From assembly GCF_004010195.1 (NCBI RefSeq), contig NC_057718.1, positions 95,685,158 to 95,749,157 of the forward strand: a DNA stretch of 64,000 bases, in the 5' to 3' direction. Both the position numbers and the translations under genes were made by a program. How positions within the stretch are numbered: position 1 is the stretch's first letter; every line of letters begins with the position of its first letter. The notes under the pieces are model-generated. The model was not told the origin of the DNA, ran no database searches, and saw only the letters and a list, made by a program, of their open reading frames with translations. Below, piece after piece: positions 1 through 64,000 of this stretch. This stretch comes from Chiloscyllium plagiosum. Its lineage: Eukaryota.

Positions 1-285
1 GTCAAGGTTAACACGAGGGGGACATAGCTTTAAATTGAGGGGTGATAGATTTAGGGAAGATATCAGGGATAGTTTCTTTACTCAGAGAGTGGCAGGGGCG
101 TGGAACAGCCTGCCTGCAACAGTAGTAGACTCGCCAACGTTAAGGGCATTTAAATGGGCATTGGACATATATATGGATAATAATGGAACGGTGTAGGTTA
201 GATGGGCATCAGATTATTTTCACAGATTGGTGCAACATCGAAGGCCGAAGGGCCTATACCGCGCTGTAACAGTCTATGTTCTATG
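1..285 (+). mobile_element. CR1/HER1-type LINE 3' end
   Basis: TRGHSFKL.../FFTQRV..AWN.LP-like ORF2 C-terminus, 3' stem-loop 'ggccgaagggcct' and ctatg tail; same subfamily as 16000-16197. Confidence 0.85.
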
Positions 286-654
286 CCAGTAGGTGGAGAA
301 AATGTATGCATTAGTCTGTTGATTTATTAATGTGGAGTTGTACAACTTTTACTCAGTGCTGAGTGAGGGATTGTCTTTGCTAGAGTTGAATTGACACAAA
401 TGAAAGAAACTTTTTTTTAACATGCTTGCTGGACAAACTGTTTTTGACTTTCTGGCAAGTGCAATTTAACAGATTGACAATACAGAAGAGTTCAAACTGA
501 GAAACTGGTTTGTTGATTCCATCCAATGAGTATGACTTGGATCTTGTCAGTACTCCACAGCAGAGATCCATCTCTAATCCTTTCAGTTGGATAATACTGC
601 ATTGGCAGATCTTTGAATCTGTGAAAAACCATAAAGGAAAGTCACTAAGATAAA

Positions 655-960
655 TAAAGTATTAGTAGAAAAGGAGACGTGCTATTGCAGCTTTTTGTCT
701 AGTATTCCTCAGGACAGAATTGCAAGAATATCAAATCTCAAACTGCAGCCATTTATTGTGCTTCAGAAAAAGGTGCCAATTATTTGGTAAGTAGGCACTC
801 ATCATGCAAAGCATTGCAATGAAGAATGCCCCAAGTGGCAGTTAGGCCTCAAACCTTTGCTTAAATTCAAACCAAGGCAGTCAATTCTGATTGGCCAAAT
901 CATTGTCTTGGACAGCGTAACAGTAGATGTTTGTCCCCCAGTCTTTTATCTATTTAAATA
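655..960 (-). mobile_element. Penelope-like element terminal (pLTR) fragment, family C, degenerate
   Basis: Reverse complement 'attcttgcaattctgtcctgaggaatactagacaaaaagctgc' aligns by eye with 4096-4140 and the copies near 52600 and 63300. Confidence 0.6.
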
Positions 961-1514
961 GACTTAATGTTCTTACCATTTGCATGTTTAGTGCATCCTA
1001 GCTGCCCACCATTAAACTGGAAGAGGCATTTTTTTAGATCAAACTCATGTATTCCCAGATATCCAATTGCAAACTATCCAATGAAAATGGTGAGTTGTTG
1101 AAAGCATGCTGAGCTGATCCAGTGTATGCCTCACTGAGGTGTTGTGCTGGAAGTCGAGCCCTGCTATTCCTGGGTCGTTAGAAATGTTAAATAAATTACC
1201 TTCTTTTCAGACCCATGATGATAGAGAATATAGACCAGGTTTCAGTATTTATCAAATAATTAAACCCTAGCTACAGGTAAACAGTTATCCTAGTGGTGGT
1301 AGGCCCGGAGCCTGGATTCTTGGTGATGTCAGAAGGCAGCAGAGCCAGGGTCTCCTGGGGCACTGGCATTGTCATTGCTGTTCCCGGAGGATTAGAATAC
1401 CTTGCAAAGATCTTGCAGAAACTCTGTTGTCGTGCTTGAAACCCAGCTTGAGCAGAAGATAAACTCTTATTTCAGTCATTTTCTTTTGTTCTTTTTGTAG
1501 CTCCAAATGGTTTG

Positions 1515-1575
1515 TAGCAACAAAACACTTTCCACTGTATCTTCAAGATACATGTGACAATAAAAACATTCATAA
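1515..1575 (+). mobile_element. Rex1/Babar-type LINE 3' tail fragment
   Basis: 'ttccactgtatc...catgtgacaataaa' matches the 3' ends at about 31080-31130 and 47090-47142. Confidence 0.5.
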
Positions 1576-1806
1576 ATTAATTATGAACCAATGGCATATA
1601 ACCCTACAAATTGAAAGTCTAAATTCCTTATAAACTACGCCTTACACATACCACGGGGTGACAAACACACAGGGAAAAGTAGGTTATGACCAAATGAAAG
1701 CTGGATGACAGTTCAGTGGTTCCTATTCACAGGTTGCTGAGATAATCCTGGTCAGTACGTTGCTTTTCAGTTGTCTTTCTCTGGATGCTTCCACTAGTTT
1801 GCAAGA

Positions 1807-1989
1807 TGTGGAGGTGCCGATATTGGACTGGGGTGGACAAAGTCAGAATTCACATGACACTGGTTAAAGTCTGACAGGTTTATTTGAAACTGCAAGCTTT
1901 TCGAACCCTGCTCCTCAGCCTAACCTGTCTGAGGAAGGAGCTGGACTCTGAAAGCTTGTGGTTCCAAATAAACCTTTTGGACTATAACG
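1807..1989. mobile_element. Penelope-derived fold-back mini-element, family B, with hammerhead motif
   Basis: Imperfect inverted repeat; perfect 12-bp TSD tagtttgcaaga (1795-1806 / 1990-2001); + arm CTGAGGA-A-GGAG-ctgga-CTCT-GAAAG-CTT at 1929-1957. Confidence 0.85.
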
Positions 1990-2299
1990 TAGTTTGCAAG
2001 AGATACAAGGTGAATGATTCACTTCTAAAAGGTCTCTGAGTTACCAGTGAATAGTCACAGATTACAACAATTGCTGAAGGAGAGATGTACCTGATTTTCT
2101 TCAGGTTTAAAATGGGTTTGCAAAGAGGCAGCTTTTGCGCTGGTGGTGATCAAAACTCTCTTCGGGAAGTTGTTCCCAGCTCCTTGTTGTTCAGTTACCT
2201 GACTGCCAATCAGATGGCTGTTGGCAGGCGAAATTCTCTTGTCATCAATAACTGGCCACTACTCCTTGGCCCAATCAACTTCTTGTTGCCACCCAGCTG

Positions 2300-4195
2300 C
2301 ATTTGTACACACAACCCCTTGGCTTGGGTTCATCTGCAACCACTTCAATTACTGTTGGTTCAGACTGCAGTTTACACCACGCTTGCCATAAGTATTAGTT
2401 TACTTGCTTTTCAAAACATGTGGCAGTCCTTCAAAACACTGGTTTTAAAACAGTTCTTTCTCATTTCAGTCCACAATTATAAAAAAAAGACACAAAAATA
2501 AAAAGACGTGGCCCTTTTAAAGCAGATATTGCCGGATACTCAATCACTCGTCTGATTTTCACATGCAGCGCAAAGTCTGGTGAAGCCTGAAGGCCAACCC
2601 ATGCATACAGATGTGCAAGTCTGACTGAGGGCCCAGAATGGTCAACATCAACAAGTGTGACAACATTGACAAAATGCAGACTGCTCTGAATGATGGGTCT
2701 AAATTCATATCCAGCAGACCTGGCATGAAGCATAACCTGCACAGTCATGTTGAAAGCGTGTAGTAAAATTTTGTAAGAGTGATGAATTTCTGATGGCGTT
2801 TCATGGCTGTTGTTTCACTGCATCCACGTACGTATGGGTTGCCCAAAACACACATTAATGACGTCTTTATACCCTGTCTTGTCTATGACTGGTTTAGCAC
2901 ATTGGCTGAATGGTTGTATGAGTTTCTACAATCCGTTCTGGGCTGGTTTTTCATAAACAAGGTCAAGGATTCCTTCACCTTTGTGAAGACTATACAAGGC
3001 CTGCATATCGATAGCAATGCCATGACCGTGTGCTTGTTCAATGTTACAAGCCTGCGTTTAACATTGCTCCAGAAAGCCGTAGACATTTGTATTATGTCAC
3101 CATGTCTTGGCACTTTGAAAGCATCACAATTATCTAAGTCTGTAATCATTGAATTATGAACTTAGTAACTCGTACAGTTGAGTTCAGTTTTATAACATCA
3201 CGCCTGCCCAAATAAATGGTGTTCCCTTGGGATTCCCTCTATGCCCAGCCCTCACTAACAGTTCCATCAGTTCCCCTAAGAAACACTTGTTATTGGACTG
3301 AGCCCTCAGAGCCTACCCTTTACATATTCCCAATACATAAATGATACATTTGAATCTACAGCTGCATGTAAAAAGTTGTAAGTAGGGCTTGAGCCATTTG
3401 GTCAATACATAGGCTTAATACTGAAATGGAGTGTATTCTCTGGGATATTAGCTACCATAAACTGATCATTGATGATTGTGCAAATTCATGAATGAGAAGG
3501 CTAACATAATTGATTCAGGAAAGTGCCAGGTTATCTCAGAGTACCTTGGATGAGTAGGATACCTTAGAAAAATTGAACATCAGCCGAAGCTCACTTATGC
3601 TACAATACAGCAGCAACATAAGTGGTATTGTCCACTAACAGAATGCTGCCATCAAGCCAAAAAGACATTCTGCGACTACACAATGAAATAAATGAATTTC
3701 AACGCCAGGTAACTAGGCTGTATTATACCAACCAGCATGTCCCAGTTGACAATAGGCAGAGTATTGACCGTGCTCAACAAGGCTGTTCTTGCAAAACTCA
3801 GACGGTTGGCATAACATTAAATATGATTCTGCAATAGGACAATACTAACTTAAGATTGTCATTTGTGCACCATTTACACTTGCAGGAGGCTTTATATGTT
3901 CATTTTCAGGGCTCTGTCCTGGTGAAAACAAAAGTAATATGTCCACATATTGCACCTTTTTCAACAAAGCAAAACATAGGAAAAGAAGCACTCCCTGGTA
4001 CATTCACCATGAAAAAGCCTTAACCAATCAGACTCTACTTGTCAACCAATCCTTCTATCATGCAGTATAAATCGTTGTTCCCTTTGAAACCTGGTATTCT
4101 TGCAATTCTGTCCTGATGAGAGCAAAATGAAAACCTTCAACAGCAACACTTTTTCTCAACAATAGTATTGATCTGCGTGACTACCAAATGACTAC
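2300..4195 (+). mobile_element. Degenerate Penelope-like retroelement (RT and GIY-YIG remnants, 3' pLTR), family C
   Basis: ORF 2803-3159 PRTYGLPKTH...LAEWL...VKDSFTF...CLFNVTSL resembles PLE RT; QINGVPLGFPLCPALTN near 3205-3260 (cf. QIDGVAMGSPLGP); YINDTF near 3330-3350; STNRMLPSSQKD..EFQ linker/endonuclease start 3622-3720; hammerhead-like motif 4113-4138; 5' limit approximate. Confidence 0.85.
4109..4142 (+). ncRNA. Degenerate minimal hammerhead ribozyme motif (family C)
   Basis: tgtc-CTGATGA-gagcaaaat-GAAAA-cc-TTC-aaca; core boxes present, stems partly mutated relative to the 52596-52631 copy. Confidence 0.55.
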
Positions 4196-4832
4196 CTTAA
4201 GAAAGTTGTTGAATATAAAGGTGGTTACCTCAATGTTGTTTCACTGCATTGCTTAAAAAATAATAAATCATTTAACTAAAGAACTGTCCTATAAAAGGTT
4301 TCACAAAGCAGCTTGGATACTTAAAATTCCATAGCAGTGGAAGGAAAATGGATAAGCTCTGCTGACATTGCGAATGTTTCCAGGGAAATGTGTCCTATCT
4401 GTTATATGTGTGCATTTTACAGTTCTGTCAGGGAGTGTTACTTTATTGGTGGAGGCATTCCCACAAGGAAACAGGGGAATTGGTGCATCAGATATGCTTT
4501 CACCTTCTCCTATCAGCAGTTATCTGCACATGAAAAGTTGCCTTAAAACCGACTTGGTAGAATTATGAACAAGTGAGATTTGCTGCACTTGATTTGTAAG
4601 GTGAGAGTTATCCGGTGATGCTAAAGAGGGGACAGAACTGTACTTTCACATTTCTTAAAGTCTGGTCAATCAGCCAACTTGGTAGTTGGATCTGCCTCAT
4701 GAAAATTGTCCTGTACTGTGTTTCCATCAAGGTCACCATCCTCAGGAATGGGAATGGGACACTCTCACCCAGAAGTGATTTATAGAGCTTATTTTCTTCC
4801 CTGACTAAGTCATGGGGAAACGCACAGTGAAG

Positions 4833-5045
4833 TGTGATTGATTTATTATTGTCACATGTATCGAGATGCAGTAAAAAGTACTGTTTTGTGTGCTAACCAG
4901 ACAAACCATACCTTACATAAGTACATCAGAGTAATTGAACAGAATGCAGAATACAGTGTTACAGCTACAGAGAAGGTGCAAAGAAAGATCAACTCTAATG
5001 TATGAGATATCTGTTCATAAATCTAATAACAATGGGGAAAAAAAA
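4833..5045 (-). mobile_element. Rex1/Babar-type LINE 3' end
   Basis: 'tgattgatttattattgtcacatgta...cagtaaaaagta' is the reverse of the Rex1-type tail seen at 5260-5330. Confidence 0.65.
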
Positions 5046-5259
5046 TCGCTTCCTCCATATCATGTGTTGAAGGGTTCTCTGATGGTTGTTAAATTTCTCC
5101 TGTTAAAGGGGATGTCTGGGTGATTTGGGGATCTTTTATGAAGGCGATTGAAGATCTGGTCAAAGCAAAAGTTTTACAGATGGAGTTTGAATGCAGTGGA
5201 AATTGAGGAGATTTGGTGTGAGTTTTAAGAGCCAAAAGGAAGCGAAAGATCGGTCTCCA

Positions 5260-7700
5260 GTTGAATTGAATTGAATTGAATTGAATTGAATTTATTGTCA
5301 CGTGTCCCGAGGCACAGTGAAATGCTTTGTCTTACAAGCAATACAGGCAGATCATGGAGTTAAGTAGCATAGATAAGTAAATAACAGGTAAACAGCGGCA
5401 AAACCAAAAACACAGGTACAGGCAAATATTAAGAGTTGTGAGTCCATTCAGTATTCTAACAACACTAGGGTAGAAACTGTTACGAAACCGGCTGGTGCGT
5501 GTGTTCAGGCTTCTGTACCTTCTCCATGATGGTAGAGGTTGTAGAAAAACATTGCCAGGGTGGGATGGATCTTTGAGAATGCTGGCGGCCTTTCTTTGAC
5601 AACGGGCCTGGTAGATGGATTCTGTCGATGGGAAGTTGAGATTGTCCGGGCTGCGTTCACCACTCTCTGTAACCATCTCCAATCTTGAACGGGACAGTTG
5701 CCGTACCAGGTAATGATACATCCAGACAGAATGCTCTCGATGGCACATCTATAAAAGTTGGCAAGGGTATTCGCCGTCATGCCAAATTTCCTCAGCTGCT
5801 TGAGGACGAAGAGAATTGTTGGGCCTTTGTAACCAGTCTGTCTACATGAAGAGTCCAAGAAAGCTTTTTGTGGATGAGCTTGACACTCTCCACTTGTTCC
5901 ACCTCTGTTGCTGTTAATGTGTGTGTGTGTGTGTGTGTTGGGGGGGGGGGGGGGGGGGGGGGCATGGGTAACATCCCGCCAAAAGTCAATAATGGTTTCC
6001 TTGGTTTTGCCGGTATTGAGAGCTAGTTTGTTCTCAATACACCATTTTTCCAGATCTTCCACCTCCCGTCTGTAGTCTGTTTCATCACCATCTGAGATTC
6101 GACCGACTATGGTGGTGTCATCAGCGAACTTGTAAATGGCATTAGTCTGGTATTTGGCAACACAGTCACGGGTATACAGTGAGTACAGTAGGGGGCTGAG
6201 TACGCACCCCTAGGGGGCTCTGGTGTTGAGTGTTAGTGAAGATGTAACATTGTCCCCAATCTTCACTGATTGTGGCCTGTGCGTCAGGAAACTGAGGATC
6301 CAGTTGCAGAGAGTGGGGCTTAGTCCGAGATCACTAAGTTTAGTAATCAGTCTCAAGGAGATAATAGTGTAGAAGGCTGAACTTAGACAATGAGTAGGAT
6401 TCTTATGTAGCTGTTCTTGGTGTCAAGATGTTCTAGGGAGGAGTGAAGGCAAGTGATATGGCATCTGATGTGGATCTGTTGCTCCGATAGGCAAATTGGA
6501 GTGGGTCAAGAGTAGTGGGGAGGTTGGAGTTGATTAATACCATGACCAGCCTTTCAAAGCACTTCATGACCACCGAAGTTAGGGCCACTGGGCGGTAGTC
6601 ATTGAGACATGCTGCATGAGTCTTCTTAGGCACAGGGATGATGTTGGCCTTCTTGAAACAGGTAGGGACAGTGGCCTGCTGTAGGGAGAGGTTGGAGATG
6701 TCCGAGAAGACCTCTGCCAGTTGATCTGTGCATGCTCTGAGTGCACGGCGTGGTACTCCATCTGGTTCCATCACTTGGATTCACACGAAGGAAAACGGAT
6801 CTGACCTCTGATGCAGTGACTATTGGGACTTGTCAGAATAAGTGTTACCTCTCCACCAACATTCTGCTCAAAGTGAGCACAGAAGGCGTTGAGATGATCT
6901 GGGAGGGATGTGTCATCATCTGCTATCTTGCACTGTCTCTTTTTAGAATCTGTGATGTCATTCAGTCCTTGCCATAGTCACCAGGTGTCTATCTGGCTCT
7001 CTAGTTTGGATCGGTATTGGTCCTTGGCTGTCTTAATGGCTCTTGAAGGTCGTACTTGGATATTTGAGTGGGTCTCACACCTGGTTTTTAGCAGGTTCTG
7101 TATGTCCTGATTCATCCAGAGTTTCCTGTTGGGGAACACCCAGATTGAATTCCTCAGTATACAGCCCTCCACACACTTGCTGATAAAGTCTGTGACGGTG
7201 GTGGTGTACTTGTCCAAGGTACCTGCGGCCTGTTTGAACATGGCCCGATTAGCCAATTCCAGACAGCACCGGAGTTGATCCTCTGTCTCCTCCGACCAGC
7301 ACTGCACCTGTATCCACAAGGGAGTCTCTTGCTTGAGCTTTGGCCTGTAAGCCGGGAGAAGAAACATGGTATTGTGGTCGGAGTTCCCAAAATGAGGATG
7401 GAGAATGGAGCGGTAGGCATCCTTCACAGTGGTGTGGCAGTGGTTGAAAATGTTCGGACCCGTGTTGAGACAGGTAATGTTCTGGTGGTACTTGGACAAC
7501 ACCTTCCTTAGTTTGGCTTGATTGAAGTCACCAGTCACAATAAACAGGGCCTCGGGATGTTCCATCTCCAGGGTGTTGGTGGTGGAGTACAGCACATCCA
7601 GAGCTTCCTCAACCTTTGCTTGTGGTGGTTTGTACACAGCAGTTAGTATAGCAGCGGTAAATTCCTGTGGTAGGTAGAAGGGGCAGCATTTGATGGTGAG
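5260..7700 (-). mobile_element. Rex1/Babar-type LINE, 5'-truncated and frameshifted (APE end plus RT)
   Basis: ORF pieces VTGDFNQAKL (APE), [47 protein letters not shown] (about 6100-6135), LNTGKTKE, FYRCAIESIL, RTSRFRNSFYP; (ttcaa)n tail at 5260-5292. Confidence 0.92.
5918..5962. repeat. (TG)n microsatellite joined to a G homopolymer, inside the Rex1 element
   Basis: Direct reading: about 10 TG units followed by about 23 G. Confidence 0.95.
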
Positions 7701-7882
7701 GAATGGAATAGATGGGGCCTTGACAATTAGTCATTCAAAGCCAGACGAGAAAAGACGATATGGGCTGTGAGACGAGCCAAATAGTTTCATGGTTACAGTG
7801 CCGTTTGACCAATCCAGAGTTCGTGAGCTCAATAATATGTTGTGAAATTGAATTTAATAAATCTGACAATGTGTGGCTAGCA

Positions 7883-8328
7883 GGAAGTGAGGACTGCAGA
7901 TGCTGGAGAGCAGAGTCGAGAATGTGGTGCTGGAAAAGCGCAGCAGGTCAGGCAGCATCCGAGGAGCAGGAGAATCGATGTTTTGGGCATAAGCCCTTCA
8001 CCTGAATAAGGCTTGTGGGTCGGGGCTGAGAGTTAAATTGGGGGGGGTGGGGGGTGGTGGTGCGGTTGGGGGGATGTAACTGGAAAGCAATAGGTGGATG
8101 TAGGTGAGGGACAAGGTGATAGGAGGATGGTGCCGAGTTGGAGGCTTGGGACTGGGATAATGTGGATTTTAAGAGCTTCCTCATTTCCCCTTCCCCCACA
8201 TTATCCCAGTCCCAAGCCTCCAACTCGGATCCGAACCCGTCCATCACTGCCCCCTCCTACTTATCGATTCTCTGCTCCTCGGATGCTGCCTGACCTGCTG
8301 TGCTTTTCCAGCACCACACCCTCGAATC
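7883..8328. mobile_element. Penelope-derived fold-back element, family A
   Basis: Outer inverted arms plus a perfect 33-bp inner inverted repeat (8133-8165 / 8196-8228); 11-bp TSD tgtggctagca (7872-7882 / 8329-8339). Confidence 0.88.
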
Positions 8329-9169
8329 TGTGGCTAGCACCCATCAATGACATTAAGAGCTGCACTATTGCTGTAAACCCACAACTGGAATGTGTCGTCC
8401 CTGTGTGGGGCTGGCCTATGTGACTGCTGCCCCAGGCCAAGTGAATAGTTTTCAGTGGCCTTAGAGCAATTAATACAGTCTTTGCACTGTCGTCCCCGTC
8501 CCAACAACAGATTCAATATAGTAAAACTCAATTTATCCCTAAGAACGTATAGATTTAGTTGATTGTGAGTGTTACTGTATAAACTCTGTCACTGTCTTCT
8601 GCCCCAGGAAGTGACAGCACCTTCCCTGTGGCTAATAATTTTTGCAAGTTTTCCAAATGACATCTGAGTTTATTTATTTTTCTCTACATTTTGTGGAACT
8701 GTTAAAAACTTAACCACCGAATTGAGTTTTTAAAAAAATGCATAATGTGTTGATCAGCTGGTTGTTACACCAGAATTCCTCAGAATGAAGCTGTACAAAG
8801 TTATGCACTCCACACCTTGACTCACTAAGTCCCATTTCTGCACCAGTGTCATTTGCGCTAGATCTCCACTTTCTGTTAAATCCCAGGCCAACAATGCTGC
8901 AGAGAGCAAATGAAAAAGACTTAAAGAGGAACAAACAGCGGGTGATCAGGAGGCTCAATGTGACAGCTTGAAATTGAATTATGAGTTAGGCGGGTAACAG
9001 TGAGAGAGGGGGGAGCAGCACAATCCAACAGCCAGAGGATTAAAACCACATTTTCACTTTTGTGGTTTATGATGGGCTGAATGGCCTCCTTCTGTACAGT
9101 AACCATCCTCTGATTCCAATAACATCCAGGTTTTAAAGAACAAAGAGATCGAAAACCAAAACAACTTCA

Positions 9170-9555
9170 TGGAATAATAGCGTGGTGCAGAACAGCAGGG
9201 GCCATTTGGCCCATCACACCTGTGCCTGTAGCTCTGTAAGAAGTAGGAGAAAGTGAGGACTGCAGATGCTGGAGATCAGAGCTGAAAATGTGTTGCTGGA
9301 AAAGCGCAGCAGGTCAGGCAGCATCCAGGGAACAGGAGAATCGACGTTTCGGGCATAAGCCTGACCTGCTGCGCTTTTCCAGCAACACGTTTTCAGTTCT
9401 GTAAGAAGTAGCCAATTTGTTGGACTCTCTTGCTCTTTCCCATAGCTCTACACATTATTCCCCTTCACTTTTTAAACAATTATCACTTTTGAAAGTTACT
9501 ATTGATTCTACTTCCAATGCTCTTTCAGGCAGTGCAGTGTGGATCATCGCAACAT
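9170..9555 (-). mobile_element. Old CR1-type LINE 3' end, interrupted by a PLE mini-element
   Basis: 'ggccatttggcccatc' 3' stem-loop and 'ttgattctacttcca...tttcaggcagtgc' continue across the 9247-9401 insertion. Confidence 0.55.
9247..9401. mobile_element. Penelope-derived fold-back mini-element, family A
   Basis: Inverted arms with collapsed centre; TSD taagaagtag (9237-9246 / 9402-9411), extendable to 14 bp with tctg. Confidence 0.9.
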
Positions 9556-10237
9556 GAATATGAAGGTCCATGATAACCAGTGGACATAATGGATCAGTTC
9601 TCATAATGCACAAGCTTCCCTTCAGTGAGGGCAGACATCGATCATGCAATTCAAGATCACATCAGTGTGCAAGCACTGTGTAAGGAACGGAGTATTTGAT
9701 GATCTCAATACCTCGACACAACTGAGTCAAAAAAAATCATAAGATTCAATGATGAGTGAAATCGTACATGATTTTAACCTGGGGAAGTGGGAAGTGGAGC
9801 TTATCAATGCCAATGAAATAGTTAAGGAACTGTAGAAGGGCACAGACAAAACTGGGACATGAATAGAATAATGGCAGATGGAATGCGGTGTGTCAGCTGA
9901 AAGGTGCTGCACACTGATACAGTGTTGACCCCACACATACTTCACTGTCTGACCTGTCCACATTAGTGTCTCTCATCCAGATAAGGAATTCCTGTGTGCC
10001 CACCCTGTTCCCATATCCCTCCATTCTGTAGCTTTGACAGCTGGTTTTGCACAGTTGGAACTACATGATGCATTGGTACGAAAAGCCAATCAAGAGAAAA
10101 TTACATCTCAACCCTAAGTTCTGCACTCTTTAGTTTGTCAGAGTTCAGTCTTCATAACTTGCATGACACAGGCAGACTGTGAGAGCTGAACTGCTTGTCT
10201 CGAATCCGTGGTTGCCATGCTGCTTGTCAACCAGGTC

Positions 10238-10256
10238 CTCACCAGCAGGTGGCAGT
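10238..10256 (+). promoter_or_regulatory. Candidate CTCF-binding site
   Basis: ctcaCCAGCAGGTGGCAGt matches the vertebrate CTCF core CCASYAGRKGGCRS at all positions; motif only. Confidence 0.45.
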
Positions 10257-11294
10257 GACAGGAGATAGCGCTGTGTAAAGGGAATGTCTCTCTCCTGTGA
10301 GTCCTTTCGTGGGAGGGAGGGTGTCCTTGGCAGGTTTGGGGTAGCCTTACCAGACGGCATGAACAGCGGGCCAAAATGTGGGCAGAGGGAACAGCAGATG
10401 GAGGACGCAGTCTGTTGCTGCCTGGGAAACAGGTAAGGGGCAATTGGAGTGGAACTCCAGTGGACCATGATCAGGGAGGACAGTTCGGACAGGATGAATT
10501 CCCCCTCACCCCCAGGTTTGAGGTGGCCCAGGATAATGGCAGGACTGTTTGAGGGCTGACCAATCTGGTCCACATGTCTGAGGAGAACTACCAACAGGAG
10601 TACCACAAATGCCGAGCTTCTCCACTTTGTTTCCCTACTGCACTTCAAGTCTAATTTTAAGCCCAAACCCATTTTGAATGAGTAATGATGGGAGATTACA
10701 GAGAAAGGTTTGGGATGACTCCCCTTCAGTTCTGCTGAACATAAGGCATTCCTGCACCTATTATTTTACAAACAATTCTATCAATTTGAGACAAGGAGTT
10801 AAGCTCTCAGAGTCTTATTGTGTCATGCAATACTCATCAAAGTTTATTTTTAGGATAATCTTTTCTTGTGAATGTACTTAAATGATTGGAATTGGCTGAA
10901 CAGAGTATCACTGAGCTGTACGCATAGTGTCTTCCAACCACTTTTCCCTGTGTTACACTTCATTAGAGATTTTATCTGAGTGTCATGCACGGGTGTTGCA
11001 GTATTAGAGACACTCACAATCAGAAGGGCGTTTCTAGCTCAGGTAACTGAACTTTGTGCAGTAATGATTTATTTTATCCTTCTGTTAGCTGTTATCTTTA
11101 TTTCAGCATTACTTAGGTCTGTAGCTCCAGACACAATCATTGTATTTCCGTAACATCACCCCTGCCGTTGCAAATGGTGTTGACTATATTTGTTCCAATG
11201 AATATGTCCACTCGCTGTTTTAATGCAGGAAGATGAACCCCTCAACAAGACGAAGTGGCAGGCGGCTGATGTCGACTTGTGGGCACCCAGAAAT

Positions 11295-11530
11295 AAAGTG
11301 GTATAATGCAGACCACCATCACCCGCAAGTTCCCTCCAAGCCACACACTATCCTGACTTGGAAATATCTCGCTGCCCCTTGAATGTCACTGGGTCAAATT
11401 CCTGAAACTCCCTCCTAGCCCACAGATTGTGGTGATTCAAGAAGACAGCTCATGACCACCACCTTCTCAAGGACAATTAGGAATAGGCAATAAATGCTGG
11501 CCTAGACAATTATGCCTTCATCCACTGAAA
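11295..11530 (+). mobile_element. CR1-clade LINE (second tail type) 3' end
   Basis: 'ttcaagaagacagctca..caccttctcaaggacaattaggaataggcaataaatgctggcctag' tail, shared with the SINE at 19553-19895. Confidence 0.75.
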
Positions 11531-11909
11531 CTTTTTTATTCATTGATGGGGTGATGATTTTGCAGATATGGAATGATTAACAAAAAAAGGGTACGATTTG
11601 GACAAGGACAACTTCGACAAATGTGATTGTGTCGTATACTGGAACATGATATACACACAACATCCAGCTGTTGGCAGACAGCTATGCCTGTGTCTGAAGT
11701 TGCCACTGACCGAATGAGATCACCTTGGCTTTATTTATCAGGTAACTTGCACCTTATCCAACAGTTTCTCATTTGTTGCTTTCCAAATTGATAGGAGGAG
11801 AGGGTTGGGTACTTCCATCCAGCTTCAAGGAGTGCAGCACACGTTGACTCCATTGACTAAGGTGTCCATGTTTCCATTGGGATACATCCAATGATCCTGC
11901 AGCAAATGG

Positions 11910-12130
11910 AATCATAGAACTATAGAATCCCTAGTATGGAGCAGGCAATTCAGCCCATTGAGTCCACACCAAGCCTCCGAAGAGCATCCCACCCAGACCC
12001 TACCCCCCACCCTAATCCTGTAACCCCGCGTTTCGTGGTGAAATCACCTAACCTACATATCCCTGACACAGTGGGTAATTTAGCATGACCAATCTGCCTA
12101 ACCTGCACATCTTTGGACTGTGAGAAGAAA
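11910..12130 (-). mobile_element. HE1-type SINE, 3' part
   Basis: Reverse of 'cacagtccaaagatgtgcaggttagg...gctaaattacc' central domain and CR1-like tail. Confidence 0.85.
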
Positions 12131-12394
12131 CATATGCGAAGAAAAATTAGTTTGGTCTTTGACCACTGTAACCAATGCAGAACATTCTTGGCAGTTAAAC
12201 TAGTTTCTTCGGCAAATAGTCAACTATATTAAAACATTTCGAAGGAGCAGGATCAATGGCTGTTGACAGCCAGAAATACCCCCAGTATTGCATTATTGAC
12301 ATCAGCTTGAAACGTCATGGGCTTCTGAAAGAGAGAAAAGACCTGTATCCATCTCATATATTCTTGGCTTTCTGCAGCTGCTGGCTCATTCTTT

Positions 12395-12950
12395 TTTTTT
12401 ATTATTCATTCATGGGATGTGGGCGTTCCTGGCCAAGCCAGCATTTATTGCTCTTTGCTGAAAAATGTGTTGCTGGAAAAGCGCAGCATGTCAGGCAGCA
12501 TCCAAGGAGAAGGAGAATCGACGTTTCGGGCATAAGTCCTTCTCCTTGGATGCTGCCTGACCTGCTGCGCTTTTCCAGCAACACATTTTTCAGCTCTGAT
12601 CTCCAGCATCTGCAGTCCTCACTTTCTCCTAATTTATTGCTCTTTTCCAATTACCCTGGAAAAACCGGTGATGGGTTGCTCTCTTGAACCACTGACAGTC
12701 CCTAGAGGTGTAGGGACACCAACAGTGCTGTGATGGAGAGAGTTGTGCAATATTGACCCAGCAACACTGAAGGAATGGTGAACTATGATCTTCTCAGGAT
12801 GGTGTGTGGCTTGGGGGTGGACCTTTCAGCTGGTGGTTTTCCCACTTGTTTGCTGCCCTTGCCCTTCTAGGTAATAGATGTCTCTGGTTTGGAAGTTGTT
12901 TGCAAGGGAGCTTAGATAATGCAGTGCACACTGTAGGTGCTACAAAGCCA
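12395..12950 (-). mobile_element. CR1-clade LINE (second tail type) 3' end, interrupted by a PLE mini-element
   Basis: 'ttattcattcatgggatgtgggcgttcctggccaagccagcatttattgc' reverse tail; continues after 12645. Confidence 0.75.
12457..12631. mobile_element. Penelope-derived fold-back mini-element, family A
   Basis: Near-perfect inverted arms; perfect 14-bp TSD atttattgctcttt (12443-12456 / 12632-12645). Confidence 0.92.
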
Positions 12951-12973
12951 ACTGTAGAGTCACATTACTTGCA

Positions 12974-13290
12974 GTCATAGAGTCATAGAGATGTACAGCA
13001 TGGAAACAGACCCTTCGGTCTAACCTGTCCATACCGACCAGATATCCCAACCCAATCTAGTCCCACCTGCCAGCACCCGGCCCATATCCCTCCAAACCCT
13101 TCCTATTCATATACCCATCCAAATGCCTCTTAAATGTTGCAATTGTACCAGCCTCCACCACTTCCTCTCCCTGTAGCTCAAATCCTCCAACCCTGGCAAC
13201 ATCCTTGTAAATCTTTTCTGAACCCTTTCAAGTTTCACAACATCTTTCCAATTGGAAGGAGACCAGAATTGCACGCAATATTCCAACAGT
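12974..13290 (-). mobile_element. CR1/HER1-type LINE 3' end with internal deletion
   Basis: (agtcatag)n tail, 'acagacccttcggtc' stem-loop, reverse of LEYCVQFWSP..KDVVKLERVQKRFTRMLPGL. Confidence 0.88.
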
Positions 13291-15999
13291 CATCAGATTG
13301 TTGAGCAGAATGGTATCAGCATTTGGGGCCTATAACCCTTGGGGTTTCCAAAGTGGATGCCAGTCACTCCACGGAACTGTGTGGTTTGTCAAAACACTTT
13401 GGCATGCTCACAGAGAGAACTTTGCCGTATGCTTTCTGTTCTGTCATGCAGGGAATTCTGAAGGTTCTCAAAAGAATTCATGTTGAGTTTCTACAGATTA
13501 ATAATGTTCTTTGTTCCTTAGTCCTGATGCCAGAGTGATGATTTATGAATCCATACTCACAACATTGAACCTCACCCACCAAGAACAGCTCCTGGAAAAT
13601 TCCTGTCAAGCTCTCTATGATTCATTTTAATGAAAGTGAAATTATGGCGATTGTGCCCATGACTTTTTAAATCCATTTGCATGCAATGTTCCCATTAGGA
13701 GAACAATTTTCTAAAATTGTCCTAATAATTGGAATTTATTATGTAGCATGGTGAAATTATAACTCGTGCTGTGAACCAAATCTCTCGTTGACTCCAATTA
13801 ATCCCTGTGGCCATCATTGTTCTTGTATGTATTCAGTTTTTATCTCAATGGTTTTAAAGTGCAGGGCATACAGATATGTTGCTAAGCAATGTGCAATATA
13901 CTAGAGATGTATATCTCATGTTTAGCTGGAAAATTCAAGACGTCTAGTGAGGTTCACTGGGCATGAGCTTGGAAAAAGATAACGCTGACAGAAAATATCA
14001 CTGAAAGTAACTTGCAAAATTGGAAGGAGCAAACATTAAAAGGAATGTTGCAAAAATAATGGCTATATCTGGATGCTAGTGGGATCATGAAATGAGATTT
14101 TGGGGTCGCAGGTTGGAGGTAGCGATAGCTGTCATGGAGTTCAGACTGAATGCTAATAGCAATGAGGCACTTTGAGATATTTACCTTCCTCAATGTTGGA
14201 CTTGCCTTAACAAGACAAATATTTTGAGCCCCCACCCACTCCGTGCCCACACAGGGGCTAAAGCACCACCTTATCACCTTTGCCTCAGGACATCAACAGT
14301 GTTCCCTTGCCCAACTCCTCAGGAGTTAACCTCACCTCAGAGTAACACAGGGGCTGGGGCATTAAAATGGGATCACATCCCATAGGAGCACAGCCTCCTC
14401 TCTAAACCTCTGGAACAAGAATTGAGTGAACCGGTCAGGTGAAGAAAATTTGATCTGAGGTTGGCCAATTTGAATCAATTAATAACATGAATCAGAAATT
14501 TGCTATGCAATGACATTTCAAGGCTATCTTGTGATGCCAAGATTGTGACGGATAGAAAATGTATGCAAATAAGTGATATCATCACCGAATAAATTGCCGA
14601 GAGAGGTTTGTGAACAATATAACGTACATATTTGCCATTATTCTATTCAACTATTGATCCAACTTGCATATCACTTCAGTATCATATATTAACTCAGTTT
14701 CCAATTCCTGTCAAGATCAATAAACTCTTGAGGATTCTTGAAAAAATTATTAATGCTCAAAATGTAAAATATATCTGAAAAATAAATCAACAATGACAGG
14801 CAATGGAAAAAACAGATATGCATTTTTTCATAATGTTTCTAACTTTCTTTCAAAAGGGTGAAGGGTGCTCACTGTTAGTTTGTTTCATGGAAACATATGC
14901 GTTATGATTCGTCGGGTGACTAATATTCGCCAGTGACCACAAAACTTCCAGCCTGTGATCAATATTACCACCACAAGTAAGTTGATACTGGAAGCAGAAA
15001 ACTTTACAACATCATTGGCACAATGATTTCAATCGTAAAATTGCAAATCTAATGCAATCATTTACAATAATTGCAATATATTTCTGCAGCGATCTTTTTG
15101 AGATTGAAACTATTGGAAATATTGTTCAGTCAGTCCATGGGTTGTCCAGGTGTGAAGCTATAATCATTCCTAATGATTAATGGGGTACCCAGGAGTTTAA
15201 AATAATTCTGTGGAATAGCTGAGCTGCTGTTTCTCCACATCAGAAGTTCTTTTTAAAGCATAGTCATATTATGATCACACACAATATTTCACCAACTTGT
15301 CACTTCAAATGAAGTCAGAAAGATGTTTGTAATGTGATGTTTCTTTTTGGTTGCAACACGTAAGTCAGCAGTCCTCGCTAGTTGGTGACCATGGAGCGAA
15401 AAATAAAACCTCCCAATAGTTGCTCAGACATCAGGGAAAGGCAGATTACAGAGTTCATTAAAACAGACCACCAACTTCTCAGTTCATTGCAACAAACTGT
15501 TGCTTGTTTCTTTTCCATTAAAAAAAGTTAGCAACCCTCTCTCATATTTAAAAATACACAGTAGGAGGCCATGAAAAAAAATTATTTTTTTCCAATGATT
15601 TCTCAGATACGGGACAATGCCAGATCACAGTGGATGAACCAATGACACATTTCTCTGTCGATTGCAACAGCTTGCGTGACACTTCAGATGATGGCTCAGT
15701 GTCCTGTGAAGTGTGTGGGGTCTAATAAAGTTCTGTCATTGGATGTTTACTGTCTCCTAAAGTCGCCTGAGGGGGGGCCCACTCCAGTATGCCAGCCTCT
15801 GCCACAATTGTTATCGAGAAAGACAGCAAGCTGAGATGGTCCGTGGTTCACTAGCCTCCGTTTTCTCTGGACACTCTGCTCATTTAGGTGAGCTTCTACT
15901 TTCTCCTTACATCTTCCAATCCTGTTCCAAGCAGGCAGCTCCCAGAGGTCACATCTGCCTCCCCAGTTGTTAGTACAATATTCACCATCTTAATTCACC

Positions 16000-16197
16000 A
16001 TCTTTACTCAGAGAGTAGTAAGGGTGTGGATGCCCTGCCTGCAACAGTAGTAGACTCGCCAACTTTAAGGGCATTTCAATGGTCATTGGATAAACATATG
16101 GATGAGAATGGAATTGTGTAGGTTAGATGGGCTTCAGATTAGTATCATAGGTCGGCGCAACATCGAGGGCTGAAGGGCCTGTACTGTGCTGTTCTAT
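16000..16197 (+). mobile_element. CR1/HER1-type LINE 3' end
   Basis: Highly similar to 75-285 ('gcctgcaacagtagtagactcgccaac'). Confidence 0.85.
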
Positions 16198-16269
16198 GCC
16201 CTAACATTTTGCTTGCTGGTATCTTCAAAGTGGGAGAAATGGGTGCTCAAGAGATCAGAACTCAGAGGC

Positions 16270-17150
16270 CAATTCACTGGGTAGAGGATCTTTGGGTACA
16301 AAACCATCAATCATCTAATGACCATGGTTGAGGCAGTGCAAACATCATTAATTTCGGAAGGAGTGTGAGCTGATGGAATTAAGAGGCTGCAGAACCTCTG
16401 AGTTATTGACTTTGTCTTTCCAAAAGATGCCAAAAATATGTCTCTGATAGCAAATGTGGAAGCTGTTCACCTTTCTCCTTCCTATCAGATATTGCACAAG
16501 TCTCACCATTGTAAATGAGTGCACTGTGGGCACAAACTTCCTAGATTCACTGATTGACATTTCGCTGTCAGTTGCTGTTCCATACTGTCTTTATTCAGCT
16601 TGGCAGTAACAGCAATAGTTTTTGCAAAGCATGAGTTTATTTGTGTGTCAGGTGATGGATTTATGGGTGACTGTAGAGTCTGTCGATGTGAATTTGTCAA
16701 TAATGTGCAGCATCACATTGCTCCTGTTGGTAGATGGCAGTGTCGTAACATCCAGGATTTGTCTACCTGATGCTGATGAACAAACCAAAATCTTAACAGG
16801 CATGGGAGTGTCTGTTTGCTGCTGAAGATGTTCCTGGGTATGAAAGGCTAGTGAAGCACATCTTTATAGGTAACTCTCTGAAAAAGACTTGCTGCACCTT
16901 TGTCTTTGATTTCAGGTGAGCAAAAGTGGACAATCTTCTGTCAGTCCTGATATGTAAGTCGGCACTGCCAATGACAACAGCAGAGAGAAGATGTCAGTGC
17001 CAGGAAGTAACTCTACTTGGTGCAACTGAGGATCTCAGAGCGTCCAGTGTTGGTCATTCATAGCTGTCAGGGAAAGAGAAGATTACATTGACTGCCCACT
17101 GAAGATACAGTTTCCTCCAGCACATTAAATAGTTCTATTTCTGCATCTAG
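16270..17150 (-). mobile_element. RTE-clade LINE remnant
   Basis: ORF 16348-16560 ...NSFHICYQRHIFGIFWKDKVNNSEVL resembles the RTE/BovB C-terminal LN.FH..CLR.IL.I.W.DKV.N.EVL motif; limits approximate. Confidence 0.6.
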
Positions 17151-17154
17151 GTCA

Positions 17155-17435
17155 TACACATAAAAGCAGAGGTAAGGCCATTTGGCCCATTCAATGAGAT
17201 CGTGGCTGACTCACAACTCAACTTCTCTGCTTTTTCTCTGCAACTCTTGATTCCTTTATTGTCTAGAAATCCCTCTGTCCCACCATTTAATATATTTAAT
17301 GACCCAGGCTCAACAGCCCTTTGTGGTCAAGAAATTCAACCTCATCTCAGTCTTAAATGGATGACCCCTTACTCTGAATTTTTGCCCTCTGATCTGAGAC
17401 TATCCCACATGGACAAACAACCTCTCCACATCTGT
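17155..17435 (-). mobile_element. Old CR1-type LINE 3' end
   Basis: 'aggccatttggccc' stem-loop; 'ctcaacagccctttgtggtcaagaaattc' is the reverse of a WNSLP..AVE motif. Confidence 0.6.
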
Positions 17436-17439
17436 TAAC

Positions 17440-18950
17440 CACCTCTTTTCCATCACTTTACTGATGATTGTTTTGAAGCAGTAATTAGCCAGGTGGATTT
17501 GTGCTACTTATCATGTGCCTGACATATCTGGGCAATTTTCTACATCGTGAGTTGTAGCTGTACTAGAACAGCTTGGCTAGGTGTACAGCAGGCTATGAAA
17601 CACAAGTTTTCAGTACGATTGTTGGAGTATAGTCAGGATTTGGACTATCCCATGCCTTCAACCATTTCTTGATATCATGTGGAGTTAATCAAATTGCCTG
17701 AAGATTGGCATTTGTCATGCTTGGGACCTCTGAAGGAGGCTGAGATGGATCATTCACTTAGCACTTCTGGCTGAAGACTGTTGCAAATGCTTCAGCCTTA
17801 TCATTTCAACTGACGTGCTGGGTACCCCAGTCATTGAGGATGGGGGGAGTTTGTCAAGCCTTCTCCTCCAGTGAGTTGACTAGCTATCCATCACCATTCA
17901 CAACTAAACACAGCAGAACTGTAGAGTTTAGATTTGATATATTGGTTGTTTAGCTCTATTATTTGCTGCTTACGCTATTTCACATGCAAGAAGTCCTGTA
18001 TTGTATCTTCACTTGGTCAAGACCTAGTTTTCAAGTGTGCCTGGTACAGTTCTTGGCTTGTCCTTCTCCACTTTCCGTTGGTATCAGTGTCAATCCCATG
18101 GCTTGATGGTAATGGAAGAGTAGGGTAATATGCCAGTCCATGGGGTTGTAGGCAATGTTGGAGTACAATTCTGCTGCTGCTGATGGCACATATGGATGCC
18201 CAGCCATGAATTCTATTTGAAATCCATACCATTTGGCATGGTAATAGTGCAACATAAAAATATAAAGACAGGAATTTGTCTCCATAAGGACTGTGTGGTG
18301 GTTACTCTTACCGAAACCATCATGGAAAGATGCATCTGCAGCAGGCACATGGTAATGGTGAGATCATTTTTCCCTCTTGTTGGTTCATTCTTCCCTCCTG
18401 CAGTTGCAGGTTCAGTCTAGCAAGTATATCTGTTGGGATTCGACAGGCTGTATCAGTCGTGGCGTTGCTGAGCTACTCTTGGTAATGGACCTTGAAGTCC
18501 CCCACTCAGAGTATATTCTGCATCCTTGCCACCCTCGGTACTTCCTCCAAGTGTTTTTCAACATGGAAGAGCTATGATTCCTCAGCCAGCGGGTGATGGA
18601 TGTGACATGATAATCAGCAGGACATTCCCTTGCCTGCATCCGATCTTGATGCCATGAAACTTTATGAGATCTGGTACCAATGTTGTGGACTTGTAGGCCA
18701 GTATCATCCCCAATTGTGCTGCCACCGCTGTTGGGTCTGTTCTGCCACTGGGACAGACATACCCAGGGATGGTGATGGTGGTGTCTGGGACATGATCTGT
18801 AAGAAACTTTACAAGGAATATGACTGTATCAGGCTGTTCATTGACTAGTCTGTGAAACAGCTCTCCCAATGTTGGCCCTGCCCCCTCCCCAAATGTTAGT
18901 AAGGATGACATTGCAGAGTCAAAGAGGGCTGTGTTGGCTGTTGTCTATCC
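17440..18950 (-). mobile_element. CR1-clade LINE internal ORF2 fragment (APE to RT start), decayed
   Basis: ORF 18582-18911 LGELFHRLVNEQPDTVI...VPDTTITIPGY (APE N-terminus); KSTWLITA...IISK-like RT-proximal motif near 17450-17520. Confidence 0.7.
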
Positions 18951-19552
18951 CAGTGCATGATGGGTGCATCAACATTATTGCAGTTGCCAAGCCCACAGTG
19001 AGTGAGTGTAGTGTTAGCTTAAAAATAAGTCTTCAAACCAGCGCATTAAGGATTAATCATTAACGGTTAATTGGACATGACAATTAGCAATTGGAGACGA
19101 GTGAAAGATGACTGGCCCAGTGCAAAAACAGTTTAATTTGGCTTATGTTGGCTAACTGTATAACCTGGATTGTCTGTGGGAACTGTTTTTTGACATAGTT
19201 GACACAGGGGCACTTGGATGATATTTTCAATTTATTGTTAGCACAAAGGAGTATCTAGAAAAGTACTGAAAGTCCTACGAAATGATGGTACACGTTGTAA
19301 CCTGTTTTCAGGGACTCTGTCTCACTTATTGGGCTTCACCTCAGACTGAAATTGTAGTCGATGCTGGGACCCCCTGAGTTCTCAAGACCAGCAATCAGAC
19401 GGGGTCCCCAATGGGCAGAAAGCATGAGACCTGTTGTTACTACACATTTGTTTTTATTGACTATGCTAACCGAGACCACCTAACTTCTGGAGCCGATATA
19501 CATGTGTATTACGTAGTTTAACCTAACGGGCCCACTCATTCGTTTGTAAATC

Positions 19553-19895
19553 GGGGGAGGTGATGGCTTACTAGTAATATCACTGGATTGTTAATCCAGA
19601 GACCGAGGTAATGTTTTGATGACCTGCATTTGAATCCTGCAATGGCACATGGTGCAATTACAATTCAATTAAAACATCTGGAATTGAGAGTCTAATAATG
19701 ACCATCAATCCCCTGCCAATTGCTGGAAAAACCCACCTGGCTCATTAATGCTCTTTAGGGAAGGAAACTACCATCCTGACTTGGTCTGGCCTACATGTGA
19801 CTGCAGACCCATAGCAATGTGGATGGCTCTTAACTTCCCTCTGGGCAATTAGGGATAGGCAGTGATGCCTACATCCTGTGAAAGGACAAAAAAAG
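19553..19895 (+). mobile_element. tRNA-derived SINE (non-HE1; resembles salmonid SlmI-type SINE) with CR1-type tail
   Basis: A/B-box-like head, central 'ctggctcattaatgctctttagggaaggaaact...ggtctggcctacatgtgactgcagaccc', tail 'gggcaattagggataggc'; family name from recall. Confidence 0.75.
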
Positions 19896-19930
19896 TCACT
19901 TAGCCTATCTACTTGTGTAAATGATGATGT

Positions 19931-20104
19931 TGGAGAAAGTGAGGACTGCAGATGCTGGAGACCAGAGTTGAAAAATGTGGTGCTGGAAAAACACAGCAGG
20001 CCAAGCAGCAGCCGAGGAAGGGCTAATGCCTGAAACGTCGATTCTCCTGCTCCTCGGATGCTGCCTGGCCTGCTATGTTTCTCCAGCACCACATTTTTCA
20101 ACAA
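19931..20104. mobile_element. Penelope-derived fold-back mini-element, family A
   Basis: Inverted arms; TSD taaatgatga (19918-19927 / 20105-20114); partial hammerhead 'agggctaatgcctgaaacgtc'. Confidence 0.88.
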
Positions 20105-20809
20105 TAAATGATGAATTTGTTAGACTATTTTTTAAGGTTAAATTTATGGGGTCAACTATTACATGGATACCACTTTTGAGGGACTGAAATTAATGCTACA
20201 GTCCAAAATACCATATCATTAGCGGAAGCTCAATTGATCTCAAACGAATAAAGAAAAAAATCACAATGAATTACGGTAACTGTACGAGTGCTACAGGGGA
20301 ACTGAACTCAGCCGAGTTATTACACAAAGGGATGCATCTTAAACCTTCACCCCAAATTCTTCCATTTCCCTCCATTTTCTTTCCTCTACTGTTGTTTTAG
20401 TTTTTGAAAGTAACATCATAATCTTTTATTCCTGATAAAAAAGATATTAGACATTTGACATACAGTCTCACCAATCACTGCACGTCCAGTCAAATCCTAT
20501 ATGAAGGAAGGAAGGAATAAAAATCTCATTGTGCTGTGAAACAAGAGCAAAACTGTAATAGATCCGGGATACGGTAATTATACTGAAGTAAAAGCAAGTA
20601 GCATATGTTATATAGGAAATGATGGCACGATAACCTTTGTATCAGACTAATTATACTAATTATAGTTTGATAAGGAACTTAAGAAAGTCATAGCATAACA
20701 TTGGTGTGAATTATATGTCAAAAAACATATTAGCATGGAAAAACATTCATTTCCTCATTGTAACGTTTATGTACAGGAAAATACCTTGACTTACAAAAGT
20801 TGATCTGTT

Positions 20810-20873
20810 ATATCGGCATGGACAGGTTGAAACGAAGGTCTGTTTCCATGCTGGACATCTCTATGACGCTATT
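20810..20873 (+). mobile_element. Short CR1 3' tail fragment (target of the next insertion)
   Basis: 'tcggcatggacaggttg..cgaaggtctgtttccatgctggacatctctatga'. Confidence 0.7.
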
Positions 20874-21866
20874 ACTCTAAAAACTTGATTGAGTTTTTTG
20901 AAGAAGTAACAAAGAAGATTGATGAGGGCAGAGCAGTAGATGTGATCTATATGGACTTCAGTAAGGCGTTCGACAAGGTTCCCCATGGGAGACTGGTTAG
21001 CAAGGTTAGATCTGATGGAATACAGGGAGAANNNNNNNNNNNNNNNNNNNNNNNNNNNNNNNNNNNNNNNNNNNNNNNNNNNNNNNNNNNNNNNNNNNNN
21101 NNNNNNNNNNNNNNNNNNNNNNNNNNNNNNNNNNNNNNNNNNNNNNNNNNNNNNNNNNNNNNNNNNNNNNNNNNNNNNNNNNNNNNNNNNNNNNNNNNNN
21201 NNNNNNNNNNNNNNNNNNNNNNNNNNNNNNNNNNNNNNNNNNNNNNNNNNNNNNNNNNNNNNNNNNNNNNNNNNNNNNNNNNNNNNNNNNNNNNNNNNNN
21301 NNNNNNNNNNNNNNNNNNNNNNNNNNNNNNNNNNNNNNNNNNNNNNNNNNNNNNNNNNNNNNNNNNNNNNNNNNNNNNNNNNNNNNNNNNNNNNNNNNNN
21401 NNNNNNNNNNNNNNNNNNNNNNNNNNNNNNNNNNNNNNNNNNNNNNNNNNNNNNNNNNNNNNNNNNNNNNNNNNNNNNNNNNNNNNNNNNNNNNNNNNNN
21501 NNNNNNNNNNNNNNNNNNNNNNNNNNNNNNNNNNNNNNNNNNNNNNNNNNNNNNNNNNNNNNNNNNNNNNNNNNNNNNNNNNNNNNNNNNNNNNNNNNNN
21601 NNNNNNNNNNNNNNNNNNNNNNNNNNNNNNNNNNNNNNNNNNNNNNNNNNNNNNNNNNNNNNNNNNNNNNNNNNNNNNNNNNNNNNNNNNNNNNNNNNNN
21701 NNNNNNNNNNNNNNNNNNNNNNNNNNNNNNNNNNNNNNNNNNNNNNNNNNNNNNNNNNNNNNNNNNNNNNGGGTGCTGGCAGGTGGGACTAGACTGGGTT
21801 GGGAAATCTGGTCGGCATGGACGGGTTAGACCGAAGGGCCTGTTTCCATGCTGTACATCTCTATGA
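20874..21866 (+). mobile_element. CR1/HER1-type LINE, 5'-truncated, spanning an assembly gap
   Basis: NLIEFFEEVTKKIDEGRAVDVIYMDFSKAFDKVPHGRL RT motif; 3' tail after the gap; flanked by ctctatgacgctatt (20859-20873 / 21867-21881). Confidence 0.9.
21032..21770. other. Assembly gap (N run)
   Basis: Run of N. Confidence 1.
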
Positions 21867-22077
21867 CTCTATGACGCTATTTACACCAGGTATATGGAAA
21901 ATTCCAGCTTTTGTTTTTTACCCAAATACAAGACGACAGAGGAGAAAATGATGGGCAAGTGGGGAGGGGCACAACAAGAGGGCTAAGATTATGGAATCAG
22001 TCCATTCATAATAAATAATAATTGCCTGGTTTGCTTTTTCTTTCTCTTCTCTGCAATAAACGAATATTCTGTTGGAA

Positions 22078-22201
22078 AAGGACATTCACTACCTGTGTGA
22101 ACACGTTTCACTGACTAATGAGAAAAATATCTACCAAGCCAGTTTTCATTCTGGGATCTGAATTGTCCAGTAGTACCATTAGCTGGGATCATAACTCAAT
22201 A
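22078..22201 (+). repeat. Dispersed direct repeat, copy 1 (124 bp)
   Basis: Matches 23271-23393 with 2 substitutions and 1 indel. Confidence 0.95.
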
Positions 22202-23270
22202 TATGCTCTCCCCCCCACTTTTACATGCGATCGACTTTTACTCGAATATATACAGTATATACAGATTAAGCTAATAAATTTTCTTTATATCAAAGTGCAT
22301 GTGCCTTCTTGTAATCAGTTTGATCAGACCTCAAAGAACCCGTTCGGTAAATTCAGTCTGACAATTCAGTGGGACAATGGTTTTATTAAGATCCAACACT
22401 GCGGGTTTGATGTGTAGCTCTCTCATGACAGACATTCTCTGTTGTCTAGAGCTTCTCTATTGTGACTGAATTGTAATAATCTGTTGGAGCGATGTGTGCT
22501 CTCTAGGAGAGTACTGTATACAAGGAAGACAATTTGAAGGACCTGGAACATAAAACCACAGCCTCTGAGAATTTAAACACTGTTAACAGCACATAAATCT
22601 TTTAATTTGTTCTAACGCAGCATTTTGTTATTCACCTAATAGACAACAAAATAAACAGAGCGTGTACCAAAACAAATTAGGGAGCATGCTGGCCTCAACT
22701 GCTATCAGGGCTTTTTAAAATTAGATTAAATGCATTTGTGGTATTTGAAAGTGCCTTAGCAGTGTTTCAGAAAATTAACATAATTGCATACATGCAGTAG
22801 CAGATGTCAGGCAGGAGACCAAGTCATATTAGTTAAATAATGAAACGGCAAAATTTTTCTCAAACAGGTGCAGTCAGGAATTAGACCTTCTGAGCCACTT
22901 TCTGTAGTGCATCATTATATTCCCTGTAATTAAAAGCCTTACTGCTTGATGCAAATTGGTCCAAATAAAATCGGATGATTCCATTTCCATTTTTGACTCT
23001 CATCATGGCGAAACTTAGGCTTGTCAGGTTTTCAGCTGTGCTGTGGCTTCCAGTCACAGAGACTACAGTAGGGTAATCGGTGAGAGCTACAGATAACTAT
23101 CCAATAATCTTGCACAGAAGTGCTTGTGTGACGATAAGAGTCTGACTTGGCTGAAAAGCTTTCTATGAAGTTGCTTGCAGGTGTTTCGTGTACCGGTGGA
23201 TTTGCAGAAAAGTGGCAATTTAAGGTTGTAGAGACAATGAATGCCCATGAATTTTACCCCAACACAAGAC

Positions 23271-23393
23271 AAGGACATTCACTACCTGTGTGAACACGTT
23301 TCACTGACTAATGAGAAAAATATCTACCAAGCCAGTTTTCATTCTGGGATCTGATTTGTCCAGTATACCATCAGCTGGGATCATAACTCAATA
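23271..23393 (+). repeat. Dispersed direct repeat, copy 2 (123 bp)
   Basis: Matches 22078-22201. Confidence 0.95.
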
Positions 23394-23846
23394 CACCATG
23401 GATTATTTATGCAGAATCACAAGCACAACTGCAAGCATATATTCCAGTTTAACAGAAGTACGAAATTAGCAGCATCTTGATAACTGACCACATGTATTCT
23501 TATTCAATTTCAAGCCATTACCGTTATCAAAAATAATAACAGAACCAATATGGCACAGCATCATTGATCATTATGTAGTGTTTGATGCTATGCATCTACT
23601 ATGAACAAGATTGTGCATGATCTCTGAGGCAATAAGTTCCATAGCAAAAAGTTCCATTTTAAGAGAATGTTTTAACCAAATCAAGCTTAATAAAGCCACT
23701 ATGCATTTTTGCTCCCTGTCTAGTATTCATATCGTCTTGTTCCTGTCTAAACCTTCAAGCTATGGAAATGGATTGTGTTTGTTTGTATATAATATTTATT
23801 AAATGTCACTATATTCTGCAATGTATTCAAACAAATGTATTGCAGC

Positions 23847-23950
23847 AAACAAAAACAGAAATTGCTGGGAAAACTGAGCAGGTCAGGCAGCAACTGTGGA
23901 GAGAAAGCAGAGTTAATGTTTCAGTTCCAGTGACTGTTCTTCAGCACTTG
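23847..23950 (-). mobile_element. Penelope-derived single-arm insertion, family E, degenerate hammerhead
   Basis: Minus strand CTGAAGA-acagtcactggaact-GAAAC-ATT-aac; TSD tgtattg(c/t)agc (23836-23846 / 23951-23961). Confidence 0.7.
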
Positions 23951-23974
23951 TGTATTGTAGCCCATTTCAAGATA

Positions 23975-24413
23975 CAGGCAGTCCCCAAGTTGTAAATGGG
24001 TTCTGTTCTGGAATATCAGAGTCGAAGAGTGCATGCTGGAAAAGCACAGCCGGTCAGGCAGCATGCGAGGAGCAGGAGAATCCTTGTTTCGGGCATAAGC
24101 CCTTCATCGGGAATTCCTGATGAAGGGCTTATGCCTGAAACGTTGATGCTCCTGCTCCTCAGATGATGCTTTTCCAACACGCACTCTTCGACTCTGATCT
24201 CCAGCACCTGCAGTCCTCACTTTCTCCTTTCTTGAATATGTTCCCAAGTCAATTTGTACATAAGTTGAAACACGATGCGGGACAACATAAAGGAGTCATT
24301 TGTAAGTGTAGGAAATGTTCATGTGTTGGGTGTCTAAATTATACCCCAGTATGAGATAGCTTTCTTAAGTATCAGCATTCGTAAGTCAGACGTTTCTAAA
24401 TTGAGAACCCCTA
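23975..24413. mobile_element. Tigger/pogo-like MITE (Tc1-mariner superfamily), interrupted by a PLE mini-element
   Basis: TA|caggcagtccccaagttgtaaatg ... cgtttctaaattgagaaccccta|TA degenerate TIRs; internal 'cgtaagt' repeats. Confidence 0.6.
24017..24228. mobile_element. Penelope-derived fold-back mini-element, family A, with two opposed hammerhead motifs
   Basis: Palindrome centred on gaattc (24111-24116); + arm CTGATGA-A-GGGC-ttat-GCCT-GAAAC-GTT from 24117; TSD ttct(g/t)gaatat (24006-24016 / 24229-24239). Confidence 0.92.
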
Positions 24414-26014
24414 TAAATGCAATTGCATGATTTAGCACACAGACCAAAGGAATACACTGCCTTTAAATAACTTAATCATCTCACCTCACTATTGATAATT
24501 TCTGAATTTGAGATATGACAGTGTGTCTCGAGACACTTTGTAATACTTAAATTCAATCTACAGTCATATACAAGGAGGAGAAAGATAAATAACATATACA
24601 AAGGGTGTACTTAAACCACTTAAATTCCAGATACAAATTAGACAGAGTCACAAGCAACAGTGTCCATTTGTAAGGGAAAGCTATGTTGGCATTTGAACTC
24701 ATTTGAGTTCTCAGGTGAACTGCTTTGAATTTAGGTTTAGTCACTGCTTGGCAAACAACCTTGAATTCTTCTTGCAGTTCAGAAAGAATAAAAGGCAGCT
24801 GTAAATTAATACTCAAGCAATGTGAACTTGATGGTAAATATGTCAACAAACCTCCTATAAAAATGTCATTATGAATTGTGCAGTATTTAATTATTCATTT
24901 TGTGACTGTTATGTGTCTGTACAGTTGAGTATGCATTAATACAAAGCATTGAGCATCAAATAGCAATTGAAATTGATGGAGAAAACTATCATCTGAAAAA
25001 AGGAAGCAATTCATCATGAGTTATTATCTTAAAAAGACTTAGAAGATGTAAAATAAACATGCAGGATCAGTGTAATAAATGTGGATTATCAGTCCACCTC
25101 TTCCTCTGATAATTCATCTATCTAATTTATTTTCAAACCCAGTAGTTCATATCTCATGCTCAGTAATTATAGTGTTTCAGCTATGCTGTTGTACTTCCTG
25201 CCTTTGAATTGAAAACACTGTGAGGTTTCTGAAATAAGATATCATTATCTGTTGTGTTATTGAAAGAGCAAGACAAAAGAATGCAAAACTTTTAACAGTC
25301 TCTCTGACTTCTTAAGATATTTGGATCATAAAATGTAATGGTTGACTTTTCTTTCTTTCATGTATGCAGGCATAGATTCAGGTGCATGGCTTGTGCTATT
25401 GTATCTAGAGCATCTACTGAGTTGAAGAGTTTGTGTTAATCGCACTTGCACATAAGCTATTCATTTCCTCAAGAACATGAAACTGATGGACAAAGGTGAT
25501 TAAAAATGATGCACCTCATGCTCTGTACGAAAGGGCAAGTCTCAGGCAGAAAAGAATTTGCAAAGGAGTCCAGAGGGTGAACTGCCAGTCTCAACTGCAC
25601 TCGGTGCTGAGAGCTCAGAACAAGGGAATGGATTGACAGATCTGGCATATCATTAGCCTTCAAAGGTTGTGTGAAAATTAAAGGGATGTGGTAAGTTAAA
25701 CGTAAGCAGCTGCATGTGGGAACAAATTCCTTTCCAACCTTTCCAGCAAATGATCTCTTAACATTTCTTGCTGCCTATGGGGTGATGAAATAAGTATGTG
25801 GCAGAAAAGATTCGGAGGTAGCAATGGCTATCTGGCGGTGAGTGTCAAAACACAACAAAGCCCAGACTCTCTGTTAGATGATTGGTGGCAGAAAAGTGCC
25901 AGAGGATGAGCTGTGTCGCATTTGAGTTGCAACAAGAAGGTAGCAACTGGGGCTCAGTGATTTTGATGCCACCCATAGGGCAAATTGTAGATGAAGATTG
26001 GACTCCTTAAGGAA

Positions 26015-26170
26015 GGTGAGCTGTGGCTCAGTGGCATCACAGGAGTTGTGGGTTCAAATCCTACCTCAGACTGCGAGCATGAAAACTCAAGGATGGCTCT
26101 CCAGTACTCTACTGAGGGAGCATCGAACTCTCAGTGATGCCATCTTTCTGATGAGAGGGAAAACCACAAT
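26015..26170 (+). mobile_element. Old tRNA-SINE 5' fragment (DeuSINE/SacSINE1-like)
   Basis: 'tggctcagtgg' A-box, 'ggttcaaatcc' B-box, then 'tactgagggagc...gatgccatctttctgatgaga...aaacc'. Confidence 0.5.
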
Positions 26171-26179
26171 CCTTATTAT

Positions 26180-26510
26180 TAGATTATTAGTCCAGAGACC
26201 CAGATAATGTTCTGGCGACATGGGTTTAAATCCCCACCATGACAAACAGTGGAGTTTGAATTCAATAAAACAAAATCGGGAATTAAGAATCTAATGATGA
26301 CCATAACACAACTGTGGGGCAAAGAACCATAATGTTTACTAATGTCATGTAGGGAAGATATTAGCTGTCTTTACCTAGTCTGGCCGACATGTGAATCCAG
26401 ATCTACAGCAATGTGGCTTGCTCTTAACTTATCCTCTGAGCAATTAGGGAGGGGTAATAAGTGCAGGCCTGGCTTGGCTAGTGTTGCTCACATCCCATGA
26501 ATGAATTTTT
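26180..26510 (+). mobile_element. SlmI-like tRNA SINE
   Basis: Homologous to 19553-19895. Confidence 0.75.
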
Positions 26511-27639
26511 AAAACATGATACCCTCTGTTGCACTGGGTAGCATCCTTGTGGATGTGGTAAATCCACATATTCCCCTATACCGAGTAGAGCTGCACTCGA
26601 ATGAAGTGCAATTTGGAAATAAAGGCACCGCACACTGCTATTGCTTATTTTAATTGCTTGCGTTCCATCTAAGTGAAGGATTGCTGGATTAACCCTCACT
26701 CAGCCAGGAAGAGAAAAATAATTTAGAGAAAAGAAAATGAAGGATTACCCAAGCAAATGTTAATAGCTACTTCTCTGCTGACCTTTGCTTTTTGCTGTAT
26801 TGCTTGAACTGGAGCTGATCAAACAACAAAATAGAAACATTTGCACACTGTAAATGTTTGTGTCATTACATAGATGTGTCAGCTTTGTCATGCATTGCTG
26901 TTATTGTGCATCAGATGAGGCATGGAACAAGCAGTTCATATTTTACTCCTCTAGAGAAGTGGGAAATGAAATGCACACATTTGTGAACCAAGATAAATGC
27001 GATGAAAACCCGAGGCATCAGTTGATATATGAACTGACACTTACTGTGCACCTTTGCCTTTCCAACCCTAAAACTTGACAGATAGATTGTTGAGACCTGG
27101 CAGTTACACATCTATCTGTCAACTACTTGAGTGTCTCATCTTTCACCTACTATAGTCATAGTAACAAAATGCCATGTGCCAACTGATGGGTTTTGTAACC
27201 TTAATCAACTTTTTATCTGATGAGTCCTATCTACTAGTTGTGTGACACATGGGAGAAGGTCAACAATTAGCTGGTTCATTCTGTTCCACCAGACTTTTCA
27301 ATACTTAGCTACATATCCTTTCTTCAGTTGGCTGGTTACTACTTTATAAATCGCAAGAAGTGAAGGAAAGATGAAATGATAGGAATTGTCTGATGCTGTT
27401 CTCTAAAGCTGTCGTCTTCTGTTTGAAACATTCTTGGCAAATACTTTGATTCATCCATTATACTTTTCTTAATATTTCTTCTTTCAAAATCATGTTATTC
27501 TACTATATGCCAAAGTTGAAATGACATTTCTTTTATTGTTTTCTGGTTAAAATAATTATCCTTCAAAAATATCTGTTGTACTTTGGAAAAAGAAGACTTT
27601 CTAATGCATTACCCTTTCCAATGTTCCTAAAGTGTGCTT

Positions 27640-27980
27640 TTTTATTATCCATTACTTCGCAAGATCTGGGCATCACTGGCTAGGCCAGCAATTATTGCCC
27701 AGGGGGCAGTTAAGAGTGAACCACACTGCTGTGGGTCTGGAGTCACATGTAGGCCAGACCAGGTAAGGATGGCAGTTTTCTTCCCTCAATGACATTAGTG
27801 AACCAGATTTTTCCAACAGTCAACAATGGATTCATGGTCATCATTAGACTTTTAATTCCAGATATTAATTATATTCAAATTCCACCATCTGCCATGGTGA
27901 GATTCCAAAGGGTCCTCAGAACACTTCTGGGTCTCTGGATTAATAGTCCAGCAATAATACCAGTAGGCCAGTGCTTTCCC
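27640..27980 (-). mobile_element. SlmI-like tRNA SINE
   Basis: Reverse complement homologous to 19553-19895 ('gggtctggagtcacatgtaggccagaccaggtaagg'). Confidence 0.8.
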
Positions 27981-28127
27981 TCGGTTCCCTGCCTGAAACT
28001 ATCCACAATCCTTCAGTTGAGAGCTAGGCAGTGACTTATAAAGTGCCAATATGATCACTTTGCTTATTTAGTTTATGAACTTGTTTATAAACACAAGGAA
28101 CCCAAATGCTATTTGAAACCATTCATC

Positions 28128-28983
28128 TGTCACCTTGTAAGGGTTTTCATGTTTCACTTCAAGGTGTGATGACATGCTGGAAATCAAGCCGCAGCCTAAC
28201 AGAAAAGATGGACCAATTTTCTGTATTTAAACAAGAACTACAATTTATTACAGGTCATTAAATTTTAATCACAGGTGAACAATTATGAAGTGTCAGCATA
28301 TAACTCCACCAGTTAAAACACTAACCCCTTCTAAAACTCCCTACATATACACACACACATTCTCTCTCACTCTCTCTATCTCACATACACACACACCCAT
28401 GCACACAGACAGGCAAAAACATCAACATGTTTTTGGGTGTAGGGAAAAACTAAGTGGGGAACGAATTGAATGACCTCAATGGAAAGTGGTCACTGAGATG
28501 GTCCTTTTGCTGAGATATTCTTCAATCTCTTTTCTACAAATTCCTTTCACTTCCTCATAGAAGGCACAGGTGATTATTATACTAACAGCAAAGTTTCTTT
28601 TTATTAGTTGAAGGCCATAGCTTACAGCAGCTGGTGAGGGAACAGAAACTGGCTTTCTTTGGACTTTCAGATATTTTACTGGAGAGAAAGACACATTATG
28701 TGCCCTTGCAACAGTCCAAAGGCTTCTGCCAATATCGTTCACACCCACAAGCTGTTCACCAACCCAAGGACCAGTCAGGTAGTTATTGTCAGGCCAATAG
28801 CCTTTGTCATCCACAACTGGTCACAACTGCACAAACCAGTCAGCAACCTGTTTTAAACCAAATCACCCTTTGTACACCTACACCCCTCACCCACTTCCAA
28901 CCTACTGCTGGCCCATTTACAAACAGCCTTCCCCTCTGCATAAACAAAGGAACAATGTAAACATGACTTATTAAAGTGTGACA
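28128..28983 (-). mobile_element. Possible solo LTR
   Basis: Bounded by tgtcac...gtgaca; minus-strand AATAAA near 28244; internal CA/CT tract; no clean TSD found. Confidence 0.3.
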
Positions 28984-30634
28984 GTAACTTGCTCTTAAAA
29001 AGTATAGCAATTTCTTCCACAGTCATTGTATTTAAACAATCCTTTTCCCATTTGAGTCCATAACCAAAAGTAAAATAATATACTAAAGCTTACTGTCTTT
29101 ATAAGGCACAAACTTACACTGTCAACAATAAGAATTTGCAAATACAGACACAAACCTACAATGTCATCTTTAAGGATTTGCACATACAGACACCAAATTC
29201 TAACTGCTCATTGAAAGTTTTCAAAACTGTGTCATTTATCACCTCCTGTTGTTCCATGTTACTTTTTGCAAAATGAATCACTTCATGCTTCTCCAGGTGG
29301 AATCCCATCTGGCATGTTTCTGCCAGTTCCACGTCTGTCTACGTCATGATTCATTACTTTGCCAACTTTTGTATTATCAGTAAAGTTTCAAAAGGTTGCT
29401 TCCTTAACCTTGAGCTGTAGGTGATTTATTAAAAGCAGTGAGCAACTAATCCTTAAATGTTAAGTTAAAATGCAGATGCTGGTCACTGGAGGCCATTTGA
29501 CAGTGTAAAGGGCAGTTGGAGAGATATGTCTCAAACCCACACATCCCTGTGGTTCCCAATAGGAAAATGTGAGTTGCACACACTCAAAAAGCAGGACTCA
29601 TTACATAGTCTTCAGTCTAACCAATTTCTCAAGTACCTTAAAACGGTGAAATTTCATGGTATTTCCTGAGTTTCCTAGGATTTTTAAGGATAGTTTACCA
29701 GGATTCTCACACATTCGAATGCCTGGCCTTTGCTGAATTATCTGATCTCAGTCAGAGTAGCAGTTTGCTCTCTGAACTCCCATGTTAGATAGAGGAAAAA
29801 AAACCAATGCAGATTCCTGCTTTTGATTGCTTTTGCAGAGGCAGGGATTGAGGGTGGGATCAAGCTCATCCATAATGCCTCAACGTAGCTTAGTAGCCCA
29901 TGGTCACTCACTGTCAGGGCTTACAACTGGATGGGAAAGGCATAAAATCCCATGGGAATCAATGTCGTTTGGGGATTGGGGGTAAACCTGGAGAATTGAA
30001 ACATTAGGAGAAAACTGTTGCATGAAAAGAGATACCTGTATATTTGTGGTCACACTAATTATAATGTTTATAATTATAGTGGCACGACCATTTCCCAGAA
30101 CTCCCCATATACAGCTGTTAAATCAAATCCAGGTTAACGGTGTTGCCTCCACAGAGATTCAGTCAACACAGTAGTTTGACAAGGTGCAGGTCTCAGCTGC
30201 GTGCAAGGGTGGAGTGTGGCCAGCTGTCTGTCTGAAATGTTAAACATTTAACCAAGGACTGGGCTTAGTTCCCAAGAGTTATCTCATTAAATTGTAAAGC
30301 TCCTGAATGGTGAGACACTGCAGTTTTCACATATGCCGACTGCAGTTGCATTACACGGCACTGGCAAAAGTCCATCAGAATTTGGTAGCCTCGTCACAAA
30401 ATTCGATTTTATCTTAGGTCACCATACACCCTACCACATTGGCTGACTCAGCACAATAACACGTAGGCAAATCATCTACACACTTCAATGGCACTCAGGC
30501 CACATGGCACAGATAATGCTGAGAGTGTGCCAAGACTGTGGAACTGGGATTTCCTAGCACCAGTTTTCAAAGGAGATACATTTTTGTGAGAGCAAAGTGG
30601 GGTCGGGCAGGATGAATGCCATCATTGGAAGTGC

Positions 30635-31135
30635 AGTCCTTCACCAATCTTTACAGATACACCATAGAAAGCACTCTATCTGGGTGCATCACAGCCTGGT
30701 AAGGCAAATGTTCTGCCCAGGACCATAAGAAACTACAGAAAGTTGAGAACACAACTCAGTCCCTCATGCAAGCCAACCCCCCATTGACTGCATCTGTACG
30801 TCTCACTGCCTTGGAAAGGCATCATCAACGACCCCTCCCACCTCGGTTATAGCTCTTCCAACAGGCAGCAGGTATAAAAGCTTAAATGCGCATACCCACA
30901 GGTTCAAGAACAGCTTCTTCCCCGCTGTTATTAGACTGCTGAATGGACCTCTCAAATTTCAAATCGAATGTTGATCTTTTGCTTTTTGCGCACCTTCTTT
31001 GCAGCTGTAACTTTGTACTCCTTGATCTGGTCAATTTATACCTTTATACGGTATGATCTTCCTGTACTGCACACAAAACAAAACTTTTCACTGTCCCTAG
31101 GTACACGTGACAATAATAAACCAAATTGAATCAAA
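30635..31135 (+). mobile_element. Rex1/Babar-type LINE 3' fragment
   Basis: TNLYRYTIESTLSGCITAW.GKCSAQDHKKLQKV; RFKNSFFPAVIRLLN; tail 'gtgacaataataaaccaaattgaatc'. Confidence 0.85.
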
Positions 31136-31534
31136 GCAGTATTCTGCGAACCTCTCCTGCACAACAATTTACATTTTTCAGTCCTTCGTTGTAAGTACAG
31201 AGTTCTTGCTTCTATTGTTTTCCACTGTCTACTGCTAGAGGCAGTATTCGAAGAGATTTAAACATGGCTGTGTCACTGATTTTGTTTTAACATTGGGAAG
31301 TGATATAATCCCAAATGGATGGCACCTAACTAATAAAGGCAAAGTTCCAATTTTAGAAAAAAAAGGCTCGACCTAAAATAACAAGGTCCGTTGTTCCTAT
31401 TGCTATTATTACTTAGTCAAACTCAATTCAATATTAGCAGCCAATTAAATTTAATTAAGCTCATGTCACTTTTCAATTGCACTCAATGAAATTTAGCAAA
31501 AGAAACCCTGAGCATTGCCTCTAATCTTTTTTTG

Positions 31535-31720
31535 GTTTGACTTGATTTGATTTATTATTGTCCCATGTTCCAAGGTACAGTGAAAAGTCTTGTTTTGCGT
31601 GCAGTACTAGCAGATCATACCATACAAAGATCATAGGGCGATAGATCAGGACCAGCACTACAAAGAATGTGCACAAAAAGCAAGGTCAACAGTCGATTTC
31701 AAATTTGGTAGATTTATTCG
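31535..31720 (-). mobile_element. Rex1/Babar-type LINE 3' end
   Basis: (tttga)n tail followed by 'tttattattgtcccatgt...tacagtgaaaag'. Confidence 0.6.
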
Positions 31721-31992
31721 TTCAATATCAGGGAAAACATAAAAATGTTCTTTGCTTAAAAGATCAATGTGTGCTTTGCTTATAAAGGTGCTAATGATTA
31801 TGTTGTACTATAGGATGAATGATTACATGGGGTGACATAGGAAGTTGTGCAAATTATTTGCTCTCATCTACAGTCTGAAGGAATCCAGATTTAAGCCAGC
31901 ACTTGTCTTTCCCACCCTCACTCCCCTTCCCCACAAGAAAACAAAAGTCTCGACAAACTATGGTAGATTGTCATAATCAATTGCACTACGTA

Positions 31993-32199
31993 CAGGTCGT
32001 TCTGTTACAACGCGCGTTTCATTAACACGAATGCCCTGTACCGTGATTGATGAATTTCTAAGGTGCGAACTTTCAAAACGTGTGCTGGCTGTAATGTGAT
32101 TTCATCACCAACACTATAAACGCTGTTTCTAAAGCGTGATTTTTCTATAACACGGGGTTGCACAAGAATGCGAACATCGTGTTATAAAAGAACTGACTG
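31993..32199. mobile_element. Tigger/pogo-like MITE
   Basis: TA|caggtcgttctgttacaacgcg ... cgtgttataaaagaactgactg|TA; about 22-bp imperfect TIRs with TA on both sides. Confidence 0.75.
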
Positions 32200-32205
32200 T
32201 ATGTG

Positions 32206-32302
32206 GTTCCTGATGAAGGGCTTTTGCCCGAAACATCGATTTTCCTGCTCCTTGGATGCTGCCTGACCTGCTGTGCTTTTCCAGCTCCACTCTAATCTAA
32301 AA
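32206..32302 (+). mobile_element. Penelope-derived single-arm insertion, family A (hammerhead plus 3' segment)
   Basis: ttc-CTGATGA-A-GGGC-tttt-GCCC-GAAAC-ATC-gatt; 10-bp TSD actgtatgtg (32196-32205 / 32303-32312). Confidence 0.9.
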
Positions 32303-33269
32303 ACTGTATGTGATTATAAAATAGACAGCTGCACAGCTCCAAACTTTAAATAGTATCATCTCATGTACTTGATGGAATAGCAATGTGTATATTACATATA
32401 CAATATAAGAGATAATATTCATATATTTGTGAAAGTTGATGGTGGTCAAAAATGAACTATTCTAGCTAGGAGAGGCTCAAACCTTTTAACCAAGGTAAAT
32501 TTGATAAAATAATTCTAAAAATATTGTATAGAATTAATACTTGTCAGTTAAGAACAACATCTGTATTTGCATAATGCCTTTAATGAACACCTTTGAGGGG
32601 CTGAATGCCATACACCTGTTCCTATGTTCCTATATAATCTCCAGTATGCTTAAGACAGAAGTAGCATGGAAACCTAATTAATCAAAATTCATTACTATGT
32701 ATATGACAAAAATCAGAGTCTGAGGGAGGAACTTAACTCCTACTGCCCAGCAGATATCTCATAATTAGATGAAAATAGGGATCCTATCATGCGGAAAGGA
32801 TCAAACTAATCTTAATAGTCTAATAATTAAAGTATCTGTCATGAATGTTCTAACCATAAACGTCTGTCAGAGTAGAAGTGAAGACCCTGCAGTGTAAGTA
32901 TAAGATGCACCTTAATAGCAAATTATTTCTCTCTGAGCCCCGCAAAGAGTAGTTAAGCCTTTACCTGCCCCTTGTCTCCTGCAAAATCCTCTTCTAAACC
33001 CTCCCCCACTTCTCCTCCCACCTCACTGCAATGACTTACCTGAGTGCCAGTCAGTGGCCTTTGAACAACTTAATCCTTGCAAAGCCACAAACTGGTCAGT
33101 AATCTGTCTCCATCCGTTTCAGCTGAGCAGCTGGCTGGTGTGATGTTATGGAGAACTTGGCAACTCCCAGGTGGGAAGTTTGCCAACTGTCTACTGGTTT
33201 CATCCCTGGAGTTAAATTCCTTGCTCTGGTCTAAGAATAGGAACAACAATTGCAGTAATACCTGCCTTT

Positions 33270-33905
33270 TCTTTTCATCTAATTCACTCATGGCTCGTGG
33301 ACATCGCTGGCTGGGCCAGCAGTTTTTGCCCACCCCATAGCTGTCCTTGAGGAGATGGTGGTGGGTTGCCTTCTTGATCAGCTGCAGTCCACTTGCTGTA
33401 GAGAGACACACAATTCCATCACGCAGGGAGTTCAAAGTCTTTGCGGTCAATAAAATGCGGAGCTGGAAAAAGCACAGCAGGCCGAGCAGCCTCAGTAAAG
33501 CAGGTCCTGATGAAGGGTTCTGCCCGAAACGCTGATTCTTCAGCTCTTCTGATGCTGCTTGACCTGCTGTGCTTTTTCCAGCTCCACATTTTATTGACTC
33601 TGACTTTCCAGCATCTGCAGTCCTCACTATCTCCAAGTTCCAAGATTTTGACTCCGTGGCACTGTAGGGGCAGTGATGTGTGTCCAAGTCACAATGGTGA
33701 GTGGCTTGAATTTGGAACTTGCAGGTAGTGGTCTCCCTGTGGTATTGCTGCCCTTGTCCTTCTAGATGGTAGCAGTCATGGATTTAGAAGGTGTTGTGGA
33801 AGGAACTTTGTCGAATTTCTGCAATGCATTTTGGAGATGTTACACACAGCCACTACTGAGCATCGGTGATGGAGGGAATGAATGTTCATGGTTGTGGTGC
33901 CAATC
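33270..33905 (-). mobile_element. CR1-clade LINE (second tail type) 3' part, interrupted by a PLE mini-element
   Basis: Homologous to 12395-12950 and 63455-64000. Confidence 0.75.
33445..33634. mobile_element. Penelope-derived fold-back mini-element, family A variant
   Basis: Inverted arms; CTGATGA-A-GGG-ttctg-CCC-GAAAC at 33507-33530; diverged TSD agttcaaagtctttg / agttccaagattttg. Confidence 0.85.
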
Positions 33906-35464
33906 ATTCTATCGCAGTGCCCATCCGATCTCCACTTTATGGATAATGTGTATAGATGAACCTTAGGCTGAAGACACTGTGTAACTCTCAGAATTCATTG
34001 GATTGCTTGGTCTGCTTACTGGTTACTGGCTTTTTTTTAAAAGGGTCTTTTGTTTAGTTCCTTCAATCCATCAATATGGAGAGAATGTTTACTTAAAAGT
34101 AGAAAATCCTGCAACAGATTATGTTTTGTTTGACAAGGCAGGGTAAGGTTCTGATTAACATGAATGGATCAAAACTTATGAACAGTGTGACCTCAGTTTC
34201 ACACAACATAATTGCAAGTTTCCCCTTTTCTGGCTCCTCAGTGTACATCAGTGGTCTAACTGAGATTACTTTTGCTTAATGTTCTGTTATGCTCTTCTCA
34301 TCTGCTATCCAGAATGAATTCTATAGAATCAGAAAATTACAGCAAGGTGTCATACTTCATTCTTCCATTTCTATCAGATCCTGTGCTGAATCTCAGTCCA
34401 GTCATGCCCATACTGCAACATCATGTAAAAACCTTGCCTATAGCACCTGGTGCCTTGATTATTCTGAAGCATCGTGAGCCAATTTTCGTTCTTCACTAAA
34501 GAAGTGTCAAATACTACCTTCCTGCCCCTGCAGCAACTATTTCTTTCTTGTCCCTTGCCAAAGCTCTCTCATAATTTAAATTAAGACGTTTCTTTTCTGC
34601 TCCGTTGGTTCAGATGCACACTCTCTTATGGCTAAAATTGACCTCTAACCTTAAAATAATCTGCCAAAGAGCCTTGTTCCAGTGGATTAAATCTTACAAG
34701 AGTAGGGCATCTTGCAGCGAGTGTTATTAGTGTTAGTTAGATATTATCAGCTTGATTGTAAATTGTATCGCATTATATTCCTGGGACAACTTGATCAATC
34801 ATGGTTGGCTGTTATGATTAAAAATCAAAAACTTATTTCCAGCAAATCTCTCCGGATTCCAATCTATTTCTGGATTTCTCAGGTTATCCTCTGAACTTTT
34901 ATTTCTGCCGTGCTGAACCTGTTATTTCTCAATTTTCCATCAGCTTGTAACTGAAGAAGCCGGACCTAGGTACCTTTGTATCTGAGATGGCGCTATAAGT
35001 GATGACGTATAAACTGTTCACTGTACTCATTCAGCACAGGTGACAGTAAACTTAATTCAATATATGAGACTCCTTTATGTCCTCTCTTCAATCTTTTTTG
35101 TATTGAGTCCACTTTTCATCGTCCTTCTTAGCTAATTAATGTTGCATGGTGGATCTTCAACATCACTGGTTTCTTGTTGGTCTTCCATTGCCAGACAAAG
35201 CAGAATGGTAAGTTACGGTCTGGGAAAGTCAGCTGGAGTAAGAGCGTGTACTGGTCAGAGATGTACTGGCTCCTCTCCTTTATACTTTGTCTGTTCATTA
35301 CAACAAAGGCTTAAGTTACTTTTTTGGCAAGACACTAAACGTTTCTCCAGTTAAAATGTAGTTAGTTGTGGCGACCAATTGCAAAATTACCTTGAGTTAA
35401 AAAAAAACAAATGTATTAATTTGAGAAAAAAAATGAAGCTATGACCTTAATCATACAGTTTCTT

Positions 35465-35770
35465 AGAATCATAGAATCCCTACAGTGCAGAGAGAGGAAA
35501 TCCAGCCTGTTAAGGCTGCACTGACCTTCTAAACAGCATCCCACCTCTCGCTGTAACCCTGCATTTCCCATGGATAATCCACCTAGCCTGCACATCCCTG
35601 GACACCACAGGGAAATTTAGCATGGCCAATCCACTGAGCCTGCGCATCTTTGGACTGTGGGAGGAAACTGGAGCACCTGGAGGAAACCCACGCAGACACG
35701 GGAGAATGTGCAAACTGCACACAGACACCAAGGCTGGAATCGAACCCAGGTTCCTGGTGCTGTGAGGCTT
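35465..35770 (-). mobile_element. HE1-type SINE
   Basis: Reverse B-box 'ggaatcgaaccc', central domain and tail. Confidence 0.88.
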
Positions 35771-36214
35771 AACTGCAGTCACTTGGGCACAAACATTTGC
35801 AAACACATGCAAAGTTAAAAGGGAATAGTATCCAGTACAAAGGACAATTAAAAAAAAAGGCACTGTTTAGAACCCCTCTGGGTGCCTTTGATGTGTATAT
35901 TTTTAGCCTGTGATTACACTTGGTGAGTTAACTTGTTAGCTTTTAAGCAGTGTGAATATTGCAGTTATTTTTTTAAGTTCTTGGTTCCTTCATGGTTCTT
36001 GCCAGCTAGGATTGTCACCAACTCTTTTCCTTCTTGCGAAACTTGGAGAGAGAGAGAGAGATTCTTCAGCCTGTGTTCCGTTCTGTAGTCTCTAATCCAT
36101 CTTCTGTGCCCCAAAACCATTGAAATAGCACCATGGTTATATTTTCTGTCTGCTGAACTCATTGTCCTCAGGCTTATTAGTTTCATCTCCAGCATGTGGT
36201 ACCTAATTCTTCGA

Positions 36215-36852
36215 AGCTTGCCTCACAGGTCGACAGGGTGGTTAAAAAGGCATTTAGCAAGCTTGCCTTCATTGCTCAGTCCTTTGAGTATAGGAGTTGA
36301 GAAGTCATGCTGAGGTTGTACAGGACATCTGTGACTATCTGGAATACTGTGTTGCCCAGTGATAGGTAGGATATTATCAAACTGGAGAGGGTCCAGAAGA
36401 GATTTACCGTGATTTTGCTGTGCATGGAAGGTTTGAGTTATAAAGGATGACTGGACCTCTTTCACTGGAGTATAGGAGGTTGAGAGGCGACCTTTAGAAG
36501 TTTGCAAAATAATGAGGGGTATAGATAGAGTTAATGATAGTTGTCTTTTCCCTAGGATGGGGGATTTCAAGACTGGGGGGGGACATTTTTAAGGCGAGAG
36601 GAGAGAGATTTAAAAGACATGAGGTAGTTTTTTTACACAGAAGGTGGTTAGTATGTGGAATGAACTTCCTGAAGAAGCGGTGGATGTGGGTACAATTACA
36701 ACATTGAAAAGACATTTGGATAAATACATGAGTAGGAAAGGCTTTGAGCAACATGAGCTAGGAGCAGGCAGGTGGGACTGGTTTAGTTTGGAATTATGTT
36801 CGGCGTGGACTTGTTGGACTAAAGGGTCTGTTTCTGTGCTGTATGACTCTAC
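36215..36852 (+). mobile_element. CR1/HER1-type LINE 3' fragment
   Basis: QVDRVVKKAF..LAFI, FFTQKVVSMWNELPEEAVD, ctatga-type tail. Confidence 0.88.
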
Positions 36853-37544
36853 GTGAATCTTCTCATATTGTATTAATCAAATTGGAGTTGAGAATGTACC
36901 ACACCTGCTATGGGGAGATAACTGGTTTTTGGTTAAAATGGTAATTTCAGTTCAGACCATCTCCACTGGTTCCATGAAATGTGGCTAATCTGGGTGGGTC
37001 CAGTAATGTGTATAGCAATATCAAGTCAGTTTTTTGTCATATGTTCGAATAATTTTAGTCAATTAAAGTCTCTGGTATTATACTGGCAATTCAAAGATCA
37101 ATAGTCCATATCATTTTGACCACGGTGGAAGTAGAACAGCGTGCTTGCATTGTCTAGAGCTAGCAAATCAGAAGAGATTGTGGGATGAGGCTGGAGGTAA
37201 GTAATGGCAATGAGGAATAGATATGAGGATACTATGATCTTCAACAATATCAACCCTGCTGCTGGCCTCAGCCTCAGTCTTTGCTAGATTGCCCAGTGAG
37301 AGTTAAAGTTTGCAATGAACCTTTCTATTTAGCTTCTGCTGCTGAGAGTCATGTACTACATTGTCCTGTAGGAGAGAAGGAGTTTTGTTAGTGAGTCTGT
37401 TTTGGGGGATGTGGCCATCAGAATTAACTCCCTGATACAATGTCCAAGCAGTAAGATGTGAGGGTGGGGCTGGAAGTGGTGCTCAGTTTGTGAGGATGAG
37501 GTGAAGCATGTCAAACTTAGGGCCGATAGTCATTGGGATTTAGA

Positions 37545-37900
37545 ATGAGAAGTGGTCTTTTTGAAACTTATAAAGTTCTGGGATATTTCCATTCTTGATG
37601 GAGTCTAGATCTTTGAAATGAGGGATTTCCCATTTAATACGTAGGTGAGGAATAATTTCATTTTAGAGGATTGTGACTATTTAGAACTCTGTTCCACAGA
37701 AATCCAGTGGAGATTGGGCATTTGAATATATTCAGGCAGAGATTCTTGAACTGGAAGCCACGGGTTGAGCTGGAGAGGCAAGAACATGGATTTATGACCA
37801 AGATCAGATCAGGTGAGATTGTATTGAATGGTGGAGCAGACTTGATGAACTGGATGGCCCACATCTGCTCGTGTTTTTTGTGCTGTCTTGCTTATGTTTA
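37545..37900 (+). mobile_element. Old CR1-type LINE 3' fragment
   Basis: 'tttagaactctgttccacaga..agtggag', 'attgaatggtggagcagacttgatg' tail region. Confidence 0.55.
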
Positions 37901-39181
37901 GTAGCTGTCTTAATTAATAATGACTTTTCATTGCAGAGTGAAAGGACAATGGAGGATTGAGCTGTATCAGTCGCTAGTAGTGTGTTTGATTGGATATGGC
38001 ATTTGTTGATGTATTAACTGGCTTTGATTATATTCACATGTAAAGTCATTAAACTCTACCTTTAGCTCCTTGGGATTTGGTTCTCTGCTCCCATTGCCTG
38101 CTCAGCATGTGTCAGAAGCATCCCTTCAGTCCATGCCTAATACAGGACATCTTTGCTCCTTTTAACGTCCTAAGTCAAAGTCTCAACTTTGCACGAGAGG
38201 AATCTTGCAGCCTATTTTCTAATGTGTTGTACTTTCTTCCAATGTTTCCCACGTTAGATCCACCTCCTTGCACAACTGCCAACATCTGCTTCGGTCAGAA
38301 CGCACCTTGCCTTTAAGCATTGTAGACATCTTTCATTGGTGCCAGCCATGCACAATGTTCATGCCCTGCTGAAATGCTCAGCCAATGAACAGCATTAGTT
38401 GATTTCTGGAATCATTGAAATGAGTGACCAGCTCAAAGTCTCCTTGCACTGCACTCAATGGACCCAGACTGATTGTCCATCCTGACTGAGGAGGGGGGGA
38501 GTGTCTTTGAGATTTTGTCTGCATGTTAAGTTATTAACCGGTTTAAAATCACATAGAAATGCTTTACTGTTTCATATTTCTTGTAGCTGTCACCTTTTAT
38601 TGGGAAAACACTTTGATAAATGCTTTCTTTTGAAGTTACTCCTTCCTTTGTGCTGATTAATGTTTTTATAATCCAATTGACTACTAAAGTTTAAAATTTG
38701 CTTTAATTTCTTGCTTCTGTTGTGGCTGATTCCTTTTACTTTTCTCAGATGTTAGACTCATTTGTTCTGAAATATTTTGTACCATCTTATATTGGGACTT
38801 TATTAGCTATTTGTTTCTGGTGCACGGTTTACCTTGTTTGACATTCTTTGTGAGGCAGGTGTAAAGGATTTCCTTTCATTTTTGCTTCTGTCAATCAGAG
38901 ATCAACACTTCCGCAGCACAACATACACCGGCCAACTTTCTGATTACTAAACAGCAACCTGGCTTTCCTGGCTTAGGAACTCGAATGAGAATCAAAGGGC
39001 CCAGCACAGCATGTACAGCGAGCACTTTTCAAACCTCAGCCTGACTAAGAAACAGGGCTCCAGTACTTCACCAAACTTACAGCATCTCATTTGTCCCGAA
39101 CTTTAAAGTTGCTGGTGCATTCCAGGTTACTGGAATGTGAGATCAGTGCAATCTCTCAATTTGTTGTGTACCATGGAAAGG

Positions 39182-39990
39182 TCATGCACAAACACATATA
39201 AGTTTGTGGGGTGAATCTGTACGTGCAGAATTACATTTTACTTTGCTCAAAAACTACATGAATCCATGTAAGATTTTGTAAATCTTGCAGGGTGGCACTG
39301 TGGCTCAGTGGTTAGCACTGCTGCCTCACAGCACAGGGTCCTAGGTTCAATTCCAGCCTCGGGTGACTTACTGTCTGAGTTTGCACATTCTTCCCCATAT
39401 CTGCAAGAGTTTCCTCTGGGTGCTTCAGTTTCCCCTCACAATCCAAGGATGTGTAGATCAGGTGAATTGGCCATGCTAAATTGCCCATAGTGTTAGATGC
39501 ATTAGTCCGAGAGAAATGGGTCTGGGTGGGTTACTCTTCGGAGGGTCAGTGTGGACTGGTTGGGCTGAAGGGCCTGTTTCCACACTGTAAGGAATCTAAT
39601 CTAAATCCCTTTTTTAGATTAGAATCAGTCCAACCATTGTGGCACAGACAGTCTCACATAGGGAAGCTCACACCTTCAATACATTATCTGGGCCAACATG
39701 ACACCAATTGTTAAAGTTCACTTGAGAAAGTAACTTTTAAAAAAGTTTGTGATTTACATATGAAAGAACTGAAACCAATGTGGTCATTCTAACAGATGAG
39801 AGACTTAACAAACAATCCAGGTCTTTTTCAACATATAATTTCAGTTACATCACACTGTGAACTTTTGCTATAAATTCTGTGTCCTACAATCTTATACTCC
39901 ACAACTACCCGATGAAGGAGCAAAGCTCCGAAAGCTAGTGCTTCCAGTTAAACCTGTTCGACTATAACCTGGTGTTGAGTCATTTTTAAC
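39182..39990 (+). mobile_element. Penelope-like element 3' region (family B) with nested HE1 SINE
   Basis: Ends in tac-CCGATGA-A-GGAGC-aaa-GCTCC-GAAAG-CTA-gtg (39906-39940) and 'cctgttcgactataacctggtgttgagtcatttttaac'. Confidence 0.8.
39289..39605 (+). mobile_element. HE1-type SINE nested in a PLE
   Basis: A-box tggctcagtgg, B-box ggttcaattcc, (tctaa) tail; 'taaatc' on both sides. Confidence 0.92.
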
Positions 39991-40012
39991 AAGGAAAGAG
40001 GTGTTATTTTTA

Positions 40013-40385
40013 GGGCGACATGGTGGTTCAGTGGTTAGCACTGCTGCCTCACAGTGTCAGGGATCCTGGTTTGATTCCACCCTCTGTGTGGAGTTTGCAT
40101 GTTCTCCCCGTGTCTGCGTGGGTTTCCTCCGGGTGCTCTGGTTTCTTCCCACAGTCCAAAGATGTACAGGTTAGGGTGGATTGGCCATGGGAAATTGCCG
40201 ATAGTGTTCAGGGATGTTCAGGTTAGGTGGAATGGCCATGCTAAATTGTGTATAATGTGCAGGCTAGATGAATTAGCCATGGTAAATTCAGGGTTACAGA
40301 GATACGATAGGTGGGTTGGGTCTGGGTGGAATGTTCTTCCGAGGGTTGGTGTGGACTCGATGGGCTGAATGGCCTGCTATAGAGA
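40013..40385 (+). mobile_element. HE1-type SINE
   Basis: tRNA-like head; central domain with internal repeats of 'ggccatg..aaatt'. Confidence 0.9.
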
Positions 40386-41055
40386 TTCAATGAAACTGGA
40401 GCCAATCTGTATTCCATTTTGCACTTATTTGCAGAGTTAAGCAGGACGTGCGTATGCTTCCAACCTCAGCTGCACCAGTTTTTCAGTGAATACTTCCTTA
40501 ACTGTGTTCATGTGATGTCCCTGTTACGTCAAGTACCTACATATAACAGTCAAACAGAATTAAACATGCAGCTAGCGTATGCCAGACTCCGACAATCACA
40601 TTCTCAAAGGACAGTGAAAAATCAGGCCAGGACCACCGGCCAACATTTCCCGCGATCTGCACGTTTCGAGGGTCCATGCGTGGGGATGAGTGTGCCTATG
40701 CTATTTACAACATTGAGGTCCAGTTCTGGAAGTCATTCTCTCACACATAATTTGGAGGTCCGCGCAGATGAAAGCAGGATTAGCAGGAGCATTGCCACTG
40801 GCACGTCCATGAAGTGGGTGCAGGTTGCTTCGTTCCCCGGACCAGCCTGACTCAACACTTTGTTGCCACAATGTCTTGGCTCAACCTTTGCAAATGGCTG
40901 AGTGCGAAGAGACATGGTGAAACTGGAGAGAGATGGTTAAAGAAGGAATTGTTTTAAATTACCAGCAATACATAAATGAACCCGGGGGCTCAGTTTTAAA
41001 GGGGTAATTCCAGCTGATAACATGGCTGAAACCTTCAGATTTCTCCTGAAACACT

Positions 41056-41749
41056 GGGCGGCATGGTGGCACAGTGGTTAGCACTGCTGCCTCATAGTGC
41101 CAGAGACCCAGGCAACTGACTGTGTGGAGTTTGCACATTCTTCCTGTGTTTGTGTGGGTTTCCTCCGGGTGTTCCAGTTTCCTCCCACAGTCCAAAGATG
41201 TGCAGGTTAGGTGAATTGGCCATGCTAAATTGCCCATAGTGTTAGGTGAAGGGGTAAATGCAGGGGAATGTGTCTGGGTGGGTGCGCTTCGGCGGGTCGG
41301 AGTGAACTTTAGGTTAGATTAGATTAGATTAGATTACTTACAGTGTGGAAACAGGCCCTTCGGCGGGTCAGAGTGGACTTTAGGTTAGATTAGATTACTT
41401 ACAGTGTGGAAACAGGCCCTTCGGCCCAACAAGTCCACACCACCCCGCCGAAGCGCAACCCACCCATACCCCTACATTTACCCCTTACCTAACACTACGG
41501 GCAATTTAGTATGGCCAATTCACCTGACCTGCACATCTTTGGACTGTGGGAGGAAACCGGAGCACCCGGAGGAAACCCATGCAGACACGGGGAGAACGTG
41601 CAAACTCCACACAGTCAGTCGCCTGAGGCGGGAATTGAACCCGGATCTCTGGCGCTGTGATGCAGCAGTGCTAACCACTGTGCCACCGTGTCGCCCACTG
41701 TCTTGTTGGGTCGAAGGGCCTGTTTCCACACTGTAAGTAATCTAATCTA
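41056..41749 (+). mobile_element. HE1-type SINE split by an antisense HE1 insertion
   Basis: Head and body 41056-41310; tail resumes at about 41702 'cttgttgggtcgaagggcctgtttccacactgtaagtaatctaatcta'. Confidence 0.88.
41385..41696 (-). mobile_element. HE1-type SINE (young subfamily)
   Basis: Full length; nearly identical to 61540-61845. Confidence 0.93.
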
Positions 41750-41829
41750 CGAAAAAGCTCAAAGTAAGCTCCCTAACCTGAAAGAAAATAAAGTTGGACC
41801 AATCCATGATAAATGGAGAAAAATAGCTC

Positions 41830-41995
41830 ATCAGGCAGAACCTGTGCAGAAACAGAGTTAATTTTTTGTCAGTTCTGGTTAACCTGAAATTATAGCTCTT
41901 CTTTCTCTCCCTTACAGATGTGGCGAAACCTGCTGTTTCCAGCATTTTCTGTTTTTATTTCTAGACTTCCAACATCAACAATGTTTTGTTTTTGC
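41830..41995. mobile_element. Degenerate PLE-derived fold-back remnant (family E-like)
   Basis: 'cagagttaat...' / 'ctgctgtttccagcattttctgtttttattt' arms similar to 23847-23950. Confidence 0.45.
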
Positions 41996-42104
41996 AATAA
42001 TCTTGTTTTTTAAGACAAATTTTACCCTCATGTGGGGTAATGGACCTGTGAGTGGGGAATGGACGCACTGTGGTTTGGTTTCCAAGTGTTAACATCAAAC
42101 GTAG

Positions 42105-42420
42105 GATTGAATTCCAGAAACAGGCCATTCAGCCCAGCAAGTTTCACTGACCCTCTAAAGAGCATCTCACCCAGACCCACCCCATGCGGTTTCCAAACCA
42201 CCCAGCCAGCAAATCCCTTAACACCAAGGGCAATTTAGCAAGGCCAATCCTCCCAACCTGCACATCTTTGGACAGTGGGCGGAAACCGGAGCACCCAGAG
42301 GAAACCCAGGTAGACACAGAGAGAATGTGCAAACTCCACACAGATAGTCACCCAAGGCTGGAATTAAACCCAGGTCCCTGGCGCTGTGAGGCAGCAGTGC
42401 TAACCACTGCCCAACATGCC
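42105..42420 (-). mobile_element. HE1-type SINE
   Basis: Reverse head 'gcagcagtgctaaccactg', central domain. Confidence 0.9.
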
Positions 42421-42469
42421 CTTCTTTTCTATTCTGATCTAAAATGGGTTTTGGGCTGAAACTTGAGCA

Positions 42470-42700
42470 TTAATAACAAGCATTTATATAATGCCTTTCA
42501 CTTAATAGCAGATCCCAAGGCCTTTTGCTGGATTGTCATCAAAATTGACACAAATCACAGCAAGAAGTCATCAGAATAGATGGCAAAAAAATTTGTCAAA
42601 AACTCTGGATTTTAAGAAATGCCTTAATAGAGGAGAGAGGTTTTGGAAAGATGCCAAACCATGGTGTGGAGACCACCCAGTGGGGATGTGAGATGAGACT
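42470..42700 (-). mobile_element. L2-type LINE 3' remnant
   Basis: 'gcatttatataatgcctttc...cccaaggc' resembles a reversed L2 tail. Confidence 0.4.
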
Positions 42701-43374
42701 TAGGGGTCACATTGATTAAGCTGTGACTTCTCAGTGTGATGCTGGCTAGTTATTGCGAGGTCGTCTGAAGCTTGACCAGTGATGGAGAGAGGTGATGAAC
42801 GGGGGCAGATTGGTGAATGGAGTATACGAATTGAGCACTGAGTGAACAGGCTGAAGGATAGCAAACAAGGATGTGAAAGCAAATGCCCAGCGATTTTCTA
42901 AAACTGATCACAGGGAGATCAGTGGTGGTCAAACAGAACGTGGGCATGGGTTAACAAGGTGTTTTGGCTTGTCTGGATGGTTGTATGCATATAGCATTGG
43001 AACAAACAGAAGAATATGTCAATGATCAAGAGTTAGAGAAGGGAAAGAGGTGGTAATGTCTCTGTGACTAGTACCTTTATTTCATTTGGAGACTGACATG
43101 TAATCACCCATTCTCCAGGAATATGTTATTTCATTCATTGTACATATTATATACAGAGGCAAGGTGCAGTCCCTGTGATAAATATATCCCGGAGCTAGTT
43201 AATGTACAAGACCTGCTCTGCCACTGGAAGTGTTCCTTCCCTTTAACAAACTCTCATCTCAGACATGGCCACTCCCATAGCAAACCCTTTTCCCATTTAT
43301 ACAACCTGTCCACACCCCAAACTCTATCTCTATTTCAGCAACCCCTTCCGTCACTCCCACAGTCTGTTAGCAAT

Positions 43375-43547
43375 GCTCTCTTACTCTCACCATCTCCTCA
43401 GCCCCACTCTGCCCACCTTTGATGTTGCAGCTGTACAGGACTTTGGTTAGGCCACAGTTGGAGTACTGTGTGCAGTTCTGGTCGCCTCACTTTAGGAAAG
43501 AGCTCTCTTACTCTCACCATCTCCTCAGCCCCACTCTGCCCACCTTT
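43375..43547 (+). repeat. Perfect 46-bp direct repeat flanking an 81-bp internal CR1 fragment
   Basis: gctctcttactctcaccatctcctcagccccactctgcccaccttt at 43375-43420 and 43502-43547; the insert encodes MLQLYRTLVRPQLEYCVQFWSPHFRK. Confidence 0.95.
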
Positions 43548-43629
43548 ACAGTCCCCTCATCCTTGCAGGTTCCTGTATCCTTCCAAGGCTGTACAGGGAT
43601 GACAGCTTGGAATTCTGCAGTCTCGGTAC

Positions 43630-43846
43630 GTAGCGGATGACACCGTTATGAAACCTTCACTATAAAACAAGTCAGTGAAACAACATTGCCCACATTTCCA
43701 CAGGACCATAGTGGGACACACCGTAGACTCTTCTTGTCATGATGCAGTTTTGATTGCTGTTATACTCTGGCTGTACTTTGCAATATAACCCAGAGAGTGT
43801 GTGCTGCATCATCATGGCATGCTGTCCTCTTCACAACTGGGCATGA
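43630..43846 (+). pseudogene. Harbinger (PIF/HARBI1-like) transposase C-terminal remnant
   Basis: MQF*LLLYSGCTLQYNPESVCCIIMACCPLHNW (43742-43840) versus the Harbinger motif MRFRCLD.SGG.LQY.PE....II.ACC.LHN; upstream MTPL-like motif. Confidence 0.75.
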
Positions 43847-43989
43847 CAATGGGAGATATCTTGATTGCTGAGGAATCGATGGATCGAGAGCAATATTCTG
43901 CAGTTGGGGATGGGGACATTGAGCCGGAGGAACATACATGAGACTCTGATTATCTGTGCATCGTTGAACTTGAGAGACCAGACCTGTCA

Positions 43990-44303
43990 TGGGGTGGCAT
44001 GGTAGCTCAGTGGTTTGCACTGCTGCTTCATAGTACCAAGGACCCGGGTTCAATTCTAACCTCAGACAACTGTTTGGCGTTTGCACATTAACTCCATGTC
44101 TGCGTGGGTTTTCTCCCACAATGCAAAGATGTGCAGGTTAGATAGATTAGCCATATTAACTTGCACAGAGTGCTCAGGGATGTGTGGTCTGGGTGGGTTA
44201 GCCATGAAAGATGCAGGGACAGGGTCAGAGTTGAAAGGTCTTCAGATAGTCGGTGTGGACTCAATGGACCGAATGGCTTGCTTCCATACTGTAGGGATTC
44301 TCT
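43990..44303 (+). mobile_element. HE1-type SINE (diverged)
   Basis: A/B boxes, central domain, tail. Confidence 0.85.
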
Positions 44304-44306
44304 GAT

Positions 44307-44622
44307 GGGCGGCATGATGGCTCAGTGGTTAGCACTGCTGCCTCACAGCACCAGGGTCCCAGGTTCAATTCCAGCCTTGGGCGACTGTCTGTGTGGAGTT
44401 TGCACATTCTCCCTGTGTCTGCGTGGGTTTCCTCCGGGTGCTCTGGTTTCCTCCCGTAGTGCAAAGATGTGCAGGCCAGGTGAATTGGCCATGCTAAATT
44501 CCCCCAAGTGTTCGGTGCATTAGTCAGAAGGAAGTGGAACTGGGTGGGTTACTCTTCAGAGGGTCAGTGTGGGCTTGTTGGGCCGAAGGACCTGTTTCCA
44601 CACTGTAGGGAATCTAATCTAA
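44307..44622 (+). mobile_element. HE1-type SINE directly after the previous copy's tail
   Basis: Full head to (tctaa) tail. Confidence 0.92.
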
Positions 44623-44855
44623 AACCTGCTTCCACCATTTGGAATGAGTTGGGTTTGAACTTCCTTTCGTTGTGCTACCTCTAGTTGCTGATATTGTCAG
44701 TACGTGTGGACCTGTCTCTTTCTGCAGTCTGTGAATATTTCTACTGGATGAATAAATATTTTGTTCATCACATAGTTCCATGTGTAGTGTCTTTAGCTGA
44801 TACCACTGTGAAGAATCTGCATTTTACACGCATTCTACGCTTCTTACTTTTTTTT

Positions 44856-45055
44856 AAAGTCAGAAGTCACACGACACGGTTATAATCCAACAGGTTTATT
44901 TGAAGTCACAAGCTTTCGGAGCACTGCTCCTTCATCAGTTGAAGCCATTGCGGAGTTCCGAAAGCTTGTGATTTGAAATGAACCTGTTGGACTATAACCT
45001 GGTGTTGTGTGACTTCTGACTTTGTCTGCCCCAGTCCAACACTGGCACATCATGG
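44856..45055. mobile_element. Penelope-derived fold-back mini-element, family B
   Basis: Inverted arms; minus arm CTGATGA-A-GGAGC-agt-GCTCC-GAAAG-CTT (44910-44938) has an intact core; approximate TSD tac..tttttaa. Confidence 0.88.
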
Positions 45056-46544
45056 CTACGTCTTTTTAAGAGACTTCAGCAAACAGTGAGAGACAGGGCA
45101 GTAATATGACAAAGCATGGAGATGGCTTTTAAGATTTCAGCCAGTGTATATGAAATCCTACAAAAATCCAGAAGTTTTTGTTTTTGCTTCTGATGTCCAA
45201 CATCCACAATCCTTTTGTATTTTTATGAAATCCTGTGCAATGCAGTCTCTCATGATAGGCAGCAGGTTGGGAGCAAAGAATTCACATACATTAGCAATTT
45301 TTCTGATATATATGAGTATCCTGTAGGGCAGTGATAAAGCTGAGAGAGACCGGGCTTAATGTAACTTCTCTGAGTGGGCCACTGAGCCTAGAGGGAGAGT
45401 GGAGGCGTGATCTTCTCATTTTGCATTCCCAGCCTTGAATGGCCATGATCTCCTTTGTAAAGCAGTAAGGTAGAATGCGACATCTCCTGCCGAGTGGAGT
45501 CTGCACTGATTCCACCCTCTCACTCTCAGGGTGGGTGTAAATGTGGATGACCTATGCAGGGCAGGCTCTGCCACCATGCCTGACATTGCGCGTAGTCTCA
45601 GCCCTGTCCACATCAAAGTGCGGCGTCTTGGCTCCAGACAACTATGTGACATGTTCAAGGGTTGCTGACGTCTGATGCTATCTGCAGTCAAGGAGTTCAT
45701 TGCCTGTGAGACATGATCAATGTTTGTGCACTACAATTTCTTCCATGCTTTTGGGTGACTGAAGAGGAGGCTCATGTGACAAAAAGCTGAGCGTCACCAG
45801 TTACGAAGAGACCACAGCACTCATTTCAAGAATATTAATGAGCATATGTTTCCATAAGTGCACTAATATTTGCAATGAAGTGTTATCCGTGCCATCTATG
45901 TGTCCTCAGTAAGTATTTTTCTCTTCATTTCCCTCCCACTACGTCTATGTGCAGTCCCAGCACCTGCAAATAAGGTGGAGGGAGCATTCTCTTAAGTTGG
46001 CATCCCTGGCCTGGGCTGGTTGTCCCCACTGTCATTTGAGTCTAGAGGGCCCAGCCTAGATACATGCTCATGGTCCTCATCTTGAGCTTCAGCAGATTTC
46101 AGCTTCACAGGCAATGAGATGGTGAAGAAGCTCTGGAATGTTCCATGAGGAAGCCTCTGGCAGGCCTATATGTAGCTCTGTCTGAGTGCCTATTGACCCC
46201 AACCTGTCTACTGGAGAGGAAGAGACAACTACAGTGCATTCCCCACCCACTCCCAATCTCGCCTTTGATGCTGCCATCATTGACTTAAGTGAGGGCAACA
46301 GTCTTGGCCCTATCACCTGGCTGTGAGAGACTTTGTTCCTGTCATGATGCAAAGGGATGGTTTGATTATTTTGGAGGTGGATGGGAGAGGCATTATTGGT
46401 GTTACAGGGGGCAGAAGAAATGGTGACATGTTCTCCATGAGTGAGAGAGTGTGTGGAGGGCACAAAGGGTTAGAAGATTGGCAGGACGAGGTGGGCGAGA
46501 GCTATTGAGTAGACATGGTGCAAGCAATACTAGTGATTACAGTC

Positions 46545-47142
46545 CAACAACGCCTCTTCTTCCTTGGACATCTCAGGAAATTTGGCATGTCTATAAGGAC
46601 CCTCATCAGCTTTTATAGATGCACCATTGAAAGCATACTGTCCAGATGCATAACAACCTGGCACAGCAACTGCTCTGCTCAGGACTGTAAGAAACTACAG
46701 AAGGTGGTGTGCACAGCCCAGGCACTCACAGAAGCCAACCTCCCATCCGTGGACTCCATTTACACATCTCGCTGCCGCGGAAAGGCTGCCAATATCATCA
46801 AAGACCCATCTCACCCAGGTAATACTCTCTTACAACCTCTTCCGTTCGGCAGGAGGCACAAAAGCTTCAATGCAGGCACCAGCAAGCTCAAGAACAGCTT
46901 GTTCCCTGCCGCTATTGGACTGATGAATTGACCTCTCGACTTCAAATAATGTTGATCATGTTAATGTTGACCTTGCCTCATGTATGTCCTGTGTGGCGTA
47001 ACCTGTATGCCTTACTCTGCCCAAGTTTTATTTTAACCCTGTGATCTGTACATCCTTGCTTACTATGATCTGCCTATACCGCTCATAAACAAAGCTTGAC
47101 GTCGTACATACCGACCCGTGACAATAAATCAAATCAAATCAA
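46545..47142 (+). mobile_element. Rex1/Babar-type LINE 3' fragment
   Basis: ORF 46515-46931 QQRLFFL..LRKFGMS..FYRCTIESIL...KDPSHPG; (aaatc)n tail. Confidence 0.9.
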
Positions 47143-47234
47143 ACAAACCTCGCTGAGGTGTGATTTGCAGATTTGAGTAGGTAGTGGTGACTCTGTGAGT
47201 GTGAGGTCGCAGAAAGAAAAATGGTGCCATTTAC

Positions 47235-47430
47235 CCTTGCAGGACACAGATGGTCATTAACCATAATTTGGCATTGCTGGGCATTTCTTTTCACCACGAA
47301 GCCACACTGACCCAGGTCAGTAATGCCATCCAGGCTGCTTGTGTTTGGTGATGTGACATCCTTTGGCAGTTTGGAGGAAGCAGATATCTGTCAGAGAAAC
47401 AAGTGCTGGCTTTCCTTTGGGAGCCTTCGT
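47235..47430 (-). pseudogene. Harbinger-type Myb/SANT-like DNA-binding gene exon remnant
   Basis: FSDR...TQAAWMAL..VSVAS / VKRNAQQCQIMVNDHLCPAR followed by a GTAAAT donor-like site; resembles FSD..L...AW..VA..VSA....R...QC.KK.NDL...R; one frameshift. Confidence 0.55.
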
Positions 47431-48279
47431 GATTGAACAGTGCAGGACCATGGCGTAAGGGTGCGGCATTGAGAAATGGTGCCAGAGTCAGGAACATCAC
47501 CAAGTCACTGCAGCAGGGAATATTTTGACCTGTCCTGCCGTACAATTACCAAAGCAGCACAAGGACCAGACGATTGCGTGAGAAAAGTTGACGTGGGGCA
47601 GCGACGCGACACCAGACACGAATCTCCCTGCAAATAACACTTTGCACAAAAGAAAAGGAAAAAGTCAGTCTGTGGTGTCTACTGCTTACTGGTGATCTGA
47701 GTTGAATCAGAGTAATTATTGGTCACTGAATTTCAGAATCGGTGCTTGGTTCTGTAGAGAGAAAAGAAAAACATGTGCTAGCAGGATGTTTCCAATTCCC
47801 ATCTAATGCAGTCCATATAATACATATTGTGGTAAAGGGAGGGAATATTGCATATACTGGAACCATATTTTTGGCATGTACCTTCTGCATAATTTGTGAG
47901 GCCTTCTGCTTCTTTTAGCACATTAATCAAACACAGCCATCAACAGTATTGTGGTCTGAAATTGTTGACATGTGTTGTGATTGTGGCGGTGGGGAAGGTC
48001 AGACGCAACAAGAAACAGGTTTCCGAATCTGTAAAGTTCTGTACTCGTTAGTAACTCAATAATTCTTTCCATGGGGCGTGGAGATGTCACAGGCTGGGAA
48101 AGAAGTCATGAAAATCCATTTTCCAATTTTGTCAGGAATAGCTTCTCTGTTGAATGGAACAAGAGGGGGAGGGCTGTTGAATTTTTGCATTCTGTGGGCC
48201 ATTCGTGCCACATACTACATATTATTCCCAAATGTTTCCAATGTTACTTTGTAATATACACAGAAACACAAGTGGCTCT

Positions 48280-48375
48280 TGATGTGCATTGGTAGTTTCC
48301 CTATCTCTGACCCAGGAGGCCGGGGCTCAAGTCCCACCTGCTCCAGATGGGTGTAATAACATATTTTCCTATAGG
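48280..48375 (+). mobile_element. Short tRNA-derived SINE head
   Basis: 'gtgcattggtag..ccctatctctgacccaggaggccggggctcaagtccc' tRNA-like layout. Confidence 0.45.
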
Positions 48376-49023
48376 AAGCATTTTTCTCCTTAATGGGATA
48401 GCTCAGTTTCTGGACATTTCTGGGTCCTTTTAACCACCAACCACCGCCACCCACCTCCCCCCCCCACCCCCCCAGAAAGTTGCTTTTGGATTGGACGGTT
48501 CATTAAAGTCTGAGACAGGGGCCCAAACAACTTTTAAAAGAGGGGAGACACAGATCTGGTAATAAGTACATTCTGAAGAGGCAGGTTGGTTGTTGAAAGC
48601 TTTCAAAGTGGCTGCATGCTTTTATCTTCAGAGAGTTTCTCTTTTTGATCAATTTCGGATGCGTTTCCTGGGTTACGATAAATCTGGCAGGTAAATAGAA
48701 AATCATTTAATTTTACAGCGTTGCATGTGGTCCAGGCTGACATAACATTTCTGACTCAAAACAACTTATAAACATCCCGTGTTGATAAAAACCCATCACT
48801 GACCCCTTTCACCATCGATGACCACAATCCTAATCACCTGTCCAGCTAGTTCTCACAACCATTATTCCCCCAATTCCCACCCCGACCTTGTTTAACTCTG
48901 AACAGCACTTGGTAAGTAGGAGACCAGAAGACAATCTCTATTCAATCTTTTGTTTATTCACTGACTGCAGCATTATAGGTCTTAACTGATACTTCTTTAC
49001 TTGTGTCAATAGGTGCTTCTGAA

Positions 49024-50510
49024 GGGCTGTGTGATGGCTCAGTGGTTAGCACTGCTGCCTCACAGCGCTTGGGACTTTCCGAAAGCCTTTGATAAGGTCC
49101 CACATAGGAGATTAGTGAGTAAAATTAGGGCACATGGTATTGGGGGTAAAATACTGACTTGGATTGAAAATTGGCTGGTTGACAGGAAGCAAAGGTAGTG
49201 ATAAACAGGTCACTTCGGAATGGCAGGCGGTGACCCAGTGGGGTACCACAAGGTTCGGTGCTGGGATCGCAGCTGTTTACAGTATACACTAATGATATCG
49301 ATAAAGGCATTTAAAGTAATATTAGCAAATTTGCTGATGACACAAAGCTGGGTGGCAGGGTGAAATGTGAGGAGGATGTTATGAGAATACAGGGTGACTT
49401 GGACAGGTTCGGTGAGTGGACAGATGCATGGCAGATGCAGTTTAATGTGGATAAATCTACTTTGGTAGCAAGAACAGGAAGGCAGATTACTATGTAAATG
49501 GAGTCAAGTTAGGTAAAGGGGAAGTATAATGAGATCTAGGTATTCTTGTACATCAGTCAATGAAAGCAAGCATGCAGGTACAGCAGGCAGTGAAGAAAGC
49601 TAATGGCATGCTGACCTTCATAACAAGAGGAATTGAGTATAGGAGCAGAGAGGTCTTTCTGCAGTTGTCCAAGGCCCTGGTGAGACCACACCTGGAGTAT
49701 TGTGTGCTGTTTTGGTCTCCAATTTTGAGGAAGCACATTCTGGCTATTGAGGGAGTGCCGCGTAGGTTCACAAGGTCAATTCCCGGAATGGCGGGACATT
49801 CATATGTTGAAAGATTGGAGCGACTGGGCTTGTACACACTTGAGTTTAGAAGGATGAGAGGGGATCAGATTGAGACGCATACGTTTATTAAAAGATTGGA
49901 CACTCTGGAGGTAGGAAGCATGTTTCTGCTGATGGGTGAGTCCAGAATCAGAGGACGCAGTTTAAAGATAAAGGGTAGGCCATTTAGAACAGAGTTGAGG
50001 AGAATCTTCTTCACCCAGAGAGTGGTGGGTGTATGGAATGCTCTGCCCCAGAAGGCAGTGGAGGCCCAGTCTCTGGATACTTTCAAGAAAGAGTTGGATA
50101 GAGCTCTTAAATATAGTGGAATCAAGGGATATTGGGATAAGGCAGGAACAGGATACTGATTAAGGATGATCAGCCATGATCATAGTGAATGATGGTGCTG
50201 GCTTGAAGGGCTATATGGCCTACTCCTGCACCTATTGTCTATTGACCAGGGTTTGATTCCTGCCTCAGGTGACTATCTGTGTGGAGTTTGCACATTTTCC
50301 CCGTGTCTACATGGGTTTCCCTTGGGTGCTCCAGTTTCCTCCCACAATCCAAATATGTGCAAGTTAGATGAATTGGCCATGCTAAATTGCCCACACTGTT
50401 GAGGGATGTGTTGGTTAGGTGTATTATTTTGGTTAAATGTAGGGGAATCGGTTACTCTCCAGAGGGTCAGTATGGACTTGTTGAGCCAAATGGCCTGTTC
50501 CCGCACTGCA
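49024..50510 (+). mobile_element. HE1-type SINE split between A and B boxes by a CR1 insertion
   Basis: Head 49024-49072; resumes at 50245 'accagggtttgattcc'. Confidence 0.88.
49072..50244 (+). mobile_element. CR1/HER1-type LINE, 5'-truncated RT to 3' end
   Basis: DFPKAFDKVPH, GVPQGSVLG, KFADDTKL, ORF 49560-50159 VRPHLEYC...FFTQRVVGVWNALP; (ctattgt) tail. Confidence 0.93.
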
Positions 50511-50550
50511 GGGCTTGTATTCTCATTCATTGTATTATCCTTTCAATAAA

Positions 50551-51028
50551 TAGAGTCATAAAGATACACAGCACAGAAACAAATCCTTCAGTCCATGCTA
50601 ACCAGATATCCTAGATTAATCTAGTCCCATTTTCCAGCATTTGGCCCATATCCCTCTAAACCCTTCCTGTTCATGTACACATCCAAATGCCGTTTTCAAT
50701 ATTGTAATTGTACCAGCCTTCACCACTTCCTCTGGCAGCTCATTCCATACATGCACCACTCTCTGAGTGAAAACATTGCCCCTTAGGTCCCCTTTAAATC
50801 TTTCCCTTTTCACCCTAAACCTATGCCCTCTAGTTCTGGACTTCCTCACCCCAGGGAAAAGACCTTGTCTATTTACCCTACCCATGCCCCTCATGGTTTT
50901 ATAAAACCCTATAAGGTCACCCCTCAGCTCCAGGGAAAACAGCCCCAGCCTATTCAGCCTCTCCCTTTTGCTCAAACCCTCCAACCCTGGCAACAACCTT
51001 GTAAATCATGTCTGAACCCTTTCAAGTT
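50551..51028 (-). mobile_element. CR1/HER1-type LINE 3' fragment
   Basis: ORF 50616-50996 MLPGLEGL...RTRGHRF...FTQRVVHVWNELP. Confidence 0.9.
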
Positions 51029-52084
51029 GAATGAATTAATTAACGACTCCTTAAAGGGGGTAAATTATCATATAGTATGGAGCTTGAAACCATCACCATA
51101 GGATTAAGACCCTGATTATTTAACAACTGACACCTTGCAGTGTTGCTTATCTGTGTGTAAGTGATAATCCAATCAATGACCTCCAACTGTATGCATTAAA
51201 TCTTAATTTGTATGATGAAAATCACCAAGACCTTATCTTCTTTGTACAGGCTCCCTTCAATATTGCCATTTCTTCCTCTCAGGCATCTACTTCGTTCCTC
51301 AGTGCCCTCCAGTCGTGGTCCATCCCACTCTCTCTGGAGTTCGTAGGCTGGAAGGACGCTGAATTAGTTGAGGACAGTGGTGGTGGAAAGACCCATTCTT
51401 GTGACAATCTTTAAGTGGGCAATTAAGTGGGTGCTCATCCCATGCTGCTGGAGTTAACCCAGTTGCAGGTTGACCTGTCACCTTGTGGTGTGCCCAAAAA
51501 CTGCTGTGCATACAGGGTGACCTACACCTGTTCCTGTTTTCTATCTGTTCTTCTTTCCAAACCCTTGATTTCCTGTCCCTGTGACTCTTGACCCTGGAAG
51601 CCTCTCCTCCTGCATCACTTGTCTTTGATTTGGGTCTGCAAACCTGAGACGCAGTGAGTGTGGTGAGGTGGGGGAGCTGGGATGTAAATTGTTCTTCTTG
51701 TAGATGCCATGTTCTCCTCTGGGTAGCTGTTGAGCACCAGATTAATACAACACACATCAGGACCGACCTGGTTTCACTGTACATCCTGTCAGTAACCTTG
51801 CCGCACTGGCATGTGATTCAGTAGGCCTTAGGCTGAGGAGACAACATAGGCCTTTCGCCAGCTCTACAGCCAGACGTCAAGGCTCCCCAGCACCTCAGGA
51901 AGAATCTGCCTAGCATGTATCCTGTTGGGAGCCCCTCAGAATTATACAAGTTTTGTTAAGATCACCTTGTGTTCTTCTTAACTCCAACAAATATAGGTCC
52001 AATTTGCTTGAGGTTTCTTCATGTGACAGCCACTTCATCCCAGGAACTTTCTGTGAACTCTGCCCAATGTCTCTGGCTCTTCTC

Positions 52085-52240
52085 AGGCTCTGCTAGGTGG
52101 GTTAGCCCTGTGAAAAGAGGGATTACATGGATAGGCTTGGGAGGGGGGTCGTGCTGTAGGGACAGGGGTTGTGGGATGCTCTTCAGAGAGTCAGAGTTGA
52201 CTCGATGGGTCAGCTGGCCTGCTGTGGTGATTCTATGATC
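52085..52240 (+). mobile_element. HE1-type SINE 3' remnant
   Basis: 'gctaggtgggttagcc...gggatgctcttcagagagtcag...ggcctgct..gattctatga'. Confidence 0.6.
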
Positions 52241-52571
52241 CTGTTGGGGAACCTTGCTGCAGCCCTTTGTTAGTGAGCTTCACTGAGGGATAACAGTGTT
52301 ATTTGTTCCTGGAACATTTTCACAGCCAAAGCTAAATTTAGTTCTGTCAAGAGATGTTATGTTTGTCATGCAAGCCAGTGATGGTGTTGAAGGAGTTAAT
52401 GTTGATGTTGGTTTAAGCTCCTCTCAGAGTCTTTGAGTAGAGACAGTTGAAATCTTCACTAGTTCCCGAAGGTGGCAGATGTGTTCTGCAAAGCTGCCAG
52501 CAGCCCTGAGTAACTATGTCCAGCCACTTCTTGCTAACTGTACCTACAGTCTTTTTGGTGGTACAAAACCT

Positions 52572-52790
52572 GGGTATTGCTGGACAAAGACATATTTATC
52601 GAAGCTTTTCATTTTGCACTCATCAGGACAATTCGCAAGAATGGCAGTGTAAGGGGAAACCAGTATTTACGCTGTAAGAGAGGTCTGTGCTGATTTGTCG
52701 GCAAGTCAGTGCTGATGAAGAGACTCTTGCTGAAAAGCTTTGAGAAAAATGTGTTTTTTTTTAGCAATTAACTGTTTTTAGTGCGACCTT
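52572..52790. mobile_element. Penelope-derived fold-back remnant, family C
   Basis: Minus arm 52572-52710 and a degenerate + arm 'ctgatgaagag..gaaaagctttgag..ttttttagcaat'. Confidence 0.7.
52596..52631 (-). ncRNA. Minimal type-I hammerhead ribozyme motif (family C), near-intact
   Basis: UUGUC-CUGAUGA-GU gcaaa AU-GAA-AAGCUU-C-GAUAA: stem I 5 bp with one G.U, 2-bp stem II, palindromic AAGCUU stem III. Confidence 0.7.
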
Positions 52791-53341
52791 ACAATAAACT
52801 GACTTGTTCTGTGAAGAAAGTATCTTTTCTTTGAGATTTGTGGTCTAATCTCTACTACTGATAAGTAGCCTTAGACTCAGTGCACAGAAAGGAGGATTGA
52901 TGACAGCAAACTGCCCGAATCAGAATAATGCAGCCTTCTGAAATCCACTAGACCTTAAATCCTAATTTAACAATGCTGAATATCAACATTCTTCTTGTTT
53001 TGAATTTCCAACAGCTCAATTTCAGAATGCGTGAATTACTTACAAGATGTGGTTCTTGCCACATGGTTTCCAAAGTGGAAACTCAAAATTTCCCCAAATG
53101 TTTGGAATAAATTTCGAGGAGGGCAATAAAGCATTTCCCAAGTGGAACAACTCTCCTCAGGCAAGCTGTTACTCTTTCTAATCACCAGATGAAAAATATT
53201 TTTACAGAAATCCAAGATTCGACCCCATGCCAATCCACAATGTCTGTGATGTTCAAAAGCGGGGGAGAAGGAGGATAAAACTTAAATTATTGCATAGGTC
53301 CCTTCCTGAAAAGAGTTGCTTCAGTATGGTTAACTTGAATT

Positions 53342-53653
53342 GGGGTGGCACGGTGGCTCAGTGGTTAGCACTGCTGCCTTACAGCGCCAGGGACCCAGGC
53401 TCGATTCCAGCCTTGGGTGACTGCCTGTGTGGTGTTTGCACATTCTCCCTGTGTCTGCAGTGGTTTACTCCAGGTGCTACGGTTTCCTCCCACAGTCCAA
53501 AGATGTGCAGGTCAGGTGAATTGGCCAAGCTAAATTGCCCATAGTGTTAGCTGCATTAGTCAGAGGATAATGGTCTGGGTGGGTTACTCTTCGGAGGGTC
53601 GGTGTGGACTGGTTGGGCCGAAGGGCCTGTTTCCACACTGTAGGAAATCTAAT
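53342..53653 (+). mobile_element. HE1-type SINE
   Basis: Full head to tail. Confidence 0.92.
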
Positions 53654-53769
53654 CTTGAAAGCTTGAAAATCCGACTTGAAAATATAATGCTTTCACTGAA
53701 CAGGATCCTCTGCAACCGTGAATGTACACCAGTGTGCTTTGAGAAACATTTTGAATTTGATTGACTAAA

Positions 53770-54130
53770 GAGCAAGCTGTGAGATTTCAGGAAGGATGCA
53801 GGTGTGTTGAATCAAAGCAGTTGAGGTCTTTATACTAGTTGGTGGGAAGGTTGGGGGATGATAGAGGGAGTATGCGGAGGGCTGCAGAAACACTAAATGT
53901 CAGAGTTCTGAAGGGTTTGGGAGGGTGTATAAGACTGGGAGAAGCAAGAAGAATAAAATGTACAGGCGCGCAACAGATTTGAAACCAAAAGCAAACATTT
54001 GAACATTGATATACTTGAAGTGCTGGAGCCAGGGTCAATGTGGAGACTGCTGTTCTTGGTGGTGAGTGCACAGTTTGATTCCGAATGGTAGGAGCACAAT
54101 TTCAATGTCTACCAAGAACAGACAGGCCTG
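53770..54130 (-). mobile_element. L2-type LINE remnant
   Basis: Purine-rich 'gggagggtgtata..ctgggagaag...gatttgaaacc...tttgaacattg..gccagggtc' pattern typical of a reversed L2 3' region. Confidence 0.35.
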
Positions 54131-54369
54131 GAGATTAGTGCAGAGGGCTGGAAGGGGCTGATATCTCATACGGTTAGGAGAAATAAGCGACATGTACAAA
54201 TTAAAGTGGTTACTTGTAATGCATTATGCTCAGGGGGTAGAAAAAAAAGACAAGTTGCTGAAAGAAGAAGTTGATTGAGAGAGGAACTTCGAAGTTTAAA
54301 AAAGACTGATTTTCTCAAATTGCAGGTGTATGCATATAAAGCTAGCAACACGGGCCAAAAGTATATAAG

Positions 54370-54866
54370 AAGGATTTTGTCAAACTTGAAAGGGTTCAGA
54401 AAAGGATGTTGCCAGGGTTGGAAGGTTTGAGCCACAGGGAGAGGATGAGTAGGCTGGGGCTATTTTCCTTAGAGCGTCGGAGGCTGAGGGGTGACCTTAT
54501 GGAGGTTTGTAAAATCATGAAGGGCATAAATAGACAAGGTCTTTTCCCTGGCGTAGGGGAGTCCAAAATGAGAAGGCATATGTTTAAGATGAGAGGAGAA
54601 TGATTTAAAAGGGACCTAAGGAGCAATGCTTTCATGGTGGTGTGTGTATGGAATAAGTTGCCGGAAGAATTGGTGGAGGCTGGTAAAATGACAACATTTA
54701 AAAGGCATCAGGATGGGTATATGAAAAGGAAGGGTTCAGGGGGATTTGGGCCAAGTGCTGGCAAATGGGACTAGATTAATTTAGGATATTGGGTCGGCAT
54801 GGATAGAAGAGTTGGACTGAAGGGTCTCTTTCTGTGATGTACAGTTCGATGACTCTATGACTCTAT
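54370..54866 (+). mobile_element. CR1/HER1-type LINE 3' fragment
   Basis: ORF 54406-54603 MLPGLEGLSHRERMSRLGLFSLERRRLRGDL; (ctctatga) tail. Confidence 0.9.
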
Positions 54867-55298
54867 TTGAGATTTTGTAAATAAAGGTCCAGCACAAGAT
54901 CAAAAATGCAATGATGCAGTTGTCCAGATCATTGGTTGGAATGTAGCTACAGATTATTTGCAATCTTGGTCACCGCAATATGGAAACGTCGTAGATGCCA
55001 TAATGACCATACAGTGAGATTGTCCAGGATGATGTCTGAAATAGAAACTTTAGTTTGAAGATAAACCGAAGGTAGGGGGACTACTTCCACATAAGTGACA
55101 AGACTAGAGATTTAGGAGAGGTGTTTTTGATTGCAAAGAGTTTTTATTCAATGAATGGGAAGCACTATTTTCTCTTGTTAGGGAATCAATCGCCAGAGGT
55201 AATCAATTGAAATATGTTGAGAATGAAGAGAGAAATAAGAAGAAATTTGTTTATTGTGGATACTCATTGAAGGATGGAATGCTTTGCCAAATAGATAG

Positions 55299-55447
55299 GA
55301 AAGTCACCATAGTCCCACTCTTTCATGAGAGAGGTGGTGGTTTGACCCAAGGGTCATCACACCTCAGGCGAAAGGCAAGATTCATAGCAACCTCAGCTGG
55401 ACACACGTCGTGCCCCACAATGCATTGCAAACCAGCCATCTTAGCCA
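55299..55447 (-). mobile_element. Degenerate tRNA-SINE of another family
   Basis: 'aaagtcaccatagtccc...ggtggtggtttgacccaagggtcatcacacctcagg...gcaaaccagccatcttagcca'. Confidence 0.45.
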
Positions 55448-56272
55448 CGCGATTGCTTTGTCAGTTGGAACAGTTAAGGCAGTGATACTTGCAACTTTTA
55501 AAAGAAAATTCAATGAATGCTAGGCTCCAAAGAAGATAAATGGCCTTGAGATCATCTCAAGGCAGTGGGATTTTTTAGGTATCAAAGACTGCACAGGCCT
55601 AATATATCAGTGTTCTCATTTTGTGCAGTAAATGTTAATGATCAAATGCTCCTATGGCATTGGAAAAGTCACACCATTCACTGAAAATGGTGTGACTTAG
55701 TGCAGATCAAAATGCAAAGACAAAACCCTTCCCCCAGTACAAAAGAGAAGTCAAAGTAGCACAACCTAACTATTGTTACACCAATGTCCTTCAAGTAGAG
55801 GCAACAGATTGTACGTCTTACAACAAAAGCTGCACCTGAATTATGTCAGTGCTTAATGACCTGGGAATTAGAAAACTTGACCTCTTAGCTTTTTAGATGA
55901 CTTAATGGACGAAAATCTATGCCCTGTGTGACACTGAGCCGCACCGATTACGAAAGAGCATTGTTCCATCTCATCTCTACGTGGTTACTCGATCTCAGCT
56001 GGACTGCACTGAAGTTGGCCTCAGTGCCAGGGAGGGCAATAATCAGACAGGATTCTGCTCCTGATTGCTGTCCCATGCTGGAATTGTGTGCAGCTGTGTT
56101 GCAATCCACTGTCAAAAGGTCTGAAGGGACTCACCATCGAGAATCATACATGAAAAATGGGGTAACAGAGGTTAAAGGCATCACCAGAACTGTATCTTCA
56201 CACAAGCCAGTTTGTGACACTGCCTGTATTGTTTGTTTCATTGATTCTAATATCCAAGTCGTGCCTTTGATC

Positions 56273-56323
56273 TTACTACCTCATTAACTATCTCATTACT
56301 ACCTCATTAACTATCTCATTACT
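56273..56323 (+). repeat. Tandem duplication, 23-bp unit x2.2
   Basis: ttactacctcattaactatctca repeated perfectly. Confidence 0.95.
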
Positions 56324-56559
56324 TTGCTCCAAAAAGAAAACAGTTTGTTTTGTTGTATAAAGATCAATGTGCTGAGGTTTAACTCCCTCTGACCAATACT
56401 TCCTGGCAATGAAGGGCAGTTTCCTTTCTCATAAGTTGCAAATTGCTATCTTTCGACTAAAAATTGCACTTCATAAAATCAAGGCTCACTTCCTGCTTGT
56501 TAAGATGTTAAGGAGCTGTTATTATGGGATGGTTCAAATCAGATTGGGTGCGTTCCAAA

Positions 56560-57030
56560 CATTTCTTTTGCATTCGTGAGGTGCTGGCATCACTTGGCAA
56601 GGCCCCACGTTTATTGCGTGCCCCTTGCTACCCTTAAGAAAGTTATAGTCCGAGCAGCTTTCTTGAAGCGCTGCAGTCCATTTAATGGAGTTAAAAATCA
56701 CACAACACCAGGTTATAGTCCAACAGGTTTAATTGGAAGCCTTCATCAGGTGAAGGAGCAGCGCTCCAAAAGCTAGTGTGCTTCCAATTAAACCTGTTGG
56801 ACTATCACCTGGTGTTGTGTGATTTTTAACTTTGTACACCCCAGTCCAACACCAGCGTCTCCAAACCGTTTAATGGAAGGACTCTCGCAGTGCCATCAGG
56901 CATGGAACTTCACTCCATGTTTCTGATCAGCCAGGCTGGTGTGTGGACTGGAGAGAAGCTTACATTTGTTGGAAGCACCGTGTATGTGTTGGCCTTGTCG
57001 GCCCAAGTGGTAGACATTGCCAGTTTGGGT
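56560..57030 (-). mobile_element. CR1-clade LINE (second tail type) 3' part, interrupted by a PLE mini-element
   Basis: 'catcacttggcaaggcc..tttattgc...ttcttgaagcgctgcagtcca' reverse tail. Confidence 0.65.
56690..56865. mobile_element. Penelope-derived fold-back mini-element, family B
   Basis: About 50-bp near-perfect inverted arms; TSD cc(a/g)tttaatgga (56678-56689 / 56866-56877). Confidence 0.9.
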
Positions 57031-57729
57031 GGTACAGAACAAGGCATAGTGAGTTCATACTGCAACTGACCAGAAACTCTCATGTTCCACTTTGGAAGCT
57101 ATGTTGGCTTGCCTGAACCAGTTATTTCGTTAACCACTAGCAAATGGTGTCTAGAAACTTGACCTTGTGAACGGTCACAGTAGGACGGTGGTCAATAGTT
57201 TGTGGCTTCAATTTAGCTGCCATCTAAATCTTCAAAGACATAAATCCAGCTTTGTTTTATCCCCAATATCTGCACTACTATAATTTCAGGTTTGGTGTGG
57301 TTTAGATATTTAGAGATGGTGCATGCTTCTTTTATTACTGTGCTATATAAGTATACTTTATAAATAGAACTGCTGAATTGGAAGGAGGTATCAGGAAAGT
57401 AGTTCAACTTGTTAGGCCTGATTTTAAGTGAGGAGGGTAGTAGTATTGGATAGAGCTGAGCAACAATTCACCAACACCCCCATGACTTAGTCCACCATGT
57501 TTACGCCTGGATGGACTGCACTCCTGCAGAACTTGGGAAACTCTCCACCTCATTCCTGCAATCCCCTGTCTCCACTTAAAGTGAGGGTAGCATCTCTGAA
57601 AGCAAGTCTGCACTTCCTTGCAGGAATTTTTAATACTGAAGATATTCCGGCGGTAGGGACGAGTCAAAGAGTTGGTTCCTGCCTTATCCCTGGAAATGAC
57701 GGTCAGGAGTGACTTACTGTTCCCTAACT

Positions 57730-58035
57730 CATAGAATAGAATCCCTACAGTGTGGAAACAGGACATTCAGCCTATCGAGTCCACACCAAAGTACATCCCA
57801 ACACCCTCTATCCTAACCCTGTAATCCTAGATTTCCCATGGCTAGTCTACCTGGTCTGCACATCCCTGGACACTATGGGCAATTTAGAATGGCCCTAACC
57901 TGCACATCTTTGGACAGTGGGAGGAAACCCACACAGGCACAGGGAGAATATGCAGAATCCACCCAGACAGTCACCAGAGAGTGGAATTGAACCCTGGAGC
58001 TGTGAGACGACAATGCTAACCACTGAGCCACTGTG
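57730..58035 (-). mobile_element. HE1-type SINE
   Basis: Reverse A/B boxes 'ggaattgaaccc', 'gctaaccactgagcca'. Confidence 0.88.
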
Positions 58036-58589
58036 CTGTTGCTTATCCATGGCCACCATTGAACAAAGCCGGACAGAGATTAGTGTCAGTGACATCATCT
58101 CCAGAACACTCAAAATCGCCTGACAAAATAGATCCCTACCACCTCTTGCATTATCCCTGCCAATCCATCACATTCTTCAAAATATTACCTCTGCTGTACA
58201 TCTCTTGCTCCTCCCAGCTACATTCCCCTGTCGCTTTCCTATCTTCATAATCCACCTACTCTCACACTGATGTTGGATAAATATCAAAGTCTCTTGTCAA
58301 ACCTTCCTCACCTTGTGCCATGGCCACTTCCCTTTCCTGACTCCACTCCATTATCAGTCCACCTGCTTCCTCACTGTCTTGCAATATAGTCATGCCCTAC
58401 TCAATTCAATTTATCTTTTCAATGCATACCCACTTAGATGTACTTTCTTTCTATTTTGGGGGACAAGAGCTGGTACCAGGGAAAAGAATAGACTGGGTAG
58501 AAGACTCCCCAGTATCGTGCACCCAGACAGAAAGTGTCCATGCTAGGGATCATTGGACTCCATGAGGGCACATCGTTGTCCCAAGAACT

Positions 58590-58830
58590 GAATGGCTAGA
58601 GCCATTTCAATAGGTGTTTAATTGTCATGAGTGAGAAGTCACATGTAGACCAACCAGGTAGGAGAAACAGATCCTTCTGTAAGAAGCATTAGGCTTTTTA
58701 TTTCAAATGTTACATGGTCACTATTAAACACGTTTCAAAAACATTTTTGAATTTAGGTTTCACCATCTGCTATTGCATGATTCAAATCCATGGCCCCAAG
58801 ACATTCTCCTGGATGACAAGTCCAGTGCTC
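58590..58830 (-). mobile_element. SlmI-like SINE, degenerate
   Basis: 'agtcacatgtagacc..ccaggta...caccatctgc...attcaaatcc'. Confidence 0.5.
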
Positions 58831-59234
58831 CATCAGAGTGTGGATTATATAGGTGCTCAGAAGAGGTAGTTTCACTTATCTTGCCCAGGTTATTGTTAGT
58901 GGTGAGCTACAGAACCTAAGGGAATGGCATGGCGAGGAGAATACAGACCGGACTTTCTCAGCATGACAACACTTTCGTCTGCCTGGTCGTTTCAAAGGTA
59001 GCTCCAACAGGGTGGCTCCTGTAGAGTTGAACAATGCTGTGAATTTCTGCATGGTATACTTCAAAAGAGTAAAGACTACATAGTCTAAAGAATCCTTGAT
59101 ACATTATCATTTTAACCTGTGATCACAGTTGTTTGATGGTTGACTTATATCTTTGAGGTCTCAGTGAATGGTTTCTTTCCCAATTTCCTGTTTCACTAGG
59201 TGCTATCAACCAAGATGATGAGAATGAACCAGAG

Positions 59235-59733
59235 TGCAGTGAAGGTTTCCCAGGCTGATTTCAGGGATGGTGAGACTGATGTATGAGGAGAGATTGACTA
59301 GGTTGGGATTGCTTTTGCTGGAGCTCAGACAAGTGAGGGCGGGATCTCATTGCAACTTATAAAATTCTAACAGGACTAAACAGGGTAGATGCTGGGAGAG
59401 TGGGTTCCTATTGGTGGGTGTGTCCAGAACCAGGGGTCGCAGTCTGAGGATTTGCAGTGGACCATTTAGGATGGAGATGAGGAGACATTTCCTCACTTAA
59501 AGAGTGGTGAATCTATAGAATTCTTTACCACAGGAAGTAGTTGATGCCAAAGCATTGGATGCATTCAAGAGGCAGTTAGATATTGCACTTGGGGCAAATG
59601 GGATTAAAGGTTATGGGGAGGAAGCAGGATTAGGCTATTGAGTTGGAAAATCAGTCATGATTGTGATGAAAGGCAGAGCAGGCTCGAAGGGCTGAACGGC
59701 CTCCTCTTGCTCCTATCTTCTATGTTTCTATGT
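59235..59733 (+). mobile_element. CR1/HER1-type LINE 3' fragment
   Basis: YEERLTRLGL, SRTRGRSL, NSLPQEVVDA; 'ggctcgaagggctgaacggcct' stem-loop and (ctatgttt) tail. Confidence 0.87.
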
Positions 59734-61266
59734 AACCTTCCATGTTCTTCAGTTATGAGAACATCTTTCTTTCTCTTTATTCTGCTTTCATAAATAGCTG
59801 CTAAAATATAATTTCTTTGTATATACGTAAGTCTAGCCCCATTGTCTTTCCAAGCTGGCTAGCTGATGGGGAATCCTTTCATCTCCAATACATATCATAC
59901 ACATGTGAATCAAAACAAGTGATGCAAACTTCTTAATGCTGTCTCATTTGCCAGGTTGGAAGTCTTTAGATAAAATTGCAATTTCATTATCAATGGTTTT
60001 GTCTATCTGTGTCTCCTGGGCTAGCCTCAGTCTGTGGCCCAGGTGATGGTTAAGTTAATATCATCCTCTTTGAAAAAAAAATAAATTTAGTCCATAAAAG
60101 ATCTCAGGTAGAGCAATCAAACATTGGAAGATGAAATTTGACAGTCATAGTTACTATTATCGTAAGAGGTGCTATAGGGTTTTGAATGAAAAATACTCAT
60201 CAAAGAGCTACAATCAATGGGAAACAATAAAGCATTGTTTGATGTGTGTTCCTGAGATATTTGTGAATATTCATCCTGAAATCATCTTACATGTTTGTGT
60301 TGTTCTCCCCTGAGAGCCTTTGATGGAAATCTGTCAGCCAGCAGTTCCTGTTTTTTAGGTCCATCTCTCAACTTCGCGTTGAAGAACAAGAGTCTGCCCA
60401 TGAATTTTCACCTGGGTCAGAAATGAATGAAATGAACACATTTACTCTGTTTGATGTTACAAAAATTGATTTTGATCTGCATCTGCTTAATGACAGTTTC
60501 TCAAAATGCATGGCCTGAATAGTTTGAATGATCTTCAGTACAGGATAAAAGAATGTGACAAAGACTATTATGAGTGGGGTTCTCCTAAGTTCTGATGGAT
60601 ATGGTAGAAGTAGCTGATTGGTATTACTTCACAAAGAACTTCTCTCTGGCATCTTACTCTGCACAGTACTGATTCTCAATTCCCTACTTCTTCCTCCTCT
60701 TAACCCATGTCTTCCTCATTGGATAACAATTGGCTGATGTTCGCCTTCCTCCTCCTTATGGACAGGCCTATGTGGGGCATGATTTAGGGAGATCCCTGTG
60801 CTCAACCATTCCTGTCAGGCTGAGGAGAATTGGGTAGGATGATTAACATCAGCATTGAATTATCTGGAATGCCTCATTTGCTTAGTCTTCCGGTTGTGTG
60901 TTGCATCATCCCAATGAAACACATACCTCTGAAACTCTATTCCCTTGAAGAATTTTAAGTACTTCAGGATGTCCTGAGAACGGGATATGAATTTCTTTTT
61001 TCTTTTCCATGATCTAAATACTTGATGGTAAACATTCCTTGTGATATGTGCACATGTATATACCTGACTTGCCTATATTAATAATACTCTGAGGGATTAA
61101 AAAAGGGAGAAGAGCAGATGTTGGTGCAGGTGTCTCTTACAACTTTTAAAATAAACCTCTTATATCACTTTTTTATATCAGGTAAGAAAGCTGTTACATT
61201 TTTTAAAGAAGTTAAATGTTATTTTCTTGAATTAAATGGAAGATTACCTGGCTGTATTGGAATGTT

Positions 61267-62190
61267 GTTGAAGAGTGTGGTGCTGGAAAAGCACAGCAGG
61301 TCAGGCAGCATCCGAAGAGCAGGAGCATCGATGTTTCAGGCATAAGTCCTTCATCAGGAATGTGGGGTGGGGGAAGGGGGCGAGTTGGAGGGTTGGATCT
61401 GGACTGAGGTGGGGGGAGGGGAGATGAGGAAACTGGTGAAATCGATGTTGATGCTGAGTGGTCAGAGGGTCCCAAGGTAGAAGATGAGGAGTTCTTCCTC
61501 CAGGGGTTGGGTGGCTTGGATTTAATGGTGGAGAAAGGTGGGCGGCACAGTGGCACAGTGGTTAGCACTGCTGCCTCACAGCGCCAGAGATCCGGGTTTA
61601 ATTCCCGCCTCCGGCGACTGACTGTGTGGAGTTTGCACGTTCTCCCCGTGTCTGCGTGGGTTTCCTCCGGGTGCTCCGGTTTCCTCCCACAGTCCAAAGA
61701 TGTGCAGGTCAGGTGAATTGGCCATGCTAAATTGCCCGTAGTGTTAGGTAAGGGGTAAATGTAGGAGTATGGGTGGGTTGCGCTTCGGCGGGTCGGTGTG
61801 GACTTGTTGGGCCGAAGGGCCTGTTTCCACACTGTAAGTAATCTAAAGCCCAGTACTTACTTGCCCTTGGGGGAGTGGGATGGGGAGTTGAAGTGGTTGG
61901 CCACAGAGCGATGGGGTTGTTTGGTGCATGTGTCCCAGGGATGTTCCCTGAAACGTTCTGCGAGTTGGTGTCCTGTCTCCACAATGTAGAGGAGAGCACA
62001 TCAAGTACAATGTACATTAGATGAGGTATTTGGATTGCAGGAAAATCACTGCTGGATGTGGAACGGTCTTTTGGGGCCTTGGATGGAGGTGAGAGGGTGG
62101 GTGTGGGCGCAGGTTTTACACCTCTTTTGGTGGCAAGGCAAAGTGTCGGGAGTGGAGGGTGGGTTGGTGGGGGCATAAACCTAAGGAGGG
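61267..62190 (-). mobile_element. Penelope-like element 3' part (family A; GIY-YIG remnant and hammerhead), left arm
   Basis: Minus strand RCKTCAH..IQGPKRPFHI..LLYIVETGHQLAERFREH; CTGATGA-A-GGAC-ttat-GCCT-GAAAC-ATC at 61330-61357; nested HE1. Confidence 0.88.
61540..61845 (+). mobile_element. HE1-type SINE (young subfamily) nested in the PLE left arm
   Basis: Full length, CpG-rich. Confidence 0.93.
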
Positions 62191-62294
62191 AAGGACCTTC
62201 TACACATCATCTACTGTGCCTGTTGCTCTCGATGTGGTCTCCTCTACACTGGCAAGACAGGTCACCAACTCAGGGATCATTTCAGGGAGCATCT

Positions 62295-62719
62295 GGCACG
62301 GTGGCTCAGTGGTTAGCACTGCAGCCTCACAGTACCAGGGTCCCAAGTTCGATTTCAACCTCGTGCGACTGTCTGGGTGGAGTTTGCACATTCTCCCTGT
62401 GTCTGCGGAAGTTTCCTCTGGGTGCTCTGGTTTCCTCCCACAGTCCAAAGATGCGCAGGTCAGGGGAATTGGTCATGCTAAATTGTCCTTAGTGTTCAAA
62501 GTTTGTGAGAAGATTTGTAGCTCGGGTGCTCATTGTTGTGGTTCTGTTCGCCGAGCTGGGAATTTGTGTTGCAGACGTTTCGTCCCCTGTGTCCTTAGTG
62601 TGTGGTGCATTTGTCAGAGGTAAATGGGTCTGGGTGGGTTACTCTTCGGAGGGTCAGTGTGGACTGGTTGGGTCGAAGGGCTTGTTTCCACATTGTATGG
62701 AATCTAATCTAAATCTAAT
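62295..62719 (+). mobile_element. HE1-type SINE nested in the PLE right arm, itself interrupted
   Basis: Head to (tctaa) tail with a 94-bp insert. Confidence 0.9.
62496..62589 (-). mobile_element. Penelope-derived terminal fragment, family D (3' half of a hammerhead)
   Basis: Minus strand ..GGGGAC-GAAAC-GTC-tgc...; perfect 12-bp TSD tgtccttagtgt (62484-62495 / 62590-62601). Confidence 0.75.
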
Positions 62720-63224
62720 TTCTGGTACACCTGCACCATGTCATGGGTCTTTTCCACTGCCAAATCCAAGCCACTTGATGCCTGGAGGAAGAACGCCTCA
62801 TTTTCTGCCTTGGAATCCTCCAACCATCCAGCATCAACATCAACTTCACCAGGTTCCTCGTCTCCCCTTGCCCCACCTCATCCCAGATCTAACCCTCTAA
62901 CTCAGCACCGCCCTCTAGAACTGTCCTACCTATCCATTCCTTCCCACCTATCCACTCCACTCTCCCATCCGACCTATCACCATCACCCCCCACCTGCATC
63001 TACCTACAGCCTTCCCAAATATGTCACACCCGACCCGCACCCCCATTCTCCTAATTACATCAGCCCCCTTCCCTCAGCCCACATTCCCGATGAAGGGCTT
63101 TTGCCCGAGACGTTGATTCTCCTGCTCCTCGGATCTGCCTGATCTGCTGTGCTTTTCCAGCACACCAACCTCATCTCTGGATTGACAGTCCAGTGATAAT
63201 ACCACGAAGCCATCGCGTCTCCAT

Positions 63225-63385
63225 ACGCTAACCAATCAGCATGTTTTTCTCATATAGTATCAAAATGTTATTTCTCTTTACATTGGTATTCTTGTGAATT
63301 GTCCTGAAGAGGGCAAGATGAAAAGATTCAACAAAATGTGTGTTTTTTTCGTGATACTTGAGTTCTGTCCTACCAAATAATATTC
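63225..63385 (+). mobile_element. Penelope pLTR fragment, family C
   Basis: 'ggtattcttgtgaattgtc-CTGAAGA-gggcaagat-GAAAAG-attc' homologous to 4093-4140. Confidence 0.7.
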
Positions 63386-63454
63386 AGTTCAATAGCTGTT
63401 GAATAATTCTTTGAGGTTACACTTGGGAATATGCTGAGGTTTGCATGAATGTTC

Positions 63455-64000
63455 TTTTATTTATTGATTTGTTGGATGAGGGGTGTTGCTGGCTGTGTCA
63501 GCATTTATTCACCATCCCTGGTTGTCCCTCGAGAAGGTGGAGGTGAGCTGCCTTCTTGAACCACCACAGTCCATATGTTGTAGGTAGACACGCAATGACC
63601 TTAGGGAGAGAATTCTAGAATTTTGACCCAGCGACAGGAAAGGAATGGCGATAGGTTTCCTAGTCAAGATGGTGAATGGCTTGGAGGGGAGCATGAGGGG
63701 GTTCCCATGTATCTGCTGCCCTTGTCCTTCTAGATAGAAGTGATTGGGGGTTTGGAAGGTACTGTCCAAGGAGCCTTGGGGAATTTCTGCGGTCCATCTG
63801 ATAGATGGTACACACTACTGTCACTGTGAGTTGATGGTGAAGGGAGTAGATATTTGTGGATGTGATGTCAATCAAGTAGGCTGCTTTGTCAAGTTTCTTG
63901 ATTGTTGTTGGGACTGCTTTTATCCAGGCAAATGGATGTATTCCATCCCACTCCTGAATTATGCCCTGTCACGCTTTGGGAAGTGAGAAGCTAACTTACT
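63455..64000 (-). mobile_element. CR1-clade LINE (second tail type) 3' part
   Basis: 'cagcatttatt..ccatccct..ttgtccctcgagaaggtggaggtgagctgccttcttgaacc'; runs to the window edge. Confidence 0.8.

Follow-up and report, generated by a model that had tools for sequence, protein, structure and literature searches.

Minimal hammerhead ribozymes of Penelope-like retrotransposons (PLEs) are a known class, first described in 2014. In the sections of PMC4209133 considered here, those of the pseudo-LTRs of metazoan PLEs are reported from fishes, coelacanth, Xenopus, and reptiles, have a helix I of about 3-5 bp, and cleave weakly even as dimers; for dimer cleavage, Lunse et al. are cited in the part of PMC6765202 considered. 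The PLE ribozyme of the anole requires the element's own protein, and Frangieh et al. found cleavage to be unnecessary in vitro (PMC11167929, in part), while the function of the hammerhead is called unclear by Craig et al. (PMC8557442, in part). Related type-I hammerheads are carried by the non-LTR retrozymes of animals, known from one chondrichthyan according to the parts considered of PMC7229834 and bioRxiv 10.64898/2026.07.22.740005. A search of mostly open-access texts and few supplements retrieved no article dealing with PLE hammerheads of sharks or with copies that start at the ribozyme, and shark terms are absent from the searched part of the PMC4209133 supplement.

The DNA studied is a stretch of 64,000 nt of Chiloscyllium plagiosum (GCF_004010195.1, NC_057718.1, 95,685,158-95,749,157, forward strand), hereafter the window. 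Its motifs are, with a probability of about 90%, minimal type-I hammerheads in the terminal repeats of four PLE lineages, the remnants of which are short, truncated, or back-to-back, likely decaying neutrally and likely not cutting host RNA. Like the published minimal hammerheads, they have CUGANGA and GAAA boxes, an extra nucleotide after position 9, a G10.1-C11.1 pair, a palindromic helix III, and, as it appears, a short helix I, with several families per genome that occur mostly as single truncated copies and as opposite-strand pairs; unlike them, lineage C combines a stem II of 2 bp with the loss of the extra nucleotide, and stem I of lineage A is 2 bp long (PMC4209133, in part). The elements resemble EN+ PLEs (Neptune and Penelope/Poseidon) in their 5' truncation, partial tandems, optional tail, C-terminal GIY-YIG domain, and inverted 5'-truncated copy at the 5' end, and the Cys-rich linker before the endonuclease, by eye present in A and B as in Neptune and absent from C and D as in Penelope/Poseidon, gives a tentative, by-eye reading of the clades (PMC8557442, in part). 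With Poseidon of Anolis carolinensis (PAc) they share a ribozyme followed by a tail, although PAc has been characterised in vitro and the shark copies by sequence (PMC11167929, in part). The likeness to retrozymes lies in the type-I hammerheads, the relation to PLEs, and the non-coding nature. Retrozymes, however, form head-to-tail arrays of 170-400-nt units with typically canonical hammerheads, whereas the shark copies are solo or head-to-head with minimal cores (PMC7229834 and bioRxiv 10.64898/2026.07.22.740005, in part). Retrozyme identity was rejected because the motifs lie in no tandem array, a same-family, same-strand neighbour within 500 nt being found for 0 of 20 copies in the window and 0 of 94 in the background.

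Hammerhead lineages and their place behind Penelope-like genes

The catalytic boxes CUGANGA and GAAA, followed by U16.1 and H17, are the majority letters in every lineage. In A, B, D, E, and F, the extra nucleotide is followed by a G-C pair, or a CpG-decayed G-U pair, that closes helix II. The commonest helix III is ACGU in A, AGCU in B, and AAGCUU in C, and helix I measures 3 bp in B, 4-5 bp in C, 3 bp in D, and 4 bp in E; the 2 bp of stem I in A are followed by a U-U mismatch and then an A-U pair, which makes it shorter than most published helices I. The first-pass annotation had proposed about five families. Distinct lineages do exist, but A and E have a common 3' tail (local scores of 38-51, versus 11-21 for unrelated lineages) and, therefore, the lineages number four. 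Its proposal that stem II differs between families while the core is kept holds, and compensatory forms are seen in the stem II pair of A (G-C in 65 and A-U in 10 of 94 copies) and between the stems of D and F.

Motifs are present where that annotation had placed its 13 sites, and both boxes, intact or mutated, are found at 12 of them. Nonetheless, five (44910, 52600, 61330, 62575, and 23915) lie on the minus strand, with C3 at 44938, 52626, 61357, and 23944 and none in the D copy. This D copy lacks the CUGANGA box, which most of the 25 genomic D copies listed contain, and is, therefore, not a ribozyme. The core (CUGANGA, GAAA, U16.1, and H17) is perfect at nine of the 13 sites. A palindromic stem III, claimed for all, applies to the majority forms of the families but is kept in only four of these nine copies, and Watson-Crick closing pairs of stem I together with core and palindrome are found at two of the 13 (24117+ and 52626-). 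The window contains further copies, with 30 family matches in total, 20 of which span the core (Table 1).

Table 1. Hammerhead motifs and PLE remnants of the window (unlisted: absent from the first-pass list).
Position	Strand	Feature	Remarks
658..735	-	Lineage C remnant, C3 at 712	Unlisted
1840-1918	-	Deleted lineage B copy	Fold-back partner of the 1929..1957 core
1929..1957	+	Lineage B core (C3 to H17), perfect	AGCU palindrome; stem I by G-U pairs only
2794..4050	+	Degenerate remnant of a PLE-like RT, probably with EN, 5' of the lineage C motif	Numerous stops and frameshifts; 109 genomic relatives (E<=0.001)
4113..4138	+	Lineage C minimal hammerhead, perfect core	Helix III AACCUU, non-palindromic; stem I closing pair broken
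7911..8330	.	Lineage A fold-back insertion	Damaged core; unlisted
9277..9401	.	Lineage A fold-back	Truncated inside stem II; unlisted
12457..12594	.	Lineage A fold-back	First box truncated; unlisted
19967..20102	.	Lineage A fold-back	Core at 20012 (+) with U4>C; unlisted
23915..23944	-	Sub-lineage E minimal hammerhead, perfect boxes	Broken stem II; helix III ACAU; stem I closing pair broken; tail homologous to A
24015..24198	.	Head-to-head lineage A palindrome, centre 24113/24114	+ copy (core 24117-24144) intact, 2-bp stem I; - copy (C3 about 24110) with U4>C; predicted fold-back, -140 kcal/mol over 220 nt
32206..32302	+	Solo 97-bp lineage A mini-insertion, begins 4 nt 5' of C3	Core 32210-32237; helix III ACAU; 10-bp target-site duplication (32196-32205 and 32303-32312)
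33446..33598	.	Lineage A fold-back	+ core 33507-33533 with U16.1>C
39909..39937	+	Lineage B minimal hammerhead, long copy	U4>C; TATA-like box about 40 nt upstream
44856..45023	.	Lineage B fold-back	- core 44910-44938 perfect; AGCU palindrome; stem I closing pair broken
52601..52626	-	Lineage C minimal hammerhead, perfect core	AAGCUU; 5-bp stem I; 2-bp stem II; most complete site of the window; closest same-strand lineage C copy 51.9 kb off
56689..56832	.	Lineage B fold-back	Damaged cores; unlisted
61330..61357	-	Lineage A minimal hammerhead, perfect core	Helix III ACAU; single stem II mismatch
61408..62171	-	Remnant of a GIY-YIG endonuclease, 5' of the 61357 motif	Interrupted by a SINE (about 61540-61844); tblastn E 4e-33 and 2e-9 (query a natural genomic frame)
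62496..62589	-	Lineage D 3' fragment, begins inside stem II	No CUGANGA box; within a SINE; 12-bp target-site duplication (62484-62495 and 62590-62601)
62740..62907	+	Remnant of the C-terminal part of a GIY-YIG endonuclease, 5' of the 63087 motif	tblastn E 1e-11
63087..63114	+	Lineage A motif, two core changes	U4>C and A14>G
63304..63329	+	Lineage C motif, perfect boxes	Helix III AAGAUU, non-palindromic; stem I closing pair broken

The tie to PLE minimal type-I hammerheads was borne out. At 18 of 20 loci with a GIY-YIG endonuclease, a lineage A motif follows downstream on the same strand, at a distance of about 200 nt from the gene, and it also follows an endonuclease remnant at two sites of the window. 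Four of five lineage A-linked frames match GIY-YIG in Pfam, with E values from 2e-5 to 1e-3, and one of these matches exceeds the curated cut-off. The motifs of B, C, D, and E lie downstream of frames that we take, by eye and from known PLE motifs, to be PLE-like RT/EN; on the same grounds, the remnant at 2794..4050 is presumably a PLE. Pfam gave no match for three D frames, and the three B frames run against it were other than the endonuclease frame. None of seven degenerate window remnants translated with X, the one at 2794..4050 included, was matched. Among the long frames of the window, 15 of 38 run against Pfam gave LINE-type matches only (RVT_1 and ALKBH8_N), with no host exon indicated. 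At one locus (L196), an inverted copy accompanies a partial D tandem, in which two ribozymes on the same strand are separated by 311 nt. No intact full-length element with both repeats was seen, and 11 loci with 'frames' of 795-1344 aa, considered as intact elements, proved to be assembly gaps.

Copy ends and the template of reverse transcription

The 5' ends of the copies were counted in 80 random stretches and with 41 references, both arms of palindromes being included (70 of 119). Short copies dominate lineage A, the 5' end lying within 100 nt of C3 in 100 of 119. In these short copies, it falls between -7 and +5 of C3 in 46 of 100 and at the cut site in four; when the count is restricted to solo copies, 14 of 32 fall in this 13-nt interval around C3. 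For short B copies, the corresponding values are 13 of 41 and two. Target-site duplications flank 14 of 55 solo A copies, versus a control mean of 2.65, and the 5' ends that they define lie between -13 and +8 in 11 of 14, with one copy, which has a 16-bp duplication, beginning at the cut site. Duplications in B (2/14) and E (3/31) are not above control. The 5' ends of D (52, mostly search-selected) show no clear cluster, with few near the predicted start (-23, -23, -26, and -27) and four at +15/16. The sections covered of the PAc study do not mention 5'-end clustering at the ribozyme (PMC11167929).

Given that the 5' ends lie at the edge of the ribozyme and not at the cut site, the sequences suggest that the short copies were made from uncut RNA, and that the point at which they start is probably the transcription start. 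The scarcity of cut-site starts matches PAc, where unprocessed RNA is the main template, and the two 3' ends of the shark copies, at about 90 and about 120-130 nt after C3, the spacing of which fits an optional tail of 30-40 nt, match (at about +89 and +117-129) the internal start of reverse transcription in PAc at two sites 30-40 nt apart (PMC11167929, in part). A putative TATA box lies 40-53 nt upstream of C3 in B, C, and D; no canonical one was found upstream of A, which has an initiator-like TCATTC at -4. The Penelope element of D. virilis has a splice acceptor just 5' of helix I; for A, such an acceptor was rejected, no AG being present at that position.

It could alternatively be proposed that a distinct non-autonomous family, similar to SINEs or retrozymes and multiplying from short masters with PLE protein, accounts for both the 90-135-bp copies and the palindromes. 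The dominance of short copies and their target-site duplications would agree with this, and non-autonomous PLE derivatives have been described. Nonetheless, this origin appears improbable: the 5' ends scatter across some 20 nt, palindrome junctions vary among copies, tandem arrays such as those of retrozymes are absent, copies beginning at C3 have no upstream TATA-like box, and, by eye, the short copies share subfamily variants with the long endonuclease-linked ones.

Copying from the uncut RNA of the PLEs themselves would proceed as follows. Transcription would begin a little 5' of the ribozyme. Priming at the first tail site of the uncut RNA would let reverse transcription run to the 5' end of this RNA and leave copies of 90-135 bp, and a fold-back or template switching at the 5' end of the RNA would give the palindromes. 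We put forward tentatively, at somewhat less than even odds, that the copies, on the order of at least 100,000, are a fossil record of germ-line PLE reverse transcription, in which Pol II would start a few bases before the hammerhead, either tail site would be primed, and the uncut RNA would be copied to its 5' end, giving ribozyme-first mini-insertions and palindromes.

Decay of the copies and cutting of host RNA

The earlier explanation of ACAU as CpG decay is confirmed by the counts, helix III of family A being ACGU in 32, ACAU in 24, and AUGU in 11 of 78 copies; the non-CpG AGCU of family B is intact in 22 of 25, and in family E ACAU (8) exceeds ACGU (6). Copies with every feature intact number 19 of 78 in A, 5 of 25 in B, and 2 of 30 in E. 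Within families, the core is not conserved consistently better than the tail: its advantage is slight in A (divergence of 4.1% in the core versus 5.9% in monomorphic tail columns, p=0.05) and in C (5.0% versus 10.0%, p=0.03, search-selected copies), but reversed in B (8.9% versus 5.0% in the tail, p=0.03) and not significant in E. Variants shared among family A copies occupy none of nine non-CpG core columns versus nine of 48 tail columns. Given that the core is slightly better kept in A and C, some selection may act on the dispersed copies; more probably, as the compensatory stem forms and the variant-free core columns of A suggest, the core was maintained by selection in the active master elements and not in the dispersed copies.

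The first-pass annotation had further inferred that about one motif per 5 kb could influence the processing of host transcripts, which requires that the dispersed hammerheads cut pre-mRNAs crossing the region, as cis dimers or by trans pairing. Some observations point in this direction: 15 sites with core, palindrome, and a stem I of at least 3 bp are found in 785 kb of random DNA, versus none in two resampled controls, family A sequence abounds in poly(A) RNA from both strands, and in A and C the core has changed slightly less than the tail. The density of the window is, however, ordinary and that of the genome background, with 20 core-spanning copies in 63 kb versus 0.23 per kb in 80 random 10-kb stretches, or about one motif per 4 kb genome-wide. 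Only the two sites named above are intact, palindromes of helix III decay at CpG, a same-family partner on the same strand within 500 nt is absent from all 20 window and 94 background copies, and fold-backs, the pairs of which would absorb the core, hold 20 of the 30 window copies. Together, background density, damage, missing dimer partners, and fold-backs leave the inference on host processing unsupported.

Read ends do not pile up in one 3' poly(A) single-cell run, a weak test in which about 2% of the run was read; position 32235, 2 nt from the cut, is covered by 989 reads, 13 of the 30 bins into which the region 23.7-34 kb was divided are without reads, and just 21 of 3,543 reads have at least 99% identity. 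In the anole, the ribozyme without its protein gives no cleavage, and no RNA-seq reads end at its site (PMC11167929, in part). It is unlikely, as judged from the structure of the copies, that broken, unpaired, or back-to-back hammerheads cut host RNA, and such cutting across the region as a whole appears very improbable.

Excess over chance, copy number, and significance

That the motifs are chance matches in repeat-rich DNA can be practically dismissed: although the descriptor with one core mismatch also matches shuffled DNA (42 in the window versus 14-29) and a few perfect-core matches lie outside any family found (e.g., 27327, 49334, and 59752), the perfect-core descriptor gives 13 window matches versus 0-2 per dinucleotide shuffle (12 shuffles) and 70 versus 6-10 in 785 kb, and the same architecture recurs in four tail-unrelated lineages at a fixed position behind PLE genes, so that this excess and position refute a chance origin for the family members. 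The Rfam search proposed as a check, which could be read in favour of chance, returned no hammerhead family among 26 window matches (E<=10), probably because its models expect a real helix III.

Core-spanning remnants number about 0.23 per kb, and perfect-core matches, net, about 60 per 785 kb. Extrapolated to the genome, these densities correspond to roughly 0.7-1.0 million remnants and 0.3 million perfect cores, respectively. These totals are far above the approximately 4,000 of coelacanth and 9,000 of Xenopus in PMC4209133 (in part), the descriptors being different. As an extrapolation with a descriptor unlike the published ones, the copy number is perhaps among the highest for hammerhead motifs in any genome.

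The 5' ends of the short copies offer a way to ask, from DNA only, if the ribozyme cuts the RNA that is reverse-transcribed. If the copies do record germ-line reverse transcription of uncut RNA, the near-absence of cut-site starts would be genome-scale evidence that the template is made by a step other than hammerhead cleavage; the role of the ribozyme would then be to remove the capped 5' end of the mRNA.

Hammerhead motifs and their lineages

The sequences that the first-pass annotation had described as hammerhead motifs were present at 13 of 13 places, five of them on the minus strand. Under a strict descriptor, which requires both boxes (CUGANGA and GAAA) without mismatch together with stem II and a short helix III, the window has 13 matches and each of 12 dinucleotide-shuffled versions has 0-2. 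Tolerating one core mismatch raises these figures to 42 and to 14-29 per shuffle. The hammerhead family is absent among the 26 Rfam matches of the window at E<=10. Site-by-site reading shows that the perfect core is kept at 9 of the 13 sites, with core changes at 39909, 33507 and 63087. The palindromic stem III proposed for all sites holds for four of the nine perfect-core copies (1929+, 44938-, 52626- and 24117+) and fails in the others; Watson-Crick stem I closing pairs accompany palindrome and perfect core only at 52626- and 24117+. The D copy has no first box, its 5' end lying within stem II, and its insertion into a SINE shows a target-site duplication of 12 bp; most of the relatives displayed from elsewhere in the genome are complete.

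Profiles built from natural copies give 30 family matches in the window, of which 20 span the core. Five distinct families had been proposed. Separate lineages do exist, but given that A and E have a common tail, and that another is common to D and a sixth form, F, found only outside the window, they amount to four. Form F (loci L130, L135 and L149) is the sister form of D, shows compensatory changes in both stem I and stem II, and has 17 matches in the 785-kb background and none in the window.

Two further arrangements were observed. At 48573-48631, two perfect-core motifs on opposite strands use one AAGCTT palindrome as common helix III; they match none of six family profiles and represent either chance or an unrecognised element. 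At 52712-52756 (+), a perfect-core motif that has AAGCUU and whose stem II is longer lies head-to-head with the C copy at 52626, with which its tail is 85% identical over 26 nt, and is possibly a C sub-lineage. The other repeats include tRNA-like SINEs, presumably of the shark HE1/V-SINE type, nested and inverted at 41109-41749, and LINE remnants that we take to be CR1/L2-type. The frame at 55108-55485 may represent either an exon or what is left of an element.

Coordinates of features in the window (LINE remnants are of two kinds)
Feature	Position	Strand	Remark
Short A copy	32206-32302		Start at ribozyme edge; example of mini-insertion
tRNA-like SINE	39289-39607
tRNA-like SINE	40007-40398
tRNA-like SINE	41038-41749
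tRNA-like SINE	43986-44625
tRNA-like SINE	50195-50528
tRNA-like SINE	53337-53660
tRNA-like SINE	61534-61854
tRNA-like SINE	62285-62715
LINE remnant	5332-7730	-	Pfam RVT_1, ALKBH8_N-like (LINE remnants)
LINE remnant	46509-46931	+
LINE remnant	49533-50159	+
LINE remnant	50616-51005	-
125-aa open frame	55108-55485	+	A/G-rich stretch; no Pfam match

Penelope-like elements and genome-wide density

A natural GIY-YIG endonuclease (EN) frame used as query gave 129,346 first-look candidates in the genome. In 18 of the 20 loci listed (one is the query locus and one is partial), family A lies downstream in the same orientation, in most cases about 200 nt past the frame, and Pfam GIY-YIG is matched by four of five such frames, one of which exceeds the cut-off. 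In the window, the motifs at 61357 and 63087 have EN remnants on their upstream side, and the one at 4113 has a reverse transcriptase (RT)-like remnant there. Elsewhere, B, C and D copies stand behind frames resembling those of Penelope-like elements (PLEs) in translations read by eye, with Pfam support for none of those submitted. A Cys-rich linker is seen by eye in A and B and not in C and D; it is Neptune-like by the definition in PMC8557442. One locus (L196) has the textbook layout of a partial tandem and an inverted copy. No intact element was recovered among the long-frame loci, because the long frames proved to be assembly gaps. Such a gap, of 739 N, lies within a LINE remnant at about 21030-21770, and similar ones break up most long PLE copies retrieved. 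At L174:382-1872, the reading frame of a CR1-type RT fragment continues unbroken into a truncated PLE RT-endonuclease; the resulting chimeric open frame has 497 aa.

The motifs agree with the minimal type-I hammerheads of PLEs described in PMC4209133, which already records single truncated copies and opposite-strand pairs and reports weak dimer cleavage. They are further members of this known class, at very high copy number and mostly decayed. The background sample, drawn at round coordinates from chromosome-scale contigs as 80 stretches of 10 kb (785 kb once N are removed), contains 257 family matches, of which 182 span the core, or 0.23 per kb (bootstrap 0.19-0.27), close to the 0.32 per kb of the window. 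The strict descriptor finds 70 matches there, and two resampled controls yield 10 and 6; adding the palindrome and a stem I of at least 3 bp leaves 15 sites in the background and none in the controls. Extrapolated to the 3.56-Gb assembly, remnants would number about 0.7-1.0 million and perfect cores about 0.3 million, by a descriptor unlike the published one.

Ends and origin of the short copies

In the 80 background stretches, the 5' end lies within 100 nt of core position C3 in 100 of 119 A copies. Counting both arms of palindromes, 46 of these 100 ends fall at -7 to +5 of C3 versus 7.4 expected if uniform, and four at the cut site versus 3.4; for B the counts are 13 and 2 of 41. Solo A copies alone give 14 of 32 at -7 to +5. 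Target-site duplications, which define copy ends independently of reference sequences, flank 14 of the 55 solo A copies, against a mean of 2.65 in controls; 11 of these 14 start at -13 to +8 and one at the cut site, with 3' ends near +89 or +117-129. These two 3' ends correspond to the two internal priming sites of the anole element PAc (PMC11167929).

The likeliest reading is that uncut RNA was reverse-transcribed from the first tail site through to the RNA 5' end. A possible alternative is a reverse-transcriptase stop just beyond stem II, which would leave a similar 5'-end distribution. Clustering of the ends at the ribozyme is the one potentially new finding: a literature search, with subscription journals mostly outside its scope, found no paper on it.

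Promoter-like signals bear on where such an RNA would begin. Long copies carry a TATAAA-type box 40 nt (B), 46-47 nt (C) or 53 nt (D) upstream of C3, and B 5' ends at -8/-9 are consistent with a start about 31 nt past the box, which is the expected spacing. In family A the only such signal is an initiator-like TCATTC whose A lies at -4; D 5' ends form no clear cluster. In D. virilis Penelope, too, transcription begins a short distance 5' of the ribozyme, although the promoter is TATA-less. C ribozymes are preceded, at a distance of 45-75 nt, by boxes resembling CCAAT and TATAAAT (e.g., within 4023-4112 and 63214-63303), which suggest a conventional Pol II promoter in the lineage C terminal repeat.

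Decay of the copies and possible cleavage of host RNA

Across lineages the boxes are constant while stems I and II vary; within families the pattern is decay. One stem II pair of A is G-C in 65 and A-U in 10 of 94 copies, probably a single exchange in a master element. Helix III of A (n=78) reads ACGU in 32, ACAU in 24 and AUGU in 11 copies, while 22 of 25 B copies retain their non-CpG AGCU. G12, within a CpG, is altered in 12 of 93 copies of A and in 10 of 30 of B. Core conservation relative to the flanks was found only in part. With non-CpG core columns (C3 and G12 excluded) set against tail columns without a shared variant, core divergence is lower in A (4.1% vs 5.9%, p=0.05), C (5.0% vs 10.0%, p=0.03, search-selected copies) and E (8.2% vs 11.5%, p=0.13), but higher in B (8.9% vs 5.0%, p=0.03). 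This sequence comparison gives a mixed picture, in which selection on the dispersed copies is possible but not demonstrated. The share of copies with every feature intact is 19 of 78 in A, 5 of 25 in B, 4 of 28 in C and 2 of 30 in E.

Given that helix III and stem I pair between copies (PMC4209133), a dimer can form only where one RNA carries two copies of one family. No same-strand partner of this kind lies within 500 nt of any of the 20 window copies or of any of the 94 copies in the first 40 background stretches; within 2 kb, two window and six background copies have one, and both members of the window pair (32210, 33507) are damaged. Opposite-strand pairing involves 20 of 30 window and 65 of 126 background matches, and long hairpins absorbing the core are predicted at three of the four best sites. 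In X5, a poly(A) single-cell RNA run of which about 2% was read, the repeats collect reads on both strands that stem from other copies; over 23.7-34 kb, 13 of 30 bins have no reads and no read ends pile up, with 989 reads across 32235, a weak test in such a library. PMC11167929 reports no cleavage by the PAc ribozyme without protein and no RNA-seq reads ending at its site. The suggestion that these motifs influence host-transcript processing is not borne out by the few intact sites, missing near partners and fold-back pairs, and such processing is very improbable.

Family A sequence is frequent in poly(A) RNA on both strands (X5 reads, 24044-24387 and 31956-32299). The many fold-back copies would yield long double-stranded RNA, a possible substrate for editing or small RNAs.

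Follow-up and report, generated by a model that had tools for sequence, protein, structure and literature searches.

Nine short fold-back elements in a stretch of Chiloscyllium plagiosum DNA (NC_057718.1; 64 kb, hereafter the window, whose positions are used throughout) most likely represent, in its shortest form, a known insertion pattern of Penelope-like elements (PLEs), and not a new mobile family. We consider it probable that each pair of arms was built at insertion, with both nicked target strands priming reverse transcription of PLE RNA and the resulting cDNAs being joined. The layout of an inverted copy, a tail and a target-site duplication (TSD) is already published, and the architecture itself is not new. 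The origin of the PLE inverted copy and tail is unsettled, with self-priming (PMC3846280, in excerpt) set against in vitro initiation at two sites with priming from both strands (PMC11167929, in excerpt). Given that both ends, the centre and the TSD of a fold-back fit into one short read and that these elements are highly abundant, the models can be separated by counting.

The earlier note had claimed at least nine short palindromic insertions, and local inverted repeats are indeed present at all nine loci, at the coordinates in Table 1. The elements are head-to-head pairs (150–450 bp) of a PLE end segment, with arms of 40–290 nt and the whole PLE body gone, and they occur at a density of about one per 7 kb. 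The inventory thus held for the nine fold-backs but lacked the solo arms and a tenth fold-back of 1.9 kb; at least 16 family A arms are present in the window. In the tenth unit, the GIY-YIG coding sequence is broken in both arms, other repeats interrupt the unit, and the short site described below stands at both outer ends; with its arms of several hundred bases, arm length forms a continuum. The centre of the 7883 element contains the final codons of a GIY-YIG ORF (8159–8233) and a 7-nt shared junction, and its right junction was also found in a related organism. The centre of the 24017 element is symmetric and lies immediately upstream of the hammerhead core, while the left arm of the 56690 element has a 24-nt gap spanning the hammerhead.

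Table 1. Fold-back elements and other arms in the window, with the arm that carries the tail and the flanking repeats.
Feature	Coordinates	Strand	Description	Tail	Flanking repeat
Fold-back 1807	1807..1989	.	Family B; arms decayed, 77% alike	Left arm	1795-1806 / 1990-2001; perfect, 12 bp
Fold-back 7883	7883..8328	.	Family A	Left arm	7872-7882 / 8329-8339; perfect, 11 bp
Fold-back 9247	9247..9397	.	Family A	Left arm	9233-9246 / 9398-9411; perfect, 14 bp (TSD)
Fold-back 12457	12457..12631	.	Family A; arms alike at 57/58	Right arm	12443-12456 / 12632-12645; perfect, 14 bp
Fold-back 19931	19931..20104	.	Family A	Left arm	19918-19927 / 20105-20114; perfect, 10 bp (15 bp with two mismatches)
Fold-back 24017	24017..24228	.	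Family A	Right arm	11 bp, one mismatch, p 0.002
Fold-back 33446	33446..33634	.	Family A, older	Right arm	Weak: 9 bp, one mismatch, p 0.04
Fold-back 44856	44856..45056	.	Family B	Right arm	Weak: 13 bp, two mismatches, T-rich, p 0.002
Fold-back 56690	56690..56865	.	Family B	Right arm	56678-56689 / 56866-56877; 12 bp, one mismatch, p 0.0007
Solo arm	32206..32300	+	Family A; starts just before hammerhead core, ends at short end		Two copies of a 10-bp repeat
Solo copy	39895..39990	+	Family B; 3' end of a longer copy, terminates exactly at short end		None found on search
Tenth unit	61267..63175	.	Family A, head-to-head, 1.9 kb; junction near 62203	None seen at either end	No TSD seen

The two arms of each element differ at their ends. 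A long end is present on one arm in all nine elements, and the other arm is 31–37 nt shorter at its end in eight of them, in line with the asymmetry previously described, and 56 nt shorter at 1807. Each of the six family A fold-backs has the form of an inverted, 5'-truncated copy with a tail of 31–37 nt on one end, while the short-versus-long differences in family B are 32, 35 and 56 nt. On a scale in which the C of the CUGA core is +1, the family A long ends fall at +123 to +128, the short ends at +91 to +95 (6/6 short arms) and the solo arms, when cut as in this analysis, at +91 (3/3). Because the short end also terminates solo copies that have no partner arm, it behaves as a start site rather than a point at which copying back stopped. 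The family B terminus had been quoted too short, and the actual long end extends about 12 nt beyond that motif.

Flanking repeats are perfect (10–14 bp) at five of the nine loci, contain one mismatch at two and are weak at two. In the background of about 2,900 random flank pairs, the longest perfect match was 9, a comparison in which the placement of element ends by eye biases toward finding a flank match. The direct repeats of 10–15 bp that had been claimed are therefore found at the perfect and one-mismatch loci but are weak at 33446 and 44856, and their length varies from 10 to 14 bp, in place of the fixed length that had been named as contrary evidence. The flanks are AT-leaning (62% versus 57%). 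In two runs from a related organism (X11, record 5; X13, record 10), position 9232 is joined gaplessly to 9398; the skip of 165 nt equals the element plus one repeat copy, and the 14-bp repeat is present as a single copy, in one contig in each run. This single copy at an element-free site proves a true TSD at 9247, the one empty site seen among the nine loci, and the comparison with empty sites that had been proposed came out as expected there. Contigs of a second sample of the same organism reach 10 and 24 nt into the 9247 element and, being entries below the 31-letter threshold, suggest its presence in that sample. At the 12457 site, no bridging contig was found among those displayed.

Coding sequence links family A to PLEs. 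The region 61860–62180 shows 61% identity to an RT and GIY-YIG protein labelled Chiloscyllium punctatum; identity to an 894-aa protein of the same kind is 44%, and the centre of the 7883 element matches the C-terminus of the shark PLE proteins P0003 and P0008, the latter of which continues into a hammerhead-type segment resembling the family A arm when compared by eye. Broken GIY-YIG DNA lies upstream of family A ends, and the window copies are without RT. The homologues carry RT and GIY-YIG with a CC..H motif, with weak Pfam matches near or below the cut-off; for four short broken frames of the window, Pfam returned GIY-YIG alone, in one of four, at E 0.017, below the cut-off. A CX2-5CxxC linker before GIY-YIG is present at 61860–62180 and in 118 of the 121 homologues; this linker marks the Neptune clade and is shared with Nematis (PMC8557442, in excerpt). 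These comparisons support a parent of family A that would be an RT and GIY-YIG PLE with a Neptune-type linker. A tblastn search with the 121 PLE proteins gave no match near any family B copy in the window. Family B shares the hammerhead motif, the tail spacing and the repeats (1807 and 56690), and by its hammerhead and tail spacing it is likely of PLE origin. The PLE origin claimed earlier is thus upheld for family A through its homologues and is likely for family B, for which the window offers no link to coding sequence. Searches of metagenome collections and of those for viruses and prokaryotes with the exact family A and B motifs found none.

The description of the elements as "ribozyme-bearing" was overstated, since an intact core is missing in five of the nine. 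A relaxed hammerhead core was matched at 1807, 19931, 24017 and 44856, and the best-preserved core is that of the 44856 element (44910–44938, minus strand). The family A motif is present in the solo copies at 32210 and 61330 and at 24117, and the hammerhead is lost or cut in four of the six family A fold-backs; family B cores lie at 39909, 44910 and 1929. All nine elements have an arm that crosses the ribozyme cut site. When five hammerhead and two tail regions were folded as monomers, their stability was not above that of shuffled sequences (z −1.6 to +1.3), so that the folds here do not demonstrate the AC-rich start-site stem-loop; helix II alone appeared in the hammerhead regions. Rfam gave 23 matches, all below the gathering score and none to a hammerhead family. 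Most were microRNA hairpin models on the palindromes, which we took as shape matches only.

The nine elements have nine different centres, and the nearest relative of an arm is its own partner in 15 of 18 cases (10/12 in family A, 5/6 in family B), so that independent generation at each insertion, as favoured before, fits best. The 24017 arms, which align poorly across a 14-nt gap, rank each other 14th and 9th of 14, and 1807_R ranks its own partner last of 6. In four elements (1807, 7883, 12457 and 19931), each arm has sequence missing from the other, and neither arm therefore arose by simple DNA copying of its partner; in three (9247, 24017 and 33446), the short arm is nested wholly inside the long arm, with two further marginal cases. 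Judged by eye, the junction overlaps are 7, 3, 5–6, 2, 2, 0, 1–2 and 1 nt, and one is unclear. Three fold-back joints recur: 7976>8281 (depth 1533 in X5 and 1789 in X13), 7995>8274 (577 in X11, 295 in X13 and 9 in X5, and thus uneven between organisms) and 7965>8272 (432 in X5). Single-copy DNA has a depth of about 10, compared with 295–1789 for recurrent joints, which are among the 15 displayed of 3157, some of these without counts. The summed arm depth is 2–3 million per bin, and the best joints among the 15 displayed are a tiny share of it. We counted the three recurrent joints against double priming, together with the three nested short arms and the tenth unit, in which neither tail nor TSD was seen; the poor partner ranks at 24017 and 1807_R were counted likewise.

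Double priming would proceed in four steps. A GIY-YIG endonuclease would cut the two strands 10–15 nt apart, yielding the duplication seen at 9247. Each 3' end would then start reverse transcription at one of two internal positions separated by about 35 nt, so that one arm receives a tail and the other does not; we propose this step because there are two fixed ends, which are present in solo copies as well, and a lizard PLE of another clade uses two start sites in vitro and primes from both strands (PMC11167929, in excerpt). For the families described here, the two-primer step is suggested by analogy, as the in vitro work concerns a Poseidon-clade element and family A has the Neptune/Nematis linker. 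Synthesis of both cDNAs would break off early, in most cases close to where the hammerhead begins; this point may be the 5' end of the RNA being copied. The cDNA ends would finally pair via 0–7 shared bases and be filled in, a microhomology joining that the junction overlaps suggest. Most of the resulting insertions are predicted to be dead on arrival. Deletion at the hairpin centre after insertion could yield variable, microhomology-bounded centres as well.

Some ready-made hairpins might have been re-copied as a MITE-looking, non-autonomous class by a Neptune-type PLE protein, the bulk being twice-primed run-offs near the RNA 5' end. The few recurrent centres of high depth, 7995>8274 for instance, lend thin support to limited re-mobilisation, and we regard this combination as unlikely; if true, it would make the elements a very large natural record of double priming, which has not yet been shown in vivo. 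Scarcely different in its low probability is a snap-back or self-priming route, in which one cDNA from a single priming event loops back onto itself to be copied, with later deletions at the hairpin tip varying the centre. It accounts for partner arms being almost always mutually closest, for the nested short arms and for the symmetric centre at 24017, and the junction palindromes of PLEs in a rotifer have been interpreted as self-priming (PMC3846280, in excerpt). However, the four elements with mutually unshared arm sequence include the young 12457 element, whose nearly identical arms leave little time for deletion, and solo copies without a partner end at the same short end. It appears improbable that the fold-backs form one or more non-autonomous hairpin families, transcribed and moved ready-made by a PLE protein, an alternative that the earlier note had left standing. 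The recurrent joints represent identical centres in many copies, and non-autonomous PLE derivatives are known (PMC8557442; bioRxiv 10.64898/2026.07.22.740005; both in excerpt), whereas no centre is shared among the nine, the arms belong to different subfamilies, and the top joints, as displayed, form a tiny share of the arm depth; joint depths of this order would likewise arise from tandem arrays, segmental copies or hot spots of microhomology.

Two side-by-side insertions or assembly artefacts, for which the high arm density might speak, are very improbable: both arms lie inside one repeat pair, partner arms have variants in common, a run from another organism spans the 7883 right junction with 31 nt, and at 9247 the reading is contradicted by the one skip that removes both arms. 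The elements are short, palindromic, dispersed and very abundant, as MITEs are, but terminal inverted repeats of a DNA transposon, cut and pasted by a transposase, have next to no likelihood, being contradicted by ends unequal by about 35 nt and a duplication varying from 10 to 14 bp, and the arms run into GIY-YIG coding DNA and solo arms have a flank repeat of their own. Double priming therefore remains our preferred reading, and of the earlier interpretation, independent generation, the PLE origin of family A and the 9247 TSD are retained, but not the term "ribozyme-bearing".

In a single-cell polyA RNA run, of which about 2% was read, coverage fell on repeat parts alone, with no common start or end, and 98% of the reads continued into other loci. 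For annotation, the stubs are a trap, as they score as microRNA-like hairpins or resemble MITEs; they also serve as presence/absence markers between related sharks.

In L1 twin priming, the second target strand primes, the inversion junction has short microhomology and the TSD lies outside, with the pieces copying neighbouring parts of the RNA; in the fold-backs, by contrast, both pieces copy the same part. Non-LTR retrozymes (bioRxiv 10.64898/2026.07.22.740005, in excerpt) are likewise non-coding, PLE-derived and hammerhead-containing, but they are head-to-tail tandems with a hammerhead per unit; the single head-to-head pairs, with a relaxed core in only four of nine, rule out this assignment. 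Minimal metazoan PLE hammerheads occur as opposite-strand pairs 100–700 bp apart, with many solo motifs derived from truncated PLEs, and share with the present ones the CUGANGA core, the extra base before helix II and the palindromic four bases after GAAA; the available part of that report names no sharks, and TSDs and arm asymmetry are outside its analysis (PMC4209133). PAc of the anole likewise has two ends one tail apart, and its start site lies on the same scale at +117 to +124, compared with +123 to +128 for the family A long ends; in PAc and the stubs alike, the template runs uncleaved across the ribozyme cut site and the flanks are AT-leaning (PMC11167929, in excerpt). PAc belongs to the Poseidon clade, whereas the family A parent has the Neptune/Nematis linker, and fold-back products are absent from the available text of PMC11167929. 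Canonical units of endonuclease-bearing PLEs have an adjacent inverted 5'-truncated copy, a tail of 30–40 bp at one end and a TSD of 8–10 bp (PMC3846280 and PMC8557442, in excerpt). With these the fold-backs share head-to-head arms, the one-arm tail, a variable TSD, strong 5' truncation and a hammerhead in the repeat, and they differ from the units so described in the complete loss of the body, the length of the arms, repeats of 10–14 bp and their high density.

Inverted repeats were recovered at all nine places by self-comparison and a repeat finder, and direct inspection of the sequences was added; the nine palindromic insertions claimed in the earlier note are thereby confirmed. Six of these fold-backs consist of two opposed family A arms and three of family B arms, both being groups of Penelope-like element (PLE)-type end segments. 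The flanking direct repeats of 10–15 bp, also claimed, are clear in most elements. In a comparison with about 2,900 flank pairs taken at random from the window, five of the nine repeats are perfect (12, 11, 14, 14 and 10 bp) and exceed the longest chance match of 9, and those at 24017 (11 bp) and 56690 (12 bp) have one mismatch; the repeats at 33446 and 44856 are weak, and setting the element ends by eye favours a match. An Rfam scan gave only sub-threshold matches, mostly to hairpin models.

Fold-backs (named by start) and other features of the window, with junction overlaps taken by eye
Feature	Position	Junction overlap	Remark
Fold-back, family A	7883	7 nt	
Fold-back, family A	9247	3 nt	
Fold-back, family A	12457	5–6 nt	
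Fold-back, family A	19931	2 nt	
Fold-back, family A	24017	2 nt	
Fold-back, family A	33446	0 nt	
Fold-back, family B	1807		no clear overlap value
Fold-back, family B	44856	1 nt	
Fold-back, family B	56690	1–2 nt	
Longer family A unit	61267–63175		
Third, older hammerhead-bearing repeat family	640–742, 4083–4182, 52590–52659, 63271–63339		copies 72–88% alike
Core related to the third family	52712		points away from core at 52602; the two possibly an old fold-back
Two hammerhead-like cores, opposite strands	48573–48631		meet at a 10-base palindrome common to both, located at the cut-site position; orientation opposite to the usual head-to-head arrangement; one copy in window
Broken frames, presumably LINE-type reverse transcriptase and endonuclease	5332–7730, 46509–46931, 49533–51005		
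SINE-like repeats			many copies within window
Assembly gap	21032–21770		

Public runs matching 7300–13300 belong to two main organism codes, and 4 of 24 runs were compared over 7760–12950. The two runs of the related organism, which come from two studies, each contain a single contig that covers 8298/8299–9232 and then 9398 onward, gapless in its own coordinates. The 165 bases skipped at 9247 are accounted for by the element (151 bp) and one of the two 14-bp repeats; an empty orthologous site with a single target-site duplication (TSD) copy, as the earlier note had envisaged, is thus present at this one locus. The 7883 insertion is older, because 31 nt span its right junction in one run of the related organism. 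At 12457, none of the pieces listed (24 of 417,465) bridges the site. The contigs of the related organism also cover 10159–10830, possibly an old DNA transposon, where inverted repeats (47 bp, 85%) lie on either side of a 206-codon stop-free frame, with about 580 bp between them.

Read with X at two stops, the frame at 61860–62180 in the longer family A unit points to a parent element. Two hits emerged from 7 candidates, a protein named as Chiloscyllium punctatum (61% identity) and an 894-aa protein (44%), both with reverse transcriptase and GIY-YIG matches. A search with the former protein returned 808 relatives, the closest named ones being from sharks and rays. Two of these relatives share the C-terminal residues encoded at the centre of 7883, and one continues into a hammerhead-type segment resembling the family A arm. 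The CX2-5CxxC linker, which is described as characteristic of Neptune and Nematis and absent from Penelope/Poseidon (PMC8557442), occurs both in the window and in 118 of the 121 fetched proteins. Comparison of the family B copies in the window with PLE proteins yielded no coding link, and the putative assignment of this family to PLEs is based on its hammerhead and the spacing of the tail. Overall, we consider a PLE origin of the fold-backs highly probable.

Arm ends were placed on a scale that counts the hammerhead core from its first C (+1), with cut points read by eye to within a few bases. In family A the short ends are at +91 to +95 and the long ends fall between +123 and +128; in family B the short ends are at +82, +85 and +61 and the long ends at +117. 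Solo arms likewise terminate at the short end (32206, 61267, 63175 and 39990), and the one at 32206 is flanked by its own 10-bp repeat; the short end is therefore a terminus in its own right. Another solo arm, at 23845–23945, is family A-like but represents a divergent subfamily whose helix II differs; it begins just before the core and has a possible 11-bp flank repeat (one mismatch). The further-reaching arm ends between −12 and +9 in eight of the nine fold-backs, the exception being 7883, in which it continues into the ORF. In every one of the nine, an arm crosses the ribozyme cut site near +28, and the template was therefore uncleaved. The description of the elements as ribozyme-bearing fits the four that match a relaxed hammerhead core but not the rest. 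In predicted folds of the monomer helix II alone appears, and in a head-to-head pair the core is likely locked in a long hairpin. The long arm of 7883 seems to have undergone a 4–6 base micro-inversion at the front of its core (7995–8012), by which the core is destroyed. A pyrimidine tract at 63060–63085, ending in AG about 10 bases before a hammerhead core, might speculatively be likened to a 3' splice site; PMC4209133 places an intron end at helix I in Drosophila Penelope.

The centres, where the two arms meet, differ in all nine elements, in agreement with the variability noted earlier. Summed contig depth over the arm bins is about 2–3 million, against about 10 in unique DNA, although depth is not a copy number. 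Among 15 of the 3157 joints, some without counts, at least three fold-back joints recur (depths of 1533 and 1789; 577, 295 and 9; and 432). Their depth is tens of times to about 190 times that of single-copy DNA, but they make up a very small share of the total; any one of microhomology hot spots, tandem or segmental copies, and real re-mobilisation could explain them. Tail-to-tail pairs of family A ends, joined from 12629 to 9245 on one contig (33, 21 and 5 contigs), may be neighbouring independent insertions.

The nearest arm is the element's own partner for 15 of the 18 arms, the exceptions being both arms of 24017, which align poorly around a gap yet have variants in common, and the right arm of 1807. 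Three elements are nested, the short arm lying wholly within the long one, and two are marginal; in the other four, each arm has sequence missing from its partner, which plain snap-back of one cDNA cannot produce unless a deletion later struck the centre.

The simplest account of the TSD, two fixed ends, variable centres, shared arm variants and link to a GIY-YIG ORF seen here is that both target nicks would prime, one at each RNA start site, both cDNAs would halt early, and their ends would then join to each other. The enzyme, the double priming, the cause of the early stops and the joining are parts that we infer, and we regard this two-primer route as reasonably probable. PMC11167929 describes a lizard PLE protein, dimeric by prediction, that cuts the two target strands and extends both, uses uncleaved RNA, and has two internal RNA start sites whose spacing equals the tail. 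Its start site at ORF +111 to +118 corresponds to +117 to +124 on the hammerhead scale, near the long ends of the fold-backs.

Twin priming is known from L1. Within the literature covered (few subscription journals, no repeat databases, mostly judged by listing), we found no work devoted to twin priming in PLEs or to TSD-bounded miniature PLE fold-backs in sharks. The typical Penelope structure is given as an adjacent inverted pLTR, a tail of 31 bp on one of the repeats and a 9–10 bp TSD, and self-priming was proposed for it (PMC3846280); the same layout is described for PLEs at large (PMC8557442); inverted pLTRs and 3' extensions are listed among PLE peculiarities (PMC8969392). Minimal hammerheads are reported as thousands of solo copies and as pairs 100–700 bp apart on opposite strands (PMC4209133), and Penelope-like elements as expanded in the whale shark (preprint). 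The fold-backs, which are real and PLE-derived, turn an open mechanistic question into a countable one and are best classed with a known insertion structure, of which they form a new example, both very short and very abundant.
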